This document shows positions 1 through 64,000 of a stretch of 64,000 bases of DNA, in pieces (positions within the stretch are counted from its first letter, which is position 1; each line of letters begins with the position of its first letter). A model generated the notes under the pieces. That model saw nothing but the letters and a program-made list of their open reading frames with translations, did not search any database and was not told the origin of the DNA. The position numbers were made by a program, and so were the translations under genes. Where the stretch lies: assembly GCA_963677495.2 (NCBI GenBank), contig CAXXOU010000004.1, positions 640,001-704,000 of the forward strand, given 5' to 3'. This DNA is from Candidatus Cloacimonadales bacterium (GTDB taxonomy: Bacteria > Cloacimonadota > Cloacimonadia > Cloacimonadales > JAFGVF01).

Positions 1-1865
1 AGCGTCTTGGTCCAGTCTCATTGGATAGAGTTTATCTAATGATGCATCCGGGATAGTGAAGTGTACACCCTCTTTGTCTCTAAGCTGTCTGATATACCAA
101 GGTGTATTGAGCAGACTAAGGTTAGCTACTGTTACATCCTTTCTGATACCAAAACAATGCTTATCCTTGTATTCTTTAGCCTTATTAATCGCGTCCCAGG
201 TAGCTTTGTCCGGTTTAACCATCGTCATCGGACGTATAAACTCTTTTGCATAAGGCTCTTCAACAGCTTGTGCATACCAAAGAGGGAATGTATCGTTATC
301 TCCATTTGTAAATATAATAGCATTCTCTTCTAAAGAGTTTAGAAAGTTCTGACCATAATCAAGAGCTACAAACTCTTTTGATCTGTCATGTATCTTGTAT
401 TGTGATGCCATGTTTAGAATAGGAAGAGCAACAACAATCGCAATAAGTGCAGTTCGTATAGCTTTATTCTTACCGAAGTTGGCAATAAGAGCAACTGAAC
501 CCCAAGCCATCCAGAATGTCCAGAAGTTGTAAGCTGTTACAAAGAAATAATCTCTATCTCTAACCTCTGCATCAGAAAGGTTCATAATGAAGACCATAGC
601 AAGTGAACCCATGAAGAAGAGCATGAAATAGTTTATGAATGAGTGTTTATTCTTTCTGAACTGGTCGTACATGCCGTAGACAGCAAGACCAAGAACTACA
701 AATACATTAAAGAATGAATGAATGAGATTAGCAGGAATCTTTGTCCACGCAGAAAGTGTCTCAGCATTAAAGAACTGCCAACCGAAATATCTGGTGAAAT
801 GATGTGTTAACTGATACCAGAAAGTAGCCCTTCTCACCATGAATGATGTGTTACCATACTGTCTACGAAGAACGTAATTAGTGAATAACTCAAGGTTATG
901 TGGGTATCCTTCATTGATAAAAGGTCTGTCACCTGCTCTAACCATAATATAAATATGTGGTGTTAACGCTACGAGGATTAACCCAATTGTCAAAGCCACA
1001 AATCTCCAATCGAACTTCTTACGAAGTGATAGATAAAGAGCGAAAGTGAAGAGTATGAAGAACACATACTTACCAAGATCAGGGATGTGGACTTGCTGTC
1101 CAACCCCATTAAAGATATAATACGCTATTAATATGACTGCAGTACTAATTCCGGCAATAGTCCAGAATCTGGAACTCTTAACTCCGGTTCTAATATCCTT
1201 ATAAACACACATAATCAGCACAGCAGGTGCGATCTGAAGTGATGTTTGATGGATACAGAATCCCAGGAAGAAGAGATAGATAATCAAAAGTATGATATTC
1301 TGATTCTCATAGTCATCAGATCGTTCTATCCAAATCAATGTAAGCCAGACAATTATATTGATAAAGAAAGCAAGACCTGCATATACCTCAGCTTCGATTG
1401 AGTTCATCCAGAAAGTGAATGAGAAAGCTGTGTATAAAGCTGCAAGTGTTCCACCTAGGATGTTATGGAACTTGTTCTTATCAAACATACTTATAAACTT
1501 AACACTGAAAAGGTAGGTAAACATCACAGCTAGAGCTGAGAAAAGACCTGAGTACATGCTGGCAATTCTGGCTTGTGATAACGCAACCCCGAAGACTGCC
1601 GACATGAAACGTCCTAGGACAATATAAAATGGTTTCCGGGTGGATGTGGAACACCCAAAATTCTTATGCATGTTGCATATTCACCTGAATCCCAGAATGA
1701 CATTGTCTTTGCACCTGTTAAGATGTAGACAATAAAAGTTACGAGGAATATACTCAAAGCAACAATAGTATTCGTTTTAACGTCAACTATACGCTGAGGT
1801 ATATTCGCTGTGAAACTCTCAACTTTTTGAGTAGACTCAATAAATGAGTTAGCTTTTTTCTTCAT
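1..1865 (-). CDS. DUF2723/TMEM260-like membrane glycosyltransferase (GT-C type); apparent frameshift at ~1631; 3' end runs off the window start
   Basis: The N-terminus has FWDSGEY...GVPHPPGN. Restoring one C gives PFYIVLGRF and continues into FTFWMNSIEAEVY and later VRDRDYFFV motifs. It is a multi-TM protein. Confidence 0.8.
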
Positions 1866-1883
1866 TATATCTCCCGAAAATTA

Positions 1884-2944
1884 TTAACCTTTAAGACCAC
1901 TGGAAGCGTAACTGGCAATAATGTTCTTTTGTGCAATCAAGAATAGTATAAGTAGTGGTAAAACACTAAATGTTGAAGCTGCCATCAACAAGGATGTTTG
2001 TGAGGAAGCTTCTTGTGAAAAGTAACTAAGACCAACCTGAAGCACACGAAGCTGTGGACTATTAGTCATCACAAGTGGCCACATGAAACTATTCCAACTA
2101 CCGATAACCGAAATATGGAAGCAGTTGCAATTACAGGCTTACTTAGTGGTAAGACGATTCTCCAGAGCATTCCGAATCTACTGCAACCATCGATTGAAGC
2201 AGCATCAAAGAGATCTTTCGGTAATGTTTTGAAGTGTTGTCTAAAGAGGAAAATTGTAAATATATTTGCCATCCAAGGCACAATCAATGCATAGTATGTA
2301 TCAATCCAACCCAGATAGTTAAGTATAAGGTAGGAAGGAATAAGATATATGGGTTGTGGAACCATCATCATACTAATGAACAGATAGAAGATGAAATCTT
2401 TGCCATAGAACTCCATTCTTGCAAAGGCATAAGCAGCAAGTGCTGAAGTGATAAGTACACCAATAAGTGTACAGAATGCTATGATAATTGTATTTAGGAA
2501 GTATCTGGCAAAAGGTACTTTCTGGAAGGCTGTCTTGTAGTTATCCCAATGAACTCTAAACTTCTTCACTGTTTTAACACTCTCAGGCTCAACTTTCAAG
2601 TACTCATTACTCTTGAAAGTAAAAGGCACATCTTTGCCACCTTCTTTAACTTGAACTGTAATCTCATGTTCATCTTGAAGGATGATGTTACCTGACTTAT
2701 CGAATAACGCTACAACTGTGCCATCTGCATCCTCTTTCACAACATTAGCAGCAAACTTCTTACCATCAGGTGCAGTGTATTCGGTATAATGGTCTAAAGC
2801 AAAAAAGCCAACGTTACCTTTATTCACTTCCTGTTGAGATTTAATTGATGTAGTCATCATCCAAAGGAATGGTACTACCATAAGGAAGCCACAGATAGCG
2901 AGAATAGTATACTTAATGATTGATCTTATTTTCTGTTCCATCAT
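1884..2944 (-). CDS. Carbohydrate ABC transporter permease (MalG/UgpE-like), split by an apparent frameshift at ~2112
   Basis: EAA-type loop DAASIDGCS is present. Restoring one T joins ASIFSVIGSWNSFMWPLVM to ORF 1884-2084, which ends in a typical SGLKG. Confidence 0.85.
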
Positions 2945-2951
2945 TCCTCCT

Positions 2952-3887
2952 TTAATAGTGAACCTTTTTCTCAGTACGCTTCTGGAATAGAGTCAGACCA
3001 AGAATTATGAGGAACAGAACGAGTGCTACAGCACTTGCATAACTAAAGTCATTTTTATCAATACCTTGCTCAAATATATAGTAAACAATCAATTTTGTTG
3101 TTCCCTGAGGACCACCGATAGGAGGACCTGTCATCAGGTAAACCTGTGAGAAAGTTTGGAAAGTTGTAATAGTAGTCATCATCAACACATAAAATGTTGT
3201 TGGAGAGACCAGAGGGAGTGTAATGTTAAAGAACTGACGTCTTTTACTAGCTCCATCAATCTCTGCAGCTTCATAATATACATTGGAGATGTTCTGTAAA
3301 CCGGCTAAGTAGATAATTGTGTTGTATCCAAGGCTTTTCCAGATAGAAACCATAATAATACAGAAGAGTGCAAGTGAAGGTCCACCTGCCCAAGCCGGTA
3401 AATCAATACCAAAGTTCTGCATGAAAAGAGTGTTGATTCCTGTCGGTTCTGCAAGCCATTTCAAAGGTTCTAATCCAACCATACGGAATAAGTAATTAGC
3501 TAATCCACTCTGTTGGTTAAAGATAATCTTCCAGATGATGGAAACCGCAACTAACGAAGTTACAAATGGAATAAAATAAAGGGTACGGAAAAAAGATACA
3601 AACTTCTTAATACCATTTAACAATGTTGCAAAGGTGAGTGATAGTATAATACTCAATGGCACTACATAGATAACAACATAGAAAGTGTTTAGTAGTGATT
3701 GCCAGAAATATTTATCTGTAATAAGTCTCGAATAGTTTTGAATCCCAATAAATTCACCGGGTCCGGTAATCGACCAGTTAAAGAAACTCAAAATAAACGA
3801 AAGAATAATTGGTACAAACCTGAACGCTAATATTATTATAAAAGCCGGTAAGACATAAAGATAAGGCTTGAAGCTTTTTTTATTCAT
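2952..3887 (-). CDS. Carbohydrate ABC transporter permease (MalF/UgpA-like)
   Basis: YLAGLQNI...YEAAEIDGAS EAA motif, multiple TM helices, adjacent to the second permease. Confidence 0.9.
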   Translation of the reverse strand: MNKKSFKPYLYVLPAFIIILAFRFVPIILSFILSFFNWSITGPGEFIGIQNYSRLITDKYFWQSLLNTFYVVIYVVPLSIILSLTFATLLNGIKKFVSFFRTLYFIPFVTSLVAVSIIWKIIFNQQSGLANYLFRMVGLEPLKWLAEPTGINTLFMQNFGIDLPAWAGGPSLALFCIIMVSIWKSLGYNTIIYLAGLQNISNVYYEAAEIDGASKRRQFFNITLPLVSPTTFYVLMMTTITTFQTFSQVYLMTGPPIGGPQGTTKLIVYYIFEQGIDKNDFSYASAVALVLFLIILGLTLFQKRTEKKVHY

Positions 3888-4136
3888 CTGATTTTTCCTG
3901 CATACTTTATTTAGTCTAACAAAAAATATGCCTGTTTCAAGGTGTCAAATTATATTTGTGTAAAGGTGGGAAGAAGAGATTAAAAGATAAGTCAATACTT
4001 CAACAGAAATCAACTAAAGCCACCCGAGAGACCCGGAAGTTGTGCGCCTTTCGGCTTACGAGCTCCTCCCGATGATCGTCGGTTCGACTTTGTCCATTCC
4101 ATTTCTCTTCATTCACTCCGCTCAGGGAGACATACA

Positions 4137-4505
4137 CAGTGCAATTTGCAATAACTTACCGCATTTCAGGGAGTTTATCGGCCTGATAAGGCTACGGACT
4201 TCCTAAAATGCACTCCGAAGTCGCATGTACCTGATTTCTTTCTCGCGTCACGCTATCGCTGCAACGCAAGTCCGAAAGAGACATACACAGTGCCTTTTTC
4301 AATAACTTAGCTATATTTATTGCCCTTTGTACTCGCTTTTACTGCACTATCTATCAACGCACTGTGTCTGCACTGCGCACGCACTGTGAAGGCACTGCTA
4401 ACCCACTGTTTCACTGGGTGCACAGTGCGTGCACAGTGGGAAAACAGTGGGAAGACTTCGATTTGGTAAAGAGCTTACTCAAAGTTTGCGATATCGCAAA
4501 AGAGA
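4137..4505 (+). repeat. Dispersed ~370-bp non-coding element, copy A (11-nt-phased CACTG/CAGTG array)
   Basis: Aligns by eye with 24684-25002 (+) and 42457-42826 (-). CACTG at 4360, 4371, 4382, 4393, 4404, 4412; CAGTG at 4423, 4434, 4445. Confidence 0.9.
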
Positions 4506-4681
4506 TACAACTGTAAGATGACCCAGGAAGAAGTGATTCACAACGAAGTGGGAATCGCTAATTCCGATTACTCTAAGTCAGGCTGTCAATGGCAGTGAGA
4601 AATGGTACACGATGGCAGTGAAAAGTGGTACAAAACTGCCAACCTTTAAAAATGACTACTTCAAGACAGTTTGGAGTAGGT

Positions 4682-6157
4682 ATGATTGGAGTAGAAGTGT
4701 ATCATTCAATAAAAACTATGCATAAGCAAGGGCATAGTCAGCGTAAGATCGCAGAGGAGTTGTCTCTATCAAAGACAACAGTAGGTAAATACATAAATAT
4801 GACACTTGATGAGTTCATGGAACTAATAAACAATAGCATTCGTGAAAGCAGTTTTGCCATATGTGAGCAATATGTCCGCGAAAGGCTTAGCAAATATCCA
4901 CGATTAAGAGCTAGTGTACTATATTTAGAAGTTAAGAAAAAGTTCCCTGAGATAAAAGCAAAAGACAGAGCTTTCCGAGATTTTGTTCGTAAGCTAAAGC
5001 AGACTTATCCTGTCGATAAATACCGTAATTATGCAGTAATCGAGACGGCTCCCGGTGTTCAGGTTCAAGTTGATCCAGGTGAGATGAAAGTAGTTTTGGG
5101 TAATAAACGTCAAAGAGTTTATTTTATAGTTTTTGTGCTTTCCCACTCGCGTCAAAGCTATGTCCATTGGAGCACAACACCATATAACACATCAAGGTTT
5201 ATTGAAGCTCATCGTGAAGCTTTTATCTATTTTGAAGGTATCCCTTCAGAGTGTGTTTACGACCAGACAAAGCTTGTAGTAATACAGGAACGCTATCGGG
5301 AAGTAATCTTAAATAATCAGTTCCATCAGTTTGCAGCAAAAACGGGCTTTCATCCTCATGTATGCGAAGGCTATGATCCACAAAGCAAGGGTAAAGTAGA
5401 GCGTAATGTCTCAGAAGTAAAGCATGGCTTTATGTATGGCAAAGAGTTCAAAGACCTGGCAGACCTGCGTTCACGCGGACTTGAGTGGCTTTTACACTTT
5501 AACGGCAGAACCCATGGCACAACCCGTAAAGTACCATCAGAAGTATGGCAAGAAGAGAGGTTAAAGCTAAAAGATATTCCAGAGTTTATCTTCACTTTAG
5601 AAGTTCGTAATGCAGATAAAACAGGCTTAATCTCGTATGAGGGTAATAAGTACTCTGTTCCATTAGAGTATCAGCGAAAACAGGTATATGTGCAAAAAGA
5701 AAAGAGCACTTTAGTGGTGATGGATATTTATACAAGAAAGGAAATCTGCCAACATGAGCTATGCACAGAAAAAGGCAAAATCATCAAAAACACTAATCAT
5801 TATCGGGATTTTACGGTAGTGCTACAAGAGCTTATTGAGCGAGTAAAGGATGAGATGAGTGAATATATCCAAGGAGAAGAACTAATCCAGAGGCTTGTTA
5901 ATGATAACCCTAAAATAGCAAGGGATCAGTTGAGAGCCTTAAGCAAGTTTAAGCGTAACTATGAAACAGATGTATGGGAGTCAGTGCTTCCTGAGGTAAT
6001 GACTCTTTCGCATGTAAAGGCAACAGCCATAGAGAAGCTTCTGAATGCAAAAGTAAGACAAATGAAGCTAAATGAATTATCAGAATCAGAACCACAACAA
6101 GACTCAGAGAGTTCATTAATAGAGCGCTCATTAGATGACTACATGAAGGTGTTATAA
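4682..6157 (+). CDS. istA: IS21-family DDE transposase IstA
   Basis: N-terminal HTH, ETAPGVQVQVD, YDQ.K, PQSKGKVER motifs. GGAG SD precedes ATG 4682. Confidence 0.95.
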   Translation: MIGVEVYHSIKTMHKQGHSQRKIAEELSLSKTTVGKYINMTLDEFMELINNSIRESSFAICEQYVRERLSKYPRLRASVLYLEVKKKFPEIKAKDRAFRDFVRKLKQTYPVDKYRNYAVIETAPGVQVQVDPGEMKVVLGNKRQRVYFIVFVLSHSRQSYVHWSTTPYNTSRFIEAHREAFIYFEGIPSECVYDQTKLVVIQERYREVILNNQFHQFAAKTGFHPHVCEGYDPQSKGKVERNVSEVKHGFMYGKEFKDLADLRSRGLEWLLHFNGRTHGTTRKVPSEVWQEERLKLKDIPEFIFTLEVRNADKTGLISYEGNKYSVPLEYQRKQVYVQKEKSTLVVMDIYTRKEICQHELCTEKGKIIKNTNHYRDFTVVLQELIERVKDEMSEYIQGEELIQRLVNDNPKIARDQLRALSKFKRNYETDVWESVLPEVMTLSHVKATAIEKLLNAKVRQMKLNELSESEPQQDSESSLIERSLDDYMKVL

Positions 6158-6158
6158 G

Positions 6159-6890
6159 ATGATAGAGATAACTAAAACATACATCAAAAGGGCTCGTTGT
6201 ACTCATATTTTGAATACTCTTGAAAGTGCAGTTTTAGAAGCAGAGAAACAGAATATGACTTATCTGGAGTTCGTACATTATCTATTTGAAAAAGAGAACT
6301 CAGGAAGGAATCAAACCAATATCAACAGAAGACTTAAACAGGCTCACATCCCGGTAATAAAGACCTTTGATGAGTTCGACTATGCTTATCAACAAGTAAT
6401 AACCAAAAGACAAGTAAAGGAGTGGAAGAACTTTGTCTGGCTGGAGCAGAGGAGGAATATAATTTTAATGGGACCTCCGGGAGTAGGTAAGACTCATGTT
6501 GCAACAGCACTCAGTTATGAAGCAATAAAGGCAGGCTATAAGGTGGTGTTTTATAATCTGAACAACCTTATCGAAGAACTTGTACTAGCTGAAGCAGATA
6601 ACAACATAGATAAATATCTAAGCAATATAGCCAAGAATGATCTGATAGTTATAGATGAGATGGGGTATCTTCCTCTCCAGACAAAGGCAGCTAATCTGTT
6701 CTTTAGACTCATCCATCTCTTATACGAATTTAGATCAGTAATCATAACATCGAATAGGTTGTTTAATGAATGGGGAGCTATTTTTAACGACAATGTGATA
6801 GCAACTGCTATTCTTGATAGATTACTCCATCACTCACAACCAATTACAATGCTCGGAGATAGCTTTAGACTAAGGAATTTTCAAAAATGA
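6159..6890 (+). CDS. istB: IS21-family AAA+ helper ATPase IstB
   Basis: Walker A GPPGVGKT, Walker B IVIDEMGY, AILDRLLHH motif. Confidence 0.96.
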   Translation: MIEITKTYIKRARCTHILNTLESAVLEAEKQNMTYLEFVHYLFEKENSGRNQTNINRRLKQAHIPVIKTFDEFDYAYQQVITKRQVKEWKNFVWLEQRRNIILMGPPGVGKTHVATALSYEAIKAGYKVVFYNLNNLIEELVLAEADNNIDKYLSNIAKNDLIVIDEMGYLPLQTKAANLFFRLIHLLYEFRSVIITSNRLFNEWGAIFNDNVIATAILDRLLHHSQPITMLGDSFRLRNFQK

Positions 6891-7083
6891 AGACTGTACC
6901 ATTTTTAAATGCCAAACTGTACCAATTTAAAATGCCATTGACAGTCAGGCTCGTTCTCGTCACAAGAAACTTCACTTATCAGCTATGTGTTCAAAGGTAC
7001 TTAGTTATAACGCAAATTCGAAAAAAGATTTGACACTTACAAGTACTAATTGATGTTTAGAAACACCCTATGTATAGAGGGTT

Positions 7084-7099
7084 TGGAACGCGAATTGCA
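7084..7099 (+). promoter_or_regulatory. Putative sigma-54 (-24/-12) promoter
   Basis: TGGAACGCGAATTGCA fits GG-N10-GC and is one mismatch from TGGCAC-N5-TTGC. It lies 34 nt upstream of ATG 7134. Confidence 0.55.
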
Positions 7100-7133
7100 T
7101 ATAATTGAAAATATATAGTAAGTTGGAGGAATA

Positions 7134-8213
7134 ATGCGTAAATTGCTTTATTTATTAATTGTCTCATTGTTATTGGTTGCATGTGCGGAAGCTGGTGATC
7201 CTGTAACTACAGAACCGAATCCTGATAACGAAGTACTGCTTTGGAATCAGAACATTGCTATCAACGGATATGCAGAGGATATCAAAGCTTATGATGACTA
7301 CGTTTTAGTTGCTGAGGATAGAGCCGGTGTATCTGTAATTGATACTGAAACTCTTGATAGAACTTGGATAACATCACTCGCTAATGATACCGGTTCACAA
7401 GAACTTATAGATAATAATAATATCGCTCTAGTTCCTGAAAGAAATATCTTTGCCTTCTCAGAGTCTGATGAAGCTGATCAAGTCATATTTGCAAACATTG
7501 AAGATCTTAACAACCCATATTATGTTGGTTACACTCTGGGTGGTGTTTCAGCAGTTAGTGAGTTAACTGTAAAGTATGTAGAGGAAGTTATTCCTGATCA
7601 GATGGGACAAGCTGTACCGATATTTGAATATACTTTATCTTCAGGTAACTATATCAAAAAAGGTGAATATGGTTATTATTATATTGAAGGTATGGAACCG
7701 GATTATTTGAATCTTGGATTTAGTGTTGATATTAATGTTGAGAACAAGATTAATGGTTTTGATGAAGATGAAGACTATTACTATGTAGCATCAGGTCAAA
7801 GAGGTTTTAAGATTGTAGAAAAAACAGCAACATCCGGTAATGTAATTGCTGATGTTGATACACCCGGTGATACTCAGAAGTTAACTATTGTTGGTAATTA
7901 TCTGTATGTTGCATGTAGGCAGGAAGGTCTTTATGTGTATGATGTAACAGACAGAACAAATCCTGTTGCTGAACCTATTTATACTAAAAGCATTTCCGGT
8001 ATAGCAGTTGATATAGATTACGATGGCAATCATTTAGCTCTTGCTTGTTCAAGTGGTGGTGTATATCTCTTTGATGTTGAAGATCCTGCTAACCCATCTT
8101 ATATAGAAAAAGATTCATCTCACTACTCACATGCATACTGTGTTGCTGTTAAGGACAACAAAGTGTATGTTGGTGGTAGAGATATAGTAGCTGTTTACGC
8201 AATAGAACAATAG
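7134..8213 (+). CDS. LVIVD-repeat (beta-propeller) lipoprotein
   Basis: Lipobox LLVAC; repeated YLYVA...GLYVYDVTD.TNP units. Confidence 0.75.
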   Translation: MRKLLYLLIVSLLLVACAEAGDPVTTEPNPDNEVLLWNQNIAINGYAEDIKAYDDYVLVAEDRAGVSVIDTETLDRTWITSLANDTGSQELIDNNNIALVPERNIFAFSESDEADQVIFANIEDLNNPYYVGYTLGGVSAVSELTVKYVEEVIPDQMGQAVPIFEYTLSSGNYIKKGEYGYYYIEGMEPDYLNLGFSVDINVENKINGFDEDEDYYYVASGQRGFKIVEKTATSGNVIADVDTPGDTQKLTIVGNYLYVACRQEGLYVYDVTDRTNPVAEPIYTKSISGIAVDIDYDGNHLALACSSGGVYLFDVEDPANPSYIEKDSSHYSHAYCVAVKDNKVYVGGRDIVAVYAIEQ

Positions 8214-8231
8214 AGAATAGATTGATTTTCA

Positions 8232-8268
8232 AATGGAGCTGTCGTGTATTCGGCAGACTCCATTTTTT
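8232..8268 (+). terminator. Intrinsic terminator-like hairpin between the lipoprotein and C25 genes
   Basis: AATGGAG-CTGTCG...CGGCAG-ACTCCATT followed by a T-run. Confidence 0.55.
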
Positions 8269-8292
8269 ATATTAAAACAAACGGGAGTGACC

Positions 8293-11200
8293 ATGATACG
8301 TAGAGGACTATTACTCATTTTATGCCTAGTCTTATCAACAATCGCTATTGCTGATAATAATCAGATTGCCAGGATTTTTAATACTGATGAAGTCGATAAT
8401 GATTACATTGATATGACTTTAACACTGCCTTGTTATTCAATTGATACAATTGAAGAAGCAGGAACCACTTTTAAGCAGATTAGATTCGATAATTCTGCAT
8501 ACTTTTTAGATTTAGGTAAACCGGAACTACCATACTTTTCATCGTTCATTGCAGTACCTGATGGGAGTTCAATTAACAGTATTGAAATACTATCTTACGA
8601 TGCTAAACAACTTAATGGTGTCATCGCTTATCCGGCACAGGATTATGAGAAACCTGAAGAGACAGAATTCCACTTTGATAGCGAATTCTACAATAGCAAT
8701 AAAAGCTATCCTTATCAAGAATCCATGATTGGAGAGTCTGCAACTTTGAGAGACCTTTATCTTTGCAATTTCTCAGTAGCTCCAATATTTTACGATCCTT
8801 TGAAAGAGGAGCTTGAAATTAGAGACAACATGAAGATAAGAGTACATCTAAACAATTCCAGAGAGTTGCTGAGTGATGGGAATACCTATTCAAGCAGCTT
8901 TGAAAAGATATATGAAGCCTATGTTGATAATTTCGATATGATTAGACATGATCTTGAACGAATCGTATCAAAAAGGATACTAATTATACATAAACAAGTT
9001 CTTGATGCATCGTTTAACGATAAGGTTACCGAGTTTGCAGAGTGGAAGATGAAACGTGGATTTCAAGTTGATACATTTGACACATCAGTTACAGGCACAG
9101 GAAATACAAGTATCAAGAACTTTATTCAAGGTCGTTATGATAACATTGATACAAGACCTGACTATTTAATAATCATTGGTGATGTTGGTGGAACATTGGG
9201 TGTACCGACATTTACAGAAAGCATCTCCGGATATGGTGGTTGTGGTGATCACCCTTATACACACTTAGAAGGTATAGATACGATTGGAGATATCTTTGTA
9301 GGCCGAATGAGTGCGGAGAATACAAACCAGTTTCTCACATTAGCCAATAAGGTTTTCTACTATGAAAGAGATATGCCACTAGCAGTAACTGATTGGTATG
9401 ATAAAATGCTGTTAGTTGGAGATACTGAGCCTTCAGGTCAGTCATGTGTATACGTTAATGAATATATTCAAGCAAATTCCAGAAGAGTAAACCCTAACTA
9501 CTCATATACTGAGTTATATGGTGGTAATCCATCACCATCTTCAATGAATACTGCGATTTCACAAGGTGTTGGTGTTTATAATTATAGAGGGTATATTGGT
9601 ATGAGTAACTGGCACCCTAATGCAAGTTCGCTTAACAATGGTGATAGATTATGTCATAGTACTATATTAACATGTTCAACAGGAACTTTTTCAAGTACAT
9701 CAACAACAGAGGAATTTATCAGATTAGGTTCTCCGACTTTGCCAAAAGGTGCATTAACAGCGATAGGAATGGCTACACCGGGGACACATACACACTTTAA
9801 CAATGCTTTAGCTTCAGGAATCTGGAACGGAATACTGAACTTTGGTATGAGAGATTTAGGCTCAGGATTGCTTGCAGGTGAACTTAATCTTTATAATCAA
9901 TACAATAATAGTAACCCTTCGCAAGTAGAATACTTTAGTCATTGGTGTAATCTTATGGGTGACCCAACAGTCACAATGTACTTAACTGTTCCAAAGCAGT
10001 TTGATGTTACTATACCATCAATAATTCCTAGTAATACAGCACTTGTACCAGTACATGTTCACGATGAGATGCTAAGTCCTATGGAGGATGCAATTGTAAC
10101 AGCATATCAGTCAGGAACTCTACATTACATAACAAGAACTGATGCTAATGGTGTTGCTTATATTGATTTACCAATAGACATGACTGGTACTGTAGAAGTA
10201 ACTGTTAGTGCAGATAACTATAAGTCCAGTATGCATGATTTAATAATCGATAGTGCAGGTGGTATTATTTATGCAAGAAGTGTGTTATCTGAAACAGTTG
10301 GGAATGATAATGGTTTAGCCAATGCTGGAGAAACTCTGGATGTTTCTGTTGCATTATATAATAGTTCTGCTTCACCTATTAATAATGTAACTGCAACTTT
10401 AACATCTACAACTGATTATATCACTGTTAATCAGAATAGTGTAGATTATGGAACAATTGTTAATGGTAATAACTCAACAGGCAATGCTGCGTTTAATATA
10501 AGTATAAATAATGCCTGCCCAGATGCATTTGTAGCATACTTAAATCTTTCAATAAACTCAGATAATGGTTCAACATACACTATTTTTGCAGTTCCGGTAC
10601 AAAATGGAGACTTAGATTTCACGTCTGTCAGTGTAATTGATTCTGCAAACGGGATTTTAGATCCGGGAGACACTGCTGAACTTCTTATTTCTATTACTAA
10701 TGATGGAGAACAGGATATTTCTAGTGTTGAAGTAGAATTAACTTCATTAAATGCTCTTGTTGTTGTAGAGGATATGAATGCTTCAATTGGTGATATCCCG
10801 GTTGGAACGACAATGTCCAATGCAAATGACCAGTTAGTAATCCGTGCAAGGTCAAACCTACTTCCCGGAATGGTAATACCATTTCAACTTAACTGCTTTA
10901 ATGCAGATGGTTACCAAGAGAATATACGATTCGATGTAGAAGTAGGTTCAGTTACTGAAAGTGATCCATTCGGACCGGATGAATATGGCTATTTTATCTA
11001 TCATAGTGATGATGTAACCTATCCTGATTGTCCTTCTTATGAATGGATTGAAATATCACCTGAATATGGTGGTTCTGGTACATCTTTGGGGTTAGATGAT
11101 CCAAGTAGCTGGACTGAGGGAGATGCTGTAGGTGCTGTTTCTATCCTTCCATATGATTTACCTTTTGATTTTACCTTCTATGGTGAGACTTACGATAGAA

Positions 11201-13683
11201 TTTGGATAAGTTCAAATGGATTTATCTCTTTCCTTGAAACTGAATGTGCAGATTGGAGAAATAATGTACTATTCGGAGCGATGACTCAGAATGGTATTGT
11301 AGCGCCATTCTGGGATGATTTAGCTACAACTGATAACAACTCTGTTACAACTTATTATGATGCTAATTTAAGTGCGCTAATCATTGAATGGGATGTTGAA
11401 CATGGATCTTCTTCATTACCGCAAAGATTCCAGGTGTTAATGTATCATCCAGATGCAAACCCTACATCTACCGGTGATGGAATGATTAAAATACAATACC
11501 ACACATTTAGTAACAATAATGATACAAACAATTGTACAGTAGGGATTAAAGATCATACCGGAACTAAAGGTTTACAATATTCATTTGATAATCAGTATCC
11601 TAATGGAGCTAATCAAATCAATGCTGGAGACGCATTGCTGATAACCGGTTCTCCTATTTCTTTAGAAGAACCTTTCCTCGTTCTAGGTGACACAGTAATA
11701 CATGATCAGAACAATAATCATATAGTTGAACCTGGAGAGGAAATTAACCTTGGTGTAAACATTGTTAATATGGGTTCTGCTCCAGCAGAGAATGTTGAGA
11801 TTAGTGTAACATGTGAAAGCCCATATGTTTCTGTAACTCAAAATAGTTCAACTTATGATATAATACCCGGTGAGGGGAATATGTTTGGTGATCAATATAT
11901 TACTCTGTCAATTGCAGAGAGTGCACCGGACAATCATGAAATCATTTTAACAGTTAATATAAATTCACCTTCGAACGAATGGACAAGAGTAACCTCCTTG
12001 AGTGTTGTTTCTAACAAACTTAGATACTTAAATGCTCAATTTAACGATCAAGTTTTTGGTAATGGAGACAAAGTAGTTCAGGCAGGAGAAACATTCTTCT
12101 TATGTGTAAATCTTGAAAATCCGGAAGTAGTAGCTACAAGAGATGTGCAAGTAGGTTTAAGTAGTTCATATCCGGGAGTTGTTATTGTGGAAGATCAACT
12201 TAGCATCGGTGATATAGCTCCTGAAAGTGCATTACAGTGCTACTTCGAGATAACTATGCCTGATGGAATAGCTGATATGACGTTTGTTCCATTTGAGATA
12301 ACATATTTCGCAACCGGTATAGATATCGGAACTGCAGGTATGACAATTGGTATTGGACTTGCTGACTTTGATTTAGATTTTGAACAATCTAATGGTGGTC
12401 TTACCCAGCAGGGAGGTTGGCAATGGGGATTCGATACAATCATGGGAGCACACTCAGGAACAAGAGTATGGGGTACATATTTAAGTGGTAACTATCCGGT
12501 TAACCATGATGCGTATTTGTATACTCCAATATTACCTTTAAGTGATAATGCTGAACTGAGATTCTGGCACAAATATGAGTATGATAATCACTACGATGGA
12601 GGTAATATCCAAATCTCAACAGACTCAGGAGCTACTTGGCAAATAATAACTCCAGTTTCAGGATATGATGATGGAGCAGTTGTATCATTAGATAATCAAC
12701 CTGGATTCACGGGAATAAGTGGAGCTTGGGAAGAAGTAGTAATCGATCTTTCTGATTATGCAAATATGAATGTTCAATTCCAATGGTATTCTGCAAGTGA
12801 TTATCATGTAAATGACAATGGATGGTATATTGATGATGTAACAATAGTTGGATTCATTGGTGGTACAGGTTATATAAGTGGTAACATAGCTTTATCTGGA
12901 GATGAAGATATAACTGATGTGTGTGTCTCGAATGGGGAAGTGGCAGTACATCCGGATGAGAACGGTGATTACTATATCTTCCAAAAGGATGGTAATTACG
13001 ATATACATGCTTATACAAACCATTATTCAGAGGGTTTTGCAAATAGAATCATGCTTAATGAAACGAATCAAAGTAATGATGATATTGATTTTGCATTGCA
13101 GCGTTTAAATGAACCAACTGATTTAAGTTGCGTTCAGGATGACTACAATCTCAATCTTACTTGGAATGCACCGGATATGACAGATTTAACGTTTTTAAAC
13201 TACAATATCTATAAGAGTATTGATTCAGCTCCTTATGCATTGATTGGAAGTTCTGAACAACTTGCTTATGCTGATACATTAAGCTACTCAGGAACTTACA
13301 AGTACTATGTTACAGCAATGTATTCTGAGGGAGAAGGATTTGAGTCAGACATAATCTCATTTATTCCTGATATGACTGATATTGATGATGAATCAGTTCC
13401 TGTTTTTGAAACCGAACTGATTGGAAACTATCCTAATCCTTTTAATCCAACTACTACTATCTGTTTCGCTTTAAAACAACCACAACAAACATCTATTAAG
13501 GTTTATAACATTAAGGGACAGCTAGTGAAAACACTATTTAATGATAATCTAAGTACTGGTAATCATACTATTGTATGGGATGGAACTGATAGTGATGGAA
13601 GAGGAATGGCAACAGGTATTTACTTCTTTAGGATGGAATGCGAAGATTATTGTAAGACAATAAAATCATTATTGATAAAGTAA
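8293..13683 (+). CDS. Secreted C25-family (gingipain-like) peptidase with propeptide, Ig-like, M6-like and FN3 domains and a C-terminal sorting domain
   Basis: Signal peptide, GKPELP propeptide motif, YLIIIGD, IFVGRMS, NLMGDP, C-terminal NYPNPFNP...WDGTD..G...GIYF. GGGAG SD precedes ATG 8293. Confidence 0.88.
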   Translation: MIRRGLLLILCLVLSTIAIADNNQIARIFNTDEVDNDYIDMTLTLPCYSIDTIEEAGTTFKQIRFDNSAYFLDLGKPELPYFSSFIAVPDGSSINSIEILSYDAKQLNGVIAYPAQDYEKPEETEFHFDSEFYNSNKSYPYQESMIGESATLRDLYLCNFSVAPIFYDPLKEELEIRDNMKIRVHLNNSRELLSDGNTYSSSFEKIYEAYVDNFDMIRHDLERIVSKRILIIHKQVLDASFNDKVTEFAEWKMKRGFQVDTFDTSVTGTGNTSIKNFIQGRYDNIDTRPDYLIIIGDVGGTLGVPTFTESISGYGGCGDHPYTHLEGIDTIGDIFVGRMSAENTNQFLTLANKVFYYERDMPLAVTDWYDKMLLVGDTEPSGQSCVYVNEYIQANSRRVNPNYSYTELYGGNPSPSSMNTAISQGVGVYNYRGYIGMSNWHPNASSLNNGDRLCHSTILTCSTGTFSSTSTTEEFIRLGSPTLPKGALTAIGMATPGTHTHFNNALASGIWNGILNFGMRDLGSGLLAGELNLYNQYNNSNPSQVEYFSHWCNLMGDPTVTMYLTVPKQFDVTIPSIIPSNTALVPVHVHDEMLSPMEDAIVTAYQSGTLHYITRTDANGVAYIDLPIDMTGTVEVTVSADNYKSSMHDLIIDSAGGIIYARSVLSETVGNDNGLANAGETLDVSVALYNSSASPINNVTATLTSTTDYITVNQNSVDYGTIVNGNNSTGNAAFNISINNACPDAFVAYLNLSINSDNGSTYTIFAVPVQNGDLDFTSVSVIDSANGILDPGDTAELLISITNDGEQDISSVEVELTSLNALVVVEDMNASIGDIPVGTTMSNANDQLVIRARSNLLPGMVIPFQLNCFNADGYQENIRFDVEVGSVTESDPFGPDEYGYFIYHSDDVTYPDCPSYEWIEISPEYGGSGTSLGLDDPSSWTEGDAVGAVSILPYDLPFDFTFYGETYDRIWISSNGFISFLETECADWRNNVLFGAMTQNGIVAPFWDDLATTDNNSVTTYYDANLSALIIEWDVEHGSSSLPQRFQVLMYHPDANPTSTGDGMIKIQYHTFSNNNDTNNCTVGIKDHTGTKGLQYSFDNQYPNGANQINAGDALLITGSPISLEEPFLVLGDTVIHDQNNNHIVEPGEEINLGVNIVNMGSAPAENVEISVTCESPYVSVTQNSSTYDIIPGEGNMFGDQYITLSIAESAPDNHEIILTVNINSPSNEWTRVTSLSVVSNKLRYLNAQFNDQVFGNGDKVVQAGETFFLCVNLENPEVVATRDVQVGLSSSYPGVVIVEDQLSIGDIAPESALQCYFEITMPDGIADMTFVPFEITYFATGIDIGTAGMTIGIGLADFDLDFEQSNGGLTQQGGWQWGFDTIMGAHSGTRVWGTYLSGNYPVNHDAYLYTPILPLSDNAELRFWHKYEYDNHYDGGNIQISTDSGATWQIITPVSGYDDGAVVSLDNQPGFTGISGAWEEVVIDLSDYANMNVQFQWYSASDYHVNDNGWYIDDVTIVGFIGGTGYISGNIALSGDEDITDVCVSNGEVAVHPDENGDYYIFQKDGNYDIHAYTNHYSEGFANRIMLNETNQSNDDIDFALQRLNEPTDLSCVQDDYNLNLTWNAPDMTDLTFLNYNIYKSIDSAPYALIGSSEQLAYADTLSYSGTYKYYVTAMYSEGEGFESDIISFIPDMTDIDDESVPVFETELIGNYPNPFNPTTTICFALKQPQQTSIKVYNIKGQLVKTLFNDNLSTGNHTIVWDGTDSDGRGMATGIYFFRMECEDYCKTIKSLLIK

Positions 13684-13699
13684 TCCTTTAGTTATCATT

Positions 13700-13729
13700 A
13701 AGCCCTTTCGTATGAAAGGGCTTTATTTT
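13700..13729 (+). terminator. Intrinsic terminator of the C25 gene
   Basis: AAGCCCTTTC-GTAT-GAAAGGGCTT followed by TATTTT. Confidence 0.75.
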
Positions 13730-13949
13730 ATGAGAAGGATTCATCGTTCTAACTGATTTATCTATAATAAAATAAAAAAATGTTGACCTTAAAGAAGATT
13801 GCAGTAATATTTGTGACATTGAATCCAGTATGAATAAACAATGAATAAATGGTGGCTATATGTTAATCAAATATTTAATCTTTAAACGCTGCTTGATAAA
13901 GGCGTATTTACAGTTTCGACGAAAGTATCTGTGGAGGATATATATGTCA

Positions 13950-13980
13950 GAGGGTGGTTAATAAAACCACCCTTCTTTCT
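13950..13980. terminator. Terminator-like hairpin at the end of bcp, possibly bidirectional
   Basis: AGGGTGGTT-AATAA-AACCACCCT with a pyrimidine tail on the + strand. Confidence 0.6.
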
Positions 13981-14448
13981 TTATACTAGTTTTTTGATAA
14001 TCTTCAATATTCGCTCAGCATGCCCTTTTGCACGCACGTTGTAAAGACACTCCACCAATTCTCCGTCAGGGTTAATGATGAAAGTACTTCTAATAACTCC
14101 CATCTTCTTTTTACCATACATCATTTTCTCTCCCCAAGTACCGAATAAGTTGTGAACAATCATATCAGGATCACTTAAAAGCTCAATCTTTAAGTCTTGC
14201 TTAGATATGAAGTTGCTATGACTTTTAATTGAGTCTTTACTCACTCCGATTATCTGCACTCCCAAGTCACTAAACTCATTCAATAAACATGTGAAATCTT
14301 TAGCTTCAACAGTACAACCCGGGGTGTTATCTTTCGGATAAAAGTATAATACTGTCCACTTGCCTAAGATATCCTTATCACTAATTTTCACATCTTTACT
14401 ATTCTTGATTTCAAAGCTAGGAATTTTAGCCCCTTTCTCTAAACGCAT
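13981..14448 (-). CDS. bcp: Peroxiredoxin, BCP/PrxQ type
   Basis: YFYPKDNTPGCTVEA active-site motif and RSTFII. Confidence 0.93.
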   Translation of the reverse strand: MRLEKGAKIPSFEIKNSKDVKISDKDILGKWTVLYFYPKDNTPGCTVEAKDFTCLLNEFSDLGVQIIGVSKDSIKSHSNFISKQDLKIELLSDPDMIVHNLFGTWGEKMMYGKKKMGVIRSTFIINPDGELVECLYNVRAKGHAERILKIIKKLV

Positions 14449-14486
14449 AAATCCTCCATTTTTTTATTATAAACTAAGCCAGGATT

Positions 14487-14516
14487 AAAAAAAAGGCTAC
14501 AACAAGTGTAGCCTTT
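14487..14516 (-). terminator. Intrinsic terminator of the C10 peptidase gene
   Basis: AAAGGCTACA...TGTAGCCTTT with an A-run on + (U-tail on -). Confidence 0.7.
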
Positions 14517-14533
14517 CATCTATAATATTGCAA

Positions 14534-17278
14534 TTATTTCATTAGTAATGATTTCTTTACTTTAGAGTCACCATTAGCATCTAACTTGAAGAAGTAGACA
14601 CCAGAGCCAACTGTTGAACCATTCTTATCTGTTCCATCCCACATTATTGTGTGTTCACCTTTGTTCATTGTTTTATTAATCAGAGTGTTAACTTTACGTC
14701 CTCTAATATCATAAACTGAAAGTGTTGCATGACCACTAGCCGGCATACTAAACTGAACATTAGTTGTAGGGTTGAAAGGATTAGGATAGTTGTTAAGAGT
14801 GAGTTGTTTCTCGATAACCTGATTCTGATCATTATTGTCAGTCGTTGTGCTAAGCACAGAAGTTATCATCAAGTTACCATCAGCATAATTTTCCCAGGCA
14901 GAGCTGTTACTTACTTTGACGATTGTATTACCATTCTGACTTGTATCAACACCAATTGCTGAGCTATTCACGGTAAATACAACGGCAATGTAATAATTGC
15001 CATCAACAACTAAGTCTTCACCTGATAAATCAGCTGTGTGCCAACCATCAGTTATATTGTTTCTAAATACCTGCTGTGAGAGCATATTGCCTGGTTCTCC
15101 ATCAACTTCATCAAAAACACGTAGGATAACCGGATTAGTATCAGCTGTCTCGATATTAAAGCGGATGAAGTCGATATTAGCTTCTTCACTATTTTCGAAA
15201 TGTACAGCTGCCATTCCACCTGCATTATAAACTATTCCTGATTCTGCTGAGTTATCTACATATCCAAAGTTTTCGTAGTCGTTTCCAAAGACGAAAGCTT
15301 CCGCATTTTGGGTGTGGTCAGATTCTCCTGCTAAATAACCTGCAGTAACAGTATAATGATGTAAACCCGGAGTTGGATTAGCATTTGAGTAAGTAGTTAA
15401 ATATCTATCATAAATGGTATCAACAAGTACACCATTATCGAAAACATTATAGCCTAAAAGAGATGAATTAGCAAGTCCCGGATGTGTCCAGCTAAGAGTA
15501 ATCTGTTCGTTCTCATCAACAGCTGATTCTAAACTCATGGCAGGATAAATTGTTGTATCATCAGCAAAGAAATCAAGTATGTTTTGAATGAACTGTGCTT
15601 TGTTAGCATTGTCTCCAAATCTACTCATTGAGTATGACATTACAACACTTTTCTGACCATAAATACCAACGTTCTGAACAGCAACAACACCATATCCATC
15701 TTCTGTAAAGACCGGTTGTCCGTCACCAACTTCATAATGGTCTATTGTCTCAAGATTAGTTTGGTAAGTTTGGTCGAACGATAAGTTCATACCTACTGAG
15801 AAAGGATGACCTTGTAAATCATTAATATCGTTGTAAGCACCATCATTAACACCATCAATACCTAATAGAGTCATTAAGGCACTATTTGAGCTTTGATCAA
15901 CACCTAGTACGTCAGCACCCTCAATGTATACGTTCCCACCATCTTCAAGATAGTTTCTGATTACGGCAGCCATTGGATCTGTAAGTTCTGAGTACTCAGC
16001 TTGTGAGTTACCAAAGTTTAAGAATACAGCATCATAACCCTGGAAAGAATATGGGAATTCATCCGTATTATTTGCTTCGATACCTTCAGAACTAACAGCA
16101 ACGTAGAATTCACTACCGCTGCAATCCGCTGAATTCATTCCATCCCAGATAAGAACACCTTCATTTGGCTGATAGCCTTGAGGTACAATACCAATTACAG
16201 CTGCTTGGCCTGCATTAAAGTTTCCTTGTGGATTTAAATTGGTTACTAAATAATATCCATTCCCGGAACCTGACCAACCAAAGTCAAAGTGAAAATAATC
16301 ATCATCCTGATATCCATCAAGAACAAAGGCATGACCGCCACCACCATCATCTCCACTACCTGAATAATATATTACTCGATCATTATCAAGTTCATTCCTT
16401 AACAGGTTATTCCATGCAGCAACTGAGTAATCACTTCTTGATACATATGTAGTTGTATTAGCATAACCGAAATAATTTCTCATTGCAGCTGGTACATCAT
16501 AGGAATATGCACCGGAGCCATCTGCTGCATACATCATATCAACAGAGACACCACAATCATATATAAGTTTTGCAATTTGATCATACTCTGAACCTGCTTG
16601 GAAAGGCATCTGCCACCAGTCATATTCAGAGTCGTCAAAGTTCACGCTTTGATATCCATACCCATAGGCATAATAGCCATGATTACCGGTTCCTCCTGCT
16701 GGATAGTTCCAATATCTCATGCATTGAGCCATTGCAGTAGCAACACAACCTGCATATACTCTACCACCCGGTCCGGCTGAGTCTTCAGGGCACAAGGCAT
16801 TGTATGGCCAGTCCTGATTCCATCTACATGGAAGAAGAGGAGAAACTTCTCTGTCTGTTCTATTGTAACTATGATTGTCAATGTCTTGCCACATTTGCCT
16901 TGTTTCAGTTGCAGATAAATCATTTTCTATAACTGAAAGAGCTTCATTGCTATAGGTGTTTAACCAATATTGCAAACCCGGATTATCGCTGTCAGGGCTG
17001 ATATTACCCTCATCTGACCAAGCTAACACAGGTTGGCATCTGTCGTCAGAAGTAGCAATGACAAAGCCGTTATTCTGGTAATTAATTAAGTATAGAGTTA
17101 ATGTATTGTTATTGTACACTTTGTGTACACTTTCTAGAGAGGATGTATCTACACGGTTTGATGTCTGCAAATCCATCCATTTCCCGGCAACTGAAACAAC
17201 TTTTGATTCAGGTACAGAGATTGCACTTATAATGCTGAGAGACAGCATTATACTCATCAAGATTAAAAATCTCTTCAT
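14534..17278 (-). CDS. Secreted C10-family (streptopain-like) cysteine peptidase with inhibitor prodomain and C-terminal sorting domain
   Basis: WNQ..PYN, GCVATAMAQ (catalytic Cys), GHAFVLDGY (His), HFDFGWSG, and the NYPNPFNP C-terminal domain. Confidence 0.92.
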   Translation of the reverse strand: MKRFLILMSIMLSLSIISAISVPESKVVSVAGKWMDLQTSNRVDTSSLESVHKVYNNNTLTLYLINYQNNGFVIATSDDRCQPVLAWSDEGNISPDSDNPGLQYWLNTYSNEALSVIENDLSATETRQMWQDIDNHSYNRTDREVSPLLPCRWNQDWPYNALCPEDSAGPGGRVYAGCVATAMAQCMRYWNYPAGGTGNHGYYAYGYGYQSVNFDDSEYDWWQMPFQAGSEYDQIAKLIYDCGVSVDMMYAADGSGAYSYDVPAAMRNYFGYANTTTYVSRSDYSVAAWNNLLRNELDNDRVIYYSGSGDDGGGGHAFVLDGYQDDDYFHFDFGWSGSGNGYYLVTNLNPQGNFNAGQAAVIGIVPQGYQPNEGVLIWDGMNSADCSGSEFYVAVSSEGIEANNTDEFPYSFQGYDAVFLNFGNSQAEYSELTDPMAAVIRNYLEDGGNVYIEGADVLGVDQSSNSALMTLLGIDGVNDGAYNDINDLQGHPFSVGMNLSFDQTYQTNLETIDHYEVGDGQPVFTEDGYGVVAVQNVGIYGQKSVVMSYSMSRFGDNANKAQFIQNILDFFADDTTIYPAMSLESAVDENEQITLSWTHPGLANSSLLGYNVFDNGVLVDTIYDRYLTTYSNANPTPGLHHYTVTAGYLAGESDHTQNAEAFVFGNDYENFGYVDNSAESGIVYNAGGMAAVHFENSEEANIDFIRFNIETADTNPVILRVFDEVDGEPGNMLSQQVFRNNITDGWHTADLSGEDLVVDGNYYIAVVFTVNSSAIGVDTSQNGNTIVKVSNSSAWENYADGNLMITSVLSTTTDNNDQNQVIEKQLTLNNYPNPFNPTTNVQFSMPASGHATLSVYDIRGRKVNTLINKTMNKGEHTIMWDGTDKNGSTVGSGVYFFKLDANGDSKVKKSLLMK

Positions 17279-17411
17279 TTGTTACCTCTCATTTTTTATC
17301 CAATTTTCGCATAATCTTTTTTGTCTTATCTGTATTTTTAAGTAATTTTTCTTCCAAAGAGGACGAAAATTTCTCAATTACATAATAAAAATATATATTG
17401 GAGATGCAAAA

Positions 17412-17909
17412 ATGGCTAAAATTACATTACAAGGAAACCCTTTCAACACAATTAACGAACTACCAAAAGAAAATACTAAAGCACCCGACTTTAAACTTGT
17501 AGCAGGTGATTTAAGTGAAAAGACATTAGCAGATTTTATGGGTAAGAAAGTTATCTTGAACATCTTCCCAAGTATAGACACACCAGTCTGTGCAAACTCA
17601 GTAAGAAGATTCAATCAAGAAGCTTCTAAACTTGAAGATACAGTAGTACTATGTATCTCTAGAGATCTTCCATTTGCTCAAGCTAGATTCTGTGGAGCTG
17701 AAGGACTCGAAAATGTTATTACACTCTCCAGCATGAAGAACGAAGAGTTTGGAAATTCCTATGGTGTAAAGATTATCGATGGACCAATGGAATCGCTCTT
17801 AGCACGTTCAGTTGTTGTTATTGATGAAGAAGGAAAGGTTAAATATACTCAGTTAGTACCTGAAATAGTCGATGAACCTAACTATGAAGATGTTTTAAAA
17901 AATATCTAA
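17412..17909 (+). CDS. tpx: Thiol peroxidase Tpx
   Basis: FPSIDTPVC, ISRDLPFAQARFC, LLARSV motifs. Confidence 0.95.
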   Translation: MAKITLQGNPFNTINELPKENTKAPDFKLVAGDLSEKTLADFMGKKVILNIFPSIDTPVCANSVRRFNQEASKLEDTVVLCISRDLPFAQARFCGAEGLENVITLSSMKNEEFGNSYGVKIIDGPMESLLARSVVVIDEEGKVKYTQLVPEIVDEPNYEDVLKNI

Positions 17910-17929
17910 AGCTTTTTATTCTCATAACG

Positions 17930-17960
17930 ACCGGACTATATTTATGTAGTCCGGTTTTCT
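17930..17960 (+). terminator. Intrinsic terminator of tpx
   Basis: ACCGGACTA...TAGTCCGGT followed by TTTCT. Confidence 0.7.
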
Positions 17961-18019
17961 GTATAATAGCAAATAGGATATGCATTAAGTATCTGCTGAT
18001 GTGATTCAAAGTCGATATT

Positions 18020-19280
18020 GTTCCGTAAGGACAGAACAACTTGTGCCCTAGTTAGCTGATTATGGCTCCTGAAAATGCTTAATTAAACGTATGTTGTGGA
18101 TACACCTGAGGGCTTAAGATGTTAAGCCCCTACATGTACTACGACTCTCCAGATCGGAAATTGCTACAGCTATTTCGCTCCCATTCCTCTGCTATAATTG
18201 CTATACATTAGATATCTTAATCTTATCAAATTCGAGTCTAAAACCTGTTAAAGAATAACTACATTTCAATAGGGTTTCAATAGGTGTCTCCTATCTGAGT
18301 GTTAAAGATTGTAACAGAGCAGTGACAGTTTCATGATGTTGAGATTCCCTTAAAAGTTTTCTCATTTTATTCTGACGGATCTCTGCAAAAAGTCAGAAAT
18401 CCACCCCTACTTTGCTCCCGCCCCTCTCGGGGCTCTCTCGGGGGTAGGCGGGGTAGGTCCCCGAGTGGTCCCGGAGAGGAGCAGGGGTGGATACTTCACT
18501 TTCGGTTGACCTTGAGCAGACTTATTTCTGCCGATTTGCCCTTGAGCAATAAAAACAGAGCGGAAATATATCACTCATAATCAGCTTACTAAATTCTCAC
18601 TTCTCAAGTGGGTATTATGTGAGTGTTGAGTGGGGATTGAGTGAGTGATGAGTGAGAATTGCTCATGGGCGTAACTTGGGAATAAAGAGAATATGCCACA
18701 GATTTCTCAGATTATAAAGACTTGAAAACTATGATTTGGTATAGATCAATTTACACACTTTTTAGAATACTCCCCAGATTATCTCAGATATATGTATTTC
18801 GACATCGACGGTGCACGTCGAAACGTAGGACACGCTGCTAGCTTGTCCGCTTAGCAGAGCTAAGCCCCGCCACTGAAGTTAATTAGTATGATTTACTGAA
18901 GCTCTTTAGTAATTATCTTCAGGTTCAGTCTCGTAAAATACAGCTCTGTCGAGCTGTGGGCAAGCAGGCTGCATGCCCTACGTGACAGCCCTGAATGGGC
19001 TGAATATGAATAGCCCCGGGTTTTATGAACCCGGGGTCAAGTATCTCAAAAAACATTTAGAACCCTGAAGGGGTTCAACGATTCCTTGACAAAGAAAATG
19101 ATGCTTCTTAAATAAAGACATAACCAAAGGGTAGACCTACGGGTTTGCCCTTTTTCCTAATTTCCCTTTTGGCCTATCGGGGCGAAGCCTTTGGCGAAGA
19201 CCGAAGGGGTGCCATTGTAAACGGCGGGGTGGTAAAGTAACCCCTCACCTTAATCCTCTCCCCAAAGGGGCGAGGAGACA
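18020..19280. repeat. Intergenic mosaic of palindromic/REP-like modules and 11-nt-phased arrays
   Basis: No ORF of 60 aa or more. Contains GTAG/GTAA-footed hairpin pairs (18024-18134, 18824-18982), phased arrays (18400-18490, 18592-18660) and a TAGC three-hairpin module (18986-19078). Confidence 0.7.
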
Positions 19281-19296
19281 AAATAAAGCAGGTACT

Positions 19297-21720
19297 ATGC
19301 ATCGAGTAAACTTAGTATTATTAATACTTCTATCTTTCTCAGGTTTGACAGCGAATACTCATGAAGTCTCTTTAGATGGAACTCTACCTTACCTATCAAT
19401 CCAAGATGCAATTAATTCTTCTTCAAATAGTGATACGATTCTTGTGCATCCGGGTAGATACTTTGAGAACATAGATTTTGTTGGAAAGAGCATTACAGTT
19501 TGCAGTGAATATGTAAGTAACCCTAACTGGGATATTGTAGAATCTACCATTATTGATGGTAATGAGCAATCAAGCTGTGTAGTAGTAATTAATGGTGAGC
19601 TGAATGCAGTTCTAAATGGTTTCACAGTTACAAATGGGATTGGATATGGTAATTCAAGATATGGTGGAGGAGTTTATGTAAACTTTGATAGTAATCTAAA
19701 TCTTGAAAACTGCCTTGTTGAAGATAATCATGCTATCAATTGTGGTGGTGTATTGACAGGACAAAACAGTTTAACTTCAATAACTGGTTGTGTTATTAGG
19801 AATAACTCAAGTGTTTATATCGGTGGAGGTGTTGGAGTTTACACAGGTACTCTAAATTTAAGCCTAACCAATCTGAATAGAATTTACAATAATTATGGTG
19901 ATGTGCAAGATATTTTCATTTATAATTCTCAATCTACTAACATTGTTCTTGATACACTCAGTGTTAATCTTACTGAACCTGACGGTTTCTTTGTTTCCTA
20001 TTTTCATGAAGATGGATTACCTGCTCCAGAAATATCAGTTCAAAATAACTATTTCGATCAGTTTGATTCAGACCTATATGTATCACCAACCGGTGATGAC
20101 AGTAATAACGGTCTTACACCGGAAACACCATTACAAACAATTGCGTATGCTAACAGAATAATCCAGCCTGATAGTTTGAATCCTAATACTGTTTATCTAT
20201 TACCGGGAACATATAGTTCGGAGTTAAACAATCAGTTTTTCCCAATAGCTTTGCAATCTCATACAAAGATGTTGGGTGGTGGAGATTTACCTGATGAAGT
20301 TATTATTGGGAGCGTTGGAGAAGAGAGTAAAATAGGAATTTCAAATGCAACCAATGTTGAAGTCGGAAATTTTACTATCAGTCATGCTAATGAAAACGTT
20401 GAAGCTGTTTTACTTGTGAGTAGGAGTTGTAATGTATTTATTCATGATGTAGAATCTATCAATAATTACTCTGAATATCCAGGTTTACTAATTTTGTATA
20501 GTAATAACATAATTTTTAATAATATATCGATAAATAGTGTCGATCATGATTTACATAGGATATCTTGTATCAAAACATACGAGTGTGAAAATACGATTTT
20601 TAATAATACTATCATTAATAGTATTTCCAACATTATTGAAGATGGCTCTACTGTGTTAGTAAGATTCTCGAGGAGTAAAGTGTCCATAAATAACATGCTA
20701 ATAACAAATGTGATAATTGAAGATACTGGAGTTGTTTTTTCATATGGGAACTCTGTTGAAAGCAATGTAGTGGGTAATCTTGAACTATATAATTTCTTAG
20801 CATATAACAATACATCTTTGTCAAACTCAATGCCGATGTTTAACTTCTCTACCTACCATGAAGAGTGCTATATTAATAATATGACAATTGCTCATAATAC
20901 CGGACCGACAGCCATAACAAGATTCGGTGGGGATTATACTATAAGAAACAGTATCATATATAATCCTAACAGTGCATATGAGATGGGTGTATGGGTACCA
21001 GCTGATGGAGACCCAACACCTAATTGGTCGAATATTGATATTGACTATAGTCTTGTAAGAAATGGGTTAGCTTCTATACCTGGTGCAGATAATCCTAATA
21101 ATAATGTATTGTGGGGAGTAAATAATATTGATGTGAATCCATTGTTCCGAGGAGATATGGAAGGTGATATCCCTGTTGGAGACCCGAGATGGGTGCAACT
21201 GACAGAGAACTCACCATGCGTGAATGCAGGAACACCTGATACACTTGGTATGAACTTACCTTCCATAGATATTACAGGTAATCCTAGAGTATGGGACAAT
21301 ATTATTGATATGGGAGCACATGAGTATAACCCTACAGTTGATAATAGTTATGAAACAGCACCAACCCCACCTGCGACAATACAAGTATCTCATTTCCCTA
21401 ATCCGGTGACACCGAATGGCAGTAATGATAAGGTAGCATTTATTGAGTTCACACTTCCAAAGAAACCGATAGAAAAACCAACACTTGAGATATACAATAT
21501 CAAAGGTCAGAAGGTTAGGGATTTGAAGATAACTCAGAGTTTCTCACAGCTTGTTAGAAGTGCAGGCCTTTCCACTGAAGAGAAGCAGTCGGGTGAGAAG
21601 TATTCGCAAATGTGGGATTGTAGGGATAATAATCGGAAGACTGTGGCGACAGGGATCTACTTCTATAAGGTTAGTAGTGAGGGGGAAGAAGCAATAGGGA
21701 AGATGATGATTATGAAGTAG
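19297..21720 (+). CDS. Secreted parallel beta-helix (pectin-lyase-like/DUF1565-like) protein with C-terminal sorting domain
   Basis: SIQDAI...DTILVHPGRY, GGG-N repeats, LYVSPTGDDSNNG...PLQTIAYA, SPCVNAG...DMGAHEY, and FPNP...WDCRD...TGIYF. Confidence 0.75.
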   Translation: MHRVNLVLLILLSFSGLTANTHEVSLDGTLPYLSIQDAINSSSNSDTILVHPGRYFENIDFVGKSITVCSEYVSNPNWDIVESTIIDGNEQSSCVVVINGELNAVLNGFTVTNGIGYGNSRYGGGVYVNFDSNLNLENCLVEDNHAINCGGVLTGQNSLTSITGCVIRNNSSVYIGGGVGVYTGTLNLSLTNLNRIYNNYGDVQDIFIYNSQSTNIVLDTLSVNLTEPDGFFVSYFHEDGLPAPEISVQNNYFDQFDSDLYVSPTGDDSNNGLTPETPLQTIAYANRIIQPDSLNPNTVYLLPGTYSSELNNQFFPIALQSHTKMLGGGDLPDEVIIGSVGEESKIGISNATNVEVGNFTISHANENVEAVLLVSRSCNVFIHDVESINNYSEYPGLLILYSNNIIFNNISINSVDHDLHRISCIKTYECENTIFNNTIINSISNIIEDGSTVLVRFSRSKVSINNMLITNVIIEDTGVVFSYGNSVESNVVGNLELYNFLAYNNTSLSNSMPMFNFSTYHEECYINNMTIAHNTGPTAITRFGGDYTIRNSIIYNPNSAYEMGVWVPADGDPTPNWSNIDIDYSLVRNGLASIPGADNPNNNVLWGVNNIDVNPLFRGDMEGDIPVGDPRWVQLTENSPCVNAGTPDTLGMNLPSIDITGNPRVWDNIIDMGAHEYNPTVDNSYETAPTPPATIQVSHFPNPVTPNGSNDKVAFIEFTLPKKPIEKPTLEIYNIKGQKVRDLKITQSFSQLVRSAGLSTEEKQSGEKYSQMWDCRDNNRKTVATGIYFYKVSSEGEEAIGKMMIMK

Positions 21721-22401
21721 CTTATAGCCTATAGCCTATAGTTAAGCTGTCACCATAGCGACCGAATGGGAGTCGGGTCAATAGCGGACATGTGGCATAA
21801 TTCATAACTATGAGTCCAACTTGTTTCAGATTTAGAAAAGAAGTCCGTTTTCGCTCGTAAACTTCGTTCTGACAAACTCCTTTTCTAAACCTGAAACTCG
21901 CTATGACTCCAATGATAAGGTGTGATTCGCTAATTCCGTCATTCGAAGCAGTTTTCGTTCTCGTGTAAGTCTGAAGTTGTGTGACAAGACAAACCTACAT
22001 AGTAGGTTAAATCCATAATATTGCATATTTCGTTCTCGCACCACACTTCGCTGCGGTGCAAGTCCGAAGGCTATATCTCGGGCGATTCCAAAAAATCAAT
22101 TCGTGTAACCACTTTTAGTCCAAAATGACAGTACTATATAATAGAGGATGTCAAAACAGAAGAGATCGTCATCCGGGTTTCTATTCACTTTACATGAAGA
22201 TGTGGTGGAATGTGCACAAAGATGGAGATGAAGAAATTCATCGCCTTCTTAATACTAGTTTCCCAAATCTCCATATAATGGATAAACCAAAGAAACTCTC
22301 TGCTCTCAAGCTCTCAACAACTAAAATCAGATAATATAAATTGACACATTGAATTGACATTATAATATCAACTGTTGTTGATTAGAGTTTGTGAGGAGTA
22401 G

Positions 22402-24648
22402 ATGAAAATGATAAAAAAGGGTTCCATTTTAGCTTTTATTGCAATTGCATTAATTGTTTGGATTGCTGATGCCTTAGTAGATTCTTTTATCTTTAATCTG
22501 GATATTCTACGTATGCTCTCATTCAATATTTCTACACCAGTTTTACTAAAACGACTTGTCTTGATAATTTTACTGAATATACTTAACTTATTAGCATCAA
22601 AGTTGCGTCTTCGCGTTGAACAAGCACAAATACTAAAAGAAACCCCCTTCGGAATCATAATCAGTAACCTGAAGAGTGAATTTCAATATTTTAATGACTA
22701 TTTTACCGAGTTAACCGGATACACACTCAATGACTTGAAAACAATCGATGACTGGTTCGAAATAGTGTATGATGATACAGATTATCGCAAGCAGATACGC
22801 CTATTGTGGAATAGAGATGTTCAAGCATTGATTAGTGGCGAGAAGAAATTTGTTTCTGCATGTGTCTTGTTTAAATGTAAAGATGGGAATAAAAAGAGTC
22901 TCAATATGTCAGCATCATATGTAGATAGTCGTTTAGTCATAACAACTGAAGATGTTACTGATCTGATTAATGCAAAAGAGAGCTTAGCTGAAAAAGAGAA
23001 TCAACTCCGTCAAATCATTGATACTATTCCGGCATTTATATATGTAAAAGATGCACAAAGGAATTTCCATATTCTAAATAACTCAGTTGCTGATTTTTGT
23101 GATGTGGGTATTGAAGATATTGTGAATAAACAAATTTCTAATGAACCGGTTGCTGCCAAAGATGCAGAACGCTTTTACGAAACTGACATGCAGATTATTA
23201 ACGGTGATAGTGATAAACTTGAATATTTCGAAACCATCAATATGAAAAATGGAGAGACTTTACATTTTAAAACTATCAAAGTACCCTTTTATATTAACAA
23301 AAGTACAGATCGATTTGCTCTTGGAATCTCTATGGATGTTTCTGAGCTTTTTGACAAAGAAACAGAGCTAAAAGAGACAAGTGCTCATCTTAAACGTGAG
23401 ATTGATGCCAGGAGTATTTCCGATAAGAAACTAACAGAAACTCAAGAAACATTGAAATATATCGTTGATTATAGTCACAATATCTTCTATTCAGTAAAAC
23501 CTGATATGACACTAAATTTCATGAGTAAGCAGATTGAAAGAGTGTTAGGATTTAGTAGAGATGAAGCATTAGTTAACATTAATCAGATTTTTGTAAATCC
23601 TATGGATTTTGATCTAGTAGTATCAAGCATTAAAAAAACTTTTAAGTCAGGTACTGAATTGCCTAATACAAAAGCTCAGATAAGAAAAAAGAGTAATGAA
23701 GTTATTTGGGCTGAAATCAAGCATACTCCAATAATTGAAAATGGAGATGTGATTGCTGTAATTGGAATTGTCACAGACGTTACTTTAAATATAACTGCTG
23801 AATCAGAGATTAAAGACTATCAGAATAACCTTGAGAATATTATTACAGAGAGAACTAAAGTTCTTAATGATAAGACCAAGAAACTTAGTGACTCTCAGAA
23901 AGCTTTAACATATCTTCTAGAAGATGTTAATGTTGCCCAAAGAGAGCTTATGCAATCTAATGATGCACTTAAATCTGCTAATAAAGAGCTCGAAGCTTTT
24001 TCGTATTCCATTTCACATGATCTAAGAACTCCATTGAGAGCTATTAATAGTTACACTAAACTTCTTGCAGATGAATATTCTCACCTGTTTGATGAGGAAG
24101 CCTTCAGACTGTTCAATATTATTAGAGAAAACTCTATTATGATGAGTAATCTAATTAATGATTTGTTAGCTTTTTCTAAACTTGGATTAGATAAAGTTGC
24201 CAAAAAGCAAGTGGATATGGAAAAGCTGTTGAGGCAGGAATTTGAGAATGCATTGAATTTCATTGATCGCGAAGTAAAACTTGAAGTTGGTATTATTCAT
24301 CCAATTGTTGGTGATGAACATCTACTTAAACAGGTTTGGGCGAATTTGTTAACAAATGCTATTAAATACAGTAAAAATTCTAATCCATCCATTGTTAGAG
24401 TTTCTTCTACTGAAGAAGGAGATAACATTAATTACTTTGTGACAGACAATGGAGTTGGTTTCGATGAACGTTACAAAGATAAGCTATTTGGTGTTTTCCA
24501 ACGTTTGCATTCGATGCATGAGTTTGAAGGAACCGGAGTAGGATTAGCAATAGTCCAGAGAATTATCGAAAAACACGATGGTTTTGTCGATGCTGAGTCT
24601 GATGGACAAAACGGAGCTACATTTAAGTTTTCTCTACCCAAAATATAG
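22402..24648 (+). CDS. Membrane-anchored multi-PAS sensor histidine kinase (no adjacent response regulator)
   Basis: Two TM helices, three PAS-like segments, H-box SHDLRTPL, N-box NLLTNAIKY, DNGVGF and GTGVGLAIV. Confidence 0.92.
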   Translation: MKMIKKGSILAFIAIALIVWIADALVDSFIFNLDILRMLSFNISTPVLLKRLVLIILLNILNLLASKLRLRVEQAQILKETPFGIIISNLKSEFQYFNDYFTELTGYTLNDLKTIDDWFEIVYDDTDYRKQIRLLWNRDVQALISGEKKFVSACVLFKCKDGNKKSLNMSASYVDSRLVITTEDVTDLINAKESLAEKENQLRQIIDTIPAFIYVKDAQRNFHILNNSVADFCDVGIEDIVNKQISNEPVAAKDAERFYETDMQIINGDSDKLEYFETINMKNGETLHFKTIKVPFYINKSTDRFALGISMDVSELFDKETELKETSAHLKREIDARSISDKKLTETQETLKYIVDYSHNIFYSVKPDMTLNFMSKQIERVLGFSRDEALVNINQIFVNPMDFDLVVSSIKKTFKSGTELPNTKAQIRKKSNEVIWAEIKHTPIIENGDVIAVIGIVTDVTLNITAESEIKDYQNNLENIITERTKVLNDKTKKLSDSQKALTYLLEDVNVAQRELMQSNDALKSANKELEAFSYSISHDLRTPLRAINSYTKLLADEYSHLFDEEAFRLFNIIRENSIMMSNLINDLLAFSKLGLDKVAKKQVDMEKLLRQEFENALNFIDREVKLEVGIIHPIVGDEHLLKQVWANLLTNAIKYSKNSNPSIVRVSSTEEGDNINYFVTDNGVGFDERYKDKLFGVFQRLHSMHEFEGTGVGLAIVQRIIEKHDGFVDAESDGQNGATFKFSLPKI

Positions 24649-24683
24649 ATATTACCAAGTTTACTCCTAGCATATAAGCTATT

Positions 24684-25002
24684 CAGTGGGATTTGCAATA
24701 ACTTACTGCATTTCAGGGAGTTTGCCGGTCTGATAAGGCAACGGACTTCCTAAAGTGCACTCCGAAGTTGCTATTCGCCCATCTCCCTTTGGTCGCTATA
24801 GCTCCAGCTTCCGATTTAGTTACACAGTGCCTTTTACAATAACTTAGCTATCTTTATTGCCCTTTTTACTCTCTTTTACTGCTCTATGCAGCAACGCGCT
24901 GTGTCTGCACTGTGCACCCACTGTGAAGGCACTGCCAACCCACTGTTTCACTGGGTGTACAGTGCGTGCACAGTGGGAAAACAGTGGGATGATTGCGTTT
25001 TG
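24684..25002 (+). repeat. Dispersed ~370-bp element, copy B (3'-truncated)
   Basis: High similarity to copy A (4137-4465), including the phased CACTG/CAGTG array. Confidence 0.9.
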
Positions 25003-25212
25003 TCTTATGGCTTGTATCAACTGCATAGATATTTTGTTATATTGGAAGAAATGAGTCGTAATGAAATGTAATCGCCAACTCCGGAACACGAAGGTTGATT
25101 TGTTCTAGCGATAAATTATTGTTATGACGACTGTCCATAGTTCTCGCATCAAGAACCTTTTCTCAAAGCTTCTCCATGATAAGACACTTTAAAATGCAAT
25201 TGGTTATCTCAT

Positions 25213-25242
25213 AAAAAAGGCTTGCATCAATAGATACAAGCC
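25213..25242 (-). terminator. Intrinsic terminator of the tldD-to-lipoprotein gene cluster
   Basis: GGCTTG.ATC...GAT.CAAGCC preceded by A6 on +. Confidence 0.6.
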
Positions 25243-25264
25243 ATTAATTATATAAATTACTTAA

Positions 25265-26062
25265 CTATTTTACAGCTTTAAGAATCTCAGCAGTTAAACC
25301 TTCAAGTTCATTGATTTGATCTTTACTGTATTTTGTATCTTCAGATTTGTAGATAATGGATTTAATCTGTCCTAAATTTGTAGAACTGATCTTGTAATAG
25401 TTAGTTTCAGTAATCTTTTTGTTCTCAATTAGTTGCATGTTTTGAATTAGGGAGTTAAGGATACCTTTCTGTTCAACAATAACAGTGTAGTCCTTTTGAT
25501 AGTTATTAACTAAGAGATAAGAAACTCTATTCAAACCTTCAATCCAACCTCCAAGTTGCATAAGAGTGAAAACATCGTATCTTTTAGCTTGGTAGAGAGT
25601 TGCTTTGACCCTTTTCTGATACTTATCAAGTGAAAGCTCAAGTTCTGTCCACTTCTCAGCTTCGATATATCCTTTCAGTTCATCAGCCAGTTTAAGTACT
25701 TGGTCATCAATTCCAACCAAATTAGAATACTCTATCATGTTTTGAGAAATCTCAATCAAACTAGTTTTGTTTCTAGCTTTAACACTAAGAATTGCATCAG
25801 CAGTAAGTACACCAAGAGCAAATGATGCCTGATATACAGTTTCATCAACAGTATAAGCTTCCTTAGGAACTGATTTTGAAAAATCTGTATTCTTCAAATA
25901 ATCAAGCTTAGCAAGCATATCTCTAAATGGTGGTAATGGAAAGTTTCTAAACTCAACCTTAGCAGTTGGAGCTTTCTGTGGTTTCTCCTGTTTCTTTGTA
26001 CAGCCAATGACAGATATAGCTAGGAGTGCAATTAAGACAACCCAGATAATTGTTCTTTTCAT
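25265..26062 (-). CDS. Uncharacterised alpha-helical lipoprotein
   Basis: Lipobox VIGC; ALGVLTAD and GGWIEGL motifs; 19 nt downstream of the ABC gene. Confidence 0.75.
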   Translation of the reverse strand: MKRTIIWVVLIALLAISVIGCTKKQEKPQKAPTAKVEFRNFPLPPFRDMLAKLDYLKNTDFSKSVPKEAYTVDETVYQASFALGVLTADAILSVKARNKTSLIEISQNMIEYSNLVGIDDQVLKLADELKGYIEAEKWTELELSLDKYQKRVKATLYQAKRYDVFTLMQLGGWIEGLNRVSYLLVNNYQKDYTVIVEQKGILNSLIQNMQLIENKKITETNYYKISSTNLGQIKSIIYKSEDTKYSKDQINELEGLTAEILKAVK

Positions 26063-26081
26063 CAGTTTCCCCTTTTCTTTT

Positions 26082-29000
26082 TTATTTATAATATTTCAAT
26101 TTAATTAAGGTTAACAAATTAACCAACCCAATATACAACATAATAACTATTAAGTTGAAATTAAATGTCCTGCATGTCAAGTTAAATAACTTTTTGTATG
26201 ATGCAAGAAATACATTCTTGTTTGTGTTCATGAATCTGCCGTCCATAAGGCTAACTGACAGTTCAAGCGAACGATTCGTAAACTTACCTCTAGGGTATTT
26301 TTTTGCAATCAGTGCTTTCTCATCATAGTTGTCGTACAATCTTTCTTTATATGTTGAATCAGTTATATAACCGGTTTTGTACTCATTTAATAATTCTTTG
26401 CTTTCAGATTTCAGACGTTCCATATTTTTGTTATAACTATTTTTCTTCACTATTCCACTAACCAAACCTTCAAACAACCATCTTGAAGGCATAATCTGTA
26501 CAATTTCCGGAATCGGATTATGCTTTGAAATTGTTAAGTTACGATTCATCTTATCATACTCGATTATCGCACCTGCAAAAATAATCTGTGGTATCAGTAT
26601 TAGTGGAAGTATGTTTATGATAGACTTACTGTCATTAAGAAAACATGATATAAACAGTCCGATTGAGAAACCGCTTGCACCAGCAAAAATAAGATACAAT
26701 AGAGATATACCGGTTACACCTCGTATATTTAGTATGAATATAGAAATAAAAAGATAAAGAATCGCTTGAATAGCTGTGAAAATGCCTAATGTTAATACTT
26801 TAGATACAGTATAATAACTGACTTTCATATTTAAGCTTTTCTCTCGCTGGAACATACGCCTTTCTGAGGCAATATCTTCCAGACTATTAGATAACCCAAA
26901 GAAGATAAACACTATAATTGAGACAAAATAGAAGATACCTATATTGACATTGCTATAGTAAGAATATGTTTCCCCTGTTGGGGCAAGTCTAAGAATAAAG
27001 CTGATTATTAATGCAAGTATAGGTGCTTGCAGGAAAGTTATCATGAGATTGGTTTTATTCCTTAGTTTAAGAGTCAGATTTCTTCTGAATATATTTACTG
27101 TCTGCTTTATATGTTGTTGAAGATCCATCTTTATTCGATAAGATGTGTCTGTAACCGAATCATTTCTTCCTGCTTGCTCATTCTTATTAAAGAATGCACC
27201 CAATTGCTTCCGTTTATATTTATTACGCCAGTATTCAGGCGGGAACTTACGTTTTATTGTAACACTTTTATTAGTTTGCTCATATACAACCCTATTATCG
27301 GAGCTGTATTCCGGATATGCAATAATATCGTATGGAAAGTCAGCTTGACGATCATCCTTTTTAAGAGTAATCTCATTCTTGTTTACAGTCAATTTTTTGA
27401 GCTCAGAATTGAAGTAAGTAAATGAGTTGTCAGGTTTTCCGAAAAAGACTTCTACACCACCGATATCCATTAACAACACTTTATCGAACTTCTTATAAAT
27501 ACGAGAGTTAGGTTGGTGAATAGTTAGGATAACTATCTTTCCCTGTTCGGTTAAGGACTTAAGGATAGTAATAATTTGGTCAGCATCACTGAACGATAGG
27601 CCGGAAGTTGGTTCATCACAGATGATTAATGAGGGCTCAGAGAGCAATTCAAGCCCCAAATTAAGACGTTTTCTCTCTCCACCAGATAGAAGCTTAGTTT
27701 TAGGAGTACCTACTCGAGAATCGCGTTTATGGACGAGATTCACTTGCTGAAGTATGTTCTCAATCTTTTTATCTAGATGTTCTTTACTAATCTTAGGGAC
27801 TAAGAATGAACCTCGGTAGAACAGATTCTCATAAACAGTCAAATCCGGGAAGAGGAGTTCATCTTGTGGAACATATCCAATATGGGGTGAGAAGTAGTTA
27901 ACATTGTTATATAGCTTCTTGTTGTTTATAGTAACCATACCACCGGTTGGAATAATGTTAGCACTAAGAGCTTTCAGTAAGGTTGATTTGCCACAACCTG
28001 ACTGACCAAGTATACCTACTAACTCTCCCTCTTCAACATCAAATGATATACTATCTATACCTGTAGCTCCATCAGGGAATACATGCCTAATATCACGTAC
28101 AGAAACGTTCTTCATGTTGAAAGGTACTTCAATCAAATCGTAGAATGAGTTAATTCTAAAGTTACGTTTGTTGATTGTAATAATGTCTTTATTCAGCTTG
28201 AAATGAGTAATATGCTCAACCGGTCTACCATTAAGGAAAACCTTCCATCCCTTCTTTGGCTGGTACATTACTACATCATCTGCATCCACTTCGAAATAGA
28301 TTATTGATCTACTTGTCTCAGATTGAGATAAGTAGAAATAATTGTCATTGAAGTTTAGATAAAGTTCCTTTACGTCAACAGATTCAATGCCAATAGATTC
28401 TCGTTCTCTGACAACATCTAGTAAAGTAAAACTCTCTAATCCTTTGATTCTCAAGGAATCATCAAAATATAGGTCTTGTTCCTTTTTAGGTGATAACTGG
28501 TGTCCATTATGATAAACAGTGCCTTTGTTTAACTCAACTGCAAAGTTCATTCTATTAATAGTTAATACAAAATCTGCATCATTGCGTTTGAATGAGATTA
28601 CGTCATTAACCTCTTTGATTTCATACAATTTATCTATTGTTTCGTGATTAATAAACTGATCATTAACAGTGACACCCTGATTATTTGGAAGCATTAAAAG
28701 CTTACCGGGTTCAACCGGTTGCCCATTCATAGATACATGACTATTGTTGCCACACACAGCAAAAATCTGCTCATCAATATACAGAAACGCAATCTCAATA
28801 GCACTATATTTCTCTTTATTTCTAAACCGTACATTCGACTGAGTACCGGAACCTAGTGTCACATAATCAGTGAAAAGTGAGTATTTTAATTCATACTCAG
28901 GATTGATTGATTGAATATCTACGCATGAGTTGTCATTAGCTATTGCTCGATCAATAAATCTACCAATACCATCTTCTTCCAATCCCAACTGTGCGCTATA

Positions 29001-29354
29001 TGCTAGAAGAATCTCTTTGTTCTGATCATTTTCTGCTAAATCCTGGTTCAACATGAGGATTAAGTTACCCATTATCCTCACTTTATCAATAAGGTTAAGG
29101 TTTCTACGCAGGTATTTTACGATAGGTCGTAAGTCGTAATCCTTCTCAATAATCTCTCCAACGAATAGTTCCCAGGAAAAATCAACTTGAGTGAAAAGAC
29201 TTTCAAGCAGTTTGTATAGCAGTTTAATATCGTTATCAGTTATGTTACCGCTATTCTTAAAAATGAAAACGAAGAAACGTGTAATCATTTCTATTGCATT
29301 ACGTTTCTCCTGTTCCGGGAAGTGGTTTTCGGGGATGACTTTTCGTTTAAGCAT
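26082..29354 (-). CDS. Large ABCG-type (NBD-TMD) exporter with an N-terminal TerB-like region and FHA-like beta domains
   Basis: GQSGCGKS, LSGGERKR, IICDEPTSG, TIHQP and a C-terminal ABC2-type membrane domain. ATG 29354 lies 2 nt after the upstream gene's stop. The N-terminal domain calls are inference. Confidence 0.85.
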   Translation of the reverse strand: MLKRKVIPENHFPEQEKRNAIEMITRFFVFIFKNSGNITDNDIKLLYKLLESLFTQVDFSWELFVGEIIEKDYDLRPIVKYLRRNLNLIDKVRIMGNLILMLNQDLAENDQNKEILLAYSAQLGLEEDGIGRFIDRAIANDNSCVDIQSINPEYELKYSLFTDYVTLGSGTQSNVRFRNKEKYSAIEIAFLYIDEQIFAVCGNNSHVSMNGQPVEPGKLLMLPNNQGVTVNDQFINHETIDKLYEIKEVNDVISFKRNDADFVLTINRMNFAVELNKGTVYHNGHQLSPKKEQDLYFDDSLRIKGLESFTLLDVVRERESIGIESVDVKELYLNFNDNYFYLSQSETSRSIIYFEVDADDVVMYQPKKGWKVFLNGRPVEHITHFKLNKDIITINKRNFRINSFYDLIEVPFNMKNVSVRDIRHVFPDGATGIDSISFDVEEGELVGILGQSGCGKSTLLKALSANIIPTGGMVTINNKKLYNNVNYFSPHIGYVPQDELLFPDLTVYENLFYRGSFLVPKISKEHLDKKIENILQQVNLVHKRDSRVGTPKTKLLSGGERKRLNLGLELLSEPSLIICDEPTSGLSFSDADQIITILKSLTEQGKIVILTIHQPNSRIYKKFDKVLLMDIGGVEVFFGKPDNSFTYFNSELKKLTVNKNEITLKKDDRQADFPYDIIAYPEYSSDNRVVYEQTNKSVTIKRKFPPEYWRNKYKRKQLGAFFNKNEQAGRNDSVTDTSYRIKMDLQQHIKQTVNIFRRNLTLKLRNKTNLMITFLQAPILALIISFILRLAPTGETYSYYSNVNIGIFYFVSIIVFIFFGLSNSLEDIASERRMFQREKSLNMKVSYYTVSKVLTLGIFTAIQAILYLFISIFILNIRGVTGISLLYLIFAGASGFSIGLFISCFLNDSKSIINILPLILIPQIIFAGAIIEYDKMNRNLTISKHNPIPEIVQIMPSRWLFEGLVSGIVKKNSYNKNMERLKSESKELLNEYKTGYITDSTYKERLYDNYDEKALIAKKYPRGKFTNRSLELSVSLMDGRFMNTNKNVFLASYKKLFNLTCRTFNFNLIVIMLYIGLVNLLTLIKLKYYK

Positions 29355-29356
29355 AC

Positions 29357-30631
29357 TTACAACTCGAGTAAGAGAGACTCCTTTTGTTTTTCGCAAGCAT
29401 TACAAGTAAAATATTCACAGTTGTCAAAGTATATTTTCAGGACACCTTGTCGCATGATTTCAGTCTTTAAGTGTTTGTATTGATTGTCAGTCATAAAAAG
29501 CTTCATCTTATTGATAATATGGTTATCAGAAAGCTTTCGGAAGTCAGTAACTATTTCCCATAGTTTCTTAGTAATAATGTCGTTTCCTGTTTTTGTGTAA
29601 TAGAGTATTAGTATCGGCAAGATGGTGTTAAATAGTATGGTCCTTATCAGCATACTCCCCGGTTTGGTATATGTTTTGCCATGATAATCATATTCAGCAA
29701 ATGAGGATTTGATAATCTCTAAAAAAGCTTTATAAACAATTTTCGAGTTTTGATTATTGATATCTTCATTGCAGGTGAACTTAGTTATCAGGCCTTTGCT
29801 TAATGATGAAAAGAGCAAAGGAAATATTTGAATAACCCTTTTCAGTGGGTGGTTAGCAGGTCTAATCCTAAAGGTATTCCACTTTATTGGTGAGTCAGCT
29901 GCATTGTAGTCTTTATCGATAAACTGTATTAAACCAGAACGATTGAGTAATTCGGTTAAGGTCTCATCGAATGTATGGGTCTTGGAATAATCATTGAGCT
30001 CACGATAGGGAAGCAGTTCGCTTAATGTTATCATATTGACTTTGTTCTTAGAATAACCACAAGTTTCAAGAATTCCTTGGTACAGAACTTGATTAAAGTC
30101 AGAGAACAAGAGAAAGGAATCAAACCTTTTTATCTTAGCCTTAAACCGCTCTATTCCTAAACGCTGAAGCATAACAGTCATTTGATCAGGAACCAGTCCA
30201 TTAAAGAACAAGCAACTCTTCTCTTTCATAGCATTATCTACACTGTATCTTTCAAGAAGTTTACCAATTTCACTATCGAGGATCGGCTTTAGCTCAAGTA
30301 TCTCAAGTAGCTCTCCATTCTCTTTTATACTATATGAAAGTGCTGAATTATGTTTATATACAACATGCAGTACAACTTTATTGAAGTTACTGTCTAGGTA
30401 GTGGCTATGGTTAACCCAATCATAGGTATTGATATGAACTTCCACATCCCCACGCAAGAATTCACCATTCAATTTCAAGACTGCATTTTTAAAGTCAGGA
30501 CCTTTACCTGTATTAAAATGTCCAGTGAAGATAAGTTTAATGCGTTTACCTGAAACTGTTTTCAAGTTTCCTGTGATATGCCTTCCATCCCAGATATGGT
30601 AAAGAAGTTCCTCTTTAAAGCTTTGTTCCAT
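29357..30631 (-). CDS. DUF2851-family protein
   Basis: GPDF.NA...GDVEVH...DW..H.H..D..F..VVLHVV and RIRPANHP motifs. Confidence 0.85.
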   Translation of the reverse strand: MEQSFKEELLYHIWDGRHITGNLKTVSGKRIKLIFTGHFNTGKGPDFKNAVLKLNGEFLRGDVEVHINTYDWVNHSHYLDSNFNKVVLHVVYKHNSALSYSIKENGELLEILELKPILDSEIGKLLERYSVDNAMKEKSCLFFNGLVPDQMTVMLQRLGIERFKAKIKRFDSFLLFSDFNQVLYQGILETCGYSKNKVNMITLSELLPYRELNDYSKTHTFDETLTELLNRSGLIQFIDKDYNAADSPIKWNTFRIRPANHPLKRVIQIFPLLFSSLSKGLITKFTCNEDINNQNSKIVYKAFLEIIKSSFAEYDYHGKTYTKPGSMLIRTILFNTILPILILYYTKTGNDIITKKLWEIVTDFRKLSDNHIINKMKLFMTDNQYKHLKTEIMRQGVLKIYFDNCEYFTCNACEKQKESLLLEL

Positions 30632-30688
30632 TTTAGACTACATAGAAGAAAAGGTTCCCCCATCCGTGTAGACAGGGGAACTATATAT

Positions 30689-31978
30689 TTAGAATGTTGA
30701 TTTATCTACAAAGCAGAAATCGTTGATTAGCATAGTAGGGAGAATAGTATTTACATCTCTCTGCTCCTCTTTACCAAGAGCAAGTATTCTACGAGTTGCA
30801 TCGTGTGGAATCTCATTAAAGCGGAAATTGTTAACAGCATACTGAATCTTTCCATCTTTGAAGTAGAGGACACCATCACGAGTCATACCGGTGATTTCGC
30901 CTTTTTTGCCATCTATCATGCGGAGATACCAGAAGTTGTTTATTATGAGTCCTTCAGGAACCATCTTCATCATCTCCTCTTCTGTAACTCCATCTCCTGC
31001 AATTATGTAGTTTGCGGGATATGTTACATACTCAATATTCTGCTTCTGGGCCCAATAGCGTGAAACAGGCATGTTCTCGATTACACCGTCTTTAATATAA
31101 CTTGTAGATTTAAATGGAGCCATTTCTCCAATTGAAGATGGAGTCATTAGTCCTTCAACTTGGTCAGTAGAGTAGAGATTGAACTTCTCTCCAAAGAACT
31201 GTGTTCCTACTTGACCTGTATATGGAGTAAACCCTTCATCTGCCTGACGACGGTCCATCATCCATGTTAACCAGCCAAAGAAGTTAGCAACTGCCTGTGG
31301 TCTTAGGATCACTGGAAGTGTCTTTGCATCCATATCTTTCGGTTCAGTAAGGTCATTCAACTGACTAACAATCTGCTCAAGTTCAGCTTCTAAATTAAAC
31401 TGCTCCATTCTAAGAACAGATATTGCCAACTTAGTCTCAGAGTTACCACGTTTCATAGTCATTGAGTGACCAAAAGAAGCATATTCCTGATAATCTTCAA
31501 ATCCATTCTTTCCTGATGTATAGTAGCGTTCTATCTCTTTCTCAGTCATTCCTGAGATCTGTGCATCCTCTTTCTCAGCTCTTTTGATACAAACAGCTAC
31601 AATATCAACCATCTCTTCATTAGTAAGATTAATAACAGAATCATAACAATTCTTTCTCGCAATAAGCTTTGTCTTAGGTTGAGTAGGTATATATTCCTGA
31701 TCCGGTTGAGTTAGCAAAGCCATATCCTTAGCACGTTTTAAGAGATCAGGTAACCTTTCAAGACTGAAATCATTAGTTTGAACTGAACCTTTCTTGTTAT
31801 CATAAACAACAGAGATATAGCCTGTTAAGTGTACTTTACCCATATGTTGAGTAATTCTGTTTTGAGCAAACCTTGTTTCCAAAGTCTCAGATTCACCAAT
31901 ATGGAACGTGAAGTCATCAGCATCACAAAGCTTTCTGATTTCAGCATCTACTTGTTTTGCATATTCTTTCAATATCAT
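30689..31978 (-). CDS. TldE/PmbA-like non-catalytic subunit of the TldD/E metalloprotease
   Basis: TRFAQNRITQ, WYLRM...TGMTRDG, NFRFNE. No HExxH. 4-nt overlap with tldD. Confidence 0.85.
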   Translation of the reverse strand: MILKEYAKQVDAEIRKLCDADDFTFHIGESETLETRFAQNRITQHMGKVHLTGYISVVYDNKKGSVQTNDFSLERLPDLLKRAKDMALLTQPDQEYIPTQPKTKLIARKNCYDSVINLTNEEMVDIVAVCIKRAEKEDAQISGMTEKEIERYYTSGKNGFEDYQEYASFGHSMTMKRGNSETKLAISVLRMEQFNLEAELEQIVSQLNDLTEPKDMDAKTLPVILRPQAVANFFGWLTWMMDRRQADEGFTPYTGQVGTQFFGEKFNLYSTDQVEGLMTPSSIGEMAPFKSTSYIKDGVIENMPVSRYWAQKQNIEYVTYPANYIIAGDGVTEEEMMKMVPEGLIINNFWYLRMIDGKKGEITGMTRDGVLYFKDGKIQYAVNNFRFNEIPHDATRRILALGKEEQRDVNTILPTMLINDFCFVDKSTF

Positions 31979-33417
31979 TTTGAACCTCCTACACGGATGT
32001 TACGGAATCGGGTAGGTGAAGCACCGTGAGTCATTTTTCCTGCCTGCATTGGCTGTCCCTTTCCGCAATTAGTAACACCCCAAGCTTTCCAGAATCTTTC
32101 ATCTGCAATGCCATCCACACTGTTCCAGAACTCAGGATTATTAGAACGATAAAGTATCTTCTTGAGAGGTTTTGTAATCTTACCATTCTCGATTCTCCAG
32201 AACATGTCACCACCAAACTGGAAGTTAACACGATGTTGGTCGATAGAGAAGGAGCCTTGACCTTCAATAAACACACCATTATCAACACCGGCTATCAATT
32301 CGGAAGGAGTAAGCTTCTCTTTTCCGGGCTCAAGATAGAGGTTTGGAATACGGTTGATAGGGAAGTCATAGTAGTTTGTAGCACGTGAGCAACCTCTGGA
32401 CATCTGTTCACCAATAATTGGAGCAGTGTCTCTGGTTGTACCGTACTCATTCAGGATACCATCCTTCACGATATACCATTTCTGATTAGGCACACCGTCA
32501 TCATCGTAACCTGCTGTTGCTAAACCATTTTTAAGAGTATTGTTAGCGCAGAAGTTAACCTCTTTAGTTCCATACTGATAATTCTTCAGTTTCTCCGGAG
32601 TAGCAAACGAGATACCTGCAAAGTCAGCTTCCCAACCAAGAACTCTATCAAGCTCAGTTGGATGACCAACAGATTCATGCATGGTTAAAGCTAGGTGAGT
32701 TGGGTCTAAGATAAGATCCATTCTCTCTTCACCGGGAAGTGAATCAGCGTTAAGTTTCATGATAGCTTCACGAGCTACTCTGTCCGCTTCTGTCAGACAA
32801 TTAAGAGATTCAATATACTCCCAACCGGCAGAGCTTCCACCCGGTCTTAATGAACGGGATTGACTGTCATCATTGCCTACAACTGTAGCTGAGAACATGG
32901 GTTCAGTTGTGTATGTCTCTGATTTTATGTATGAACCTAATGTTGAAGCAAAAATCTTATCAGTATGGTCATACATTAACCAGAAAGTAGCTCTTTTCAC
33001 TTGGTCATAACTCATCATTTTGTTGTTAACCTCAAGCATCATCTCTACTTTCTCGTTAAGAGGAATACTGAACGGGTCAGTTATAATTGGTGTTTTGAAG
33101 CTATCAATATATCCACGCTCAGTAGCGAGAGTAAGTTTACGATCTTTGTTGATTTTAGCTGAGTTCTCAGCAATCTCTTTCGCTTTACGAACTGTCTTAG
33201 CCACTTCGTCAGCGTTAAACTTGTAGTTACTGGCAAATCCCCAAGCTCCATCTTTGAAGAACCTGATTCCGTAACCGTTCAATTCGGAGTTGTTTACATT
33301 CTTGATACTCTGGTTTTGAAGAAATATTCTTTCTGATCTTGTTCGCTGAATTCGTATATCTGCGTATTCAGCACCAAGTTGTCTAGCCAGGTCAATTGCT
33401 TGTAATGCAAAATCCAT
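31975..33417 (-). CDS. tldD: TldD metalloprotease
   Basis: EYADIR, HESVGHPTELDR, YDDDG, NCGKGQP. Confidence 0.9.
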   Translation of the reverse strand: MDFALQAIDLARQLGAEYADIRIQRTRSERIFLQNQSIKNVNNSELNGYGIRFFKDGAWGFASNYKFNADEVAKTVRKAKEIAENSAKINKDRKLTLATERGYIDSFKTPIITDPFSIPLNEKVEMMLEVNNKMMSYDQVKRATFWLMYDHTDKIFASTLGSYIKSETYTTEPMFSATVVGNDDSQSRSLRPGGSSAGWEYIESLNCLTEADRVAREAIMKLNADSLPGEERMDLILDPTHLALTMHESVGHPTELDRVLGWEADFAGISFATPEKLKNYQYGTKEVNFCANNTLKNGLATAGYDDDGVPNQKWYIVKDGILNEYGTTRDTAPIIGEQMSRGCSRATNYYDFPINRIPNLYLEPGKEKLTPSELIAGVDNGVFIEGQGSFSIDQHRVNFQFGGDMFWRIENGKITKPLKKILYRSNNPEFWNSVDGIADERFWKAWGVTNCGKGQPMQAGKMTHGASPTRFRNIRVGGSK

Positions 33418-33837
33418 AAGACCTCCTGTATGTAATTAGTAATTAGTAATTATGAATTAGTAATTTGGGGAGCAATGTTCCCCGTGTTTGTCATTTATAC
33501 TATATGCTTTTTGAAGGGCAAGAAAAAGATTAATAATCTTACTTGCACCAGTCTTCACTTAAAAGCTACGCCCTGGAAGGTCGCAGTGAAACGTGGGGCG
33601 TGGAAGACCTTTATTCAGACTTGCACCGCAACGAAGCATGGGGCGAGGATGAAATCAAGCACTCTCAGAATCAATAATGATCGCTGATTACACAGAATCA
33701 CTCAGCGAAGTAATAATACGAAGTATAACAACATATTTCTCACTTGAGAGACTTAGTATTAGAATACATTCGACCCACTTCGGAGTCGGTTAAGTGTAAC
33801 TACAATAGAGTCATTGCAAATGCTGTGCTCTCTTTTA

Positions 33838-33946
33838 ATTCTCGGGAATCACACGGGACTCTCCCGGGAATCTCTCGGGAATCTCTCGGGACTTTGCCCG
33901 AGAAAGTCTCTTTTTATTCCCGACACATTCCTGCATAAGTCACGGG
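33838..33946. repeat. 11-nt-phased CGGGA/CCCG array
   Basis: CGGGA at 33843, 33854, 33865, 33876, 33887. Inverted CCCG/CCTG/CACG at 33897, 33919, 33930, 33941. Confidence 0.85.
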
Positions 33947-34196
33947 GATTATGATAGGGAAATCAAACAACGATGTAATAGTCAACCGAAGGGATGGTTG
34001 TATAAGATTTTTTTGTTGCTTACAGCTTTTATTGTATGTCTATGTTATCTAGAAGAAAATGATAATTGGTAGTAAACTGTTCGAGAAGACAACTAACTCT
34101 TGGTATCTGTAGCATATGTAGCGATTTTACTTTACAAAAACAGTGTTAATATTTTCCTGCAATCAGAATAAATATAATGCTTTAAGGAGTCGTCTT

Positions 34197-35573
34197 ATGA
34201 AACAAGTCGGTTTTAAGTTTCCTACAGTTATAAGAGAAACAGCCCTCAATAGAGTTGAGGAGGAGTGGTATATCCCAATGCTTGCGAAGAAGCTTGGAAG
34301 AGAGATTACACCTACCAAAAGAAGTAATTTTGGTGAATACAATATGGCTGTGCATTACTTAACAACAGTAATGGAAGAAGCTAAAGCAGTTGAAAAAGTA
34401 GCTATTTATAATATCGATCACATGGCTCAGATTAGATTTACAGGTAAAGATGCATTAGCTCTTCTTAATCGTGTACTTCCTGCGAATGTTGAATCTATGA
34501 AGATCGGACAGTGTAAATACACACTGCTTCTCAATAAGAATGGTGGAACACAGGATGACCTGATAATTATGAGAGTCGCTGAAGCTGATTTCATTCTTGT
34601 TATCAATGCAGGTCATGATATAACAGACACTGTTGATGGTGTTGAGTATGTTGCTGATGTAGATAGAATCCTTGCTGAACTCAAAGATGGGGAAGAGGTT
34701 ATTGCTGAAGATATCTCTGACCAGCTTGTGAAGATCGACGTTCAAGGTCCATATTCCTATAAACTTCTTAAGAACCTATATGGTCAGGAAGTGCTTAGAA
34801 ACCGTAACAAGCCTGCTAAGAATATGGGATTCTTCTCATTCAATGAGTTTGATTATGAAGGACATCACTATTTCTTAAGTCGTACTGGTTACACAAACAG
34901 ATGGGGATGGGAACTCTATGTGCCTGTTGCAGTTGCTGAAGAACAGTTCAAACGTATTGTGACAGAAGCTCTTGAATTAGATGGTTTACTCGTAGGTCTC
35001 GGTGGTAGAGATGAGAATCGTCTTTCTGCTGGTAATGTTGGTTTACCTCTTATGGGTCAGGAATACACTCCTGCAACTACACCAACAAATGCACCTCTTT
35101 TTAACGCAGCTTTCGATCTGAACGGAGAGTTTGTAGGTAAAGAAGCAATTGTTAAAGATATCGAATCAGGTACAACCAAGAGAATGGTTCTTGTTATCAC
35201 AGAAGGTATCGCATCACATAGAGGTATCTACCTTGATGGTAAGAGATTAGGTGAGGTAACTTCAAGTATTAATTCACCTAATGTAAACCAGGAAAAGAGA
35301 GAATATATTGGTTCAACCAGAAAGACAGTTAACGGTGAAGCGGGAGTTGCTGCTATCGGTTTAGGCTGGCTTGATGAAAATCCTTATGATGTTGATGCAG
35401 AAGGTAAAGATGTAACAGTTGCTGATGATAAAGCTCTTAGAATCTATGTGGATTTCTATAAAGAAGATGCAGAAGGTAACCCGAAAGGTAAACCAATGAA
35501 AGGTTATATCTGTGCTGATGGAGTTACACCTGCAACAGCACCAAGACCACTTAAGAATATCGATAAATTATAA
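34197..35573 (+). CDS. gcvT: Aminomethyltransferase (glycine cleavage T protein family), divergent
   Basis: IDHMAQIRFTG.DA, KYTLLLN..GG..DD, SRTGYT...ELY, GLGGRD..RL.AG. AAGGAG SD precedes ATG 34197. Confidence 0.75.
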   Translation: MKQVGFKFPTVIRETALNRVEEEWYIPMLAKKLGREITPTKRSNFGEYNMAVHYLTTVMEEAKAVEKVAIYNIDHMAQIRFTGKDALALLNRVLPANVESMKIGQCKYTLLLNKNGGTQDDLIIMRVAEADFILVINAGHDITDTVDGVEYVADVDRILAELKDGEEVIAEDISDQLVKIDVQGPYSYKLLKNLYGQEVLRNRNKPAKNMGFFSFNEFDYEGHHYFLSRTGYTNRWGWELYVPVAVAEEQFKRIVTEALELDGLLVGLGGRDENRLSAGNVGLPLMGQEYTPATTPTNAPLFNAAFDLNGEFVGKEAIVKDIESGTTKRMVLVITEGIASHRGIYLDGKRLGEVTSSINSPNVNQEKREYIGSTRKTVNGEAGVAAIGLGWLDENPYDVDAEGKDVTVADDKALRIYVDFYKEDAEGNPKGKPMKGYICADGVTPATAPRPLKNIDKL

Positions 35574-35587
35574 ACGATCAAGATATG

Positions 35588-35615
35588 AAAAGCCTGCTGA
35601 AAAGCAGGCTTTTTT
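35588..35615 (+). terminator. Intrinsic terminator of gcvT
   Basis: AAAAGCCTGCT-GAAA-AGCAGGCTTTTTT. Confidence 0.85.
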
Positions 35616-35632
35616 ACATGTGTAGTGTTTTG

Positions 35633-36447
35633 GATATCAGTCCCTTGCGGACTGAACTTGAATAGCACTGGGCGCGGCTTAGTGTTTTAGATACCAGTAC
35701 CTTGTGGACTGAACCATAATAGCTATGGGCGAAAGCCCATAGAACCCAACCCAATATACCACAGCCCACATGGGCTGAATGTTATTCTAAATCATTCTGA
35801 TATGACAATCCAAACTCATCATACATCTTCTTCATCTCAGCAACAAAATCATATTTTTTATGATGCTCCTGCTGATTTTTAATATAGCTGATCAATCTAT
35901 CACGATCATTCCACGTAATTGTAAACACACCATACCCAATTTGCCAACCATAAAACATTGGGAATAGCTTTTCTTTCCTGATCATAAGATTGGTAGCATT
36001 CTTAATGATTTTTACTGTATCAGAAACAGTCTCCGACTGCTTTATTGAACACAAGATATGTACATGCTCCGGCATCATGTTTAATCGATAAACATATGAC
36101 CCCTTATTCTTAAGGATTCCAAATATATAGCCTAACAACTTATCTCGATGCGTAACATTTAATGCTTGTACACGATCCTTTGTACTAAAGACAATATGAT
36201 ATAATAATTGGGAATATGTAGCCATACAAACCTTCTGTATTGTTTTACTATAATATATGCATTGTTTAGTATATGACAAGTTGTTTGTTTTTTGAAATAT
36301 TCAGCCCATGAAGGGCTGATTTTCGTTGGGGTACAGGTCTATGGGCTTGCGCCCATAGCTATTATTGTTCAGTCCACAAGGGACTGGTTTATAAAACACT
36401 AAGTTGTGCCCATAGCTATTGTGGTCAGCACGCAAGGTGCTGATATC
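35633..36447 (-). mobile_element. HUH-transposase locus bounded by ~150-bp imperfect inverted hairpin arrays (REPtron-like)
   Basis: 35633-35780 is an imperfect reverse complement of 36299-36447. Both are built from stacked hairpins. Confidence 0.8.
35782..36225 (-). CDS. tnpA: Y1 HUH transposase (IS200/IS605 TnpA or REP-associated tyrosine transposase superfamily)
   Basis: YHIVFSTK.R, HUH motif EHVHIL, WQ.GYG, catalytic YIKNQ. No tnpB alongside. Confidence 0.92.
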   Translation of the reverse strand: MATYSQLLYHIVFSTKDRVQALNVTHRDKLLGYIFGILKNKGSYVYRLNMMPEHVHILCSIKQSETVSDTVKIIKNATNLMIRKEKLFPMFYGWQIGYGVFTITWNDRDRLISYIKNQQEHHKKYDFVAEMKKMYDEFGLSYQNDLE

Positions 36448-36486
36448 GGGAACAGAATCTGGTTTATTGAAGCATATTAACCTAGA

Positions 36487-37656
36487 TTACTTCAATTTAA
36501 TAAGGTAACGGTTCTTGGAACTTTCCGGACGTCCTCTTCTATCCTGTTTAAGTAGTAATCCTGTAGTAAAGATATTGTCCTTAATTGAGAAAACTTCTCT
36601 TGTTGAAAAATCAGTGTTCTCATTGAAATCCATTGAACTAACGAGATTTAGTTTATAGCCTTTATCCATGGAGAATAAGCTGACTTTGTTCCCTTCAAAT
36701 GTAGAAACCCAGTAGAGATTGTTTCCTGTTTTATGTGTAATAAAGATATGTGGTTTCTTCAATGGTACAGGATTGAAACTTTGTACCTTACCATCTCCGA
36801 GAACAGCAGTTGCCCGTTTCATCTCTTTACCAATAGTCTGATTACAGATTAAACCACCGGTAAGGAATGCTTGTGGCTGTATAGAATCTGGCAGTTTAAA
36901 AGAATATGTATGCAAGTACTCATACTCGCCGGAAACAAGTTTGAAAGTTGATATATTGCTGGTCAAACCACCGTAAGAGATTGCAAGCATATCGTTGTCT
37001 TGGACAAATGATATACCTAGGAACCTTTTCTTAATAATCTCAATCTTGGAGAGCTGTCTTATCTCTTTTTGGGAGAAAGTACCCGTAGGATTAAGTTCCG
37101 AATCAAAAAGATGGAGTAAACGTTTTCCTCTTCGTTTAGACATTGTTGCAGTGATTCCATGTTCACTCCAGTATCCACGGTCATAATCTATAGTTCTTGT
37201 GGCTCTACCACCTGCATATAGAGAAACAACTTTGTCCTTATTATTATTTAGTAAAACTCCCTTTGGACTTATGAAGATTGGTTTTGTTTCAACAGGCATC
37301 TCTTCGAAGTTTACTTTTTCGTTTGGAGTGTAGGTGCAGAGAATGTAGGAATCATCAAACTCCTCAAGAATAAGACTTAGCCATTTGTAATCCGGTGCTC
37401 TATCTAAAGCAGAGATTGATTTTAGACTACCGGATTTATATGTTCTTAGAACTTTGCTTGAGATTAGCTTCAGTTCTGTATTGAGTGTTTCTTCGATAAG
37501 AACTTGCTTTCCATCATTAGTTTGCAGTTTATGGATATAGATGAGACCGTTCCAATCTTGAATTGCAGTTGTCTTTTTCTCTAAAGTGATGGATTCTACC
37601 GCATTAATAGATATTGCTATTACTAGAATAAGAAAAATGACCGTAAGTTTTTTCAT
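36487..37656 (-). CDS. Hypothetical secreted protein, beta-rich
   Basis: GGAGG SD, signal peptide MKKLTVIFLILVIAISINA, 389-aa ORF. No family recognised. Confidence 0.7.
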   Translation of the reverse strand: MKKLTVIFLILVIAISINAVESITLEKKTTAIQDWNGLIYIHKLQTNDGKQVLIEETLNTELKLISSKVLRTYKSGSLKSISALDRAPDYKWLSLILEEFDDSYILCTYTPNEKVNFEEMPVETKPIFISPKGVLLNNNKDKVVSLYAGGRATRTIDYDRGYWSEHGITATMSKRRGKRLLHLFDSELNPTGTFSQKEIRQLSKIEIIKKRFLGISFVQDNDMLAISYGGLTSNISTFKLVSGEYEYLHTYSFKLPDSIQPQAFLTGGLICNQTIGKEMKRATAVLGDGKVQSFNPVPLKKPHIFITHKTGNNLYWVSTFEGNKVSLFSMDKGYKLNLVSSMDFNENTDFSTREVFSIKDNIFTTGLLLKQDRRGRPESSKNRYLIKLK

Positions 37657-37839
37657 TTGAGAACCTCCTTGATTCACGCAAAATCAGAATACATCTCAAG
37701 GAAACGGAAAAATTTGTACAGTCAAGTAAAAAGTATGCCATTAATATACCGGATTCTGTTAAGTAATGTTTAAATTAGAAGAAATGAATATTTTTGATTT
37801 GACAAATTCCCGGTTAACTTACAAATAGCACTAATTACT

Positions 37840-37887
37840 TAGCGGCGATTTTTCGCAGTTTGCTCCGCTATATAAATTTGCTAAAGT
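37840..37887 (+). ncRNA. SAM-II-type riboswitch aptamer upstream of metK
   Basis: P1 TAGCGG/CCGCTA, GATTT loop, TTGC, pseudoknot AGTTTG/TAAATT, 3' GCTAAAG. Context upstream of metK fits. Confidence 0.75.
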
Positions 37888-37905
37888 GTACGTGTAAAAA
37901 ATTTT

Positions 37906-37938
37906 GCCGACTTTAGCATGCTGAAGTCGGCTTTTTTT
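37906..37938 (+). terminator. Leader terminator (riboswitch expression platform)
   Basis: GCCGACTTTAGC-AT-GCTGAAGTCGGC followed by T7. The 5' arm is complementary to the aptamer 3' end. Confidence 0.85.
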
Positions 37939-37966
37939 ATTTAAAAATTAGAAAGGAGGTCCTGAT

Positions 37967-39136
37967 ATGAGTAAGGACATTATTAATAAACCGGGTAACT
38001 TCACATTTACTTCTGAGTCTGTGTCCGAAGGGCACCCTGATAAGGTATGTGATCAGATTTCTGATGCTATATTAGATGCATATTTAACTGAAGATCCCAA
38101 TGCACATGTTGCATGTGAGACTTTAGTAACTGAAAATCAGGTAGTGCTTGCTGGGGAGATTAGTTCTTGCTGTGAGCTTGATATTGAAACGATTGTTCGT
38201 AATGAGATAAAGAAAATTGGGTACACTGAAGAAGGAAAAGGTTTTAATCATGATTCTAAAATCCTAAACCTTCTACACTCTCAGGAGGGAGCTTTAAAAG
38301 ATAACGCAGATGTGCAGGGTGCCGGTGACCAGGGCCTTATGTTTGGATATGCTTGTCACCAGACAACAGAGCTTATGCCTGTTCCTATTCTTATGGCCCA
38401 TAAACTTGTACTTAAACTTGCTGAACTTAGAAAGAACGGAACACTCGGTTATCTGATGCCTGATGCAAAGTCACAAGTATCTTTCAGATATGAGAATAGA
38501 AGTCCAGTTCATCTTGAATCTTTGATTATCTCAACCCATCATCAACCAAAGAGTGAAGCTGAATTTGAAACAATGAAAGCTGAGATTATTAAGCTTGTTG
38601 TTAAACCAGTTATAGAAGATGTTCTAAAGAATTCACGTAAGGAGTTCACATATGATGAGAAGGAGTTCCAAATCAATCCACTTGGTATGTGGGAAGAGGG
38701 TGGACCTGCTTATGATACAGGTTTAACCGGTAGAAAGATTATTGTTGATACTTACGGTGGATGGGGAAGACACGGTGGTGGAGCTTTCTCAGGTAAAGAT
38801 GCTACTAAAGTTGATAGATCTGCTTGTTACATGGCACGCCATATTGCTAAAAGCATAGTTGCTTCCGGTATCGCAGAAGAGTGTGAAGTGCAGTTTGGCT
38901 TCATCATTGGCGACCCGCAACCTGTGTCTGTTATGGTTGATACATTCGGAACCGGTGATGTCTCTGAAGATGTTCTTGTTGAATATGTTAGAAATAACTT
39001 TGACCTTTCCGTGAAGGGTATAATAGATTACCTTGAATTAAAGAAACCTATCTTTAACCAAACAGCTGCTTATGGTCATTTCGGAAGAGATGATATTGAG
39101 CTTCCATGGGAAAGGGTTGTACCTATAAAGTTATAG
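37967..39136 (+). CDS. metK: S-adenosylmethionine synthetase
   Basis: FTSESVSEGHPDK, GAGDQG, GGGAFSGKD.TKVDRS. Confidence 0.98.
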   Translation: MSKDIINKPGNFTFTSESVSEGHPDKVCDQISDAILDAYLTEDPNAHVACETLVTENQVVLAGEISSCCELDIETIVRNEIKKIGYTEEGKGFNHDSKILNLLHSQEGALKDNADVQGAGDQGLMFGYACHQTTELMPVPILMAHKLVLKLAELRKNGTLGYLMPDAKSQVSFRYENRSPVHLESLIISTHHQPKSEAEFETMKAEIIKLVVKPVIEDVLKNSRKEFTYDEKEFQINPLGMWEEGGPAYDTGLTGRKIIVDTYGGWGRHGGGAFSGKDATKVDRSACYMARHIAKSIVASGIAEECEVQFGFIIGDPQPVSVMVDTFGTGDVSEDVLVEYVRNNFDLSVKGIIDYLELKKPIFNQTAAYGHFGRDDIELPWERVVPIKL

Positions 39137-39153
39137 TTTGTTATAACCAATTT

Positions 39154-39183
39154 AAAGACTGTGAGCATTCACAGTCTTTTTTT
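39154..39183 (+). terminator. Intrinsic terminator of metK
   Basis: AAAGACTGTGA-GCAT-TCACAGTCTTT followed by a T-run. Confidence 0.85.
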
Positions 39184-39230
39184 ATTGACTTACAATTCTA
39201 ATGCATTTGAATACTTTAAGAGGTATAGAA

Positions 39231-40141
39231 ATGAAACGTATTGAAATTGGACAAGAACCTTATGCAACTACATTATTGAGTGTCATAAAAGGTATCTCAG
39301 ATTATTACAATTTAGACTATTCCAGGGCTTTTGTTTATGGAGCATCAGCACATGCTTTCTTAATCAACATTCATAATCAACTTTGCCCAAGTGGACCCTA
39401 CTGTTGGAACGGGCCTTGGTTAGAGAAACAACTAAAACTGATGGGTCTCAATATGACTGATCTAGGTTTCTATCATAACGAAAGTAAAGCAGAAGAAAGA
39501 ACAGAACTTGAGGTGAAGATAAAGAGATTTATTGATAAGGATATTCCATGTTCAGTGCTCAACCTTGATAATCAAATAGTATGTGGTTATGATGATGATG
39601 GACTGCTATTTGTTCAACCATGGAAAGGCTTCGATGACAGTACTCCTGCACGTCTGACATATGGTACCTGGAAAGAGTTTAAAGGTGAGATTCATGTGAG
39701 TTTTCAGGCTTATGAATCCTTTGAGCCTGCTACAAAGTATGAGATTGTAAAGCAAAGTCTTATCACTGCAGTAGAAATCCTTGAGAATGGGGATAAATAT
39801 CAGTTTGATAACTATGCTCTAGGTTTAAAAGCTTACGACTATTTCCTAGAAGCATTCGAGACTCAGAGCATGGGGCATGGGTGTTGGTGGAATGCAAATG
39901 TATGGGAGAATGCAGAGAGATGGCTTCTCAGTACATTGCTGAGATTAAAGATTTGCTGCCTGAGTTAGTATATGATGAATGTGAAACGCTTGTCTCAAAC
40001 TACCATGAACTGGCTGAATGCTTAAAAAGAGTTGGTGATAAGGAAGCAGATTTCAAATTCAGAGTTGGTGAATTAGAGAAGGCCAAAGATCTTGAAGTAG
40101 ATTCTTTGACCTTAATCAAAAAGGTTGTTAAAGCTCTATAG
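39231..40141 (+). CDS. Hypothetical protein, split by an apparent frameshift at ~39905
   Basis: Restoring one G in GGG (39904-39906) gives VWGECREMASQY and fuses ORFs 39201-39968 and 39881-40141. GAGG SD precedes ATG 39231. Confidence 0.65.
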
Positions 40142-41008
40142 ACTCTCTGTTGAAAGCTTTTTTTTAGCGCTTGGTTCTATCTGAGCCAAGAAGCCTAAAG
40201 AGATAATTGTTATTCCCATGAGGAAACGGGGAATATTGATTGTTTCATGAAAGAGGATTGTAGATGCAAAGATAGCGAGAGGTATCTTCATGTTGTTCAT
40301 TATAGATAGGTTCCCAATGCTTGTTTTCCTTGCACCAAGATTCCAAAAAAAGAAGCTAAGTCCACTAGCAACTATACCTAAATTAAGAACTATGAGGATT
40401 TGAGTAGTGGTAAGAGTAAGATCTATATTACTACTATTAAATAGCATACCTAATCCTGCAACTATTAATCCACCAAGATACATATATCCGAAAAGGTTCT
40501 TATCGTTCTCAATACCTGAGGTTTCGCAAAGGTGTTTATAGCCCACCTGCCCTAAAGCAAATGAGAGATTGGAGGCCTGAACAAGGAGGAAGCCAATCAC
40601 AAAGAAATCAAACTCTCTTCCAGGCAACTTCAGGATTAAACCACCGGTAAAAGCAAGGGTTGCTGCAAAGAGGTTTCTCCATCTGAATTTATGCTTTAAC
40701 AAGTCTGCAATAAGTGAAACAAAGATAGGTGTTGTAATAGTAAACACTGCAACTTGCCAAGATGGTAAAAACTTGAATGCCTGCAGATATAAGATATACA
40801 TTAATCCATACTGTACTGCTCCCAGCAATACTAATTGAATAGAGTTTTTGAATCTAACTTTCTTAAACCTTAATAATGGTAGAAAGAATAGAAATGATAT
40901 TCCAATTCTTAATGTAGCTAGATAATAGGGATTCACTCCTCCCATATAGGTCTTAATCAAGCCAAATGAAAAAGCCCAAACAATAGATATAATCCATAAG
41001 TAAGTCAC
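40136..41008 (-). CDS. EamA/DMT-family transporter
   Basis: About ten TM helices in two repeats, WAFSFGLI start. AGGAG SD precedes GTG 41008. Confidence 0.88.
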   Translation of the reverse strand: MTYLWIISIVWAFSFGLIKTYMGGVNPYYLATLRIGISFLFFLPLLRFKKVRFKNSIQLVLLGAVQYGLMYILYLQAFKFLPSWQVAVFTITTPIFVSLIADLLKHKFRWRNLFAATLAFTGGLILKLPGREFDFFVIGFLLVQASNLSFALGQVGYKHLCETSGIENDKNLFGYMYLGGLIVAGLGMLFNSSNIDLTLTTTQILIVLNLGIVASGLSFFFWNLGARKTSIGNLSIMNNMKIPLAIFASTILFHETINIPRFLMGITIISLGFLAQIEPSAKKKLSTESL

Positions 41009-41285
41009 AAAAAATCTCCTAACACCAAAGATAAAAACCACGTAAATGACAATATTAATTAAAGCAAGCCTTTTTTGTGTGTAGTATGTTAACAGCGGTA
41101 AGTTCTTAATAGTGTAGTGATATACATATTAATCTTTGAGTAATAGCAACTGGTCAGGTCTTAAATGATGCATCACGCAAAGTTTATATTATACCAAGCA
41201 AGCATAAATATTAAAAAAGTACTTGACTTGCGTGTAAGTGAAGGATATTCAGTTATATGTTCTCTCGAACCATTAGGAGGAATTA

Positions 41286-42338
41286 ATGAAAAAAGTATTG
41301 TTAAGTGTTGTTCTATTTATCTTTGTAGGTATATCTGCTCTATTCGGATACGTATGGTATGATACAGAGAACAATGATGATTGGACAAATGCCGGTAGTG
41401 GCATTGACCCGGGAAGCGTTGACACCGCATATTTCAGTGGTAATATTAGCGCTAGTGATGATGTGGACTGGTTTGAAGTTCCATTAGATTTGGGCAATAT
41501 ATGTCAGTTCGATTTCGTAAGCTATAGTTCAACAGGTTTAAGTGTGGATTTTTACAGTGATGTCCCCCCTGTGACTGTAGATATGACAGCCGTTCCGTTA
41601 GGAGGCTCATCTACTTCAACCATCCCTGCAACAGCAACTTACTATGCAAGAGTCTATGGTGCAGCAGCTGAGTATCCTGCTACCTATATGATTAAACTAA
41701 CAAACACAGGTAATACATTCTTACCTGTAACATTGTCACATTTTACAGCTACCTTTAACAATGATGGTGTTGGAGTCACATGGACAACACAGTCCGAATC
41801 CAATCTATCCGGATATAACGTTATTCGTAGTCAGAGTTCAGAAATGAATGATGCCATTAATGTAAATGGAGCGATAATAGTAGCCGAAAACTCAACATCA
41901 GTGAATACATACACATTCAGAGATGAGGAGTTAGAAGATGTAGGTGAATACTATTATTGGTTAGAAGTTATTGAGATAGATGGTGGAATCGACTATCATG
42001 GACCGGTGCAAGTAGAAATAAGCGATGATGATCCTTGTAGTGACACTCCTGACATAATCATGCACACCGGAATTATTGGAAGTTTCCCAAATCCATTCTC
42101 AAATCAGACAGATGTAGAAGTAAGTCTTGCAAAATCACAAAGTGTTGAAGTTGCAGTATATAATATCAAAGGTGAGAAGATCAGTGTTATTCACAACGGT
42201 GAAATGGCTGAAGGGTCTCATACATTGAACTGGAATGGTAAAAATGATCACGGAAAAGACGTTGCTAACGGTATATATCTGTTTAGACTGCATAGCTCAG
42301 GCGGAACATATACGCATAAGGTGACTTTCATCAAATAA
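41286..42338 (+). CDS. Secreted protein with PPC-like N-terminal domain, LPVTL.F-type Ig domain and C-terminal sorting domain
   Basis: Signal peptide, DDVDWF, LPVTLSHF...WTTQSESN..GYN, FPNPF...WNG.N..G..VANGIY. Confidence 0.75.
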   Translation: MKKVLLSVVLFIFVGISALFGYVWYDTENNDDWTNAGSGIDPGSVDTAYFSGNISASDDVDWFEVPLDLGNICQFDFVSYSSTGLSVDFYSDVPPVTVDMTAVPLGGSSTSTIPATATYYARVYGAAAEYPATYMIKLTNTGNTFLPVTLSHFTATFNNDGVGVTWTTQSESNLSGYNVIRSQSSEMNDAINVNGAIIVAENSTSVNTYTFRDEELEDVGEYYYWLEVIEIDGGIDYHGPVQVEISDDDPCSDTPDIIMHTGIIGSFPNPFSNQTDVEVSLAKSQSVEVAVYNIKGEKISVIHNGEMAEGSHTLNWNGKNDHGKDVANGIYLFRLHSSGGTYTHKVTFIK

Positions 42339-42456
42339 AAACTCTAATCATTACACAAAGAATAAGGGATGCATCTGCATCCCTTATTCTGTTTTCAGCG
42401 AAATTGTGTCCTGAAAATTTAATATAACACATCGATATTGAAAAAAACTGATTTCA

Positions 42457-42826
42457 ATTTCTTTTGCGATAATGCAAACTTTAACTAAACTCTTTACCAA
42501 AACGCAGTCATCCCACTGTTTTCCCACTGTGCACGCACTGTGCACCCAGTGAAACAGTGGGTTGACAGTGCCTTCACAGTGCGTGCGCAGTGCAAACACA
42601 GTGGGTTGGTGGATAGCTTAGTAAAAGAGAGTAAAAAGGGCAAAAAATATAGCTAAGTTATTGCAAAAGGCACTGTGTATATCTATCTCGGACTTGCTCC
42701 GCAACGAAGTGTAGGGCGAGAACGAAATCCTAGGATATGCGACTTCGAAGTGCTTTTTAGGAAGTCCGTTGCCTTATCAGGCCGACAAACTCCCTGAAAT
42801 GCCGTAAGTCATTGTTATTTGCACTG
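42457..42826 (-). repeat. Dispersed ~370-bp element, copy C (inverted)
   Basis: Its reverse complement aligns with 4137-4505. Confidence 0.9.
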
Positions 42827-42924
42827 CGTACGTAGACTTGATGCATCTATATTGTGAAGAATGATTCAATAATATTAGAGAGAAATGATTTGACAATATT
42901 CCGAATATTTATAAATTCACCTTA

Positions 42925-42958
42925 AACCTTTAATCGAGTCCAGAGAGGCTGAAAGGAG
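42925..42958 (+). promoter_or_regulatory. PyrR-binding stem-loop in the pyr operon leader
   Basis: CCTTTAAT-CG-AGTCCAGAGAGGCT-GAAAGG matches the PyrR consensus ARUCCNGNGAGGYU. TTGACA promoter element at 42890. Confidence 0.85.
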
Positions 42959-43053
42959 AAAAATATGAATCGTATAATCTTAATGCTACATAAGCATAAA
43001 TCCCCTATTTCTTTAAACACCATTACTATATCCAATTATGCAAGGAGTATTTC

Positions 43054-43992
43054 ATGGAAAGCAATCTAAACTTCCTTGGACGCTGCATGTATGACCTCGA
43101 CGACTATTCTGCCGAAGAGATTATTCATATTCTTGAAGCTTCCAAAATTATGAAGGAGATCAATCAGAGGGAATACAAAAAAGTACCAACTCTGAGAGGA
43201 AAGACCGTTTGTACTCTATTCTTCGAGAATAGTACAAGAACACTGATGTCATTTGAACTTGCTGCCAGTCGTTTAAGTGCTGACCTGGTTAGCTTCAATT
43301 CCAGTACTTCATCTCTTGCAAAAGGCGAAAGCTTGCAAGATACTGTTTATACTCTTGATGCAATGGGTATAGATTGCTATATCATTAGGCATAGTTATCC
43401 CGGAAGTCCACAGCTTGTGCATAAGTATTCAAACAAGCCAGTACTTAACGGTGGTGATGGACGTCATGCTCATCCGACTCAGGCATTATTGGATATGTAC
43501 TCAATTTATGAACAGCGTGGTTCTCTTGATGGTATGAAGATTGCTATCGTAGGCGATATTGCTCATAGTCGTGTTGTTCGATCTAACCTTATTGGAATGA
43601 AGAAACTTGGAGCAGATGTTACTATTTGTGGACCAAGAACTCTTATGCCGGGTAAAATGGAAGAAGTTTACGGTTGTAAAGTTAGCTATAACTTAGAGGA
43701 AGCTCTCAAAGATGCTGATGTTGTTATGGGTTTAAGAATGCAACTTGAACGTCAGGCAGAAGGTTTATTCCCAAATCTTGAAGAGTATACAAAACATTAT
43801 GTTCTTTCAAAAGAAACTTTAAAGTTTGCCAAGAAAGATGCTCTAATCATGCACCCCGGTCCAATGAATCGTGGTGTTGAAATTTTGCCTGAAATAGCTG
43901 ATAGTGATCGTTCATTGGTTTTACAACAGGTAGCCAACGGTGTTGCCGTAAGAATGGCCCTGTTGTATCTCATGCTCGGTGGAAAGATGTAG
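43054..43992 (+). CDS. pyrB: Aspartate carbamoyltransferase catalytic subunit
   Basis: FFENSTRT, HPTQALLD, HPGPMNRG. Confidence 0.97.
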   Translation: MESNLNFLGRCMYDLDDYSAEEIIHILEASKIMKEINQREYKKVPTLRGKTVCTLFFENSTRTLMSFELAASRLSADLVSFNSSTSSLAKGESLQDTVYTLDAMGIDCYIIRHSYPGSPQLVHKYSNKPVLNGGDGRHAHPTQALLDMYSIYEQRGSLDGMKIAIVGDIAHSRVVRSNLIGMKKLGADVTICGPRTLMPGKMEEVYGCKVSYNLEEALKDADVVMGLRMQLERQAEGLFPNLEEYTKHYVLSKETLKFAKKDALIMHPGPMNRGVEILPEIADSDRSLVLQQVANGVAVRMALLYLMLGGKM

Positions 43993-44001
43993 GAGGAAAC
44001 A

Positions 44002-45282
44002 ATGAAGATAGTAATACAAAATGGTAAAGTATATCAGAACGGTTCATTTGAAAGAAAAGATATCCTCGTGAACGGGGAATTGATAGAGAAGATAGATACT
44101 GCAATTATTGCAGCTGATGCAGATAAAGTTATCGATGCAGAAGGTCAGATAGTAGTACCCGGTTTTATTGATTTACATGCTCATTTAAGAGATCCGGGAC
44201 AAGTTTACAAAGAGGACATTGTTACAGGTACTAAAGCTGCAGCTAAAGGTGGATTCACTACTGTTTGTGCTATGCCTAATACAGAACCTGTAGTAGATAG
44301 TGTTGCTAATGTTGAATATATTAGTAGAAAAGCTGCTGAACTTGGCTTTGCAAGAGTAAAAGTTATTGGTGCAATGACTAAGAAATCAGAGGGTAAAGAA
44401 CTATCCTTGATGTCCACAATGAAAGATGGTGGCATTGTAGCTGTAAGCGATGACGGACGTTGTGTTCAGAATACAAAGCTTATGCAGAACTGTATGAAGT
44501 ATGCCGGTAACTATGAGTTACCTGTAATTATTCACCCTGAAGACTATGATTTAGCCGGAAAAGGTCAGATTAATGGTGGCAGATACTCTACACAACTTGG
44601 TTTAGGGGCAATACCAGGCCTTGCAGAAGACATTATCGTTTCAAGAGACATCATGTTGGCTAGAAGCACTGGTTGCCACCTTCATGTCGCTCATGTATCA
44701 ACTGCTAGAAGTATCCAGATGATAAGAGATGCTAAAGCTGAAGGTTTAAATGTTACAACCGAAGTTACTCCTCATCATCTAACATTAACACATGACAAGC
44801 TTGTGACATTTGACACAAACTATAAATGTAAACCTCCTCTTAGAGATGACAAAGATAGATTAGCATGTATTGAAGGTCTTCTTGATGGTACAATTGATTG
44901 TATTGCAACTGATCATGCTCCACATGCAGATTATGAGAAAGAGAGAGAGTTCAACCTTGCACCATTCGGAATCAATGGCTTTGAAGCCGCATTTGGTTCG
45001 ATGTATACAGATCTTATTACTAAAGATGTACTACCTTTAAACATAGTTATAGATGCTCTTACCAGGAAACCTGCTGAATTCCTTAAGTTAAATTCGGGGG
45101 AATTGAAAGAAGGACTTCTGGCTGATATTACCGTTATTGATCTTGAAAGAGAGTTTACTCTTACTGAAGATAATATGCAATCAAAATCAACAAATACACC
45201 GTATATTAATGTTCCGTTAAAGGGGACGGTTACTAATACAATATGTGGTGGCAAGGTAACCTGGGAAATAGAGAATGTATAA
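44002..45282 (+). CDS. pyrC: Dihydroorotase (class I)
   Basis: DLHAHLRDPG, MPNT.P, EVTPHHL, ATDHAPH. Confidence 0.96.
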   Translation: MKIVIQNGKVYQNGSFERKDILVNGELIEKIDTAIIAADADKVIDAEGQIVVPGFIDLHAHLRDPGQVYKEDIVTGTKAAAKGGFTTVCAMPNTEPVVDSVANVEYISRKAAELGFARVKVIGAMTKKSEGKELSLMSTMKDGGIVAVSDDGRCVQNTKLMQNCMKYAGNYELPVIIHPEDYDLAGKGQINGGRYSTQLGLGAIPGLAEDIIVSRDIMLARSTGCHLHVAHVSTARSIQMIRDAKAEGLNVTTEVTPHHLTLTHDKLVTFDTNYKCKPPLRDDKDRLACIEGLLDGTIDCIATDHAPHADYEKEREFNLAPFGINGFEAAFGSMYTDLITKDVLPLNIVIDALTRKPAEFLKLNSGELKEGLLADITVIDLEREFTLTEDNMQSKSTNTPYINVPLKGTVTNTICGGKVTWEIENV

Positions 45283-46030
45283 AACCTGTACAATAACCGA
45301 CTACCGAGAAATGGGAGTTGATTACTTCGTACTGACTATTTGTGAAGCTGACCTGGCACAGAATGCTGTTGCCGGGCAGTTTTTCAATTTAGGCTACACT
45401 AATGGTGATGTTCCAAGACTAAAGAAACCAATAAGCATTTATGATGTAGATGGTGATAGAATCTCATTTATGATAAAGAAACTTGGGAAAGGTACTGAAG
45501 CCTTATCAAAACTAAGAGCTGGTGATGAGATGAAAGTACTGGGTCCGCTTGGTAACGGATTCCCATTATTAGTAGATAGAAATGTCCTTTTGATTAGTGG
45601 TGGAGTTGGTTATCCACCAATGGTACATTTGAAGAAAGAGCTTAAGAAGTGTACTATAACTCATCTGCATGGTGGCAGAACAGAAACAGATATCTTTCCT
45701 TGTGATATTGCATATACAGAAGATGGTTCAAAAGGAGAGACAGGTCTTGTTACAAAGGACTTGGAGAAGATAATCAATGAGAAGAACATCAATGTCATAT
45801 ACACATGTGGCCCTGATCCAATGATGCATGCTATCGGTAAAATCGCAAAAGCAATGAAAGTTGAATGTCACTTATCACTTGAAGAGTACATGGCATGTGG
45901 AATTGGAGCATGCTATGGTTGTGCTGTTCGAATAAAAGCTGATAATGAGGATGGTTTTGTGAATAAACGAGTTTGTAAAGATGGACCTGTCTTTGAGATA
46001 AACGAGTTATGGGTGGCAGAAAATGAATAG
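45275..46030 (+). CDS. pyrK: Dihydroorotate dehydrogenase electron-transfer subunit
   Basis: GPLGNGF, GGVG.PP, MACGIGACYGC...C.DGPVF [2Fe-2S] motif. Confidence 0.95.
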   Translation: MYKTCTITDYREMGVDYFVLTICEADLAQNAVAGQFFNLGYTNGDVPRLKKPISIYDVDGDRISFMIKKLGKGTEALSKLRAGDEMKVLGPLGNGFPLLVDRNVLLISGGVGYPPMVHLKKELKKCTITHLHGGRTETDIFPCDIAYTEDGSKGETGLVTKDLEKIINEKNINVIYTCGPDPMMHAIGKIAKAMKVECHLSLEEYMACGIGACYGCAVRIKADNEDGFVNKRVCKDGPVFEINELWVAENE

Positions 46031-46928
46031 ATTAGCTACAGGTCTGGGAAGACTTAAACTTAAAAATCCGGTCACTGTTGCTTCAGGTACTTTCAGTTAC
46101 GATTACTCTGATTATGTAGATTTCAATAAGCTAGGTGCAATCGTAACGAAGACTATTACAAAAGCTCCGAGAGCAGGAAATCCGACTCCTCGTTTGTTTG
46201 AAACAGAAGCCGGATTACTTAACTCGATTGGTTTGCAAAATCCCGGTCTTGAAGGTTTCGTAGTAAATGAATTACCGAAATACAATAAATGGGAAGCTCC
46301 ATTATTAGTTAGCCTTTCCGGTTCAAGTATTGAAGAGTTCTGTGAGATTGTAGAACGAATGGAAGAAGAAAACTGTGCCGGTTATGAGATAAACGTATCA
46401 TGTCCCAATGTGAAGAATGAGGGTATTGCTTTTGGTGTTGACCCGATTGTAGTAAATGAGTTAACCACAAAGTTGCGCAAGATAACTGATAGAGAACTGA
46501 TTATAAAATTATCTCCAAACGTAACCGATATAGTATCTGTAGCGAAAGCTGCCCGAGATGGTGGTGCTGATAGCTTAGCTCTTATTAACACACTTTTAGG
46601 TATGGCAATTGATTGGAAAACAGGGAAGAGTCGCATTGCAAAAGGCATTTGTGGTTATAGTGGTATCTCAATCAAACCGGTTGCACTAAGCAATGTTTAT
46701 AGAGTCGCTAAAGCTGTTGATATACCTATTCTTGCAATGGGTGGAATCTCGACCTTTGAGGATGCATTGGAATTCTTCTATGCAGGTGCAAGTGTGATAG
46801 CAGTTGGTACTGAGAACTTTATGAACCCACTTGCTACAGTTGACCTTATAGAAAATCTTGACAAACATCTTAAAGAAAAGAACCAATCACTACATGAGAT
46901 TATTGGAAAAGTATCCGGTATTGTTTAA
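46023..46928 (+). CDS. pyrD: Dihydroorotate dehydrogenase 1B catalytic subunit
   Basis: ASGTF, GNPTPRL.ET, NSIGLQNPG, NVSCPNV, KLSPNVTD. Confidence 0.96.
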   Translation: MNRLATGLGRLKLKNPVTVASGTFSYDYSDYVDFNKLGAIVTKTITKAPRAGNPTPRLFETEAGLLNSIGLQNPGLEGFVVNELPKYNKWEAPLLVSLSGSSIEEFCEIVERMEEENCAGYEINVSCPNVKNEGIAFGVDPIVVNELTTKLRKITDRELIIKLSPNVTDIVSVAKAARDGGADSLALINTLLGMAIDWKTGKSRIAKGICGYSGISIKPVALSNVYRVAKAVDIPILAMGGISTFEDALEFFYAGASVIAVGTENFMNPLATVDLIENLDKHLKEKNQSLHEIIGKVSGIV

Positions 46929-47679
46929 TATCAAACGAAATATTGTTACATATAGATTAGGGTTAGCAATAACCCTAATTTTGCTTTTTAGTATCACAAA
47001 TACTAATGCCATTCAGCTTCCAAACTTTAACAATTATCAGGCCGGATCAGAGCGAAAAGAAGCTTTTTATCGATTCTTCATACCTATCATAACTAAAGAG
47101 AATGAAAAGATTCTTAAAGAACGTAATTTCATGCTATCATTCAAGTTTAAATATGATAATGGAATTGACATCTCTGTTACTGAGATTAGAAAGTTTCATG
47201 AGTTAGCGAAAAGGTACAAACTTAAAACCAAGAATTTTGATAAACCTGAGTTTTGGAACGAAGTGAATAAGCGTGTTGACCATATACCATTGGAGATTGC
47301 TCTGACTCAAGCTGCAGTGGAATCAGGCTGGGGAACTTCAGGCTTTGCGAGACAAGCAAACAATATCTTTGGAGTATGGACATTTAAACAGGGAACAGGG
47401 ATTGTCCCTAAAGAACGAGCTCCTGGTGCAACCCATGAAGTTAGAATTTATGATAGTGTTGAAGCTTCTATTTCAAGTTACATGCTGAACTTAAATACTA
47501 ACAAAGCCTATCGTAAGTTCAGAGATATAAGATGGGAGCTTAGATTAGAGGGTGTAGCCATGGATCCTGTGTTAATGTGTGAAGGATTAAAATACTATTC
47601 TCAAAAGAAGCTGGAATATGTTAATCTTCTCCAGAAAATGATAAGAAAAGATAGCGACTTGATATTAGAAAATAAGTAA
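46921..47679 (+). CDS. Glucosaminidase-domain (GH73, Bax-like) protein; start uncertain
   Basis: QAAVESGWGTS.FARQANNIFG and SYMLNLNT..AY motifs; N-terminal TM or signal sequence. Confidence 0.85.
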   Translation: MFNIKRNIVTYRLGLAITLILLFSITNTNAIQLPNFNNYQAGSERKEAFYRFFIPIITKENEKILKERNFMLSFKFKYDNGIDISVTEIRKFHELAKRYKLKTKNFDKPEFWNEVNKRVDHIPLEIALTQAAVESGWGTSGFARQANNIFGVWTFKQGTGIVPKERAPGATHEVRIYDSVEASISSYMLNLNTNKAYRKFRDIRWELRLEGVAMDPVLMCEGLKYYSQKKLEYVNLLQKMIRKDSDLILENK

Positions 47680-47691
47680 AAGAAGAGAGTT

Positions 47692-48657
47692 ATGGAAATT
47701 ATTAAAACTTTGCGTGAAGAGATGAATCTCGAAGCAGATGCGATAAAAGAAACAGCGAATAGGTTAGATGAAGAAGCAAAAAAGGCTTTTGAACTTATAA
47801 GAGATTGTAAAGGTAAAGTAGTTGTGACCGGTATGGGTAAGACCGGGCTAATAGGCAGGAAAGTTGCTGCAACTCTAGCAAGTACCGGAACTACATCAAT
47901 CTTTCTGCATGCTGCCGAAGGTATTCATGGTGATTTGGGTATGCTTACAGAAGATGATGTAATCATAGCAATCTCATATTCCGGTAACACAAAAGAAGTG
48001 TTAGACTTAATCCCTTACCTAAAGTTTTTGAAGTTGCCGATCATTGCAATTACAGGTAATATAGAGTCTCAATTAGCTATCTCTTCTGATGCTGTTATCG
48101 ATGGGTTTGTCCCACCTGAAAACGAACCTTTAGGTTTAGTTCCAACCTCTTCTACAACTGTTGCTCTGGCTATCTGTGATGCATTGGCCATAGCACTATT
48201 AAGAGCCAGAAACTTTGAAGAGAAAGATTATGCTTTATTCCATCCCGGTGGAACAATAGGTAAGAAGCTATTGCTTAGAGTAAATGATTTAATGCACAAA
48301 GGTATGGATTTACCTATAGTATCTGCAGAAACTCAGTTGTTTGAAGCAATCTCAATTATGACTGAGAAGAAGTTGGGTTGTACAACAGTCATATCAGAAA
48401 GCATTATGATTGGTATTATCACGGATGGAGACCTCAGACGAATAATGCAGAAGAGGAAAGGAGAACTTCTCGAGTTACCAGTGACAGAAGTCATGACTAA
48501 AGATCCTGTTTCTGTTACTCCAGATATTTTAGCTGTAGAGGCAATAATTATTATGGAAAAGCACAACATAACAATGCTTCCTGTTGTTGATAATGATAAA
48601 CATCCTGTTGGGCTCCTACATATGCATGATTTAATTAAAGCCGGTGTAGTAGGATAG
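47692..48657 (+). CDS. kdsD: Arabinose-5-phosphate isomerase, KpsF/GutQ family (SIS + 2 CBS)
   Basis: VVTGMGK, HGDLG, PTSST, FHPGG, CBS pair. Confidence 0.92.
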   Translation: MEIIKTLREEMNLEADAIKETANRLDEEAKKAFELIRDCKGKVVVTGMGKTGLIGRKVAATLASTGTTSIFLHAAEGIHGDLGMLTEDDVIIAISYSGNTKEVLDLIPYLKFLKLPIIAITGNIESQLAISSDAVIDGFVPPENEPLGLVPTSSTTVALAICDALAIALLRARNFEEKDYALFHPGGTIGKKLLLRVNDLMHKGMDLPIVSAETQLFEAISIMTEKKLGCTTVISESIMIGIITDGDLRRIMQKRKGELLELPVTEVMTKDPVSVTPDILAVEAIIIMEKHNITMLPVVDNDKHPVGLLHMHDLIKAGVVG

Positions 48658-48658
48658 A

Positions 48659-49096
48659 ATGAAGCTTATACTTCAAAGAGTAAGTAATGCATCTGTGACA
48701 GTTGATAACAAAGTGATCTCATCCATAGGGAAGGGGTTGCTAGTTCTTTGTGGTGTCGGAAAGGATGATACGAACGAAGTATTACCATGGTTAGCAAACA
48801 AGATGGTTAATCTAAGAATCTTTGAAGATGAGAACGGTAAGATGAATAAATCCTTACTTGATATTGATGGTGAGGTTATCATTGTCTCACAATTCACACT
48901 TTATGCTGATTGCTCTCGAGGAAGAAGACCTGATTTCCTCAAATCAGCCAAGCCGGAGCTAGCTGAAAAACTATATGACAGGTTCTGTGAAGAGGTTGAG
49001 TTTTTTGGTCTTAATGTAAAGAAAGGTATCTTTGGAGCAGATATGAAAGTCAGTTTGCTCAATGATGGTCCTATAACAATTACCCTTGAAAAGTAG
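48659..49096 (+). CDS. dtd: D-aminoacyl-tRNA deacylase
   Basis: QRV..ASV, SQFTL, NDGP.T motifs. Confidence 0.96.
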   Translation: MKLILQRVSNASVTVDNKVISSIGKGLLVLCGVGKDDTNEVLPWLANKMVNLRIFEDENGKMNKSLLDIDGEVIIVSQFTLYADCSRGRRPDFLKSAKPELAEKLYDRFCEEVEFFGLNVKKGIFGADMKVSLLNDGPITITLEK

Positions 49097-49235
49097 TATA
49101 CTCACTCAAAAAATGCATATACTCAAATAAACAGTAAAAGTAGTAGACAATTTGGAACAATTCTTACAAATGTAGTTACGATTAAAGACTATTGGAGTAA
49201 GGATTATTAAAAAAGGTGTATTAGTATCCATAGCC

Positions 49236-51122
49236 ATGATGATTGTGTCATTTATTTTGGCAGAAGTAAATCATTATGTGACTATTGACACATTGCGTAT
49301 TGCAGCAGATAAAGCCAAGATTGAACAACAATGGAATGTTGTTGTTCAAAAATATCTTGATATATCTTCTCTATACCAAATGACCGGTGATGTAGATAGC
49401 CTTCTTTACTACTCCGAAAGAGCTTACGAAGTTTCAGAACAGAACAAACTTGATGAACTAATGGCTCACTCTTTAAACCATATTGGTAGCTATTATAATT
49501 ACACAGGAGATTACAGTAGAGCTTTAGAGTATTTCCACAGGGCATTGCCTCTTTACATGGAAGAAAAGGATAGTCTACGTGTCTCATCAATCTATGAAAA
49601 TATTGGCAAAACGCATAAAGATTTAGGAAACTATTCGAATGCAATTACATATCTTCTCAAAGCTACTCAAATGCTTGAACGCAACGAGAACCTTGATATA
49701 CGTCCATCCATATACACAACGTTGGGTTCAATATTCTACAGGATGAAAGATTATCGTAGCATGCTACGTTATCTCATCCAATCTCAGCAGATGCTTGAAG
49801 ATGAACGCGTTTTAACAACCGAACATGCAATCCTGTTCAATGAGTTCGGAAAATATCATGATGGTACAGGAGACTTAAAATCAGCTAAGAAGAATTTCCA
49901 GAAAACTGTGGATATTAGTAACGAGATTGGTTGGAAACTAGGTGTTTCAACCGGGTTAAGTAATCTAGCTGACATCTTTTACTTAGAAGGTGATCTCGAC
50001 AAAGCTCTTAGTAATCATCTCCGAATTCTTGATATTGATCGTGAAATTGAGAACAACTATGGAATAGTGAAAGATTTTCTTTTTATCAGTGAAATCTATT
50101 TTGATATGAGTATGTTTAAAACTGCGGAAGCATACGCTGATTCTTCACTTAGCATTGCCCTTGATAAGGGTATGGCTGCCGAGATATCTGCTGTATTAAA
50201 TCTTCAAAGTAGAATCTATCAGAAACAGAACAGAATTAAGGACGCCTTCGATAAATTCTATCTCTTCTATACATACGAAGATAGTTTAGAAAATATTGAA
50301 TATAAAAAACATCTGAGTGACCTTTCAGAAAAATATCAAGTTGCTGTGAATGAACGCAGATTGCTAGAGGAGCAAACTGAGAAGAAGATGCTCAAGCAAC
50401 GTTCTTTATTGCTATTGTATGCTTTAATCACGATGATCATGATAATTCTTACTGTTATAGTGTTGAGTTTCCAGCGTAATCTTAAGAATAGATATAGGAC
50501 TCTGATGCTAAAACAACAGCTCTTCAGGGCACAGATGAATCCTCATTTTATATTCAACTCATTAAGTGCAATCCAACATTACATCTTAAAGAATAAAACA
50601 TCACTAGCAGCTGAGTTCCTTGGAGCTTATTCCAGGCTTATGAGACTTATCCTTGAAAGCTCAGATTGTAATCTGATTTCATTAGAAAAGGAACTTGATA
50701 TTGTCAGAATCCAGTTAGAACTTGAGAAGCTAAGATTTGGTGACAAGTTTGTTTATAAACTGGATATTCAGGAAGATATTGAATTTGAGGATTTATATGT
50801 TCCTCCAATGTTATTACAACCTCTAGTTGAGAACTCTATTAAACATGGTTTCAGCGACATCAATTATCAAGGAGAAATCTATGTGTCTGTATGTTATGAG
50901 GATAACAAACTTACACTTATTGAAACTGACAATGGATCCGGAACGATGTCTCAAGAGTTTTATAAGAAATCTCATGCCCTTAGTATTATGAAACAACGTC
51001 TGGAACTATTAAAGAATGTAAAAAATATTGACACAGAATTAAATGTTTGCACAAATCAATCAAAGGGAATCAAAACGGAGATTATAATCCACAATCCTGA
51101 AAAACTCATACAGGAGCTATAA
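49236..51122 (+). CDS. TPR-repeat sensor histidine kinase, LytS/YesM type; true start may be slightly upstream
   Basis: TPR repeats, TM helix, AQMNPHFIFNSL, QPLVENSIKHG. Confidence 0.9.
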   Translation: MMIVSFILAEVNHYVTIDTLRIAADKAKIEQQWNVVVQKYLDISSLYQMTGDVDSLLYYSERAYEVSEQNKLDELMAHSLNHIGSYYNYTGDYSRALEYFHRALPLYMEEKDSLRVSSIYENIGKTHKDLGNYSNAITYLLKATQMLERNENLDIRPSIYTTLGSIFYRMKDYRSMLRYLIQSQQMLEDERVLTTEHAILFNEFGKYHDGTGDLKSAKKNFQKTVDISNEIGWKLGVSTGLSNLADIFYLEGDLDKALSNHLRILDIDREIENNYGIVKDFLFISEIYFDMSMFKTAEAYADSSLSIALDKGMAAEISAVLNLQSRIYQKQNRIKDAFDKFYLFYTYEDSLENIEYKKHLSDLSEKYQVAVNERRLLEEQTEKKMLKQRSLLLLYALITMIMIILTVIVLSFQRNLKNRYRTLMLKQQLFRAQMNPHFIFNSLSAIQHYILKNKTSLAAEFLGAYSRLMRLILESSDCNLISLEKELDIVRIQLELEKLRFGDKFVYKLDIQEDIEFEDLYVPPMLLQPLVENSIKHGFSDINYQGEIYVSVCYEDNKLTLIETDNGSGTMSQEFYKKSHALSIMKQRLELLKNVKNIDTELNVCTNQSKGIKTEIIIHNPEKLIQEL

Positions 51123-51862
51123 TGCGTGCAATAATTATTGATGATGAAAAGCTTACTCGAGAACTAATAAAAGAGATACTCACTTCTGAATTCTTAGGCA
51201 TCGAAATCATAGGTGAAGCTAATGATTACCAATCAGCTATTGATTTAATCGACTCAACAAATCCTGAGCTTATGTTACTAGATATAAATCTTGGGAACAG
51301 AACTATCTTTGAAGTGCTGGAAAAAGCCAACCAAACCAATGCTAAACTTATTTTTATTACTGCCTATTCTGATTATGCTGTTAAAGCAATCAAATACAGT
51401 GCTTTCGATTATATCCTTAAGCCAATTGTTCCTTCAGAACTTGTCAGAGCGGTCAACAAAGCTGTGCAATCAAGCAGTGATGAACAGGACCAGCAACTAT
51501 CTGTTTTAACTAAAAATATCACTAACCCTCAGAAGATAGTACTCAAGACATCAGACAAGATGCATATCGTGGATTTAAAAGATATTATATATTGTGAAGC
51601 AGATAATAATTACACTATCTTCCATCTTAAGAATGGTAAGAACCTCATTCTTTCGAAGAGTTTAAAAGTGTATGAAGAACTCTTGAACGATAGCTCATTC
51701 TTCAGAGTACACCAGTCATATCTTGTGAATCTGAACTCAATTATAACCTTCGAAAAACACGATGGGGGATACCTGGTTATGGCTAATGGTCAGAATGTCC
51801 CGGTTTCTACTACAAAGAAGAAGAAACTTATTAATCATCTGCAAACTATTTATAAGAGTTAA
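51122..51862 (+). CDS. LytTR-family response regulator
   Basis: IIDDE, LLDI, FITAY, YILKP, FFRVHQSYLVN. Its start overlaps the kinase stop. Confidence 0.95.
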   Translation: MRAIIIDDEKLTRELIKEILTSEFLGIEIIGEANDYQSAIDLIDSTNPELMLLDINLGNRTIFEVLEKANQTNAKLIFITAYSDYAVKAIKYSAFDYILKPIVPSELVRAVNKAVQSSSDEQDQQLSVLTKNITNPQKIVLKTSDKMHIVDLKDIIYCEADNNYTIFHLKNGKNLILSKSLKVYEELLNDSSFFRVHQSYLVNLNSIITFEKHDGGYLVMANGQNVPVSTTKKKKLINHLQTIYKS

Positions 51863-51901
51863 TACCGGGTACGCAGGCATCTTGCCTGCACCTGACAATG
51901 T

Positions 51902-52358
51902 TGTAGTGCAAGTGTCCCCACTTGCACATAGCTCGATAGAGCTATAATCGGAAATTCAATCGTGTTAATCAAGTAGTATTGATGCATTTTATCTACTTTT
52001 AGCGATTTGCAGTCAGTGGCATTTGCCGACTCTGTCGTCACAGCAATTCAGGAGAATCGCAGTACATTGTACCCCGATCACCCCTGATCGGTCTAATTTG
52101 TAGTGCAAGTGTCCCCACTTGCACATAGCTCGATAGAGCTATAATCGGAAATTCAATCGTGTTAATCAAGTAGTATTGATGCATTTTATCTACTTTTAGC
52201 GATTTGCAGTCAGTGGCATTTGCCGACTCTGTCGTCACAGCAATTCAGGAGAATCGCAGTACATTGTACCCCGATCACCCCTGATCGGTCTAGTTTGTAG
52301 TGCTTGTGTCCCCACTTGCACATAGCTCGTTTAGAGCTATGGTCGGAAATTCAATCGT
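51902..52358. repeat. Tandem array of a 197-bp REP-containing unit (about 2.3 copies)
   Basis: Units start at 51902, 52099 and 52296. Each has GTAG-TGCAAGTG-TCCC-CACTTGCA; the two full units also carry GTAC-CCCGATCA-CCCC-TGATCGG. Confidence 0.92.
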
Positions 52359-52415
52359 ACTTTATCTAATCTAATGCTTAATATTTCTCGATAATCTCCT
52401 TCCTTCGTTATTCCT

Positions 52416-52502
52416 TATCCTAAAAGGATAATCCAATGTTAGCCATGGTGCTTTAGCCCATGGATAGGAATAGAAAAACAATCCGACCCTGAAGGGGTCG
52501 CC
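52416..52502 (+). repeat. TAGC three-hairpin module, near-identical to 55584-55670
   Basis: TATCCTAAAAGGATA...TAGC-CATGG...CCATGG...CGACCCTGAAGGGGTCG. Confidence 0.88.
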
Positions 52503-52505
52503 CAA

Positions 52506-52958
52506 TCACACTATCAAATGACTAAATTCCTCATATCGCGGAACCATGGGGATTAATCCTGTTTCCACAGCTTCTTTAATTGTTTTAACCGGTAAATCAT
52601 TATCAAAAACCTCCTGTGGGGTGATTGTTTGCAAATCAATACCCGGTAACGCTTTCTTTAGCATATACATCAGTTTCATATTCATCGATGGACCGTTTAA
52701 TCTGGTCCCATGTCCCATTAGCATGACATTCAAACGATCTGCGTAATTGCGTAAATCGCAAAGATAATCAGGACTCAGGTCCTTGTAATACTGTGAAAGG
52801 TGACGAGTTGTGTTTCCGATGATTGTATTCTGCTCGGAATGTTTTGGAACTACATAGTCGCGTGCATAGCCTTTACCGGTAAACTTATCAACATAATAGA
52901 CAAGTTCGTCCAATTTCCCTGAAAAGGCACCAAACGGTTTCATAAGATTAACTTTCAT
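52506..52958 (-). CDS. Hypothetical 150-aa protein (N-terminus reminiscent of DUF6266-type proteins)
   Basis: GGAG SD. Motif FGAFSGKLDELVYY...YARDYVVP..S.QN. The family resemblance is from memory and has not been searched. Confidence 0.7.
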   Translation of the reverse strand: MKVNLMKPFGAFSGKLDELVYYVDKFTGKGYARDYVVPKHSEQNTIIGNTTRHLSQYYKDLSPDYLCDLRNYADRLNVMLMGHGTRLNGPSMNMKLMYMLKKALPGIDLQTITPQEVFDNDLPVKTIKEAVETGLIPMVPRYEEFSHLIV

Positions 52959-53259
52959 TCTGGATCTCCATCAGATTAAGTTAGTTAATTGGTTTTGAGA
53001 GAATGTGTTACACATCGTAGGGACATAGCACGCTATGTCCTTCGGAGTTTAACTCAATTCTTTAGATAGTATCACTATCCCTTACTACATTTTGTCTTCA
53101 AACGAGGATATAGCATGCTATATCTTGCATTAGAATCAATTATTTCTCTCAAGAAATATTTTCGACTACCAACATTTAATGAACGCACGTAAATAACCAT
53201 CCATGAGACAATTAACTACTAAACATGCCCCAAGTCAAGAAGAAACTTCCGACAAGCTA

Positions 53260-53288
53260 AAAGTTATCCACACAATGTGGATAACTTT
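53260..53288. promoter_or_regulatory. Inverted pair of perfect DnaA-box consensus 9-mers
   Basis: TTATCCACA (53264-53272) and TGTGGATAA (53276-53284), 3 nt apart, within a 13-bp-arm palindrome. Confidence 0.55.
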
Positions 53289-53612
53289 GGCCTTCGCCAA
53301 GGAGGGTCCTTGGTGGCTCCTTGGTGGTTCCAACCCGGTTCCATGTTTTTGATTGGGGGCGTGGATAGGGCAGAAAAATTGGAAAAAATTGGCGAGTAAC
53401 TGGCGACTAATTCCGTTATGGCAGAATTAAGATTAAGTTAGATAGATAGATACTACTCCAAAAAATTACCCAATAATCGGGACAGAAAACATCTGCCACA
53501 TATAAATTGGTATATTCTCAGTCCAGAATGCTAATAAAGTACTTGACATCTATATTACTATGCAATGTTATTATGTTCTTGTTTTTTAGATGAAACAAGA
53601 AGGTGAATGTAA

Positions 53613-54836
53613 ATGAGTTATCGAAGATATAGGTACTATAATAATTACAGGTATTACAATTCTAGAAAGAAGACGTTTTATAAAGAGATTAATTTTGACT
53701 TTGAATCTGAACGAATTGTTTTGTCAGATTTTTATTTACATGAATTTATGCATGCTGGTGATGATTATTGGAAAAGAATTCAGAGTTGTTATTCAAACAT
53801 GTATGGAAATATTTCTCTGTCGTATGTTAAACGACAAAGGACTAGTTGGATGACAGGTAGCTTTCATTTAACAAGTCTTATGAAAGGTAAGATCTTGAAC
53901 GTCATGCCTCAATGTTTAAGTGACACAGCCAAGCATAAAATAAGAGTTAATAATTTTATATTCTGTATAAAGGATACTATTGAAAGATACAATAAGGGCA
54001 AGCCTAATCAATATAGTTATTTGAGAACACCTTCAAGAATAACGACAATAAATGAACTAAATGAGTACTTTTGCGACAATTATCGAAACATCGAAACTAT
54101 TTAAATTGTTAAACCAATGAATAGATTTAGTTCCGAAGAAGATCTAGAGGAAGCCTTAACGTCTTGTAAATACTTATTATCTCTTAGTGTTTCTCAGGCT
54201 TATTCGCAAATAGTTAGAGACATAACTCTTTTTAAAGGATATTTTTCTACGCTTGACGGTTTAATATCTACAGCAGTTTATACAACAAATGCTTTCAACG
54301 TTACAGTGGACTTTAGTATTTTTGATTTTGCCCTAAGTAATTTGGAATATGGATCTAAGATAGCAAAACCATCTTTTGCTAATGATAGTTTAGAGCTTGA
54401 TACAGACATTTCGAAGAAGTATTTTGCATATGAGTTATCAAACTTACATAATAAGTTGAATATTGCTAAGAGTAACTCTTTTTTAAATGAAAATGACCTT
54501 AATCTACTTGTTGAACAGGTTAGGATGCACAGAATAAACAAAAATAAAGTACATATTGATTCTAAATTTGTAGGTGAAGGCGGGGTTCTTAAAACGAGTA
54601 TTCATTTTCGACCCCTTCGCAATCTGATTACATTTATTTGTTTGGGAGTTTTATTGTTTTTACTTGTTGTAATTGCTCTATCATCAATAATTTTCTTGAC
54701 TACTATTGAAAAAGAGTTTGGAATACTCTGTGCTGAGATTGGTGTTATTGCACTTATATGTTACACTAATTTTTATCGTTTCAAAAGAACTATTTTTAAC
54801 ACATTTAAGGAGATTAAGTGGCATGCCAGACAATAA
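53613..54836 (+). pseudogene. AT-rich hypothetical membrane protein interrupted by an in-frame TAA (54102-54104), or two small ORFs
   Basis: ORFs 53613-54104 and 54117-54836 are in the same frame, 4 sense codons apart. No obvious SD before 54117. Confidence 0.5.
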
Positions 54837-55206
54837 TCAGTTAACTAAGTTTGATAGCACAAGGATCATTGATATCATTGATAGAATCCCAAATTTGACA
54901 CAACAAGATAAACATGAACTATCTCAGAAGATTGCTTCTGAAGAAGTAGAAGTAAGGAACCGTGCTTTAGAAAAAATTGCAAAAAGTAGAATTGCTCAGC
55001 ATGATTTCTCGGTGATAATGAATGAACTGGCTGAAATGAAAAAACAAGGAATGTATGTGCACGCCACACAGCAAATGGAGACAGGATCCGGTCATTTTAG
55101 TATAAAAGTAAAAGGGGGAGATACAAAGTTGATAATACCAGTTTTGTTAATAATAGCTTTTATTATAATTGTCTCAGTAGTATTAATCATAGCTTTCAGT
55201 TCCTAA
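54823..55206 (+). CDS. Hypothetical protein with C-terminal TM anchor
   Basis: AAGGAG SD precedes ATG 54823; overlaps the upstream stop; hydrophobic C-terminus. Confidence 0.65.
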   Translation: MPDNNQLTKFDSTRIIDIIDRIPNLTQQDKHELSQKIASEEVEVRNRALEKIAKSRIAQHDFSVIMNELAEMKKQGMYVHATQQMETGSGHFSIKVKGGDTKLIIPVLLIIAFIIIVSVVLIIAFSS

Positions 55207-55296
55207 ATGTATCCAAGTTGTTTATTGTAGATAAATAAAGCATCGTGTTATTCTCGCTTCCTTTCCGAGTATGACACAGGTTTTCGGAGTTGTATC

Positions 55297-55832
55297 TAAC
55301 CCTGGAAGGGTTACCTTTGAGTAGCCCCGAATGCAATTCGGGGTTCATAGACAGTAATCTAAATCAACCCCGAAGTGGGTTGAATATGCTTATAATAGGG
55401 TGTAATTATAGTATATTCGACCCCGTTGGGGTCGTGGATGTTCGGTAGGCTTGATACCATGCATTGCATACATGGCTACTCACATTTTATCCCTTTGGGA
55501 TAATGTCTTGCAATCCTAAAGCTTTATTAGGAAGTCCGTTCTCCCGTTGGTCGCGACAAACTCCCTAAAACGGGATTGTATTATATCCTAAAAGGATAAC
55601 CCAATGTTAGCCATGGTGCTTTAGCCCATGGATAGGAATAGAAAACCGATCCGACCCTGAAGGGGTCGACCATTCAAAATATTTCTTGTTACATTTTACA
55701 TTGGTATCTTCAAACATTTGTTGCTATCACCCAATATTGTAATGGGCAACCCTGTCAGGGTTGATTCTTAGAAGGGTATTTTCCCATAGGTTGAAACCTA
55801 TGGCTAACAATGGGTAACCCTTTTAGGGTTCA
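55297..55832. repeat. Two inverted pairs of TAGC three-hairpin modules (REPIN-like, gene-less)
   Basis: 55297-55386 pairs with inverted 55415-55502, and 55584-55670 with inverted 55746-55832. Same architecture as the tnpA flanks. Confidence 0.8.
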
Positions 55833-55835
55833 ATT

Positions 55836-55865
55836 AAAAAAGAGTGCCTTTTACGGCACTCTTTC
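55836..55865 (-). terminator. Intrinsic terminator of gcvPA-gcvPB
   Basis: AAAAAAGAGTGCC-TTTTAC-GGCACTCTTT. Confidence 0.8.
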
Positions 55866-55887
55866 AATATATATACAATACTCTGAG

Positions 55888-57348
55888 TTAATCTTCAGGT
55901 ACGTATCTTACGTTAAGTTTTCTGGCAGCAAGCACATCATCAACACGTCTAACAGGGGTTGAGATTGGTGCATGGTGCAAGAGATCAGCATCAGTTTCGC
56001 ACTCTTTAGCAATCTTAATCATTACATCTACAAACTCATCGAGTGTCTCTTTACTCTCAGTTTCTGTAGGTTCAATCATCATAGCTTCTTTGATGATAAG
56101 CGGGAAGTATACTGTTGGAGCATGCATACCATTATCGAGAAGTCTCTTTGCGATATCGAGAGTAATAACGCCATACTTCTCTTTCTGCCAGGTAGCATCA
56201 GCAACAAACTCATGCATACAATATGTATCTTTATACTGGATATTGTAATATGGTGCGAGTCTTGCTTGGAGATAGTTTGCATTAAGAACAGCATTCTCAC
56301 CGGCAGCTCTGATACCTTGAGCACCAAGCATTTTGATATAGACAAAAGCTCTTACATTCACAGCAAAGTTACCAAAGAAAGTATGCACTTTACCGATAGA
56401 AGTTTCCTGATGTCTGTAATCAAGGTAATAAGTGCCATCTTCTCTTTGATCCACCATTGGAACTGGAAGGTAAGGAAGAAGTGTTTCAACCACACCAACA
56501 GGACCTGAACCGGGGCCACCACCACCGTGTGGGGTAGAGAAGGTCTTATGAAGGTTGAAATGAAGGACATCAAATCCAATCTTACCGGGTTGTACGATTC
56601 CAAGAAGAGCGTTAAGGTTAGCACCATCCATGTACATGAGACCATCAACGCTATGGATGATCTCAGCAATCTCCTCAACTCTGCCTTCGAAAAGACCGAG
56701 TGTATTTGGATTAGTAAGCATGAAACCCGCAGTATTCTCATCAACAAGCTCTCTAAGGTGCTCGATGTCAACTTTACCATGTTCATTAGAAGCTAATTCA
56801 ACAACTTTGAAACCTGCAAGACTGCAACTGGCAGGATTAGTACCATGTGCAGAATCAGGCATAATAATAGTGTCTTTATGTGTATTACCTTTTGCTTTGT
56901 GATAAGCAGCGATAAGTTTTAAACCAACGAATTCACCTTGAGCACCGGCAACAGGCTGTAATGTAACATTTGCCATACCGGAAATCTCTGCTAAATCGCT
57001 CTGAAGCTCATGCATTATCTCTAATGCACCCTGTACTGATTCTTCAGGTTGGTAAGGATGTACATTACCTAGTCCTGAGTTACGTACAGCAACTTCATTA
57101 ACTTTCGGGTTGTACTTCATAGTACATGAACCGAGTGGATAGAAACCTTTATCAACTGAGTGATTCTTATGAGCTAAGTCAAGGAAATGACGCATTGCAT
57201 CAAGTTCACTAACTTCCGGAAGCTCAGCTGACTCTTTTCTTTTAAATCTATCCGGGAGAATACTATCTAATTTTACATCAATATCATTTTTAGGAAGTGT
57301 GTATCCTTTGCGTCCTGCACGGCTATTTTCAAAGATAGTCTTAGACAT
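55888..57348 (-). CDS. gcvPB: Glycine dehydrogenase (decarboxylating) subunit 2
   Basis: YPLGSCTMKYNP, AHGTNPAS, HFNLHKTFSTPHGGGGPG, EPTETE. Confidence 0.97.
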   Translation of the reverse strand: MSKTIFENSRAGRKGYTLPKNDIDVKLDSILPDRFKRKESAELPEVSELDAMRHFLDLAHKNHSVDKGFYPLGSCTMKYNPKVNEVAVRNSGLGNVHPYQPEESVQGALEIMHELQSDLAEISGMANVTLQPVAGAQGEFVGLKLIAAYHKAKGNTHKDTIIMPDSAHGTNPASCSLAGFKVVELASNEHGKVDIEHLRELVDENTAGFMLTNPNTLGLFEGRVEEIAEIIHSVDGLMYMDGANLNALLGIVQPGKIGFDVLHFNLHKTFSTPHGGGGPGSGPVGVVETLLPYLPVPMVDQREDGTYYLDYRHQETSIGKVHTFFGNFAVNVRAFVYIKMLGAQGIRAAGENAVLNANYLQARLAPYYNIQYKDTYCMHEFVADATWQKEKYGVITLDIAKRLLDNGMHAPTVYFPLIIKEAMMIEPTETESKETLDEFVDVMIKIAKECETDADLLHHAPISTPVRRVDDVLAARKLNVRYVPED

Positions 57349-58691
57349 TATTTTACCTCCTGAATAGCTTTCACAAGGGCATCCATTTGAGCCTTTGTTT
57401 TCTTCTCAGTAACTGCAACCATCAACTGATTTGCATCACCGTATGGTGCCATATCGATACCGGCATAGATACTCTGTCTTGCCAGTGTATGAACAATCTT
57501 GTCAGCAGGTACAGGTGTGTTTATTACAAACTCTCTGAAGAATGTTGAGTTTGGATAAGCAAGACTGAATCCATCAAGCTTTGCTAACTCATCAGCAAGG
57601 TAGTGTGCCTTAGTCATGGCAAGTGTAGCAACTTCTTTAAGTCCCTCTTTACCCATTAATGTCATATATACAGTTGCAGCCAACACGCAGAGTGACTGGT
57701 TAGAGCAGATGTTCGATGTTGCTTTTTGACGCTTGATATGTTGTTCTCTAGCCTGAAGAGTTAAGCTATAAGCTTTCTTTCCATCAGCATCAAGCGTAGC
57801 ACCAACGATTCTACCCGGCATTGTTCTTGCATTTTTAATACTGTTTGTAGCGAAGAAACCAAAGAGTGGTCCACCGTAGTTTACAGCATTACCGAGAACC
57901 TGACCTTCACCAACAACGATATCAGCGTTATACTCAGCAGGTGAGTTTAGAATTGATAGACTGATTGGGTCAGCAGAAACAATGTACATTGTTTTTGGAT
58001 TTGAATGAGCAATCTCTTCAACTGCGAAAGCATCTTCAAGGTTTCCGAAGAAGTTAGGAGTTTGAAGAATGACACAAGCTGTTGCTTTATCAGTTTTAGC
58101 TTTTATATCATCAAGATCAACCAAGCCGCCTTTTGTCTCAGCGTATACTATTTCAGTTCCAATACCTTCGGTATAAACTTTTATTACTTCTTTATAGTTA
58201 GGATGGATTGTACCGGCAATAACTGCTTTATTAAGACGAGTCTTGCGAACAGCCATAAGGATAGCTTCAGCTATAGCAGTTGCTGCATCATACATAGATG
58301 CGTTGGCAACTTCCATTCCTGTAAGGTTACAAATCATTGTCTGATATTCGTAGATATACTGCAAAGTACCTTGGCTAACTTCAGCCTGATAAGGAGTATA
58401 AGCAGTAAAGAAATCAGGTTTAGATACTACAGAATCTACTGCAGCAGGGATAAAGTGATCATAAACTCCACCACCGAGGAATGAGTTTGCACCAAATGAA
58501 CAGGTGTTCTTGTTAGAAAGGACGTTAATTCGGTTGAGAATCTCAAGTTCTGAAACAGGGTCTCCCAGGTTCAGAAGCTCTTTTAATACGAACTTTTCAG
58601 GAATTGGGGAGAGCAGCTCTTCAAACTTCTCTACACCAATCGCTTTTAACATTTCCTGACGATCTTTGTCAGTATTGGAAATATACGGCAT
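57348..58691 (-). CDS. gcvPA: Glycine dehydrogenase (decarboxylating) subunit 1
   Basis: TAYTPYQAEVSQG, NASMYD, QAREQHI.R.KATSNICSN. Confidence 0.97.
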   Translation of the reverse strand: MPYISNTDKDRQEMLKAIGVEKFEELLSPIPEKFVLKELLNLGDPVSELEILNRINVLSNKNTCSFGANSFLGGGVYDHFIPAAVDSVVSKPDFFTAYTPYQAEVSQGTLQYIYEYQTMICNLTGMEVANASMYDAATAIAEAILMAVRKTRLNKAVIAGTIHPNYKEVIKVYTEGIGTEIVYAETKGGLVDLDDIKAKTDKATACVILQTPNFFGNLEDAFAVEEIAHSNPKTMYIVSADPISLSILNSPAEYNADIVVGEGQVLGNAVNYGGPLFGFFATNSIKNARTMPGRIVGATLDADGKKAYSLTLQAREQHIKRQKATSNICSNQSLCVLAATVYMTLMGKEGLKEVATLAMTKAHYLADELAKLDGFSLAYPNSTFFREFVINTPVPADKIVHTLARQSIYAGIDMAPYGDANQLMVAVTEKKTKAQMDALVKAIQEVK

Positions 58692-58982
58692 ACATATCTC
58701 CTTTTAGTTTATTATTTTGCCTGCATTGATTGTAAATATATAATTTTGTCAATAATAAAGACAAAAGCTAAGTTATCAATCTTGCAACTACATGATAATC
58801 AGTTTGATATGATTTCATAATGGTTTCCACTTTTTCGACGCAAAACTTTTATATTGTGATTTATTTAACGATTCCCTGTTTTCTTTATCTTAATTTGTAA
58901 GGAATGCAGTTTTCAGTAAGTGGGTATCGCTCAAATTATTATTGACAAATTAACATATGAGAATTTCCTCATTCTCACATGC

Positions 58983-59074
58983 GGAGAAGTGTCCGAGCTG
59001 GCCGAAGGAGCACGGTTGGAAACCGTGTGTACGTCACAAGCGTACCTAGGGTTCGAATCCCTACTTCTCCGCCA
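58983..59074 (+). tRNA. tRNA-Ser(GGA)
   Basis: Acceptor stem GGAGAAG/CTTCTCC, discriminator G plus CCA, anticodon arm CACGG-TTGGAAA-CCGTG, long variable arm, GTTCGAATCC T-loop. Confidence 0.97.
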
Positions 59075-59271
59075 TCATTATATCTGCTTAGTTGTACTAT
59101 CCCCACGTAACTCAGCAGAAATACAGTACCTTTAGAATGGTCCCTAGACCTTCTAAATGGTACTCTTGTTATATGTCAATGGCAGTGAGAAATGGTACAC
59201 GATGGCAGTGAAAAGTGGTACAAAACTGCCAACCTTTAAAAATGACTACTTCAAGACAGTTTGGAGTAGGT

Positions 59272-60747
59272 ATGATTGGAGTAGAAGTGTATCATTCAAT
59301 AAAAACTATGCATAAGCAAGGGCATAGTCAGCGTAAGATCGCAGAGGAGTTGTCTCTATCAAAGACAACAGTAGGTAAATACATAAATATGACACTTGAT
59401 GAGTTCATGGAACTAATAAACAATAGCATTCGTGAAAGCAGTTTTGCCATATGTGAGCAATATGTCCGCGAAAGGCTTAGCAAATATCCACGATTAAGAG
59501 CTAGTGTACTATATTTAGAAGTTAAGAAAAAGTTCCCTGAGATAAAAGCAAAAGACAGAGCTTTCCGAGATTTTGTTCGTAAGCTAAAGCAGACTTATCC
59601 TGTCGATAAATACCGTAATTATGCAGTAATCGAGACGGCTCCCGGTGTTCAGGTTCAAGTTGATCCAGGTGAGATGAAAGTAGTTTTGGGTAATAAACGT
59701 CAAAGAGTTTATTTTATAGTTTTTGTGCTTTCCCACTCGCGTCAAAGCTATGTCCATTGGAGCACAACACCATATAACACATCAAGGTTTATTGAAGCTC
59801 ATCGTGAAGCTTTTATCTATTTTGAAGGTATCCCTTCAGAGTGTGTTTACGACCAGACAAAGCTTGTAGTAATACAGGAACGCTATCGGGAAGTAATCTT
59901 AAATAATCAGTTCCATCAGTTTGCAGCAAAAACGGGCTTTCATCCTCATGTATGCGAAGGCTATGATCCACAAAGCAAGGGTAAAGTAGAGCGTAATGTC
60001 TCAGAAGTAAAGCATGGCTTTATGTATGGCAAAGAGTTCAAAGACCTGGCAGACCTGCGTTCACGCGGACTTGAGTGGCTTTTACACTTTAACGGCAGAA
60101 CCCATGGCACAACCCGTAAAGTACCATCAGAAGTATGGCAAGAAGAGAGGTTAAAGCTAAAAGATATTCCAGAGTTTATCTTCACTTTAGAAGTTCGTAA
60201 TGCAGATAAAACAGGCTTAATCTCGTATGAGGGTAATAAGTACTCTGTTCCATTAGAGTATCAGCGAAAACAGGTATATGTGCAAAAAGAAAAGAGCACT
60301 TTAGTGGTGATGGATATTTATACAAGAAAGGAAATCTGCCAACATGAGCTATGCACAGAAAAAGGCAAAATCATCAAAAACACTAATCATTATCGGGATT
60401 TTACGGTAGTGCTACAAGAGCTTATTGAGCGAGTAAAGGATGAGATGAGTGAATATATCCAAGGAGAAGAACTAATCCAGAGGCTTGTTAATGATAACCC
60501 TAAAATAGCAAGGGATCAGTTGAGAGCCTTAAGCAAGTTTAAGCGTAACTATGAAACAGATGTATGGGAGTCAGTGCTTCCTGAGGTAATGACTCTTTCG
60601 CATGTAAAGGCAACAGCCATAGAGAAGCTTCTGAATGCAAAAGTAAGACAAATGAAGCTAAATGAATTATCAGAATCAGAACCACAACAAGACTCAGAGA
60701 GTTCATTAATAGAGCGCTCATTAGATGACTACATGAAGGTGTTATAA
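59272..60747 (+). CDS. istA: IS21-family transposase IstA
   Basis: Protein identical to copy 1. Confidence 0.95.
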   Translation: MIGVEVYHSIKTMHKQGHSQRKIAEELSLSKTTVGKYINMTLDEFMELINNSIRESSFAICEQYVRERLSKYPRLRASVLYLEVKKKFPEIKAKDRAFRDFVRKLKQTYPVDKYRNYAVIETAPGVQVQVDPGEMKVVLGNKRQRVYFIVFVLSHSRQSYVHWSTTPYNTSRFIEAHREAFIYFEGIPSECVYDQTKLVVIQERYREVILNNQFHQFAAKTGFHPHVCEGYDPQSKGKVERNVSEVKHGFMYGKEFKDLADLRSRGLEWLLHFNGRTHGTTRKVPSEVWQEERLKLKDIPEFIFTLEVRNADKTGLISYEGNKYSVPLEYQRKQVYVQKEKSTLVVMDIYTRKEICQHELCTEKGKIIKNTNHYRDFTVVLQELIERVKDEMSEYIQGEELIQRLVNDNPKIARDQLRALSKFKRNYETDVWESVLPEVMTLSHVKATAIEKLLNAKVRQMKLNELSESEPQQDSESSLIERSLDDYMKVL

Positions 60748-60748
60748 G

Positions 60749-61480
60749 ATGATAGAGATAACTAAAACATACATCAAAAGGGCTCGTTGTACTCATATTT
60801 TGAATACTCTTGAAAGTGCAGTTTTAGAAGCAGAGAAACAGAATATGACTTATCTGGAGTTCGTACATTATCTATTTGAAAAAGAGAACTCAGGAAGGAA
60901 TCAAACCAATATCAACAGAAGACTTAAACAGGCTCACATCCCGGTAATAAAGACCTTTGATGAGTTCGACTATGCTTATCAACAAGTAATAACCAAAAGA
61001 CAAGTAAAGGAGTGGAAGAACTTTGTCTGGCTGGAGCAGAGGAGGAATATAATTTTAATGGGACCTCCGGGAGTAGGTAAGACTCATGTTGCAACAGCAC
61101 TCAGTTATGAAGCAATAAAGGCAGGATATAAGGTGGTGTTTTATAATCTGAACAACCTTATCGAAGAACTTGTACTAGCTGAAGCAGATAACAACATAGA
61201 TAAATATCTAAGCAATATAGCCAAGAATGATCTGATAGTTATAGATGAGATGGGGTATCTTCCTCTCCAGACAAAGGCAGCTAATCTGTTCTTTAGACTC
61301 ATCCATCTCTTATACGAATTTAGATCAGTAATCATAACATCGAATAGGTTGTTTAATGAATGGGGAGCTATTTTTAACGACAATGTGATAGCAACTGCTA
61401 TTCTTGATAGATTACTCCATCACTCACAACCAATTACAATGCTCGGAGACAGCTTTAGACTAAGGAATTTTCAAAAATGA
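60749..61480 (+). CDS. istB: IS21-family ATPase IstB
   Basis: Protein identical to copy 1. Confidence 0.96.
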   Translation: MIEITKTYIKRARCTHILNTLESAVLEAEKQNMTYLEFVHYLFEKENSGRNQTNINRRLKQAHIPVIKTFDEFDYAYQQVITKRQVKEWKNFVWLEQRRNIILMGPPGVGKTHVATALSYEAIKAGYKVVFYNLNNLIEELVLAEADNNIDKYLSNIAKNDLIVIDEMGYLPLQTKAANLFFRLIHLLYEFRSVIITSNRLFNEWGAIFNDNVIATAILDRLLHHSQPITMLGDSFRLRNFQK

Positions 61481-62269
61481 AGACTGTACCATTTTTAAAT
61501 GCCAAACTGTACCAATTTAAAATGCCATTGACATGTTATATTCCCCTCTCATAGGGGGTACCGTTTTTGGTAACGGTGGGGTGCATTCGAGTTGCACTAT
61601 TTGCAAGGTCTCGCACACTCAACCATTCCAAAGGTTCAGTTACGTAACTCAGCTTCACATGTACAACGACGTTGCACGTCGTTCCCACCTAATTCAGCAA
61701 CAGTACCTTTAGAATGGTCCCAAGACCTTCTAAATGGTACTCTTGTTATATTCCCCTCTCATAGGGGGTACCGTTTTTTGTAACGATGGGGTGTTTCTTC
61801 GAGTTGCACCATTTGCAAGGTCTCGCACACTCAACCATTCCAAAGGTTCAGTTACGTAACTCAGCTTCACATGTTGTACAACGACGTTGCACGTTAACTC
61901 AGCAACAGTACCTTTAGAATGGTCCCTAGACCTTCTAAATGGTACTCTTGTTATATTCCCCTCTCATAGGGGGTACCGTTTTTGGTAACGATGGGGTGTT
62001 TCTTCGAGTTGCACCATTTGCAAGGTCTCGCACACTCAACCATTCCAAAGGTTCAGTTACGTAACTCAGCTTCACATGTACAACGACGTTGCACGTCGTT
62101 CCCACCTAATTCAGCAACAGTACCTTTAGAATGGTCCCAAGACCTTCTAAATGGTACTCTTGTTATATTCCCCTCTCATAGGGGGTACCGTTTTTGGAAA
62201 CGGTGGGGTGTTCCCCTTCGAGTTGCACCATTTGCAAGGTCTCGCACACTCAACCATTCCAAAGGTACA

Positions 62270-64000
62270 TTACTCAAATACACTCTTTATGAAGTAAAAC
62301 TCCTTACCCTCAGTGACATTTACACTCCAGCTGGTGTTCACAGTCTCTCCATTTGGTGCTAAGATATAATCACTGTCCGGTGTGTCAGCAAAGTAAACAC
62401 GGTATCCTACAGCTCCATCAACAGCATCCCAGTTGAGTGTTAGAACATCACCTAAAACTTCAACCACCACATTCGATGGGGCTACAATCTGGTAGCTGAC
62501 AACATCCATTGTAACATTCACTGTCTCAGATGGTGTACTACCATTATGGTCAACAATAATTCTGGCAGTATAAGTGCCCACATCAAGTCCGTCAGAATCC
62601 AAATGCACATTGATTAATTCTGTTTGACTAGAGCTCAAATATCCGTTTCTATGAAAAGAACCATCCAACGTTAGCCAAGGTGTTTCCAAACCACCGGAAA
62701 CATCAATGTCATCAATTCTCCAGATCGAGTCATAATCACCCCTGTAATAGAACCCAATATAGACATCACTACTGTTATAGTCAGATAAATCAATCGTTCT
62801 CTGGGTCCAGTTAGGTGTATGAACACCGAACTCTTGCAATTCTACAAACTCACCATCATTGGGGTCTCCACTTCCTGTTGATATCCAAACCCCATGATAT
62901 GTATAGTACTGATAACTATCCACATACTGGTTCTTTTCCCAGAAATTAAGGGAGTTATCAACCCCGAGCGAAATAAGCGGAGTCACAATCCAATCTTCTG
63001 CCATACCGCTATAGTTCGAATCAGCATGATAGATTGATTTAGTAGGGGAGTGAGAAGTCGAGGAAGTCCTTTGCCATCCACTATAGTTTTGAGCACCGAC
63101 TCTATATAGATTCCATCCGTCAGAAGGGAATGATGCACCTTCGAAGTCCTCCATCAATATATCTCTTGTGGCCGGACCGGTTACAGAGGCATGGTAAATC
63201 AAGTCCATATCCCCGGTATTCTCAAGTACAAGTGGTTCGCTGTCTGTGCTCTCTTGCGCAATAGTTTTAGCTATAGTATGTGTGCTAAGCTGAATCTGGG
63301 GTGAGCTTCCTCGTTCAGCAATATTGATGTCATCAATAAACCACCCGGCTTTCTGAATCGAACTGTTAGCTGTCAGTCTAAATCGGATTGAGAAGCTTGA
63401 TTCATTCGCAAAATCGGTCAAATCAAACATCTCCTGTTGCCACCATGAATTATCTACAGTGTCATCCTGCTCCCATTGTATATAGGAGCTCTCACTAAAT
63501 CCTGTTGCGCCACTATAGTTTTCTGAAGAACCAAGATACTGTGCCGGAGCAAAACCGGTCCAACTATTCCCGTCATCAGTAGTGTATTCAATCAGACAGT
63601 TATCACCATTCGCTTCCGTTTTAGCAATATGCTTAAATGTGAGTATAGCATTGTTATGCGCAGAAAGGTCTAAACTGGAAGTCTGGAAGAGAATATTCTC
63701 ATCATTAGCTTCATACGCACAGAAAGCAGCTTGTGAGCCTTCACAGTAAAACTCACTTCCTATTTGCCAATACGTGTTGTTCTGAGAGTAGTTGTTGAAC
63801 TTAATTAACCCGGTCTCAAAGCCTTCCGAATAGGGGAGAGTAGCTGTCCCGAGTTCAGTAGTAAATGCCCATTCCATACCGTTCGTAGTGAGAGTTCCAT
63901 TACCCGAGTTAACCTTCCAGTAGTAAGTAACACCGGGCATTAATGGACCGCCAAGTTGAGCATTACTGAGTGATGCAATGCTACTGCCTGAATAGATTAC
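62270..64000 (-). CDS. Large extracellular multidomain protein (M6-like/cleaved-adhesin beta-sandwich and FN3-like domains); 5' end lies outside the window
   Basis: The frame stays open past 63940 to the window end. LPYSEGFE, GWFIDDI, EDWIVTP, WRIDDI motifs. Confidence 0.7.
   Translation of the reverse strand, partial: VIYSGSSIASLSNAQLGGPLMPGVTYYWKVNSGNGTLTTNGMEWAFTTELGTATLPYSEGFETGLIKFNNYSQNNTYWQIGSEFYCEGSQAAFCAYEANDENILFQTSSLDLSAHNNAILTFKHIAKTEANGDNCLIEYTTDDGNSWTGFAPAQYLGSSENYSGATGFSESSYIQWEQDDTVDNSWWQQEMFDLTDFANESSFSIRFRLTANSSIQKAGWFIDDINIAERGSSPQIQLSTHTIAKTIAQESTDSEPLVLENTGDMDLIYHASVTGPATRDILMEDFEGASFPSDGWNLYRVGAQNYSGWQRTSSTSHSPTKSIYHADSNYSGMAEDWIVTPLISLGVDNSLNFWEKNQYVDSYQYYTYHGVWISTGSGDPNDGEFVELQEFGVHTPNWTQRTIDLSDYNSSDVYIGFYYRGDYDSIWRIDDIDVSGGLETPWLTLDGSFHRNGYLSSSQTELINVHLDSDGLDVGTYTARIIVDHNGSTPSETVNVTMDVVSYQIVAPSNVVVEVLGDVLTLNWDAVDGAVGYRVYFADTPDSDYILAPNGETVNTSWSVNVTEGKEFYFIKSVFE

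Follow-up and report, generated by a model that had tools for sequence, protein, structure and literature searches.

Several described systems share part of their organization with the repeat arrays reported here. The arrays resemble parC/ParR of plasmid R1 in layout only: in the accessible text of PMC2241845, about five 11-bp direct repeats lie beside the gene for a small protein, form two arms and possibly serve autoregulation. Unlike parC, the arrays have a mirrored second arm, occur in hundreds of gene-less chromosomal copies and belong to many paralogues with different cores, and their protein gave no convincing ribbon-helix-helix match. REPIN-RAYT systems likewise comprise several extragenic palindromic families, each tied to one gene of ~150 aa, and dispersed non-autonomous copies (PMC3116915, in excerpt). 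The arrays differ from them in that their gene does not encode a Y1 transposase and is flanked by an array on one side only, the repeats are phased by 11 bp and the copies are evenly spaced, while REP doublets are reported as randomly distributed in the available sections of PMC3116915 and PMC2817692. As with the target immunity of Mu, Tn7 and Tn3, the arrays have too few neighbours across a comparable distance, here read from standing spacing; Mu immunity is strongest near 5 kb and decays over 5-25 kb (PMC7350765, in part). In contrast to these transposons, no transposase or AAA+ ATPase is linked to the arrays, and the effect crosses families of unrelated sequence. PINSR of Prevotella intermedia, compared by description and not by sequence, is also a lineage-specific intergenic repeat (~190 bp, ~180 copies) with no known mobiliser; as described in the accessible part of PMC4755523, however, it has neither 11-bp phasing nor a partner gene, and three quarters of its positions are kept between strains. 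The available text of PMC4060949 deals with generic repeats only. Our search of the literature, which covered papers exclusive of their supplements, returned no description of the arrays, the gene pairing or the spacing, and no paper on DUF6266 with upstream arrays. Long simple repeats were reportedly treated by Mrazek et al. in 2007.

The window, i.e., the whole 64-kb stretch of DNA that was analyzed, had been described in an earlier note as containing short cores that recur every 11 nt and then flip to the reverse complement. Its positions were confirmed: CACTG starts at 4360, 4371, 4382, 4393 and 4404 and CAGTG at 4423, 4434 and 4445, the pattern returns at 24897-24986 and, in flipped orientation, at 42514-42603, a CGGGA-type core fills five units in 11-nt steps at 33843-33887 and is followed by CCCG, and (A/T)GTG and CC recur at 18607-18651 and 53297-53341, respectively. 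CGGGG at 18428 and 18439 and GTCCC at 18457 and 18468 also stood; the third CGGGG copy follows after 10 nt. The TGG copies past 53341 are poorly phased (steps of 8, 18, 10 and 11). The signal at lag 11 exceeded 300 of 300 dinucleotide shuffles at all seven window loci. Three of the seven loci are copies of one family, and their cores are therefore not unrelated.

Table 1 Repeat modules, paralogues and associated features in the window
Feature	Position	Strand	Basis or remark
Family 0 copy, gene-less, long version, CACTG core; array 4360-4449	4130..4465	+	Ends by BLAST coverage
IS21-family element, istA-istB, 132 nt from family 0 array	4584..6943	+	Pfam
Composite repeat: family 8 array (CGGGG/CCCCG, about 18402-18490) and (A/T)GTG array 18607-18654	18149..18712	.	
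Paralogue fragment, 150-aa family, 69 aa	22125..22334	+	HMM E 4e-14; array-less clade by sequence
Family 0 copy, gene-less; array 24897-24986	24684..25003	+	BLAST coverage, match to family
Family 5 copy, gene-less, CGGGA/TCCCG core	33828..33950	.	83% to array upstream of paralogue L003
Family 0 copy, gene-less; array 42514-42603	42465..42830	-	Sequence match to family
150-aa orphan gene (master of family 7)	52506..52958	-	One of 22 paralogues
DnaA-box-like 9-mers, inverted pair, 3-nt gap, within family 7 module	53264..53284	.	Sequence
Family 7 array, CCTTGG/CC core, master copy ~350 nt upstream of 150-aa gene	53288..53405	.	6 members

The first array region in Table 1 and the array that lies upstream of paralogue L019 are 96% identical in a stretch of 101 nt, and the family 7 module is likewise found upstream of the congener orthologue of the window gene, L078 (87% over 84 nt). 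The composite repeat has a second copy at C1:925259 (89%) and no master gene in this genome; its family 8 part had no match among 155 upstream regions, and its (A/T)GTG array weakly matches the region upstream of the congener paralogue L086. The 9-mer pair resembles the DnaA-box consensus. The IS21 element, present in 17 copies with its own ends and its own target duplications, and seen to insert into arrays, is a passenger outside the array system. Rfam at gathering score returned no match in the window, and PADLOC models none for the two window ORFs that follow the master array. An assembly artefact was considered and rejected: contigs from four runs (one sample, possibly the source of the window, and so not independent support) were free of substitutions between 33700 and 53690 and had no joint within an array.

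A genome-wide scan bore out the periodicity. Intergenic 4-mer matches reached 6.9 times the shuffled level at lag 11 and 4.8 times at lag 22, compared with 0.9-2.1 times at other lags, while coding DNA has no lag-11 peak, which speaks against decayed coding repeats, the source that the earlier note had named as a possible refutation. The genome holds 237 lag-11 arrays, 227 of them outside ORFs; lags 8, 10, 13 and 14 gave 1, 5, 1 and 13 arrays as controls. The 11-nt arrays between genes, repeated and then mirrored, are real. The 227 intergenic arrays fall into nine main sequence families (61 members in family 0, 18 in family 5 and six each in families 7 and 8), and they are dispersed repeat families with gene-linked masters, which the earlier note had not recognised. 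Unit number varies by steps of 11 in 29 of the 31 copies of family 1, the centre gap is 5-7 modulo 11 in 91 of 107 TTCGG arrays, and cores are more conserved than spacers. From one core to another, the phase between core and dyad shows only weak conservation (R 0.28, p about 0.05). The intergenic spacers of this Cloacimonadota genome are crowded with many repeat types.

As for the neighbouring gene families, which it had been suggested to tabulate, there is one-to-one pairing between the array families and paralogues of a basic orphan gene of 150 aa, 22 of which were detected in the genome by HMM. Of the 227 intergenic arrays, 209 are members of families that have their master copy upstream of such a paralogue; families 6 and 8 have no master in this genome. 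Nine genes, a duplicate pair being counted once, carry arrays of nine different families (P about 0.0008 by random draws). Across the phylum, a lag-11 array was found upstream of 59 of 152 paralogue loci and downstream of 0 of 153, with cores that differ, whereas control lags 10 and 13 gave 1 of 152 upstream each; the other 93 loci have no array at the threshold used. A first test on the best 30 phylum hits with a GC-weighted score had found an array upstream in 1 of 29 and downstream in 1 of 29; these hits mostly belong to an array-less clade and are counted within the 152 loci. Gene-less arrays were also sampled from randomly placed 100-kb stretches in three further genomes, and 11 of the 12 had their best match in a master of the genome they came from. 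No arrays per 100 kb were present in four genomes whose paralogues number 0-3 and are weak or array-less; 100 kb of G027 held none either, although this genome has 37 paralogues. Orthologues have an array in common (L019 and L085; the window gene and L078), and common cores occur mostly where protein identity exceeds 70-80%; in close relatives such sharing reflects descent, not co-evolution. The proposal that these are same-face binding arrays, the cis-element of an undescribed system, thus gains circumstantial support from the one-to-one pairing, the 11-step unit changes and the conservation of cores over spacers.

Proteins linked to arrays are basic, their mean pI being 9.1, and they conserve K2 and R33; the product of the window gene is predicted to consist of a beta-hairpin and helices (pLDDT 96.5). 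Searches of Pfam, PHROG and PADLOC assigned no family, and the paralogues showed no catalytic motif and no conserved HUH motif, with 0 matches to PF01797 (Y1) among 21 of them. Two models gave no Foldseek match at E 0.001, the first matching lambda integrase weakly (E 0.33), and nothing at Z 5 or more in a VIA fold search, where the best Z was 4.0 with no recognised DNA-binding fold; ribbon-helix-helix chains top that list with Z 3.3-4.0 over 43-72 residues, which is within noise. No relative was found by sequence among solved structures, and no longer fused form among 8000 scored candidates, which is weak evidence. The homodimer prediction, with a score of 0.02, speaks neither for nor against a dimer. 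An ATPase partner (ParM, ParA or TubZ) was absent beside the window gene, and the neighbours of the other paralogues vary.

A comparable arrangement exists in Bacteroidota. Genes for DUF6266 (PF19781) resemble the 150-aa system in the layout of an array upstream of a small basic gene, in gene-less copies and in similar first 50 residues; they differ in length (~213 aa), and the 150-aa family misses the Pfam model and has a C-terminal part predicted to be helical. In five genomes, picked for holding one such array, an array lay upstream of 13 of 15 DUF6266 loci and downstream of 0 of 15. In the cultured Sphingobacterium lactis, one gene-linked array and 41 listed copies lie on one contig. The N-termini are weakly alike (hhalign E 0.004, probability 8%), the atlas score is 0.87, and nine of the top ten among 388 ORFs compared with the 150-aa family are of DUF6266 type, each single match being non-significant. 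The Pfam cut-off for DUF6266 was reached by 0 of 21 paralogues, and this genome contains no DUF6266 match. Judged from these comparisons, homology between the two families appears weak.

When all families are pooled, the arrays are evenly spaced along the chromosome (gap CV 0.62 vs 0.88-0.96), and so they are in the congener (0.51-0.55) and in S. lactis (0.43, with p 1e-5 and no gap shorter than 16 kb). Gaps below 6 kb between arrays of different families make up 9.6% of 188, as against about 30% expected. Control repeat sets, including heptamer repeats, are not significantly regular, the longest intergenic spacers as a class are mildly regular too (CV 0.82-0.84, p 0.02-0.04), and single families are mostly not even, only family 0 being significant (p 0.0075). 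Since the repeats have no common sequence, their even spacing needs a mechanism at the protein level. Nine array pairs within 1.5 kb of one another speak against strict exclusion. Two observations point to mobility: an 822-nt unit of array plus gene is duplicated with 96.8% identity and differing flanks, and five of five syntenic spacers in the congener are without the array. Array positions are lineage-specific and located at synteny breakpoints, although long array-less spacers are often breakpoints too (28 of 46; 51 of 70). No excess of flanking direct repeats indicating target-site duplication was found for families 0, 1, 4 and 7, the element ends being approximate, and filled and empty sites are too diverged to place these ends. 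Retro-mobility was rejected, as the genome has no RVT_1 match. Even spacing across families, the link to the 150-aa family and the location at synteny breakpoints are new.

We propose, at somewhat short of even chances, that the modules are evenly spaced, gene-less copies and that the protein of each master gene binds its own 11-bp words on double-stranded DNA, probably spreading the module while holding new copies several kilobases off from those already present. The protein would polymerise along the direct repeats, the mirrored arm giving a two-fold complex modelled on ParR with parC iterons, and at the master copy it may also control its own gene. A separate candidate recombination activity would copy or exchange modules, reshuffling the chromosome there, and a shared partner could recognise bound arrays of any core and block insertion within about 6-16 kb, much as in transposon target immunity. 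Alternatively, host selection may keep a lattice, the proteins binding arrays so that the chromosome is organised through loop anchors or supercoil-domain borders, or is marked as self, with evenness arising from gain and loss under selection and not from insertion immunity. We consider this unlikely but deserving of weight. It agrees with a spacing of 13-35 kb in three genomes from two phyla and with the finding that gene ends with an array here twice as often have one in the congener (23 of 117 vs 32 of 302, p 0.023), the family being the same in only four of the 23. DnaA-box-like inverted pairs carried in families 2, 4 and 7 (59 of the 75 in the genome adjoin such arrays) and five divergent paralogue pairs that flank cargo, part of it defence-like from its translation, fit as well. 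Against this, G004 and G007, which are genomes of the same family, have 0 arrays per 100 kb, as do two others, so that relatives can do without a lattice. The TTCGG pattern, the only core tested, has 205 matches per strand in S. lactis vs 1 in S. detergens, and no array position in synteny is common to the congener.

Less probable still are REPIN- or MITE-like hairpins moved in trans by a known transposase (Y1/RAYT or IS), with the small gene a passenger or merely regulated by a neighbouring copy and another protein, for example an HTH_17 excisionase-like one, as binder. The population structure does resemble REPIN-RAYT as outlined in the accessible part of PMC3116915, six HTH_17-like ORFs (one confirmed) lie near TTCGG arrays in Bacteroidota, and the arrays are extragenic inverted repeats able to form hairpins, 8 of 10 strands folding below nearly all shuffles. 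Yet only two of the 14 Y1 genes matched in the genome have an array within 1 kb, compared with 21.6% of all ORFs, the RAYT link being rejected on this count, no target-site duplication was found, and both the one family per paralogue and the evenness across families would go unexplained. The same folding (z-scores -2.3 to -5.6) and spacers whose complementarity across the dyad (0.60) exceeds their identity between units (0.44) can be read as structured RNA, with A-form stems and periodic bulges, to which the protein would bind in leaders or small RNAs; this complementarity leaves room for hairpin extrusion, too. We nevertheless rate the RNA reading, offered as one option in the earlier note, as very improbable, because mismatches across the dyad are near random without an excess of G-U (G-T 199, A-C 155, other 622), folding does not consistently favour one strand (31 of 56), the family 7 array does not surpass its shuffles in folding, and a TATA-like motif, which may be a promoter, lies between array and gene at the eight array-linked loci where it was found. 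Neutral slippage or decayed coding repeats, with gene link and spacing as by-products, are hardly credible: variable unit number and the crowding of spacers with repeats would suit them, but 11 is not a multiple of 3, the link is upstream-only in two phyla, and heptamer and other repeats are not evenly spaced.

Taken more broadly, and rather to be doubted than believed at present, the arrays and proteins of Cloacimonadota and Bacteroidota may make up a novel class of element. In it, small paralogous proteins with a new fold would each recognise an 11-bp word of their own, and their arrays would jointly tile the chromosome at intervals of 13-35 kb by sequence-independent spacing, the tiles serving as recombination junctions, domain anchors or self-marks and forming a modular protein-DNA code diversified by nature. 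Dozens of natural pairs of protein and core make such a recognition code testable, and the whole model can be tested at the bench in S. lactis, which is cultured and carries its one gene-linked array and the listed copies on a single contig. Even spacing could reflect either an immunity that involves no known transposase or a lattice by which the chromosome is organised. If true, the proposal would assign a role to two protein families so far uncharacterised and would explain a large share of intergenic DNA and of rearrangement breakpoints in two phyla.

Every array cited in the earlier note, in which short words recur at 11-bp steps and are then usually mirrored, is present at its coordinates, and the lag-11 periodicity of each of seven cited arrays exceeded 300 of 300 shuffles. 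The lag-11 scan that the note had called for bears out the enrichment: in 1025 intergenic stretches, 4-mer matches were 6.9-fold more frequent than in shuffled DNA at lag 11, 4.8-fold at lag 22 and 0.9- to 2.1-fold at other lags, and coding DNA lacked the lag-11 peak. Across the genome (3.41 Mb in four contigs), 237 arrays were detected, 227 of them outside ORFs; control lags yielded 1-13. Taxa of similar proteins put this genome in Cloacimonadota. An Rfam search of the window matched no family. Clustering placed the 227 arrays in families of 61, 38, 30, 27, 24, 18, 10, 6, 6 and 2, and left five singletons. Each repeat module (~100-330 bp) consists of consecutive direct units, usually with a mirrored set as well. 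For 29 of the 31 family 1 copies scored, changes in unit number come in exact steps of 11. Families 2, 4 and 7 contain an inverted pair of 9-mers (59 of 75 such pairs), which we take to be DnaA-box-like from the box consensus. Family 0 DNA has matches in all three congeners and in none of 37 other relatives.

Genome-wide, the window's orphan gene for a 150-aa protein has 22 full-length paralogues, and there is one fragment as well. A detected array lies at most 1.3 kb upstream of ten paralogues and downstream of none; with a duplicate pair counted once, nine genes go with nine different array families (P ~0.0008). A second detector ties family 3 to loci L004 and L013. Altogether, 209 of the 227 arrays fall in families with a master copy, i.e., one upstream of a paralogue. 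Of 151 genomes from the phylum, 96 encode the protein family, one of them with as many as 37 matches. Lag-11 scores of at least 18 bits were found in 59 of 152 upstream versus 0 of 153 downstream regions, drawn from 20 of the 22 loci of the window's genome, the top hits in 30 genomes and the majority of hits in nine more densely sampled ones; these loci are not independent. In a quick tree, a weakly supported split separates a group with arrays at 52 of 77 rows from one with arrays at 7 of 74. Arrays are retained between orthologues, and cores are common mainly to proteins more than 70-80% identical. The pairing was also used for prediction in arbitrary 100-kb stretches from eight genomes. Three of these (G045, G013, G014) had four arrays each, and for 11 of the 12 the best match was the upstream region of a paralogue in the same genome. 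No arrays were found in the stretches from G004, G007, G024 and G031 (0-3 family matches, none array-linked where tested), nor in that from G027 although it has 37 matches; there a divergent clade (L094-L120) has expanded, mostly without 11-bp arrays. A TATA..AGAGG motif, possibly a dedicated promoter, precedes some paralogues (e.g. L003, L016, L019; 18 of 152 upstream versus 1 of 153 downstream regions), often with a repeat at ~21-22 nt ahead of it.

Features of the window and genome (contig coordinates carry a C prefix)
Feature	Location	Strand	Remarks
Orphan 150-aa gene	52506-52958	minus	array at 53288-53405, ~350 nt upstream
Other repeat families: two copies of ~190-nt unit after master gene's stop codon; REP-like palindromes	51900-52340, 55280-55830
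Two AT-rich ORFs	53613-54836		directly past master array; neither Pfam nor PADLOC gave a significant match
Y1 transposase gene	35782-36279
IS21 copies	4584-6943, 59174-61533		near-identical; 17 genome-wide
Extra G	39903		in 3 of 4 runs, near end of ORF 39201-39968; possible assembly error
Largest array-free gap	53306 (master array) to C4:757905		64.6 kb
Five divergent pairs of 150-aa paralogues	C1:774894-782349, C3:291415-297694, C4:777579-783024, C4:1465698-1474728, C4:1498355-1504079		one member per clade; 4-8 kb of cargo in between, partly methylase- or defence-like judging from translations

Structure prediction was confident (pLDDT 96.5) and gave a fold that combines a short beta-sheet with three long helices and with short helices at the C-terminus, for which family and fold searches found no family match or convincing fold match. 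Proteins linked to arrays are basic, with a mean pI of 9.1 versus 7.9, and K2, G14, R33, Y72 and L109 are each more than 90% conserved. The nearest named lead is DUF6266 (Pfam PF19781), with weak similarity over ~50 residues. A search for three TTCGG units plus two mirrored ones, all in 11-bp steps, yielded at least 120 loci; judged by title, 79 of the 80 matches listed belong to Bacteroidota. In twelve of the matches listed, a DUF6266-type gene lies 128-344 nt downstream of the array; the reverse layout was seen in none. Starting from the gene in five of these genomes, arrays were found upstream of 13 and downstream of 0 of 15 DUF6266 loci, several with new cores; in Sphingobacterium lactis one of two loci has an upstream array. 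Four DUF6266 loci (L300, L301, L303, L305) carry a separate 10-nt-period array beside the 11-nt array, and HTH_17-like genes lie near several such loci.

The earlier note had considered both binding arrays and imperfect hairpins. Sequence comparison favours recognition of duplex DNA, since dyad mismatches in 56 gene-linked arrays are near random (G-T 199, A-C 155, other 622), the sense strand folds better in 31 of the 56, cores are more conserved than spacers both between units (0.63 versus 0.44) and across the dyad (0.71 versus 0.60), differences inflated by choosing cores as best phases, and most TTCGG arrays (91 of 107) have a centre gap of 5-7 mod 11, perhaps through shared ancestry. Hairpin extrusion would be compatible as well.

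A unit of 822 nt, reaching from the array to 5 nt beyond the stop codon, occurs in two copies that are 96.8% identical and have different flanks. Congener G001 was compared over 1.2 of its 3.1 Mb, through 638 orthologues with a median identity of 82%. Synteny held for 5 of 30 array-bearing spacers, all five without the array in G001, versus 403 of 426 short array-less spacers and 18 of 46 long ones (p 0.044 against the long ones). Viewed from G001, 0 of 19 array spacers versus 19 of 70 long ones were syntenic. A search for target-site duplication, a reverse transcriptase or a Y1 link found none. Ten of the 17 IS21 copies, some of them within a module, lie no more than 300 nt from an array, versus 25% of intergenic positions (p 0.0035).

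Gaps between the 217 array-bearing spacers (median 13 kb) have a CV of 0.62, versus 0.88-0.96 when spacers were drawn at random under five nulls built on crude ORF calls (p <=0.0025 each), and fuller detection increased the regularity (0.59). Heptamer arrays showed no significant regularity in the same test, nor did four other repeat sets; the longest spacers and long array-less spacers were mildly regular (0.82 and 0.84). In G001 the CV is 0.51-0.55, at positions not shared at syntenic sites, and 41 S. lactis sites among the matches listed on a 1.79-Mb contig gave 0.43 (p 1e-5 versus uniform; shortest gap 16 kb, median 36 kb; copies may be missing). Single families are mostly randomly spaced in the window's genome, and nine array pairs each share a spacer. 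Gaps below 6 kb between different families make up 9.6% of 188 versus ~30% expected, and homologous recombination between neighbours is therefore ruled out as the whole cause.

By analogy with known systems, we tentatively propose one mechanism, plausible but far from assured: each 150-aa protein would coat duplex DNA at its own phased words, some further activity would copy or exchange modules, and bound arrays would block neighbouring copies over a Mu-like range. ParR coats the 11-bp iterons of parC (PMC2241845) and Mu cis-immunity reaches 5-25 kb (PMC7350765); the likeness would lie in protein coating of 11-bp-phased repeats and in blocking range, respectively. The main rival, a chromosome lattice selected by the host, is less likely. 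REPIN-RAYT systems (PMC3116915) resemble the arrays in population structure, but the arrays fall outside them in enzyme, gene link and distribution. Our literature search found no published description of the arrays; what is new here is their link to the 150-aa family and their even spacing across families.

Follow-up and report, generated by a model that had tools for sequence, protein, structure and literature searches.

A TnpA gene with a subclass 1.2 signature between inward-facing three-hairpin modules: a probable REPtron-like system on the IS200 side of the Y1 transposases

The window analysed here is a stretch of 64,000 nucleotides from a Candidatus Cloacimonadales bacterium (GenBank assembly GCA_963677495.2, contig CAXXOU010000004.1, positions 640,001 to 704,000). 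It contains a transposase gene, tnpA, enclosed by two arrays of hairpins, with gcvT as its neighbour on one side and an unannotated 396-aa open reading frame (ORF) on the other. The start was placed at the ATG at 36225, as set by the 147-aa length of the matching database protein. Short-read contigs (four runs, one sample) span 33851-38500 without a differing letter. The features of the locus are as follows.

35638..35684, plus strand: outer unit of the downstream arm; hairpin 1' (H1') 35638-35654, TAG 35663-35665, hairpin 2' (H2') 35666-35684, two G.T pairs
35695..35777, plus strand: inner complete module at the 3' end of tnpA, facing the gene; H1 35695-35711, TAG 35720-35722, H2 35723-35742, H3 35762-35777; 47.7 bits
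35782..36225, minus strand: tnpA, Y1/HUH transposase with subclass 1.2 signature, 147 aa; H54-V-H56, W94-Q95, Y114-x3-Q118-x2-H121-H122
36250..36279, minus strand: Sigma70-like promoter match lying between the ATG and H3, by consensus only; 6 such sites were found where shuffles give 4.0
36302..36386, minus strand: inner complete module at the 5' end of tnpA, facing the gene; H1 36370-36386, TAG 36359-36361, H2 36339-36358, H3 36302-36318; 67.8 bits under a covariance model of which it is a training row
36397..36442, minus strand: outer unit of the upstream arm; H1' 36426-36442, TAG 36416-36418, broken H2' 36397-36415

The module consists of a 17-nt hairpin 1, 8 nt, TAG, a hairpin 2 of about 20 nt, 19-24 nt, and a hairpin 3 of 16-17 nt; H2 opens with C, and the core of H3 is CCC/GGG. 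The arms on the two sides of tnpA are inverted, with 85% complementarity over 92 nt, which agrees with the inverted arrays described in an earlier note on this DNA. Each arm contains an outer unit, H1'-TAGC-H2', and in tandem with it an inner and complete one, H1-TAGC-H2-H3; the three-hairpin unit with linkers of about 8 and 20 nt that was proposed there is seen in the inner module of both arms. The outer H2 is paired on the left arm, with its two G.T pairs, and broken on the right arm. The H3 of the 3'-end module lies 4 nt from the tnpA stop codon, and the foot is ATAG in all four units.

The tnpA product matches Y1_Tnp (PF01797) at 74 bits, and the HuH motif, the single catalytic tyrosine, and the TnpA fold are all present. 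Among 98 rows (the product and 97 homologues), H54, H56, Q118, H121, and H122 are invariant, and W94, Q95, and Y114 are conserved in at least 90%. Its nearest named homologues are from Cloacimonadota. The predicted structure (pLDDT 88) has its best fold matches in the TnpA of ISDra2 (fold E-value about 1e-9, 30% identity) and of IS608; the E. coli RAYT is a poorer match, by sequence too. The product passes the IS200 equivalog narrowly (56.2 against a cut-off of 55) and fails the RAYT profile NF047646 (26.3 bits against a cut-off of 80), and it has YIKNQQEHH where the RAYT motif YxxxNP is absent. The protein was also placed in a Y1 tree, as the earlier note had suggested; in this tree of 145 rows, a quick version with long-branch warnings, class 2 (support 96) and subclass 1.1 (support 99) each split from the side of this tnpA.

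Quentin, Siguier, Chandler, and Fichant (2018, PMC6006769) characterise subclass 1.2 by YxxxQxxHH, WQ, and a length of about 148 aa, and class 2, the RAYTs, by YxxxNP. The present protein resembles subclass 1.2 in its DH[IV]H-like HuH motif (here EHVH), WQ, YIKNQxEHH, length of about 148 aa, and C-terminal extension, and also in the few copies and the low identity between copies. Assigned by these published motifs, the enzyme appears from its sequence to belong to the IS200 side of the family with the subclass 1.2 signature, and not to the RAYTs. Of the earlier reading as an IS200/IS605- or REP-type Y1 TnpA, the IS200 side therefore holds, and the RAYT side is contradicted by motif, profile, fold, and tree.

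Six pairs in which dS is unsaturated, all from other genera, give a dN/dS of about 0.02-0.12, silent sites being at or near saturation for tnpA pairs inside the host genus; the ratio points to purifying selection on the tnpA protein. As had been noted, tnpA stands without tnpB. TnpB (PF07282) was not found in the genome by a search that was positive in 8 of 14 control genomes, nor in any of 24 long ORFs that follow tnpA in the same orientation at 79 GTDB loci (Planctomycetota, Verrucomicrobiota, Bacteroidota, Acidobacteriota, and others).

A covariance model of the module was built from 63 modules, and it scored 148 of the best 150 of 357 candidates. Together with nhmmer, it gives 173 modules in 87 clusters, and 172 of these modules lie outside ORFs of at least 120 aa. 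The clusters are single modules (40), tail-to-tail doublets as around tnpA, head-to-head doublets, and tandem arrays in which the H3 of one unit doubles as the H1 of the next; likeness between H1 and H3 is 0.58 inside one module against 0.48 between modules. Genes flanking the modules have no preferred orientation (30 ++, 22 +-, 22 -+, 13 --), and the 40 solo modules divide 25 to 15 between the replication strands, a bias that was given no weight because the skew is noisy.

Five tnpA paralogues, 46-66% identical, are present in the genome, each with its own 5' and 3' module types, and modules outnumber the genes by about 35 to 1. In the tree, the five cluster with copies of the same genus (support 100). 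Each tnpA is bracketed by two inward three-hairpin modules on opposite strands. Among the gene-less tail-to-tail doublets, 23 of 30 pair a 5' type with a 3' type of one lineage, against a mean of 8.2 and a maximum of 18 in 10,000 shuffles; the 23 represent four lineages only and are mostly copies of one family. Judged by these sequence matches, the gene-less doublets are mostly the two ends of a lineage without the gene. No known end is matched by 41 of 163 dispersed modules.

Three further loci may be mentioned. A 151-aa ORF without a Pfam match lies between inward modules beside the paralogue L003 (L003:260-715, G000:C1), with the same spacing as the neighbouring tnpA, and is possibly cargo. 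L002 (G000:C4:22181-22528) encodes a divergent YxxxQxxHH TnpA, 24-30% identical to the others, and the unit at its flanks, in direct orientation, also has three hairpins but is a different one, which the module model does not match. The right end of a true IS200-type element (L001:1940-2041, L126:1956-2057) scores weakly, at 19 bits, with the module model and has hairpins resembling H1 and H3; shared ancestry with the module ends is possible.

The foot of the module is TAGC in 162 of the 173 modules of the host genome. The C of TAGC already pairs, as the first base of hairpin 2, and the unpaired foot is ATAG in 121, GTAG in 22, and TTAG in 17 modules. Across phyla, the conservation of the foot is 0.79 for T, 0.91 for A, 0.95 for G, 0.97 for C, and 0.95 for the next C, so that the best conserved letters are A-G-C-C; the variants include TAA, AAG, CAG, CTG, and TTG, of which the shifted CTG/TTG foot is carried by one protein clade (L057, L063, L091; support 100). 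The tnpA of L301 (G027:C2:1437000-1439000) is surrounded by a variant of the unit with a TAA foot, which is repeated there in long direct tandem arrays. From these alignments, the foot is best described as (A/G/T)TAG with a paired C, which is GTAG-like and varies across phyla. The earlier description of the foot as invariant TAGC holds at all six other sites in the window and fails genome-wide, and the label 'non-GTAG' was overstated, since the foot is NTAG with a paired C and literal GTAG does occur, although most feet are ATAG.

The foot was compared with chance controls. A three-hairpin descriptor found 59 matches in the genome with TAGC and 0-5 with 12 of 13 control 4-mers. The remaining control word, AGTC, gave 18 matches, which are 16 members of another repeat family and two out-of-register modules. 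The same descriptor found one and zero matches in two locally shuffled genomes. In a search for the geometry that was blind to sequence, the foot was TAGC at 33 of 48 sites.

Besides the tnpA locus, the window contains the following modules.

18980..19082, plus strand: solo module; best 0.66 to ends of the sister species and 0.71 to the 3' end of L004; no close cognate tnpA end
52409..52506, plus strand: solo module of the 3'-end type of L007; a 93% copy of the module at 55577
55291..55509: tail-to-tail doublet without a gene (55291-55388 plus strand, 55412-55509 minus strand), its modules being of the 5'-end and 3'-end types of element L123 (sister species G001)
55577..55837: gene-less tail-to-tail doublet (55577-55674 plus strand, 55741-55837 minus strand) with the 3'- and 5'-end types of paralogue L007

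The module with TAGC is thus found at six of the six other sites in the window for which the same architecture had been claimed. The further claim that this TnpA maintains its own family at these sites fails: they match L123, L007, or no close cognate. The doublet at 55291..55509 matches the L123 ends at 0.90 and 0.80, and a tnpA of the L123 type was not found in the host genome; the doublet at 55577..55837 matches the L007 ends at 0.83 and 0.74 over the full module. The module type of the gene at 35782-36225 itself has about 14 copies elsewhere in the genome.

Other repeats occur in the same window. At 51901-52358 are tandem 197-nt units with a GTAG-footed hairpin, of a family that also flanks the class-2 RAYT L014 (G000:C4:1452337). 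At 4284-4465, 24821-25002, and 42457-42707 is a dispersed repeat family with words of 11-nt period and flipped arms, and at 61534-62269 are tandem units of 205-214 nt, with similar sequence beside the class-2 Y1 gene L009. Two apparently identical copies of a 2.4-kb element (4576-6951 and 59173-61534), with 50-nt terminal inverted repeats, look like a classical IS.

When the covariance model was run on this genome and its relatives, as the earlier note had proposed, pairing of gene and module was found to recur in many phyla. Among the matches listed, at least six modules are present in 19 of 24 relatives with a 1.2-type tnpA against 1 of 16 without (40 relatives), and outside the host's own family in 8 of 13 with the gene against 1 of 16 without; related genomes are not independent samples in these counts, by which the expected co-occurrence of module and TnpA is borne out. 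Five of the 24 relatives with the gene have at most one module match among those listed. G034 (99% complete) has 16 module matches and no subclass-1.2 gene that the search found, so either its repeats are orphaned or the gene was missed. Of the 79 GTDB loci, 56 have a module match at E<=1e-6, some of these being training rows. Dispersed module matches number 8 to 107 in five genomes of three other phyla.

A held-out set of 80 metagenome loci, 57 of them with enough flank, was also analysed. Modules face inward on both sides in 35 of the 57 and on one side only in 10; the nearest modules are on the same strand in 7, there are none in 5, and both face outward in 0. In the held-out alignment, which was fitted to the covariance model, 88% of cells are paired, against 37-51% in slid controls, and compensatory change occurs in 21 of 22 pairs. 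Covariation counted on the training alignment is circular and carries no weight here. It appears from the held-out set that the stems vary yet stay paired, as had been suggested.

Overall, what is retained of the REPtron-like system first suspected is a tnpB-less Y1 TnpA paired with long, covarying modules; its enzyme class, the non-GTAG label, and the family at the sites first listed are not. With a probability of roughly three in four, we consider the locus to be an autonomous member of a REPtron-like system founded on subclass 1.2 of the IS200-side Y1 transposases.

The evidence on mobility comes from the relatives as well as from the host genome. gcvT is present in four of five relatives, with unalignable DNA downstream, and no tnpA follows it in the stretches from four relatives (the contig of G002 ends about 320 nt on). 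In sister species, the orthologous elements L005/L096 and L004/L098 have kept their end types and share no flanks; each tnpA lineage retains its 5' and 3' module types while shifting its genomic position. In G006, whose eight loci include one 97% and one 91% identical pair, two cassettes 0.9 Mb apart are 97% identical over 903 nt; one of their boundaries lies 8 nt outside hairpin 1, and the others lie about 157 and about 45 nt outside. Between close copies in the host genome, homology ends mostly 24-28 nt before the T of TAG, with ragged edges from -21 to -50. In most cases, then, the sequence that copies have in common does not extend past the outer foot of hairpin 1, an edge that selection on the hairpin could alternatively produce.

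An old, ordinary IS200-like IS with unusually long ends, moving by one-strand peel-and-paste and leaving the dispersed modules as MITE-like deletion derivatives, is an alternative reading. The five copies are at unrelated sites with none at the gcvT site of the relatives, G006 has its nearly identical cassette pair, 5' and 3' types differ as left and right ends do, and the enzyme resembles subclass 1.1 (IS608, ISDra2, IS200) in its best folds, YxxxQ, and hairpin ends as well as in the narrow equivalog pass. However, the ends are inverted on opposite strands here; IS200/IS605 elements, in contrast, transpose in a strand-specific way, and their guides lie 5' of each palindrome (PMC8266576). Unlike in subclass 1.1, the target motif is not conserved: in 224 modules taken from other genomes, the positions outside hairpin 1 (-34 to -23) carry no more than 0.07 bits, nor did logos and mutual information over 224 and 78 modules reveal foot-to-flank covariation of the complementary kind. 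There are also no near-identical copies in the host genome, where the paralogues are 46-66% identical against 99.4% for subclass 1.1; the excess of non-autonomous modules, about 35 to 1, is large; and a downstream gene common to L018/L037 and to L024/L036, among the pairs from relatives, suggests long residence. This explanation is considered unlikely.

Several searches for direct traces of movement gave no candidate. Among the matches listed for one locus in 61 Algoriphagus genomes there was no clean empty site, and no excision joint of the element was found in the four runs of one sample, where the single listed joint links two repeat copies. Carriage by phages was considered and rejected on three weak, partial matches among viral contigs, and near-identical modules in G027 and G007, considered as element ends, sit inside longer repeated units and so do not mark the ends of this element. 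L248 (G205:C50) has an exact tandem duplication of the tnpA cassette with a period of 1363 nt, possibly an assembly artefact.

It could also be supposed that the modules are spread by another enzyme, such as a class-2 RAYT of this genome, or by recombination in composite nests, with the 1.2 TnpA as a passenger or mere seeder. Many modules are indeed embedded in such nests beside other repeat families, with flanks in common over hundreds of bases, the GTAG repeat found around RAYT L014 has left a remnant as the 36-nt spacer of head-to-head modules, a G007 doublet is carried within the termini of another element, and orphan module families exist. However, the module model has no match in the seven class-2 loci of the host genome and, at nine IS200-type loci, scores no higher than 19 bits up to 300 nt from the gene, the module types follow the 1.2 protein lineages, and the association of gene and module holds across phyla, so that such a role for another enzyme is very improbable.

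One half of the module appears to be known already under another name. Weinberg et al. (2010, PMC2864571) listed Acido-Lenti-1 (RF01687) as a probable sRNA of Acidobacteria and Lentisphaerae, and its consensus, like the seed rows shown in their supplement, reads H1-linker-TAG-H2 once reverse-complemented. RF01687 matches paralogue loci on the antisense strand, with one match in this genome, at 37.1 bits (gathering score 37) beside the paralogue L003, and none at the locus 35782-36225. In 20 homologous loci chosen for clear modules, all 20 RF01687 matches are antisense inside a module beside a 1.2 tnpA; 14 of them are above 37, in 7 of the 20 loci. The Rfam model differs from the module in lacking hairpin 3 and lying on the other strand, and the available text of PMC2864571 makes no link to a transposase. 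Acido-Lenti-1 is best read, from these alignments, as the antisense half of the module repeat. In its main text, a 2026 preprint on noncoding space (10.64898/2026.10.21.760802) names Acido-Lenti-1 once, and IS200, TnpA, and RAYT are absent there. That the module is instead a structured RNA or a transcription or stability element, with a regulatory or secondary link to tnpA, would suit its covarying stems and the terminator-like scores of H2 and H3 as well as the Rfam entry, but is hardly probable given the 20 antisense matches at these chosen loci, modules on both sides of the gene and on opposite strands, flanking genes without preferred orientation, and an excess of G.T over A.C, which is 34 to 13 and 91 to 56 when read on the TAG strand and favours the strand opposite to that of Rfam.

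Compared with published systems, the REPtron-like reading has clear parallels. In REPtrons and REPIN-RAYT systems (E. coli TnpA-REP, PDB code: 4ER8; PMC3479197, PMC8266576), tnpA likewise lies between inverted palindromic repeats, and intergenic doublets and tandem clusters, a TAG-ending foot 5' of the hairpin, and one repeat family per enzyme lineage are common to both. The module enzyme differs from RAYTs in lacking YxxxNP and in its low score with their profile (26, with the cut-off at 80). Its repeat spans 85 nt and forms three hairpins instead of one over 20-40 nt, and the first base of the foot is free, in contrast to the strict GT[AG]G. For a housekeeping-like vertical inheritance without self-copying, as in RAYTs, the signs are mixed: the position of tnpA is not conserved between sister species, it is non-syntenic in the host genus, and a 97% pair exists in G006; neighbours are shared in two other pairs, and the protein is under purifying selection.

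For subclass 1.2, the available text of PMC6006769 lists no REPs; its automatic repeat search used GT[AG]G feet. Here, a conserved module of three hairpins and 85 nt borders the gene and also occurs dispersed, and most feet fall outside GT[AG]G. The modules contradict the published no-REP description of the subclass, not the assignment. Bertels et al. (2017, PMC5581495) described an IS200 Group 3 that lacks duplicates, is absent from plasmids, and has many 16-mers at its flanks; the likeness lies in its IS200-side proteins and in repeats that are given as 16-mers without further description in the text available, and we infer that this group corresponds to subclass 1.2. Di Nocera et al. (2013, PMC3733652) catalogued GTAG repeats in the PVC group, and some GTAG-footed H2 hairpins may already be in that catalogue. 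In the literature searched, with subscription journals and ISfinder outside the scope, no paper was found that links subclass 1.2 or Acido-Lenti-1 to such repeats.

A proposed mechanism for the system can be potentially described as follows. TnpA would bind single-stranded DNA on the strand with TAG 5' of hairpin 2, the one on which G.T pairs outnumber A.C mismatches, and would read the TAG foot as RAYTs read GTAG, a foot which these need for binding and cleavage, with the inverted copy unbound (PMC3479197). It may then cut near the outer foot of hairpin 1 via Tyr114. Rejoining of the ends would often copy mini-elements or single modules, and rarely whole cassettes, into new intergenic sites. 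Against a guide-target rule stands the lack of a conserved motif and of complementary covariation outside hairpin 1, so that the sequences lend guide-directed cutting no support. The weakest step is by analogy: in RAYTs, the CT cut is chosen by A3-G4 of GTAG (PMC8266576), and the conserved A-G might favour a CT cut here. A benefit to the host is not needed to explain the data.

RAYTs are monomers, and IS200/IS605 enzymes are dimers (PMC3479197). A bolder scheme, which we put forward tentatively and hold to be rather doubtful, is that subclass 1.2 forms a second, independent REP-type partnership on the IS200 side, in which a probably dimeric enzyme moves cassettes and mini-elements with ends on opposite strands, and the cut is set by structure, at the foot of hairpin 1, and not by target sequence. 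If this opposite-strand reading is true, transposition would here follow a route other than peel-and-paste, and the spread of REPINs would gain a tractable model, with several enzyme-repeat pairs of separate specificity coexisting in one genome.

The contribution of this genome lies in its paralogue-specific 5' and 3' end types and in the gene-less doublets of matched ends. The published 'no REP' entry is corrected for a subclass that is present in many phyla, and an orphan Rfam 'sRNA' would be reassigned as half of a DNA repeat. How REP and REPIN repeats spread is an open question, since the RAYT monomers cut but, in the available text of PMC3479197, have no shown route to coordinated excision. 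An IS200-like enzyme whose defined ends are specific to its lineage, and for which there are natural mini-elements and signs that cassettes were copied recently, makes this spread directly testable, and within this one genome the five paralogues, which differ in their end types, are a ready panel for cross-specificity.
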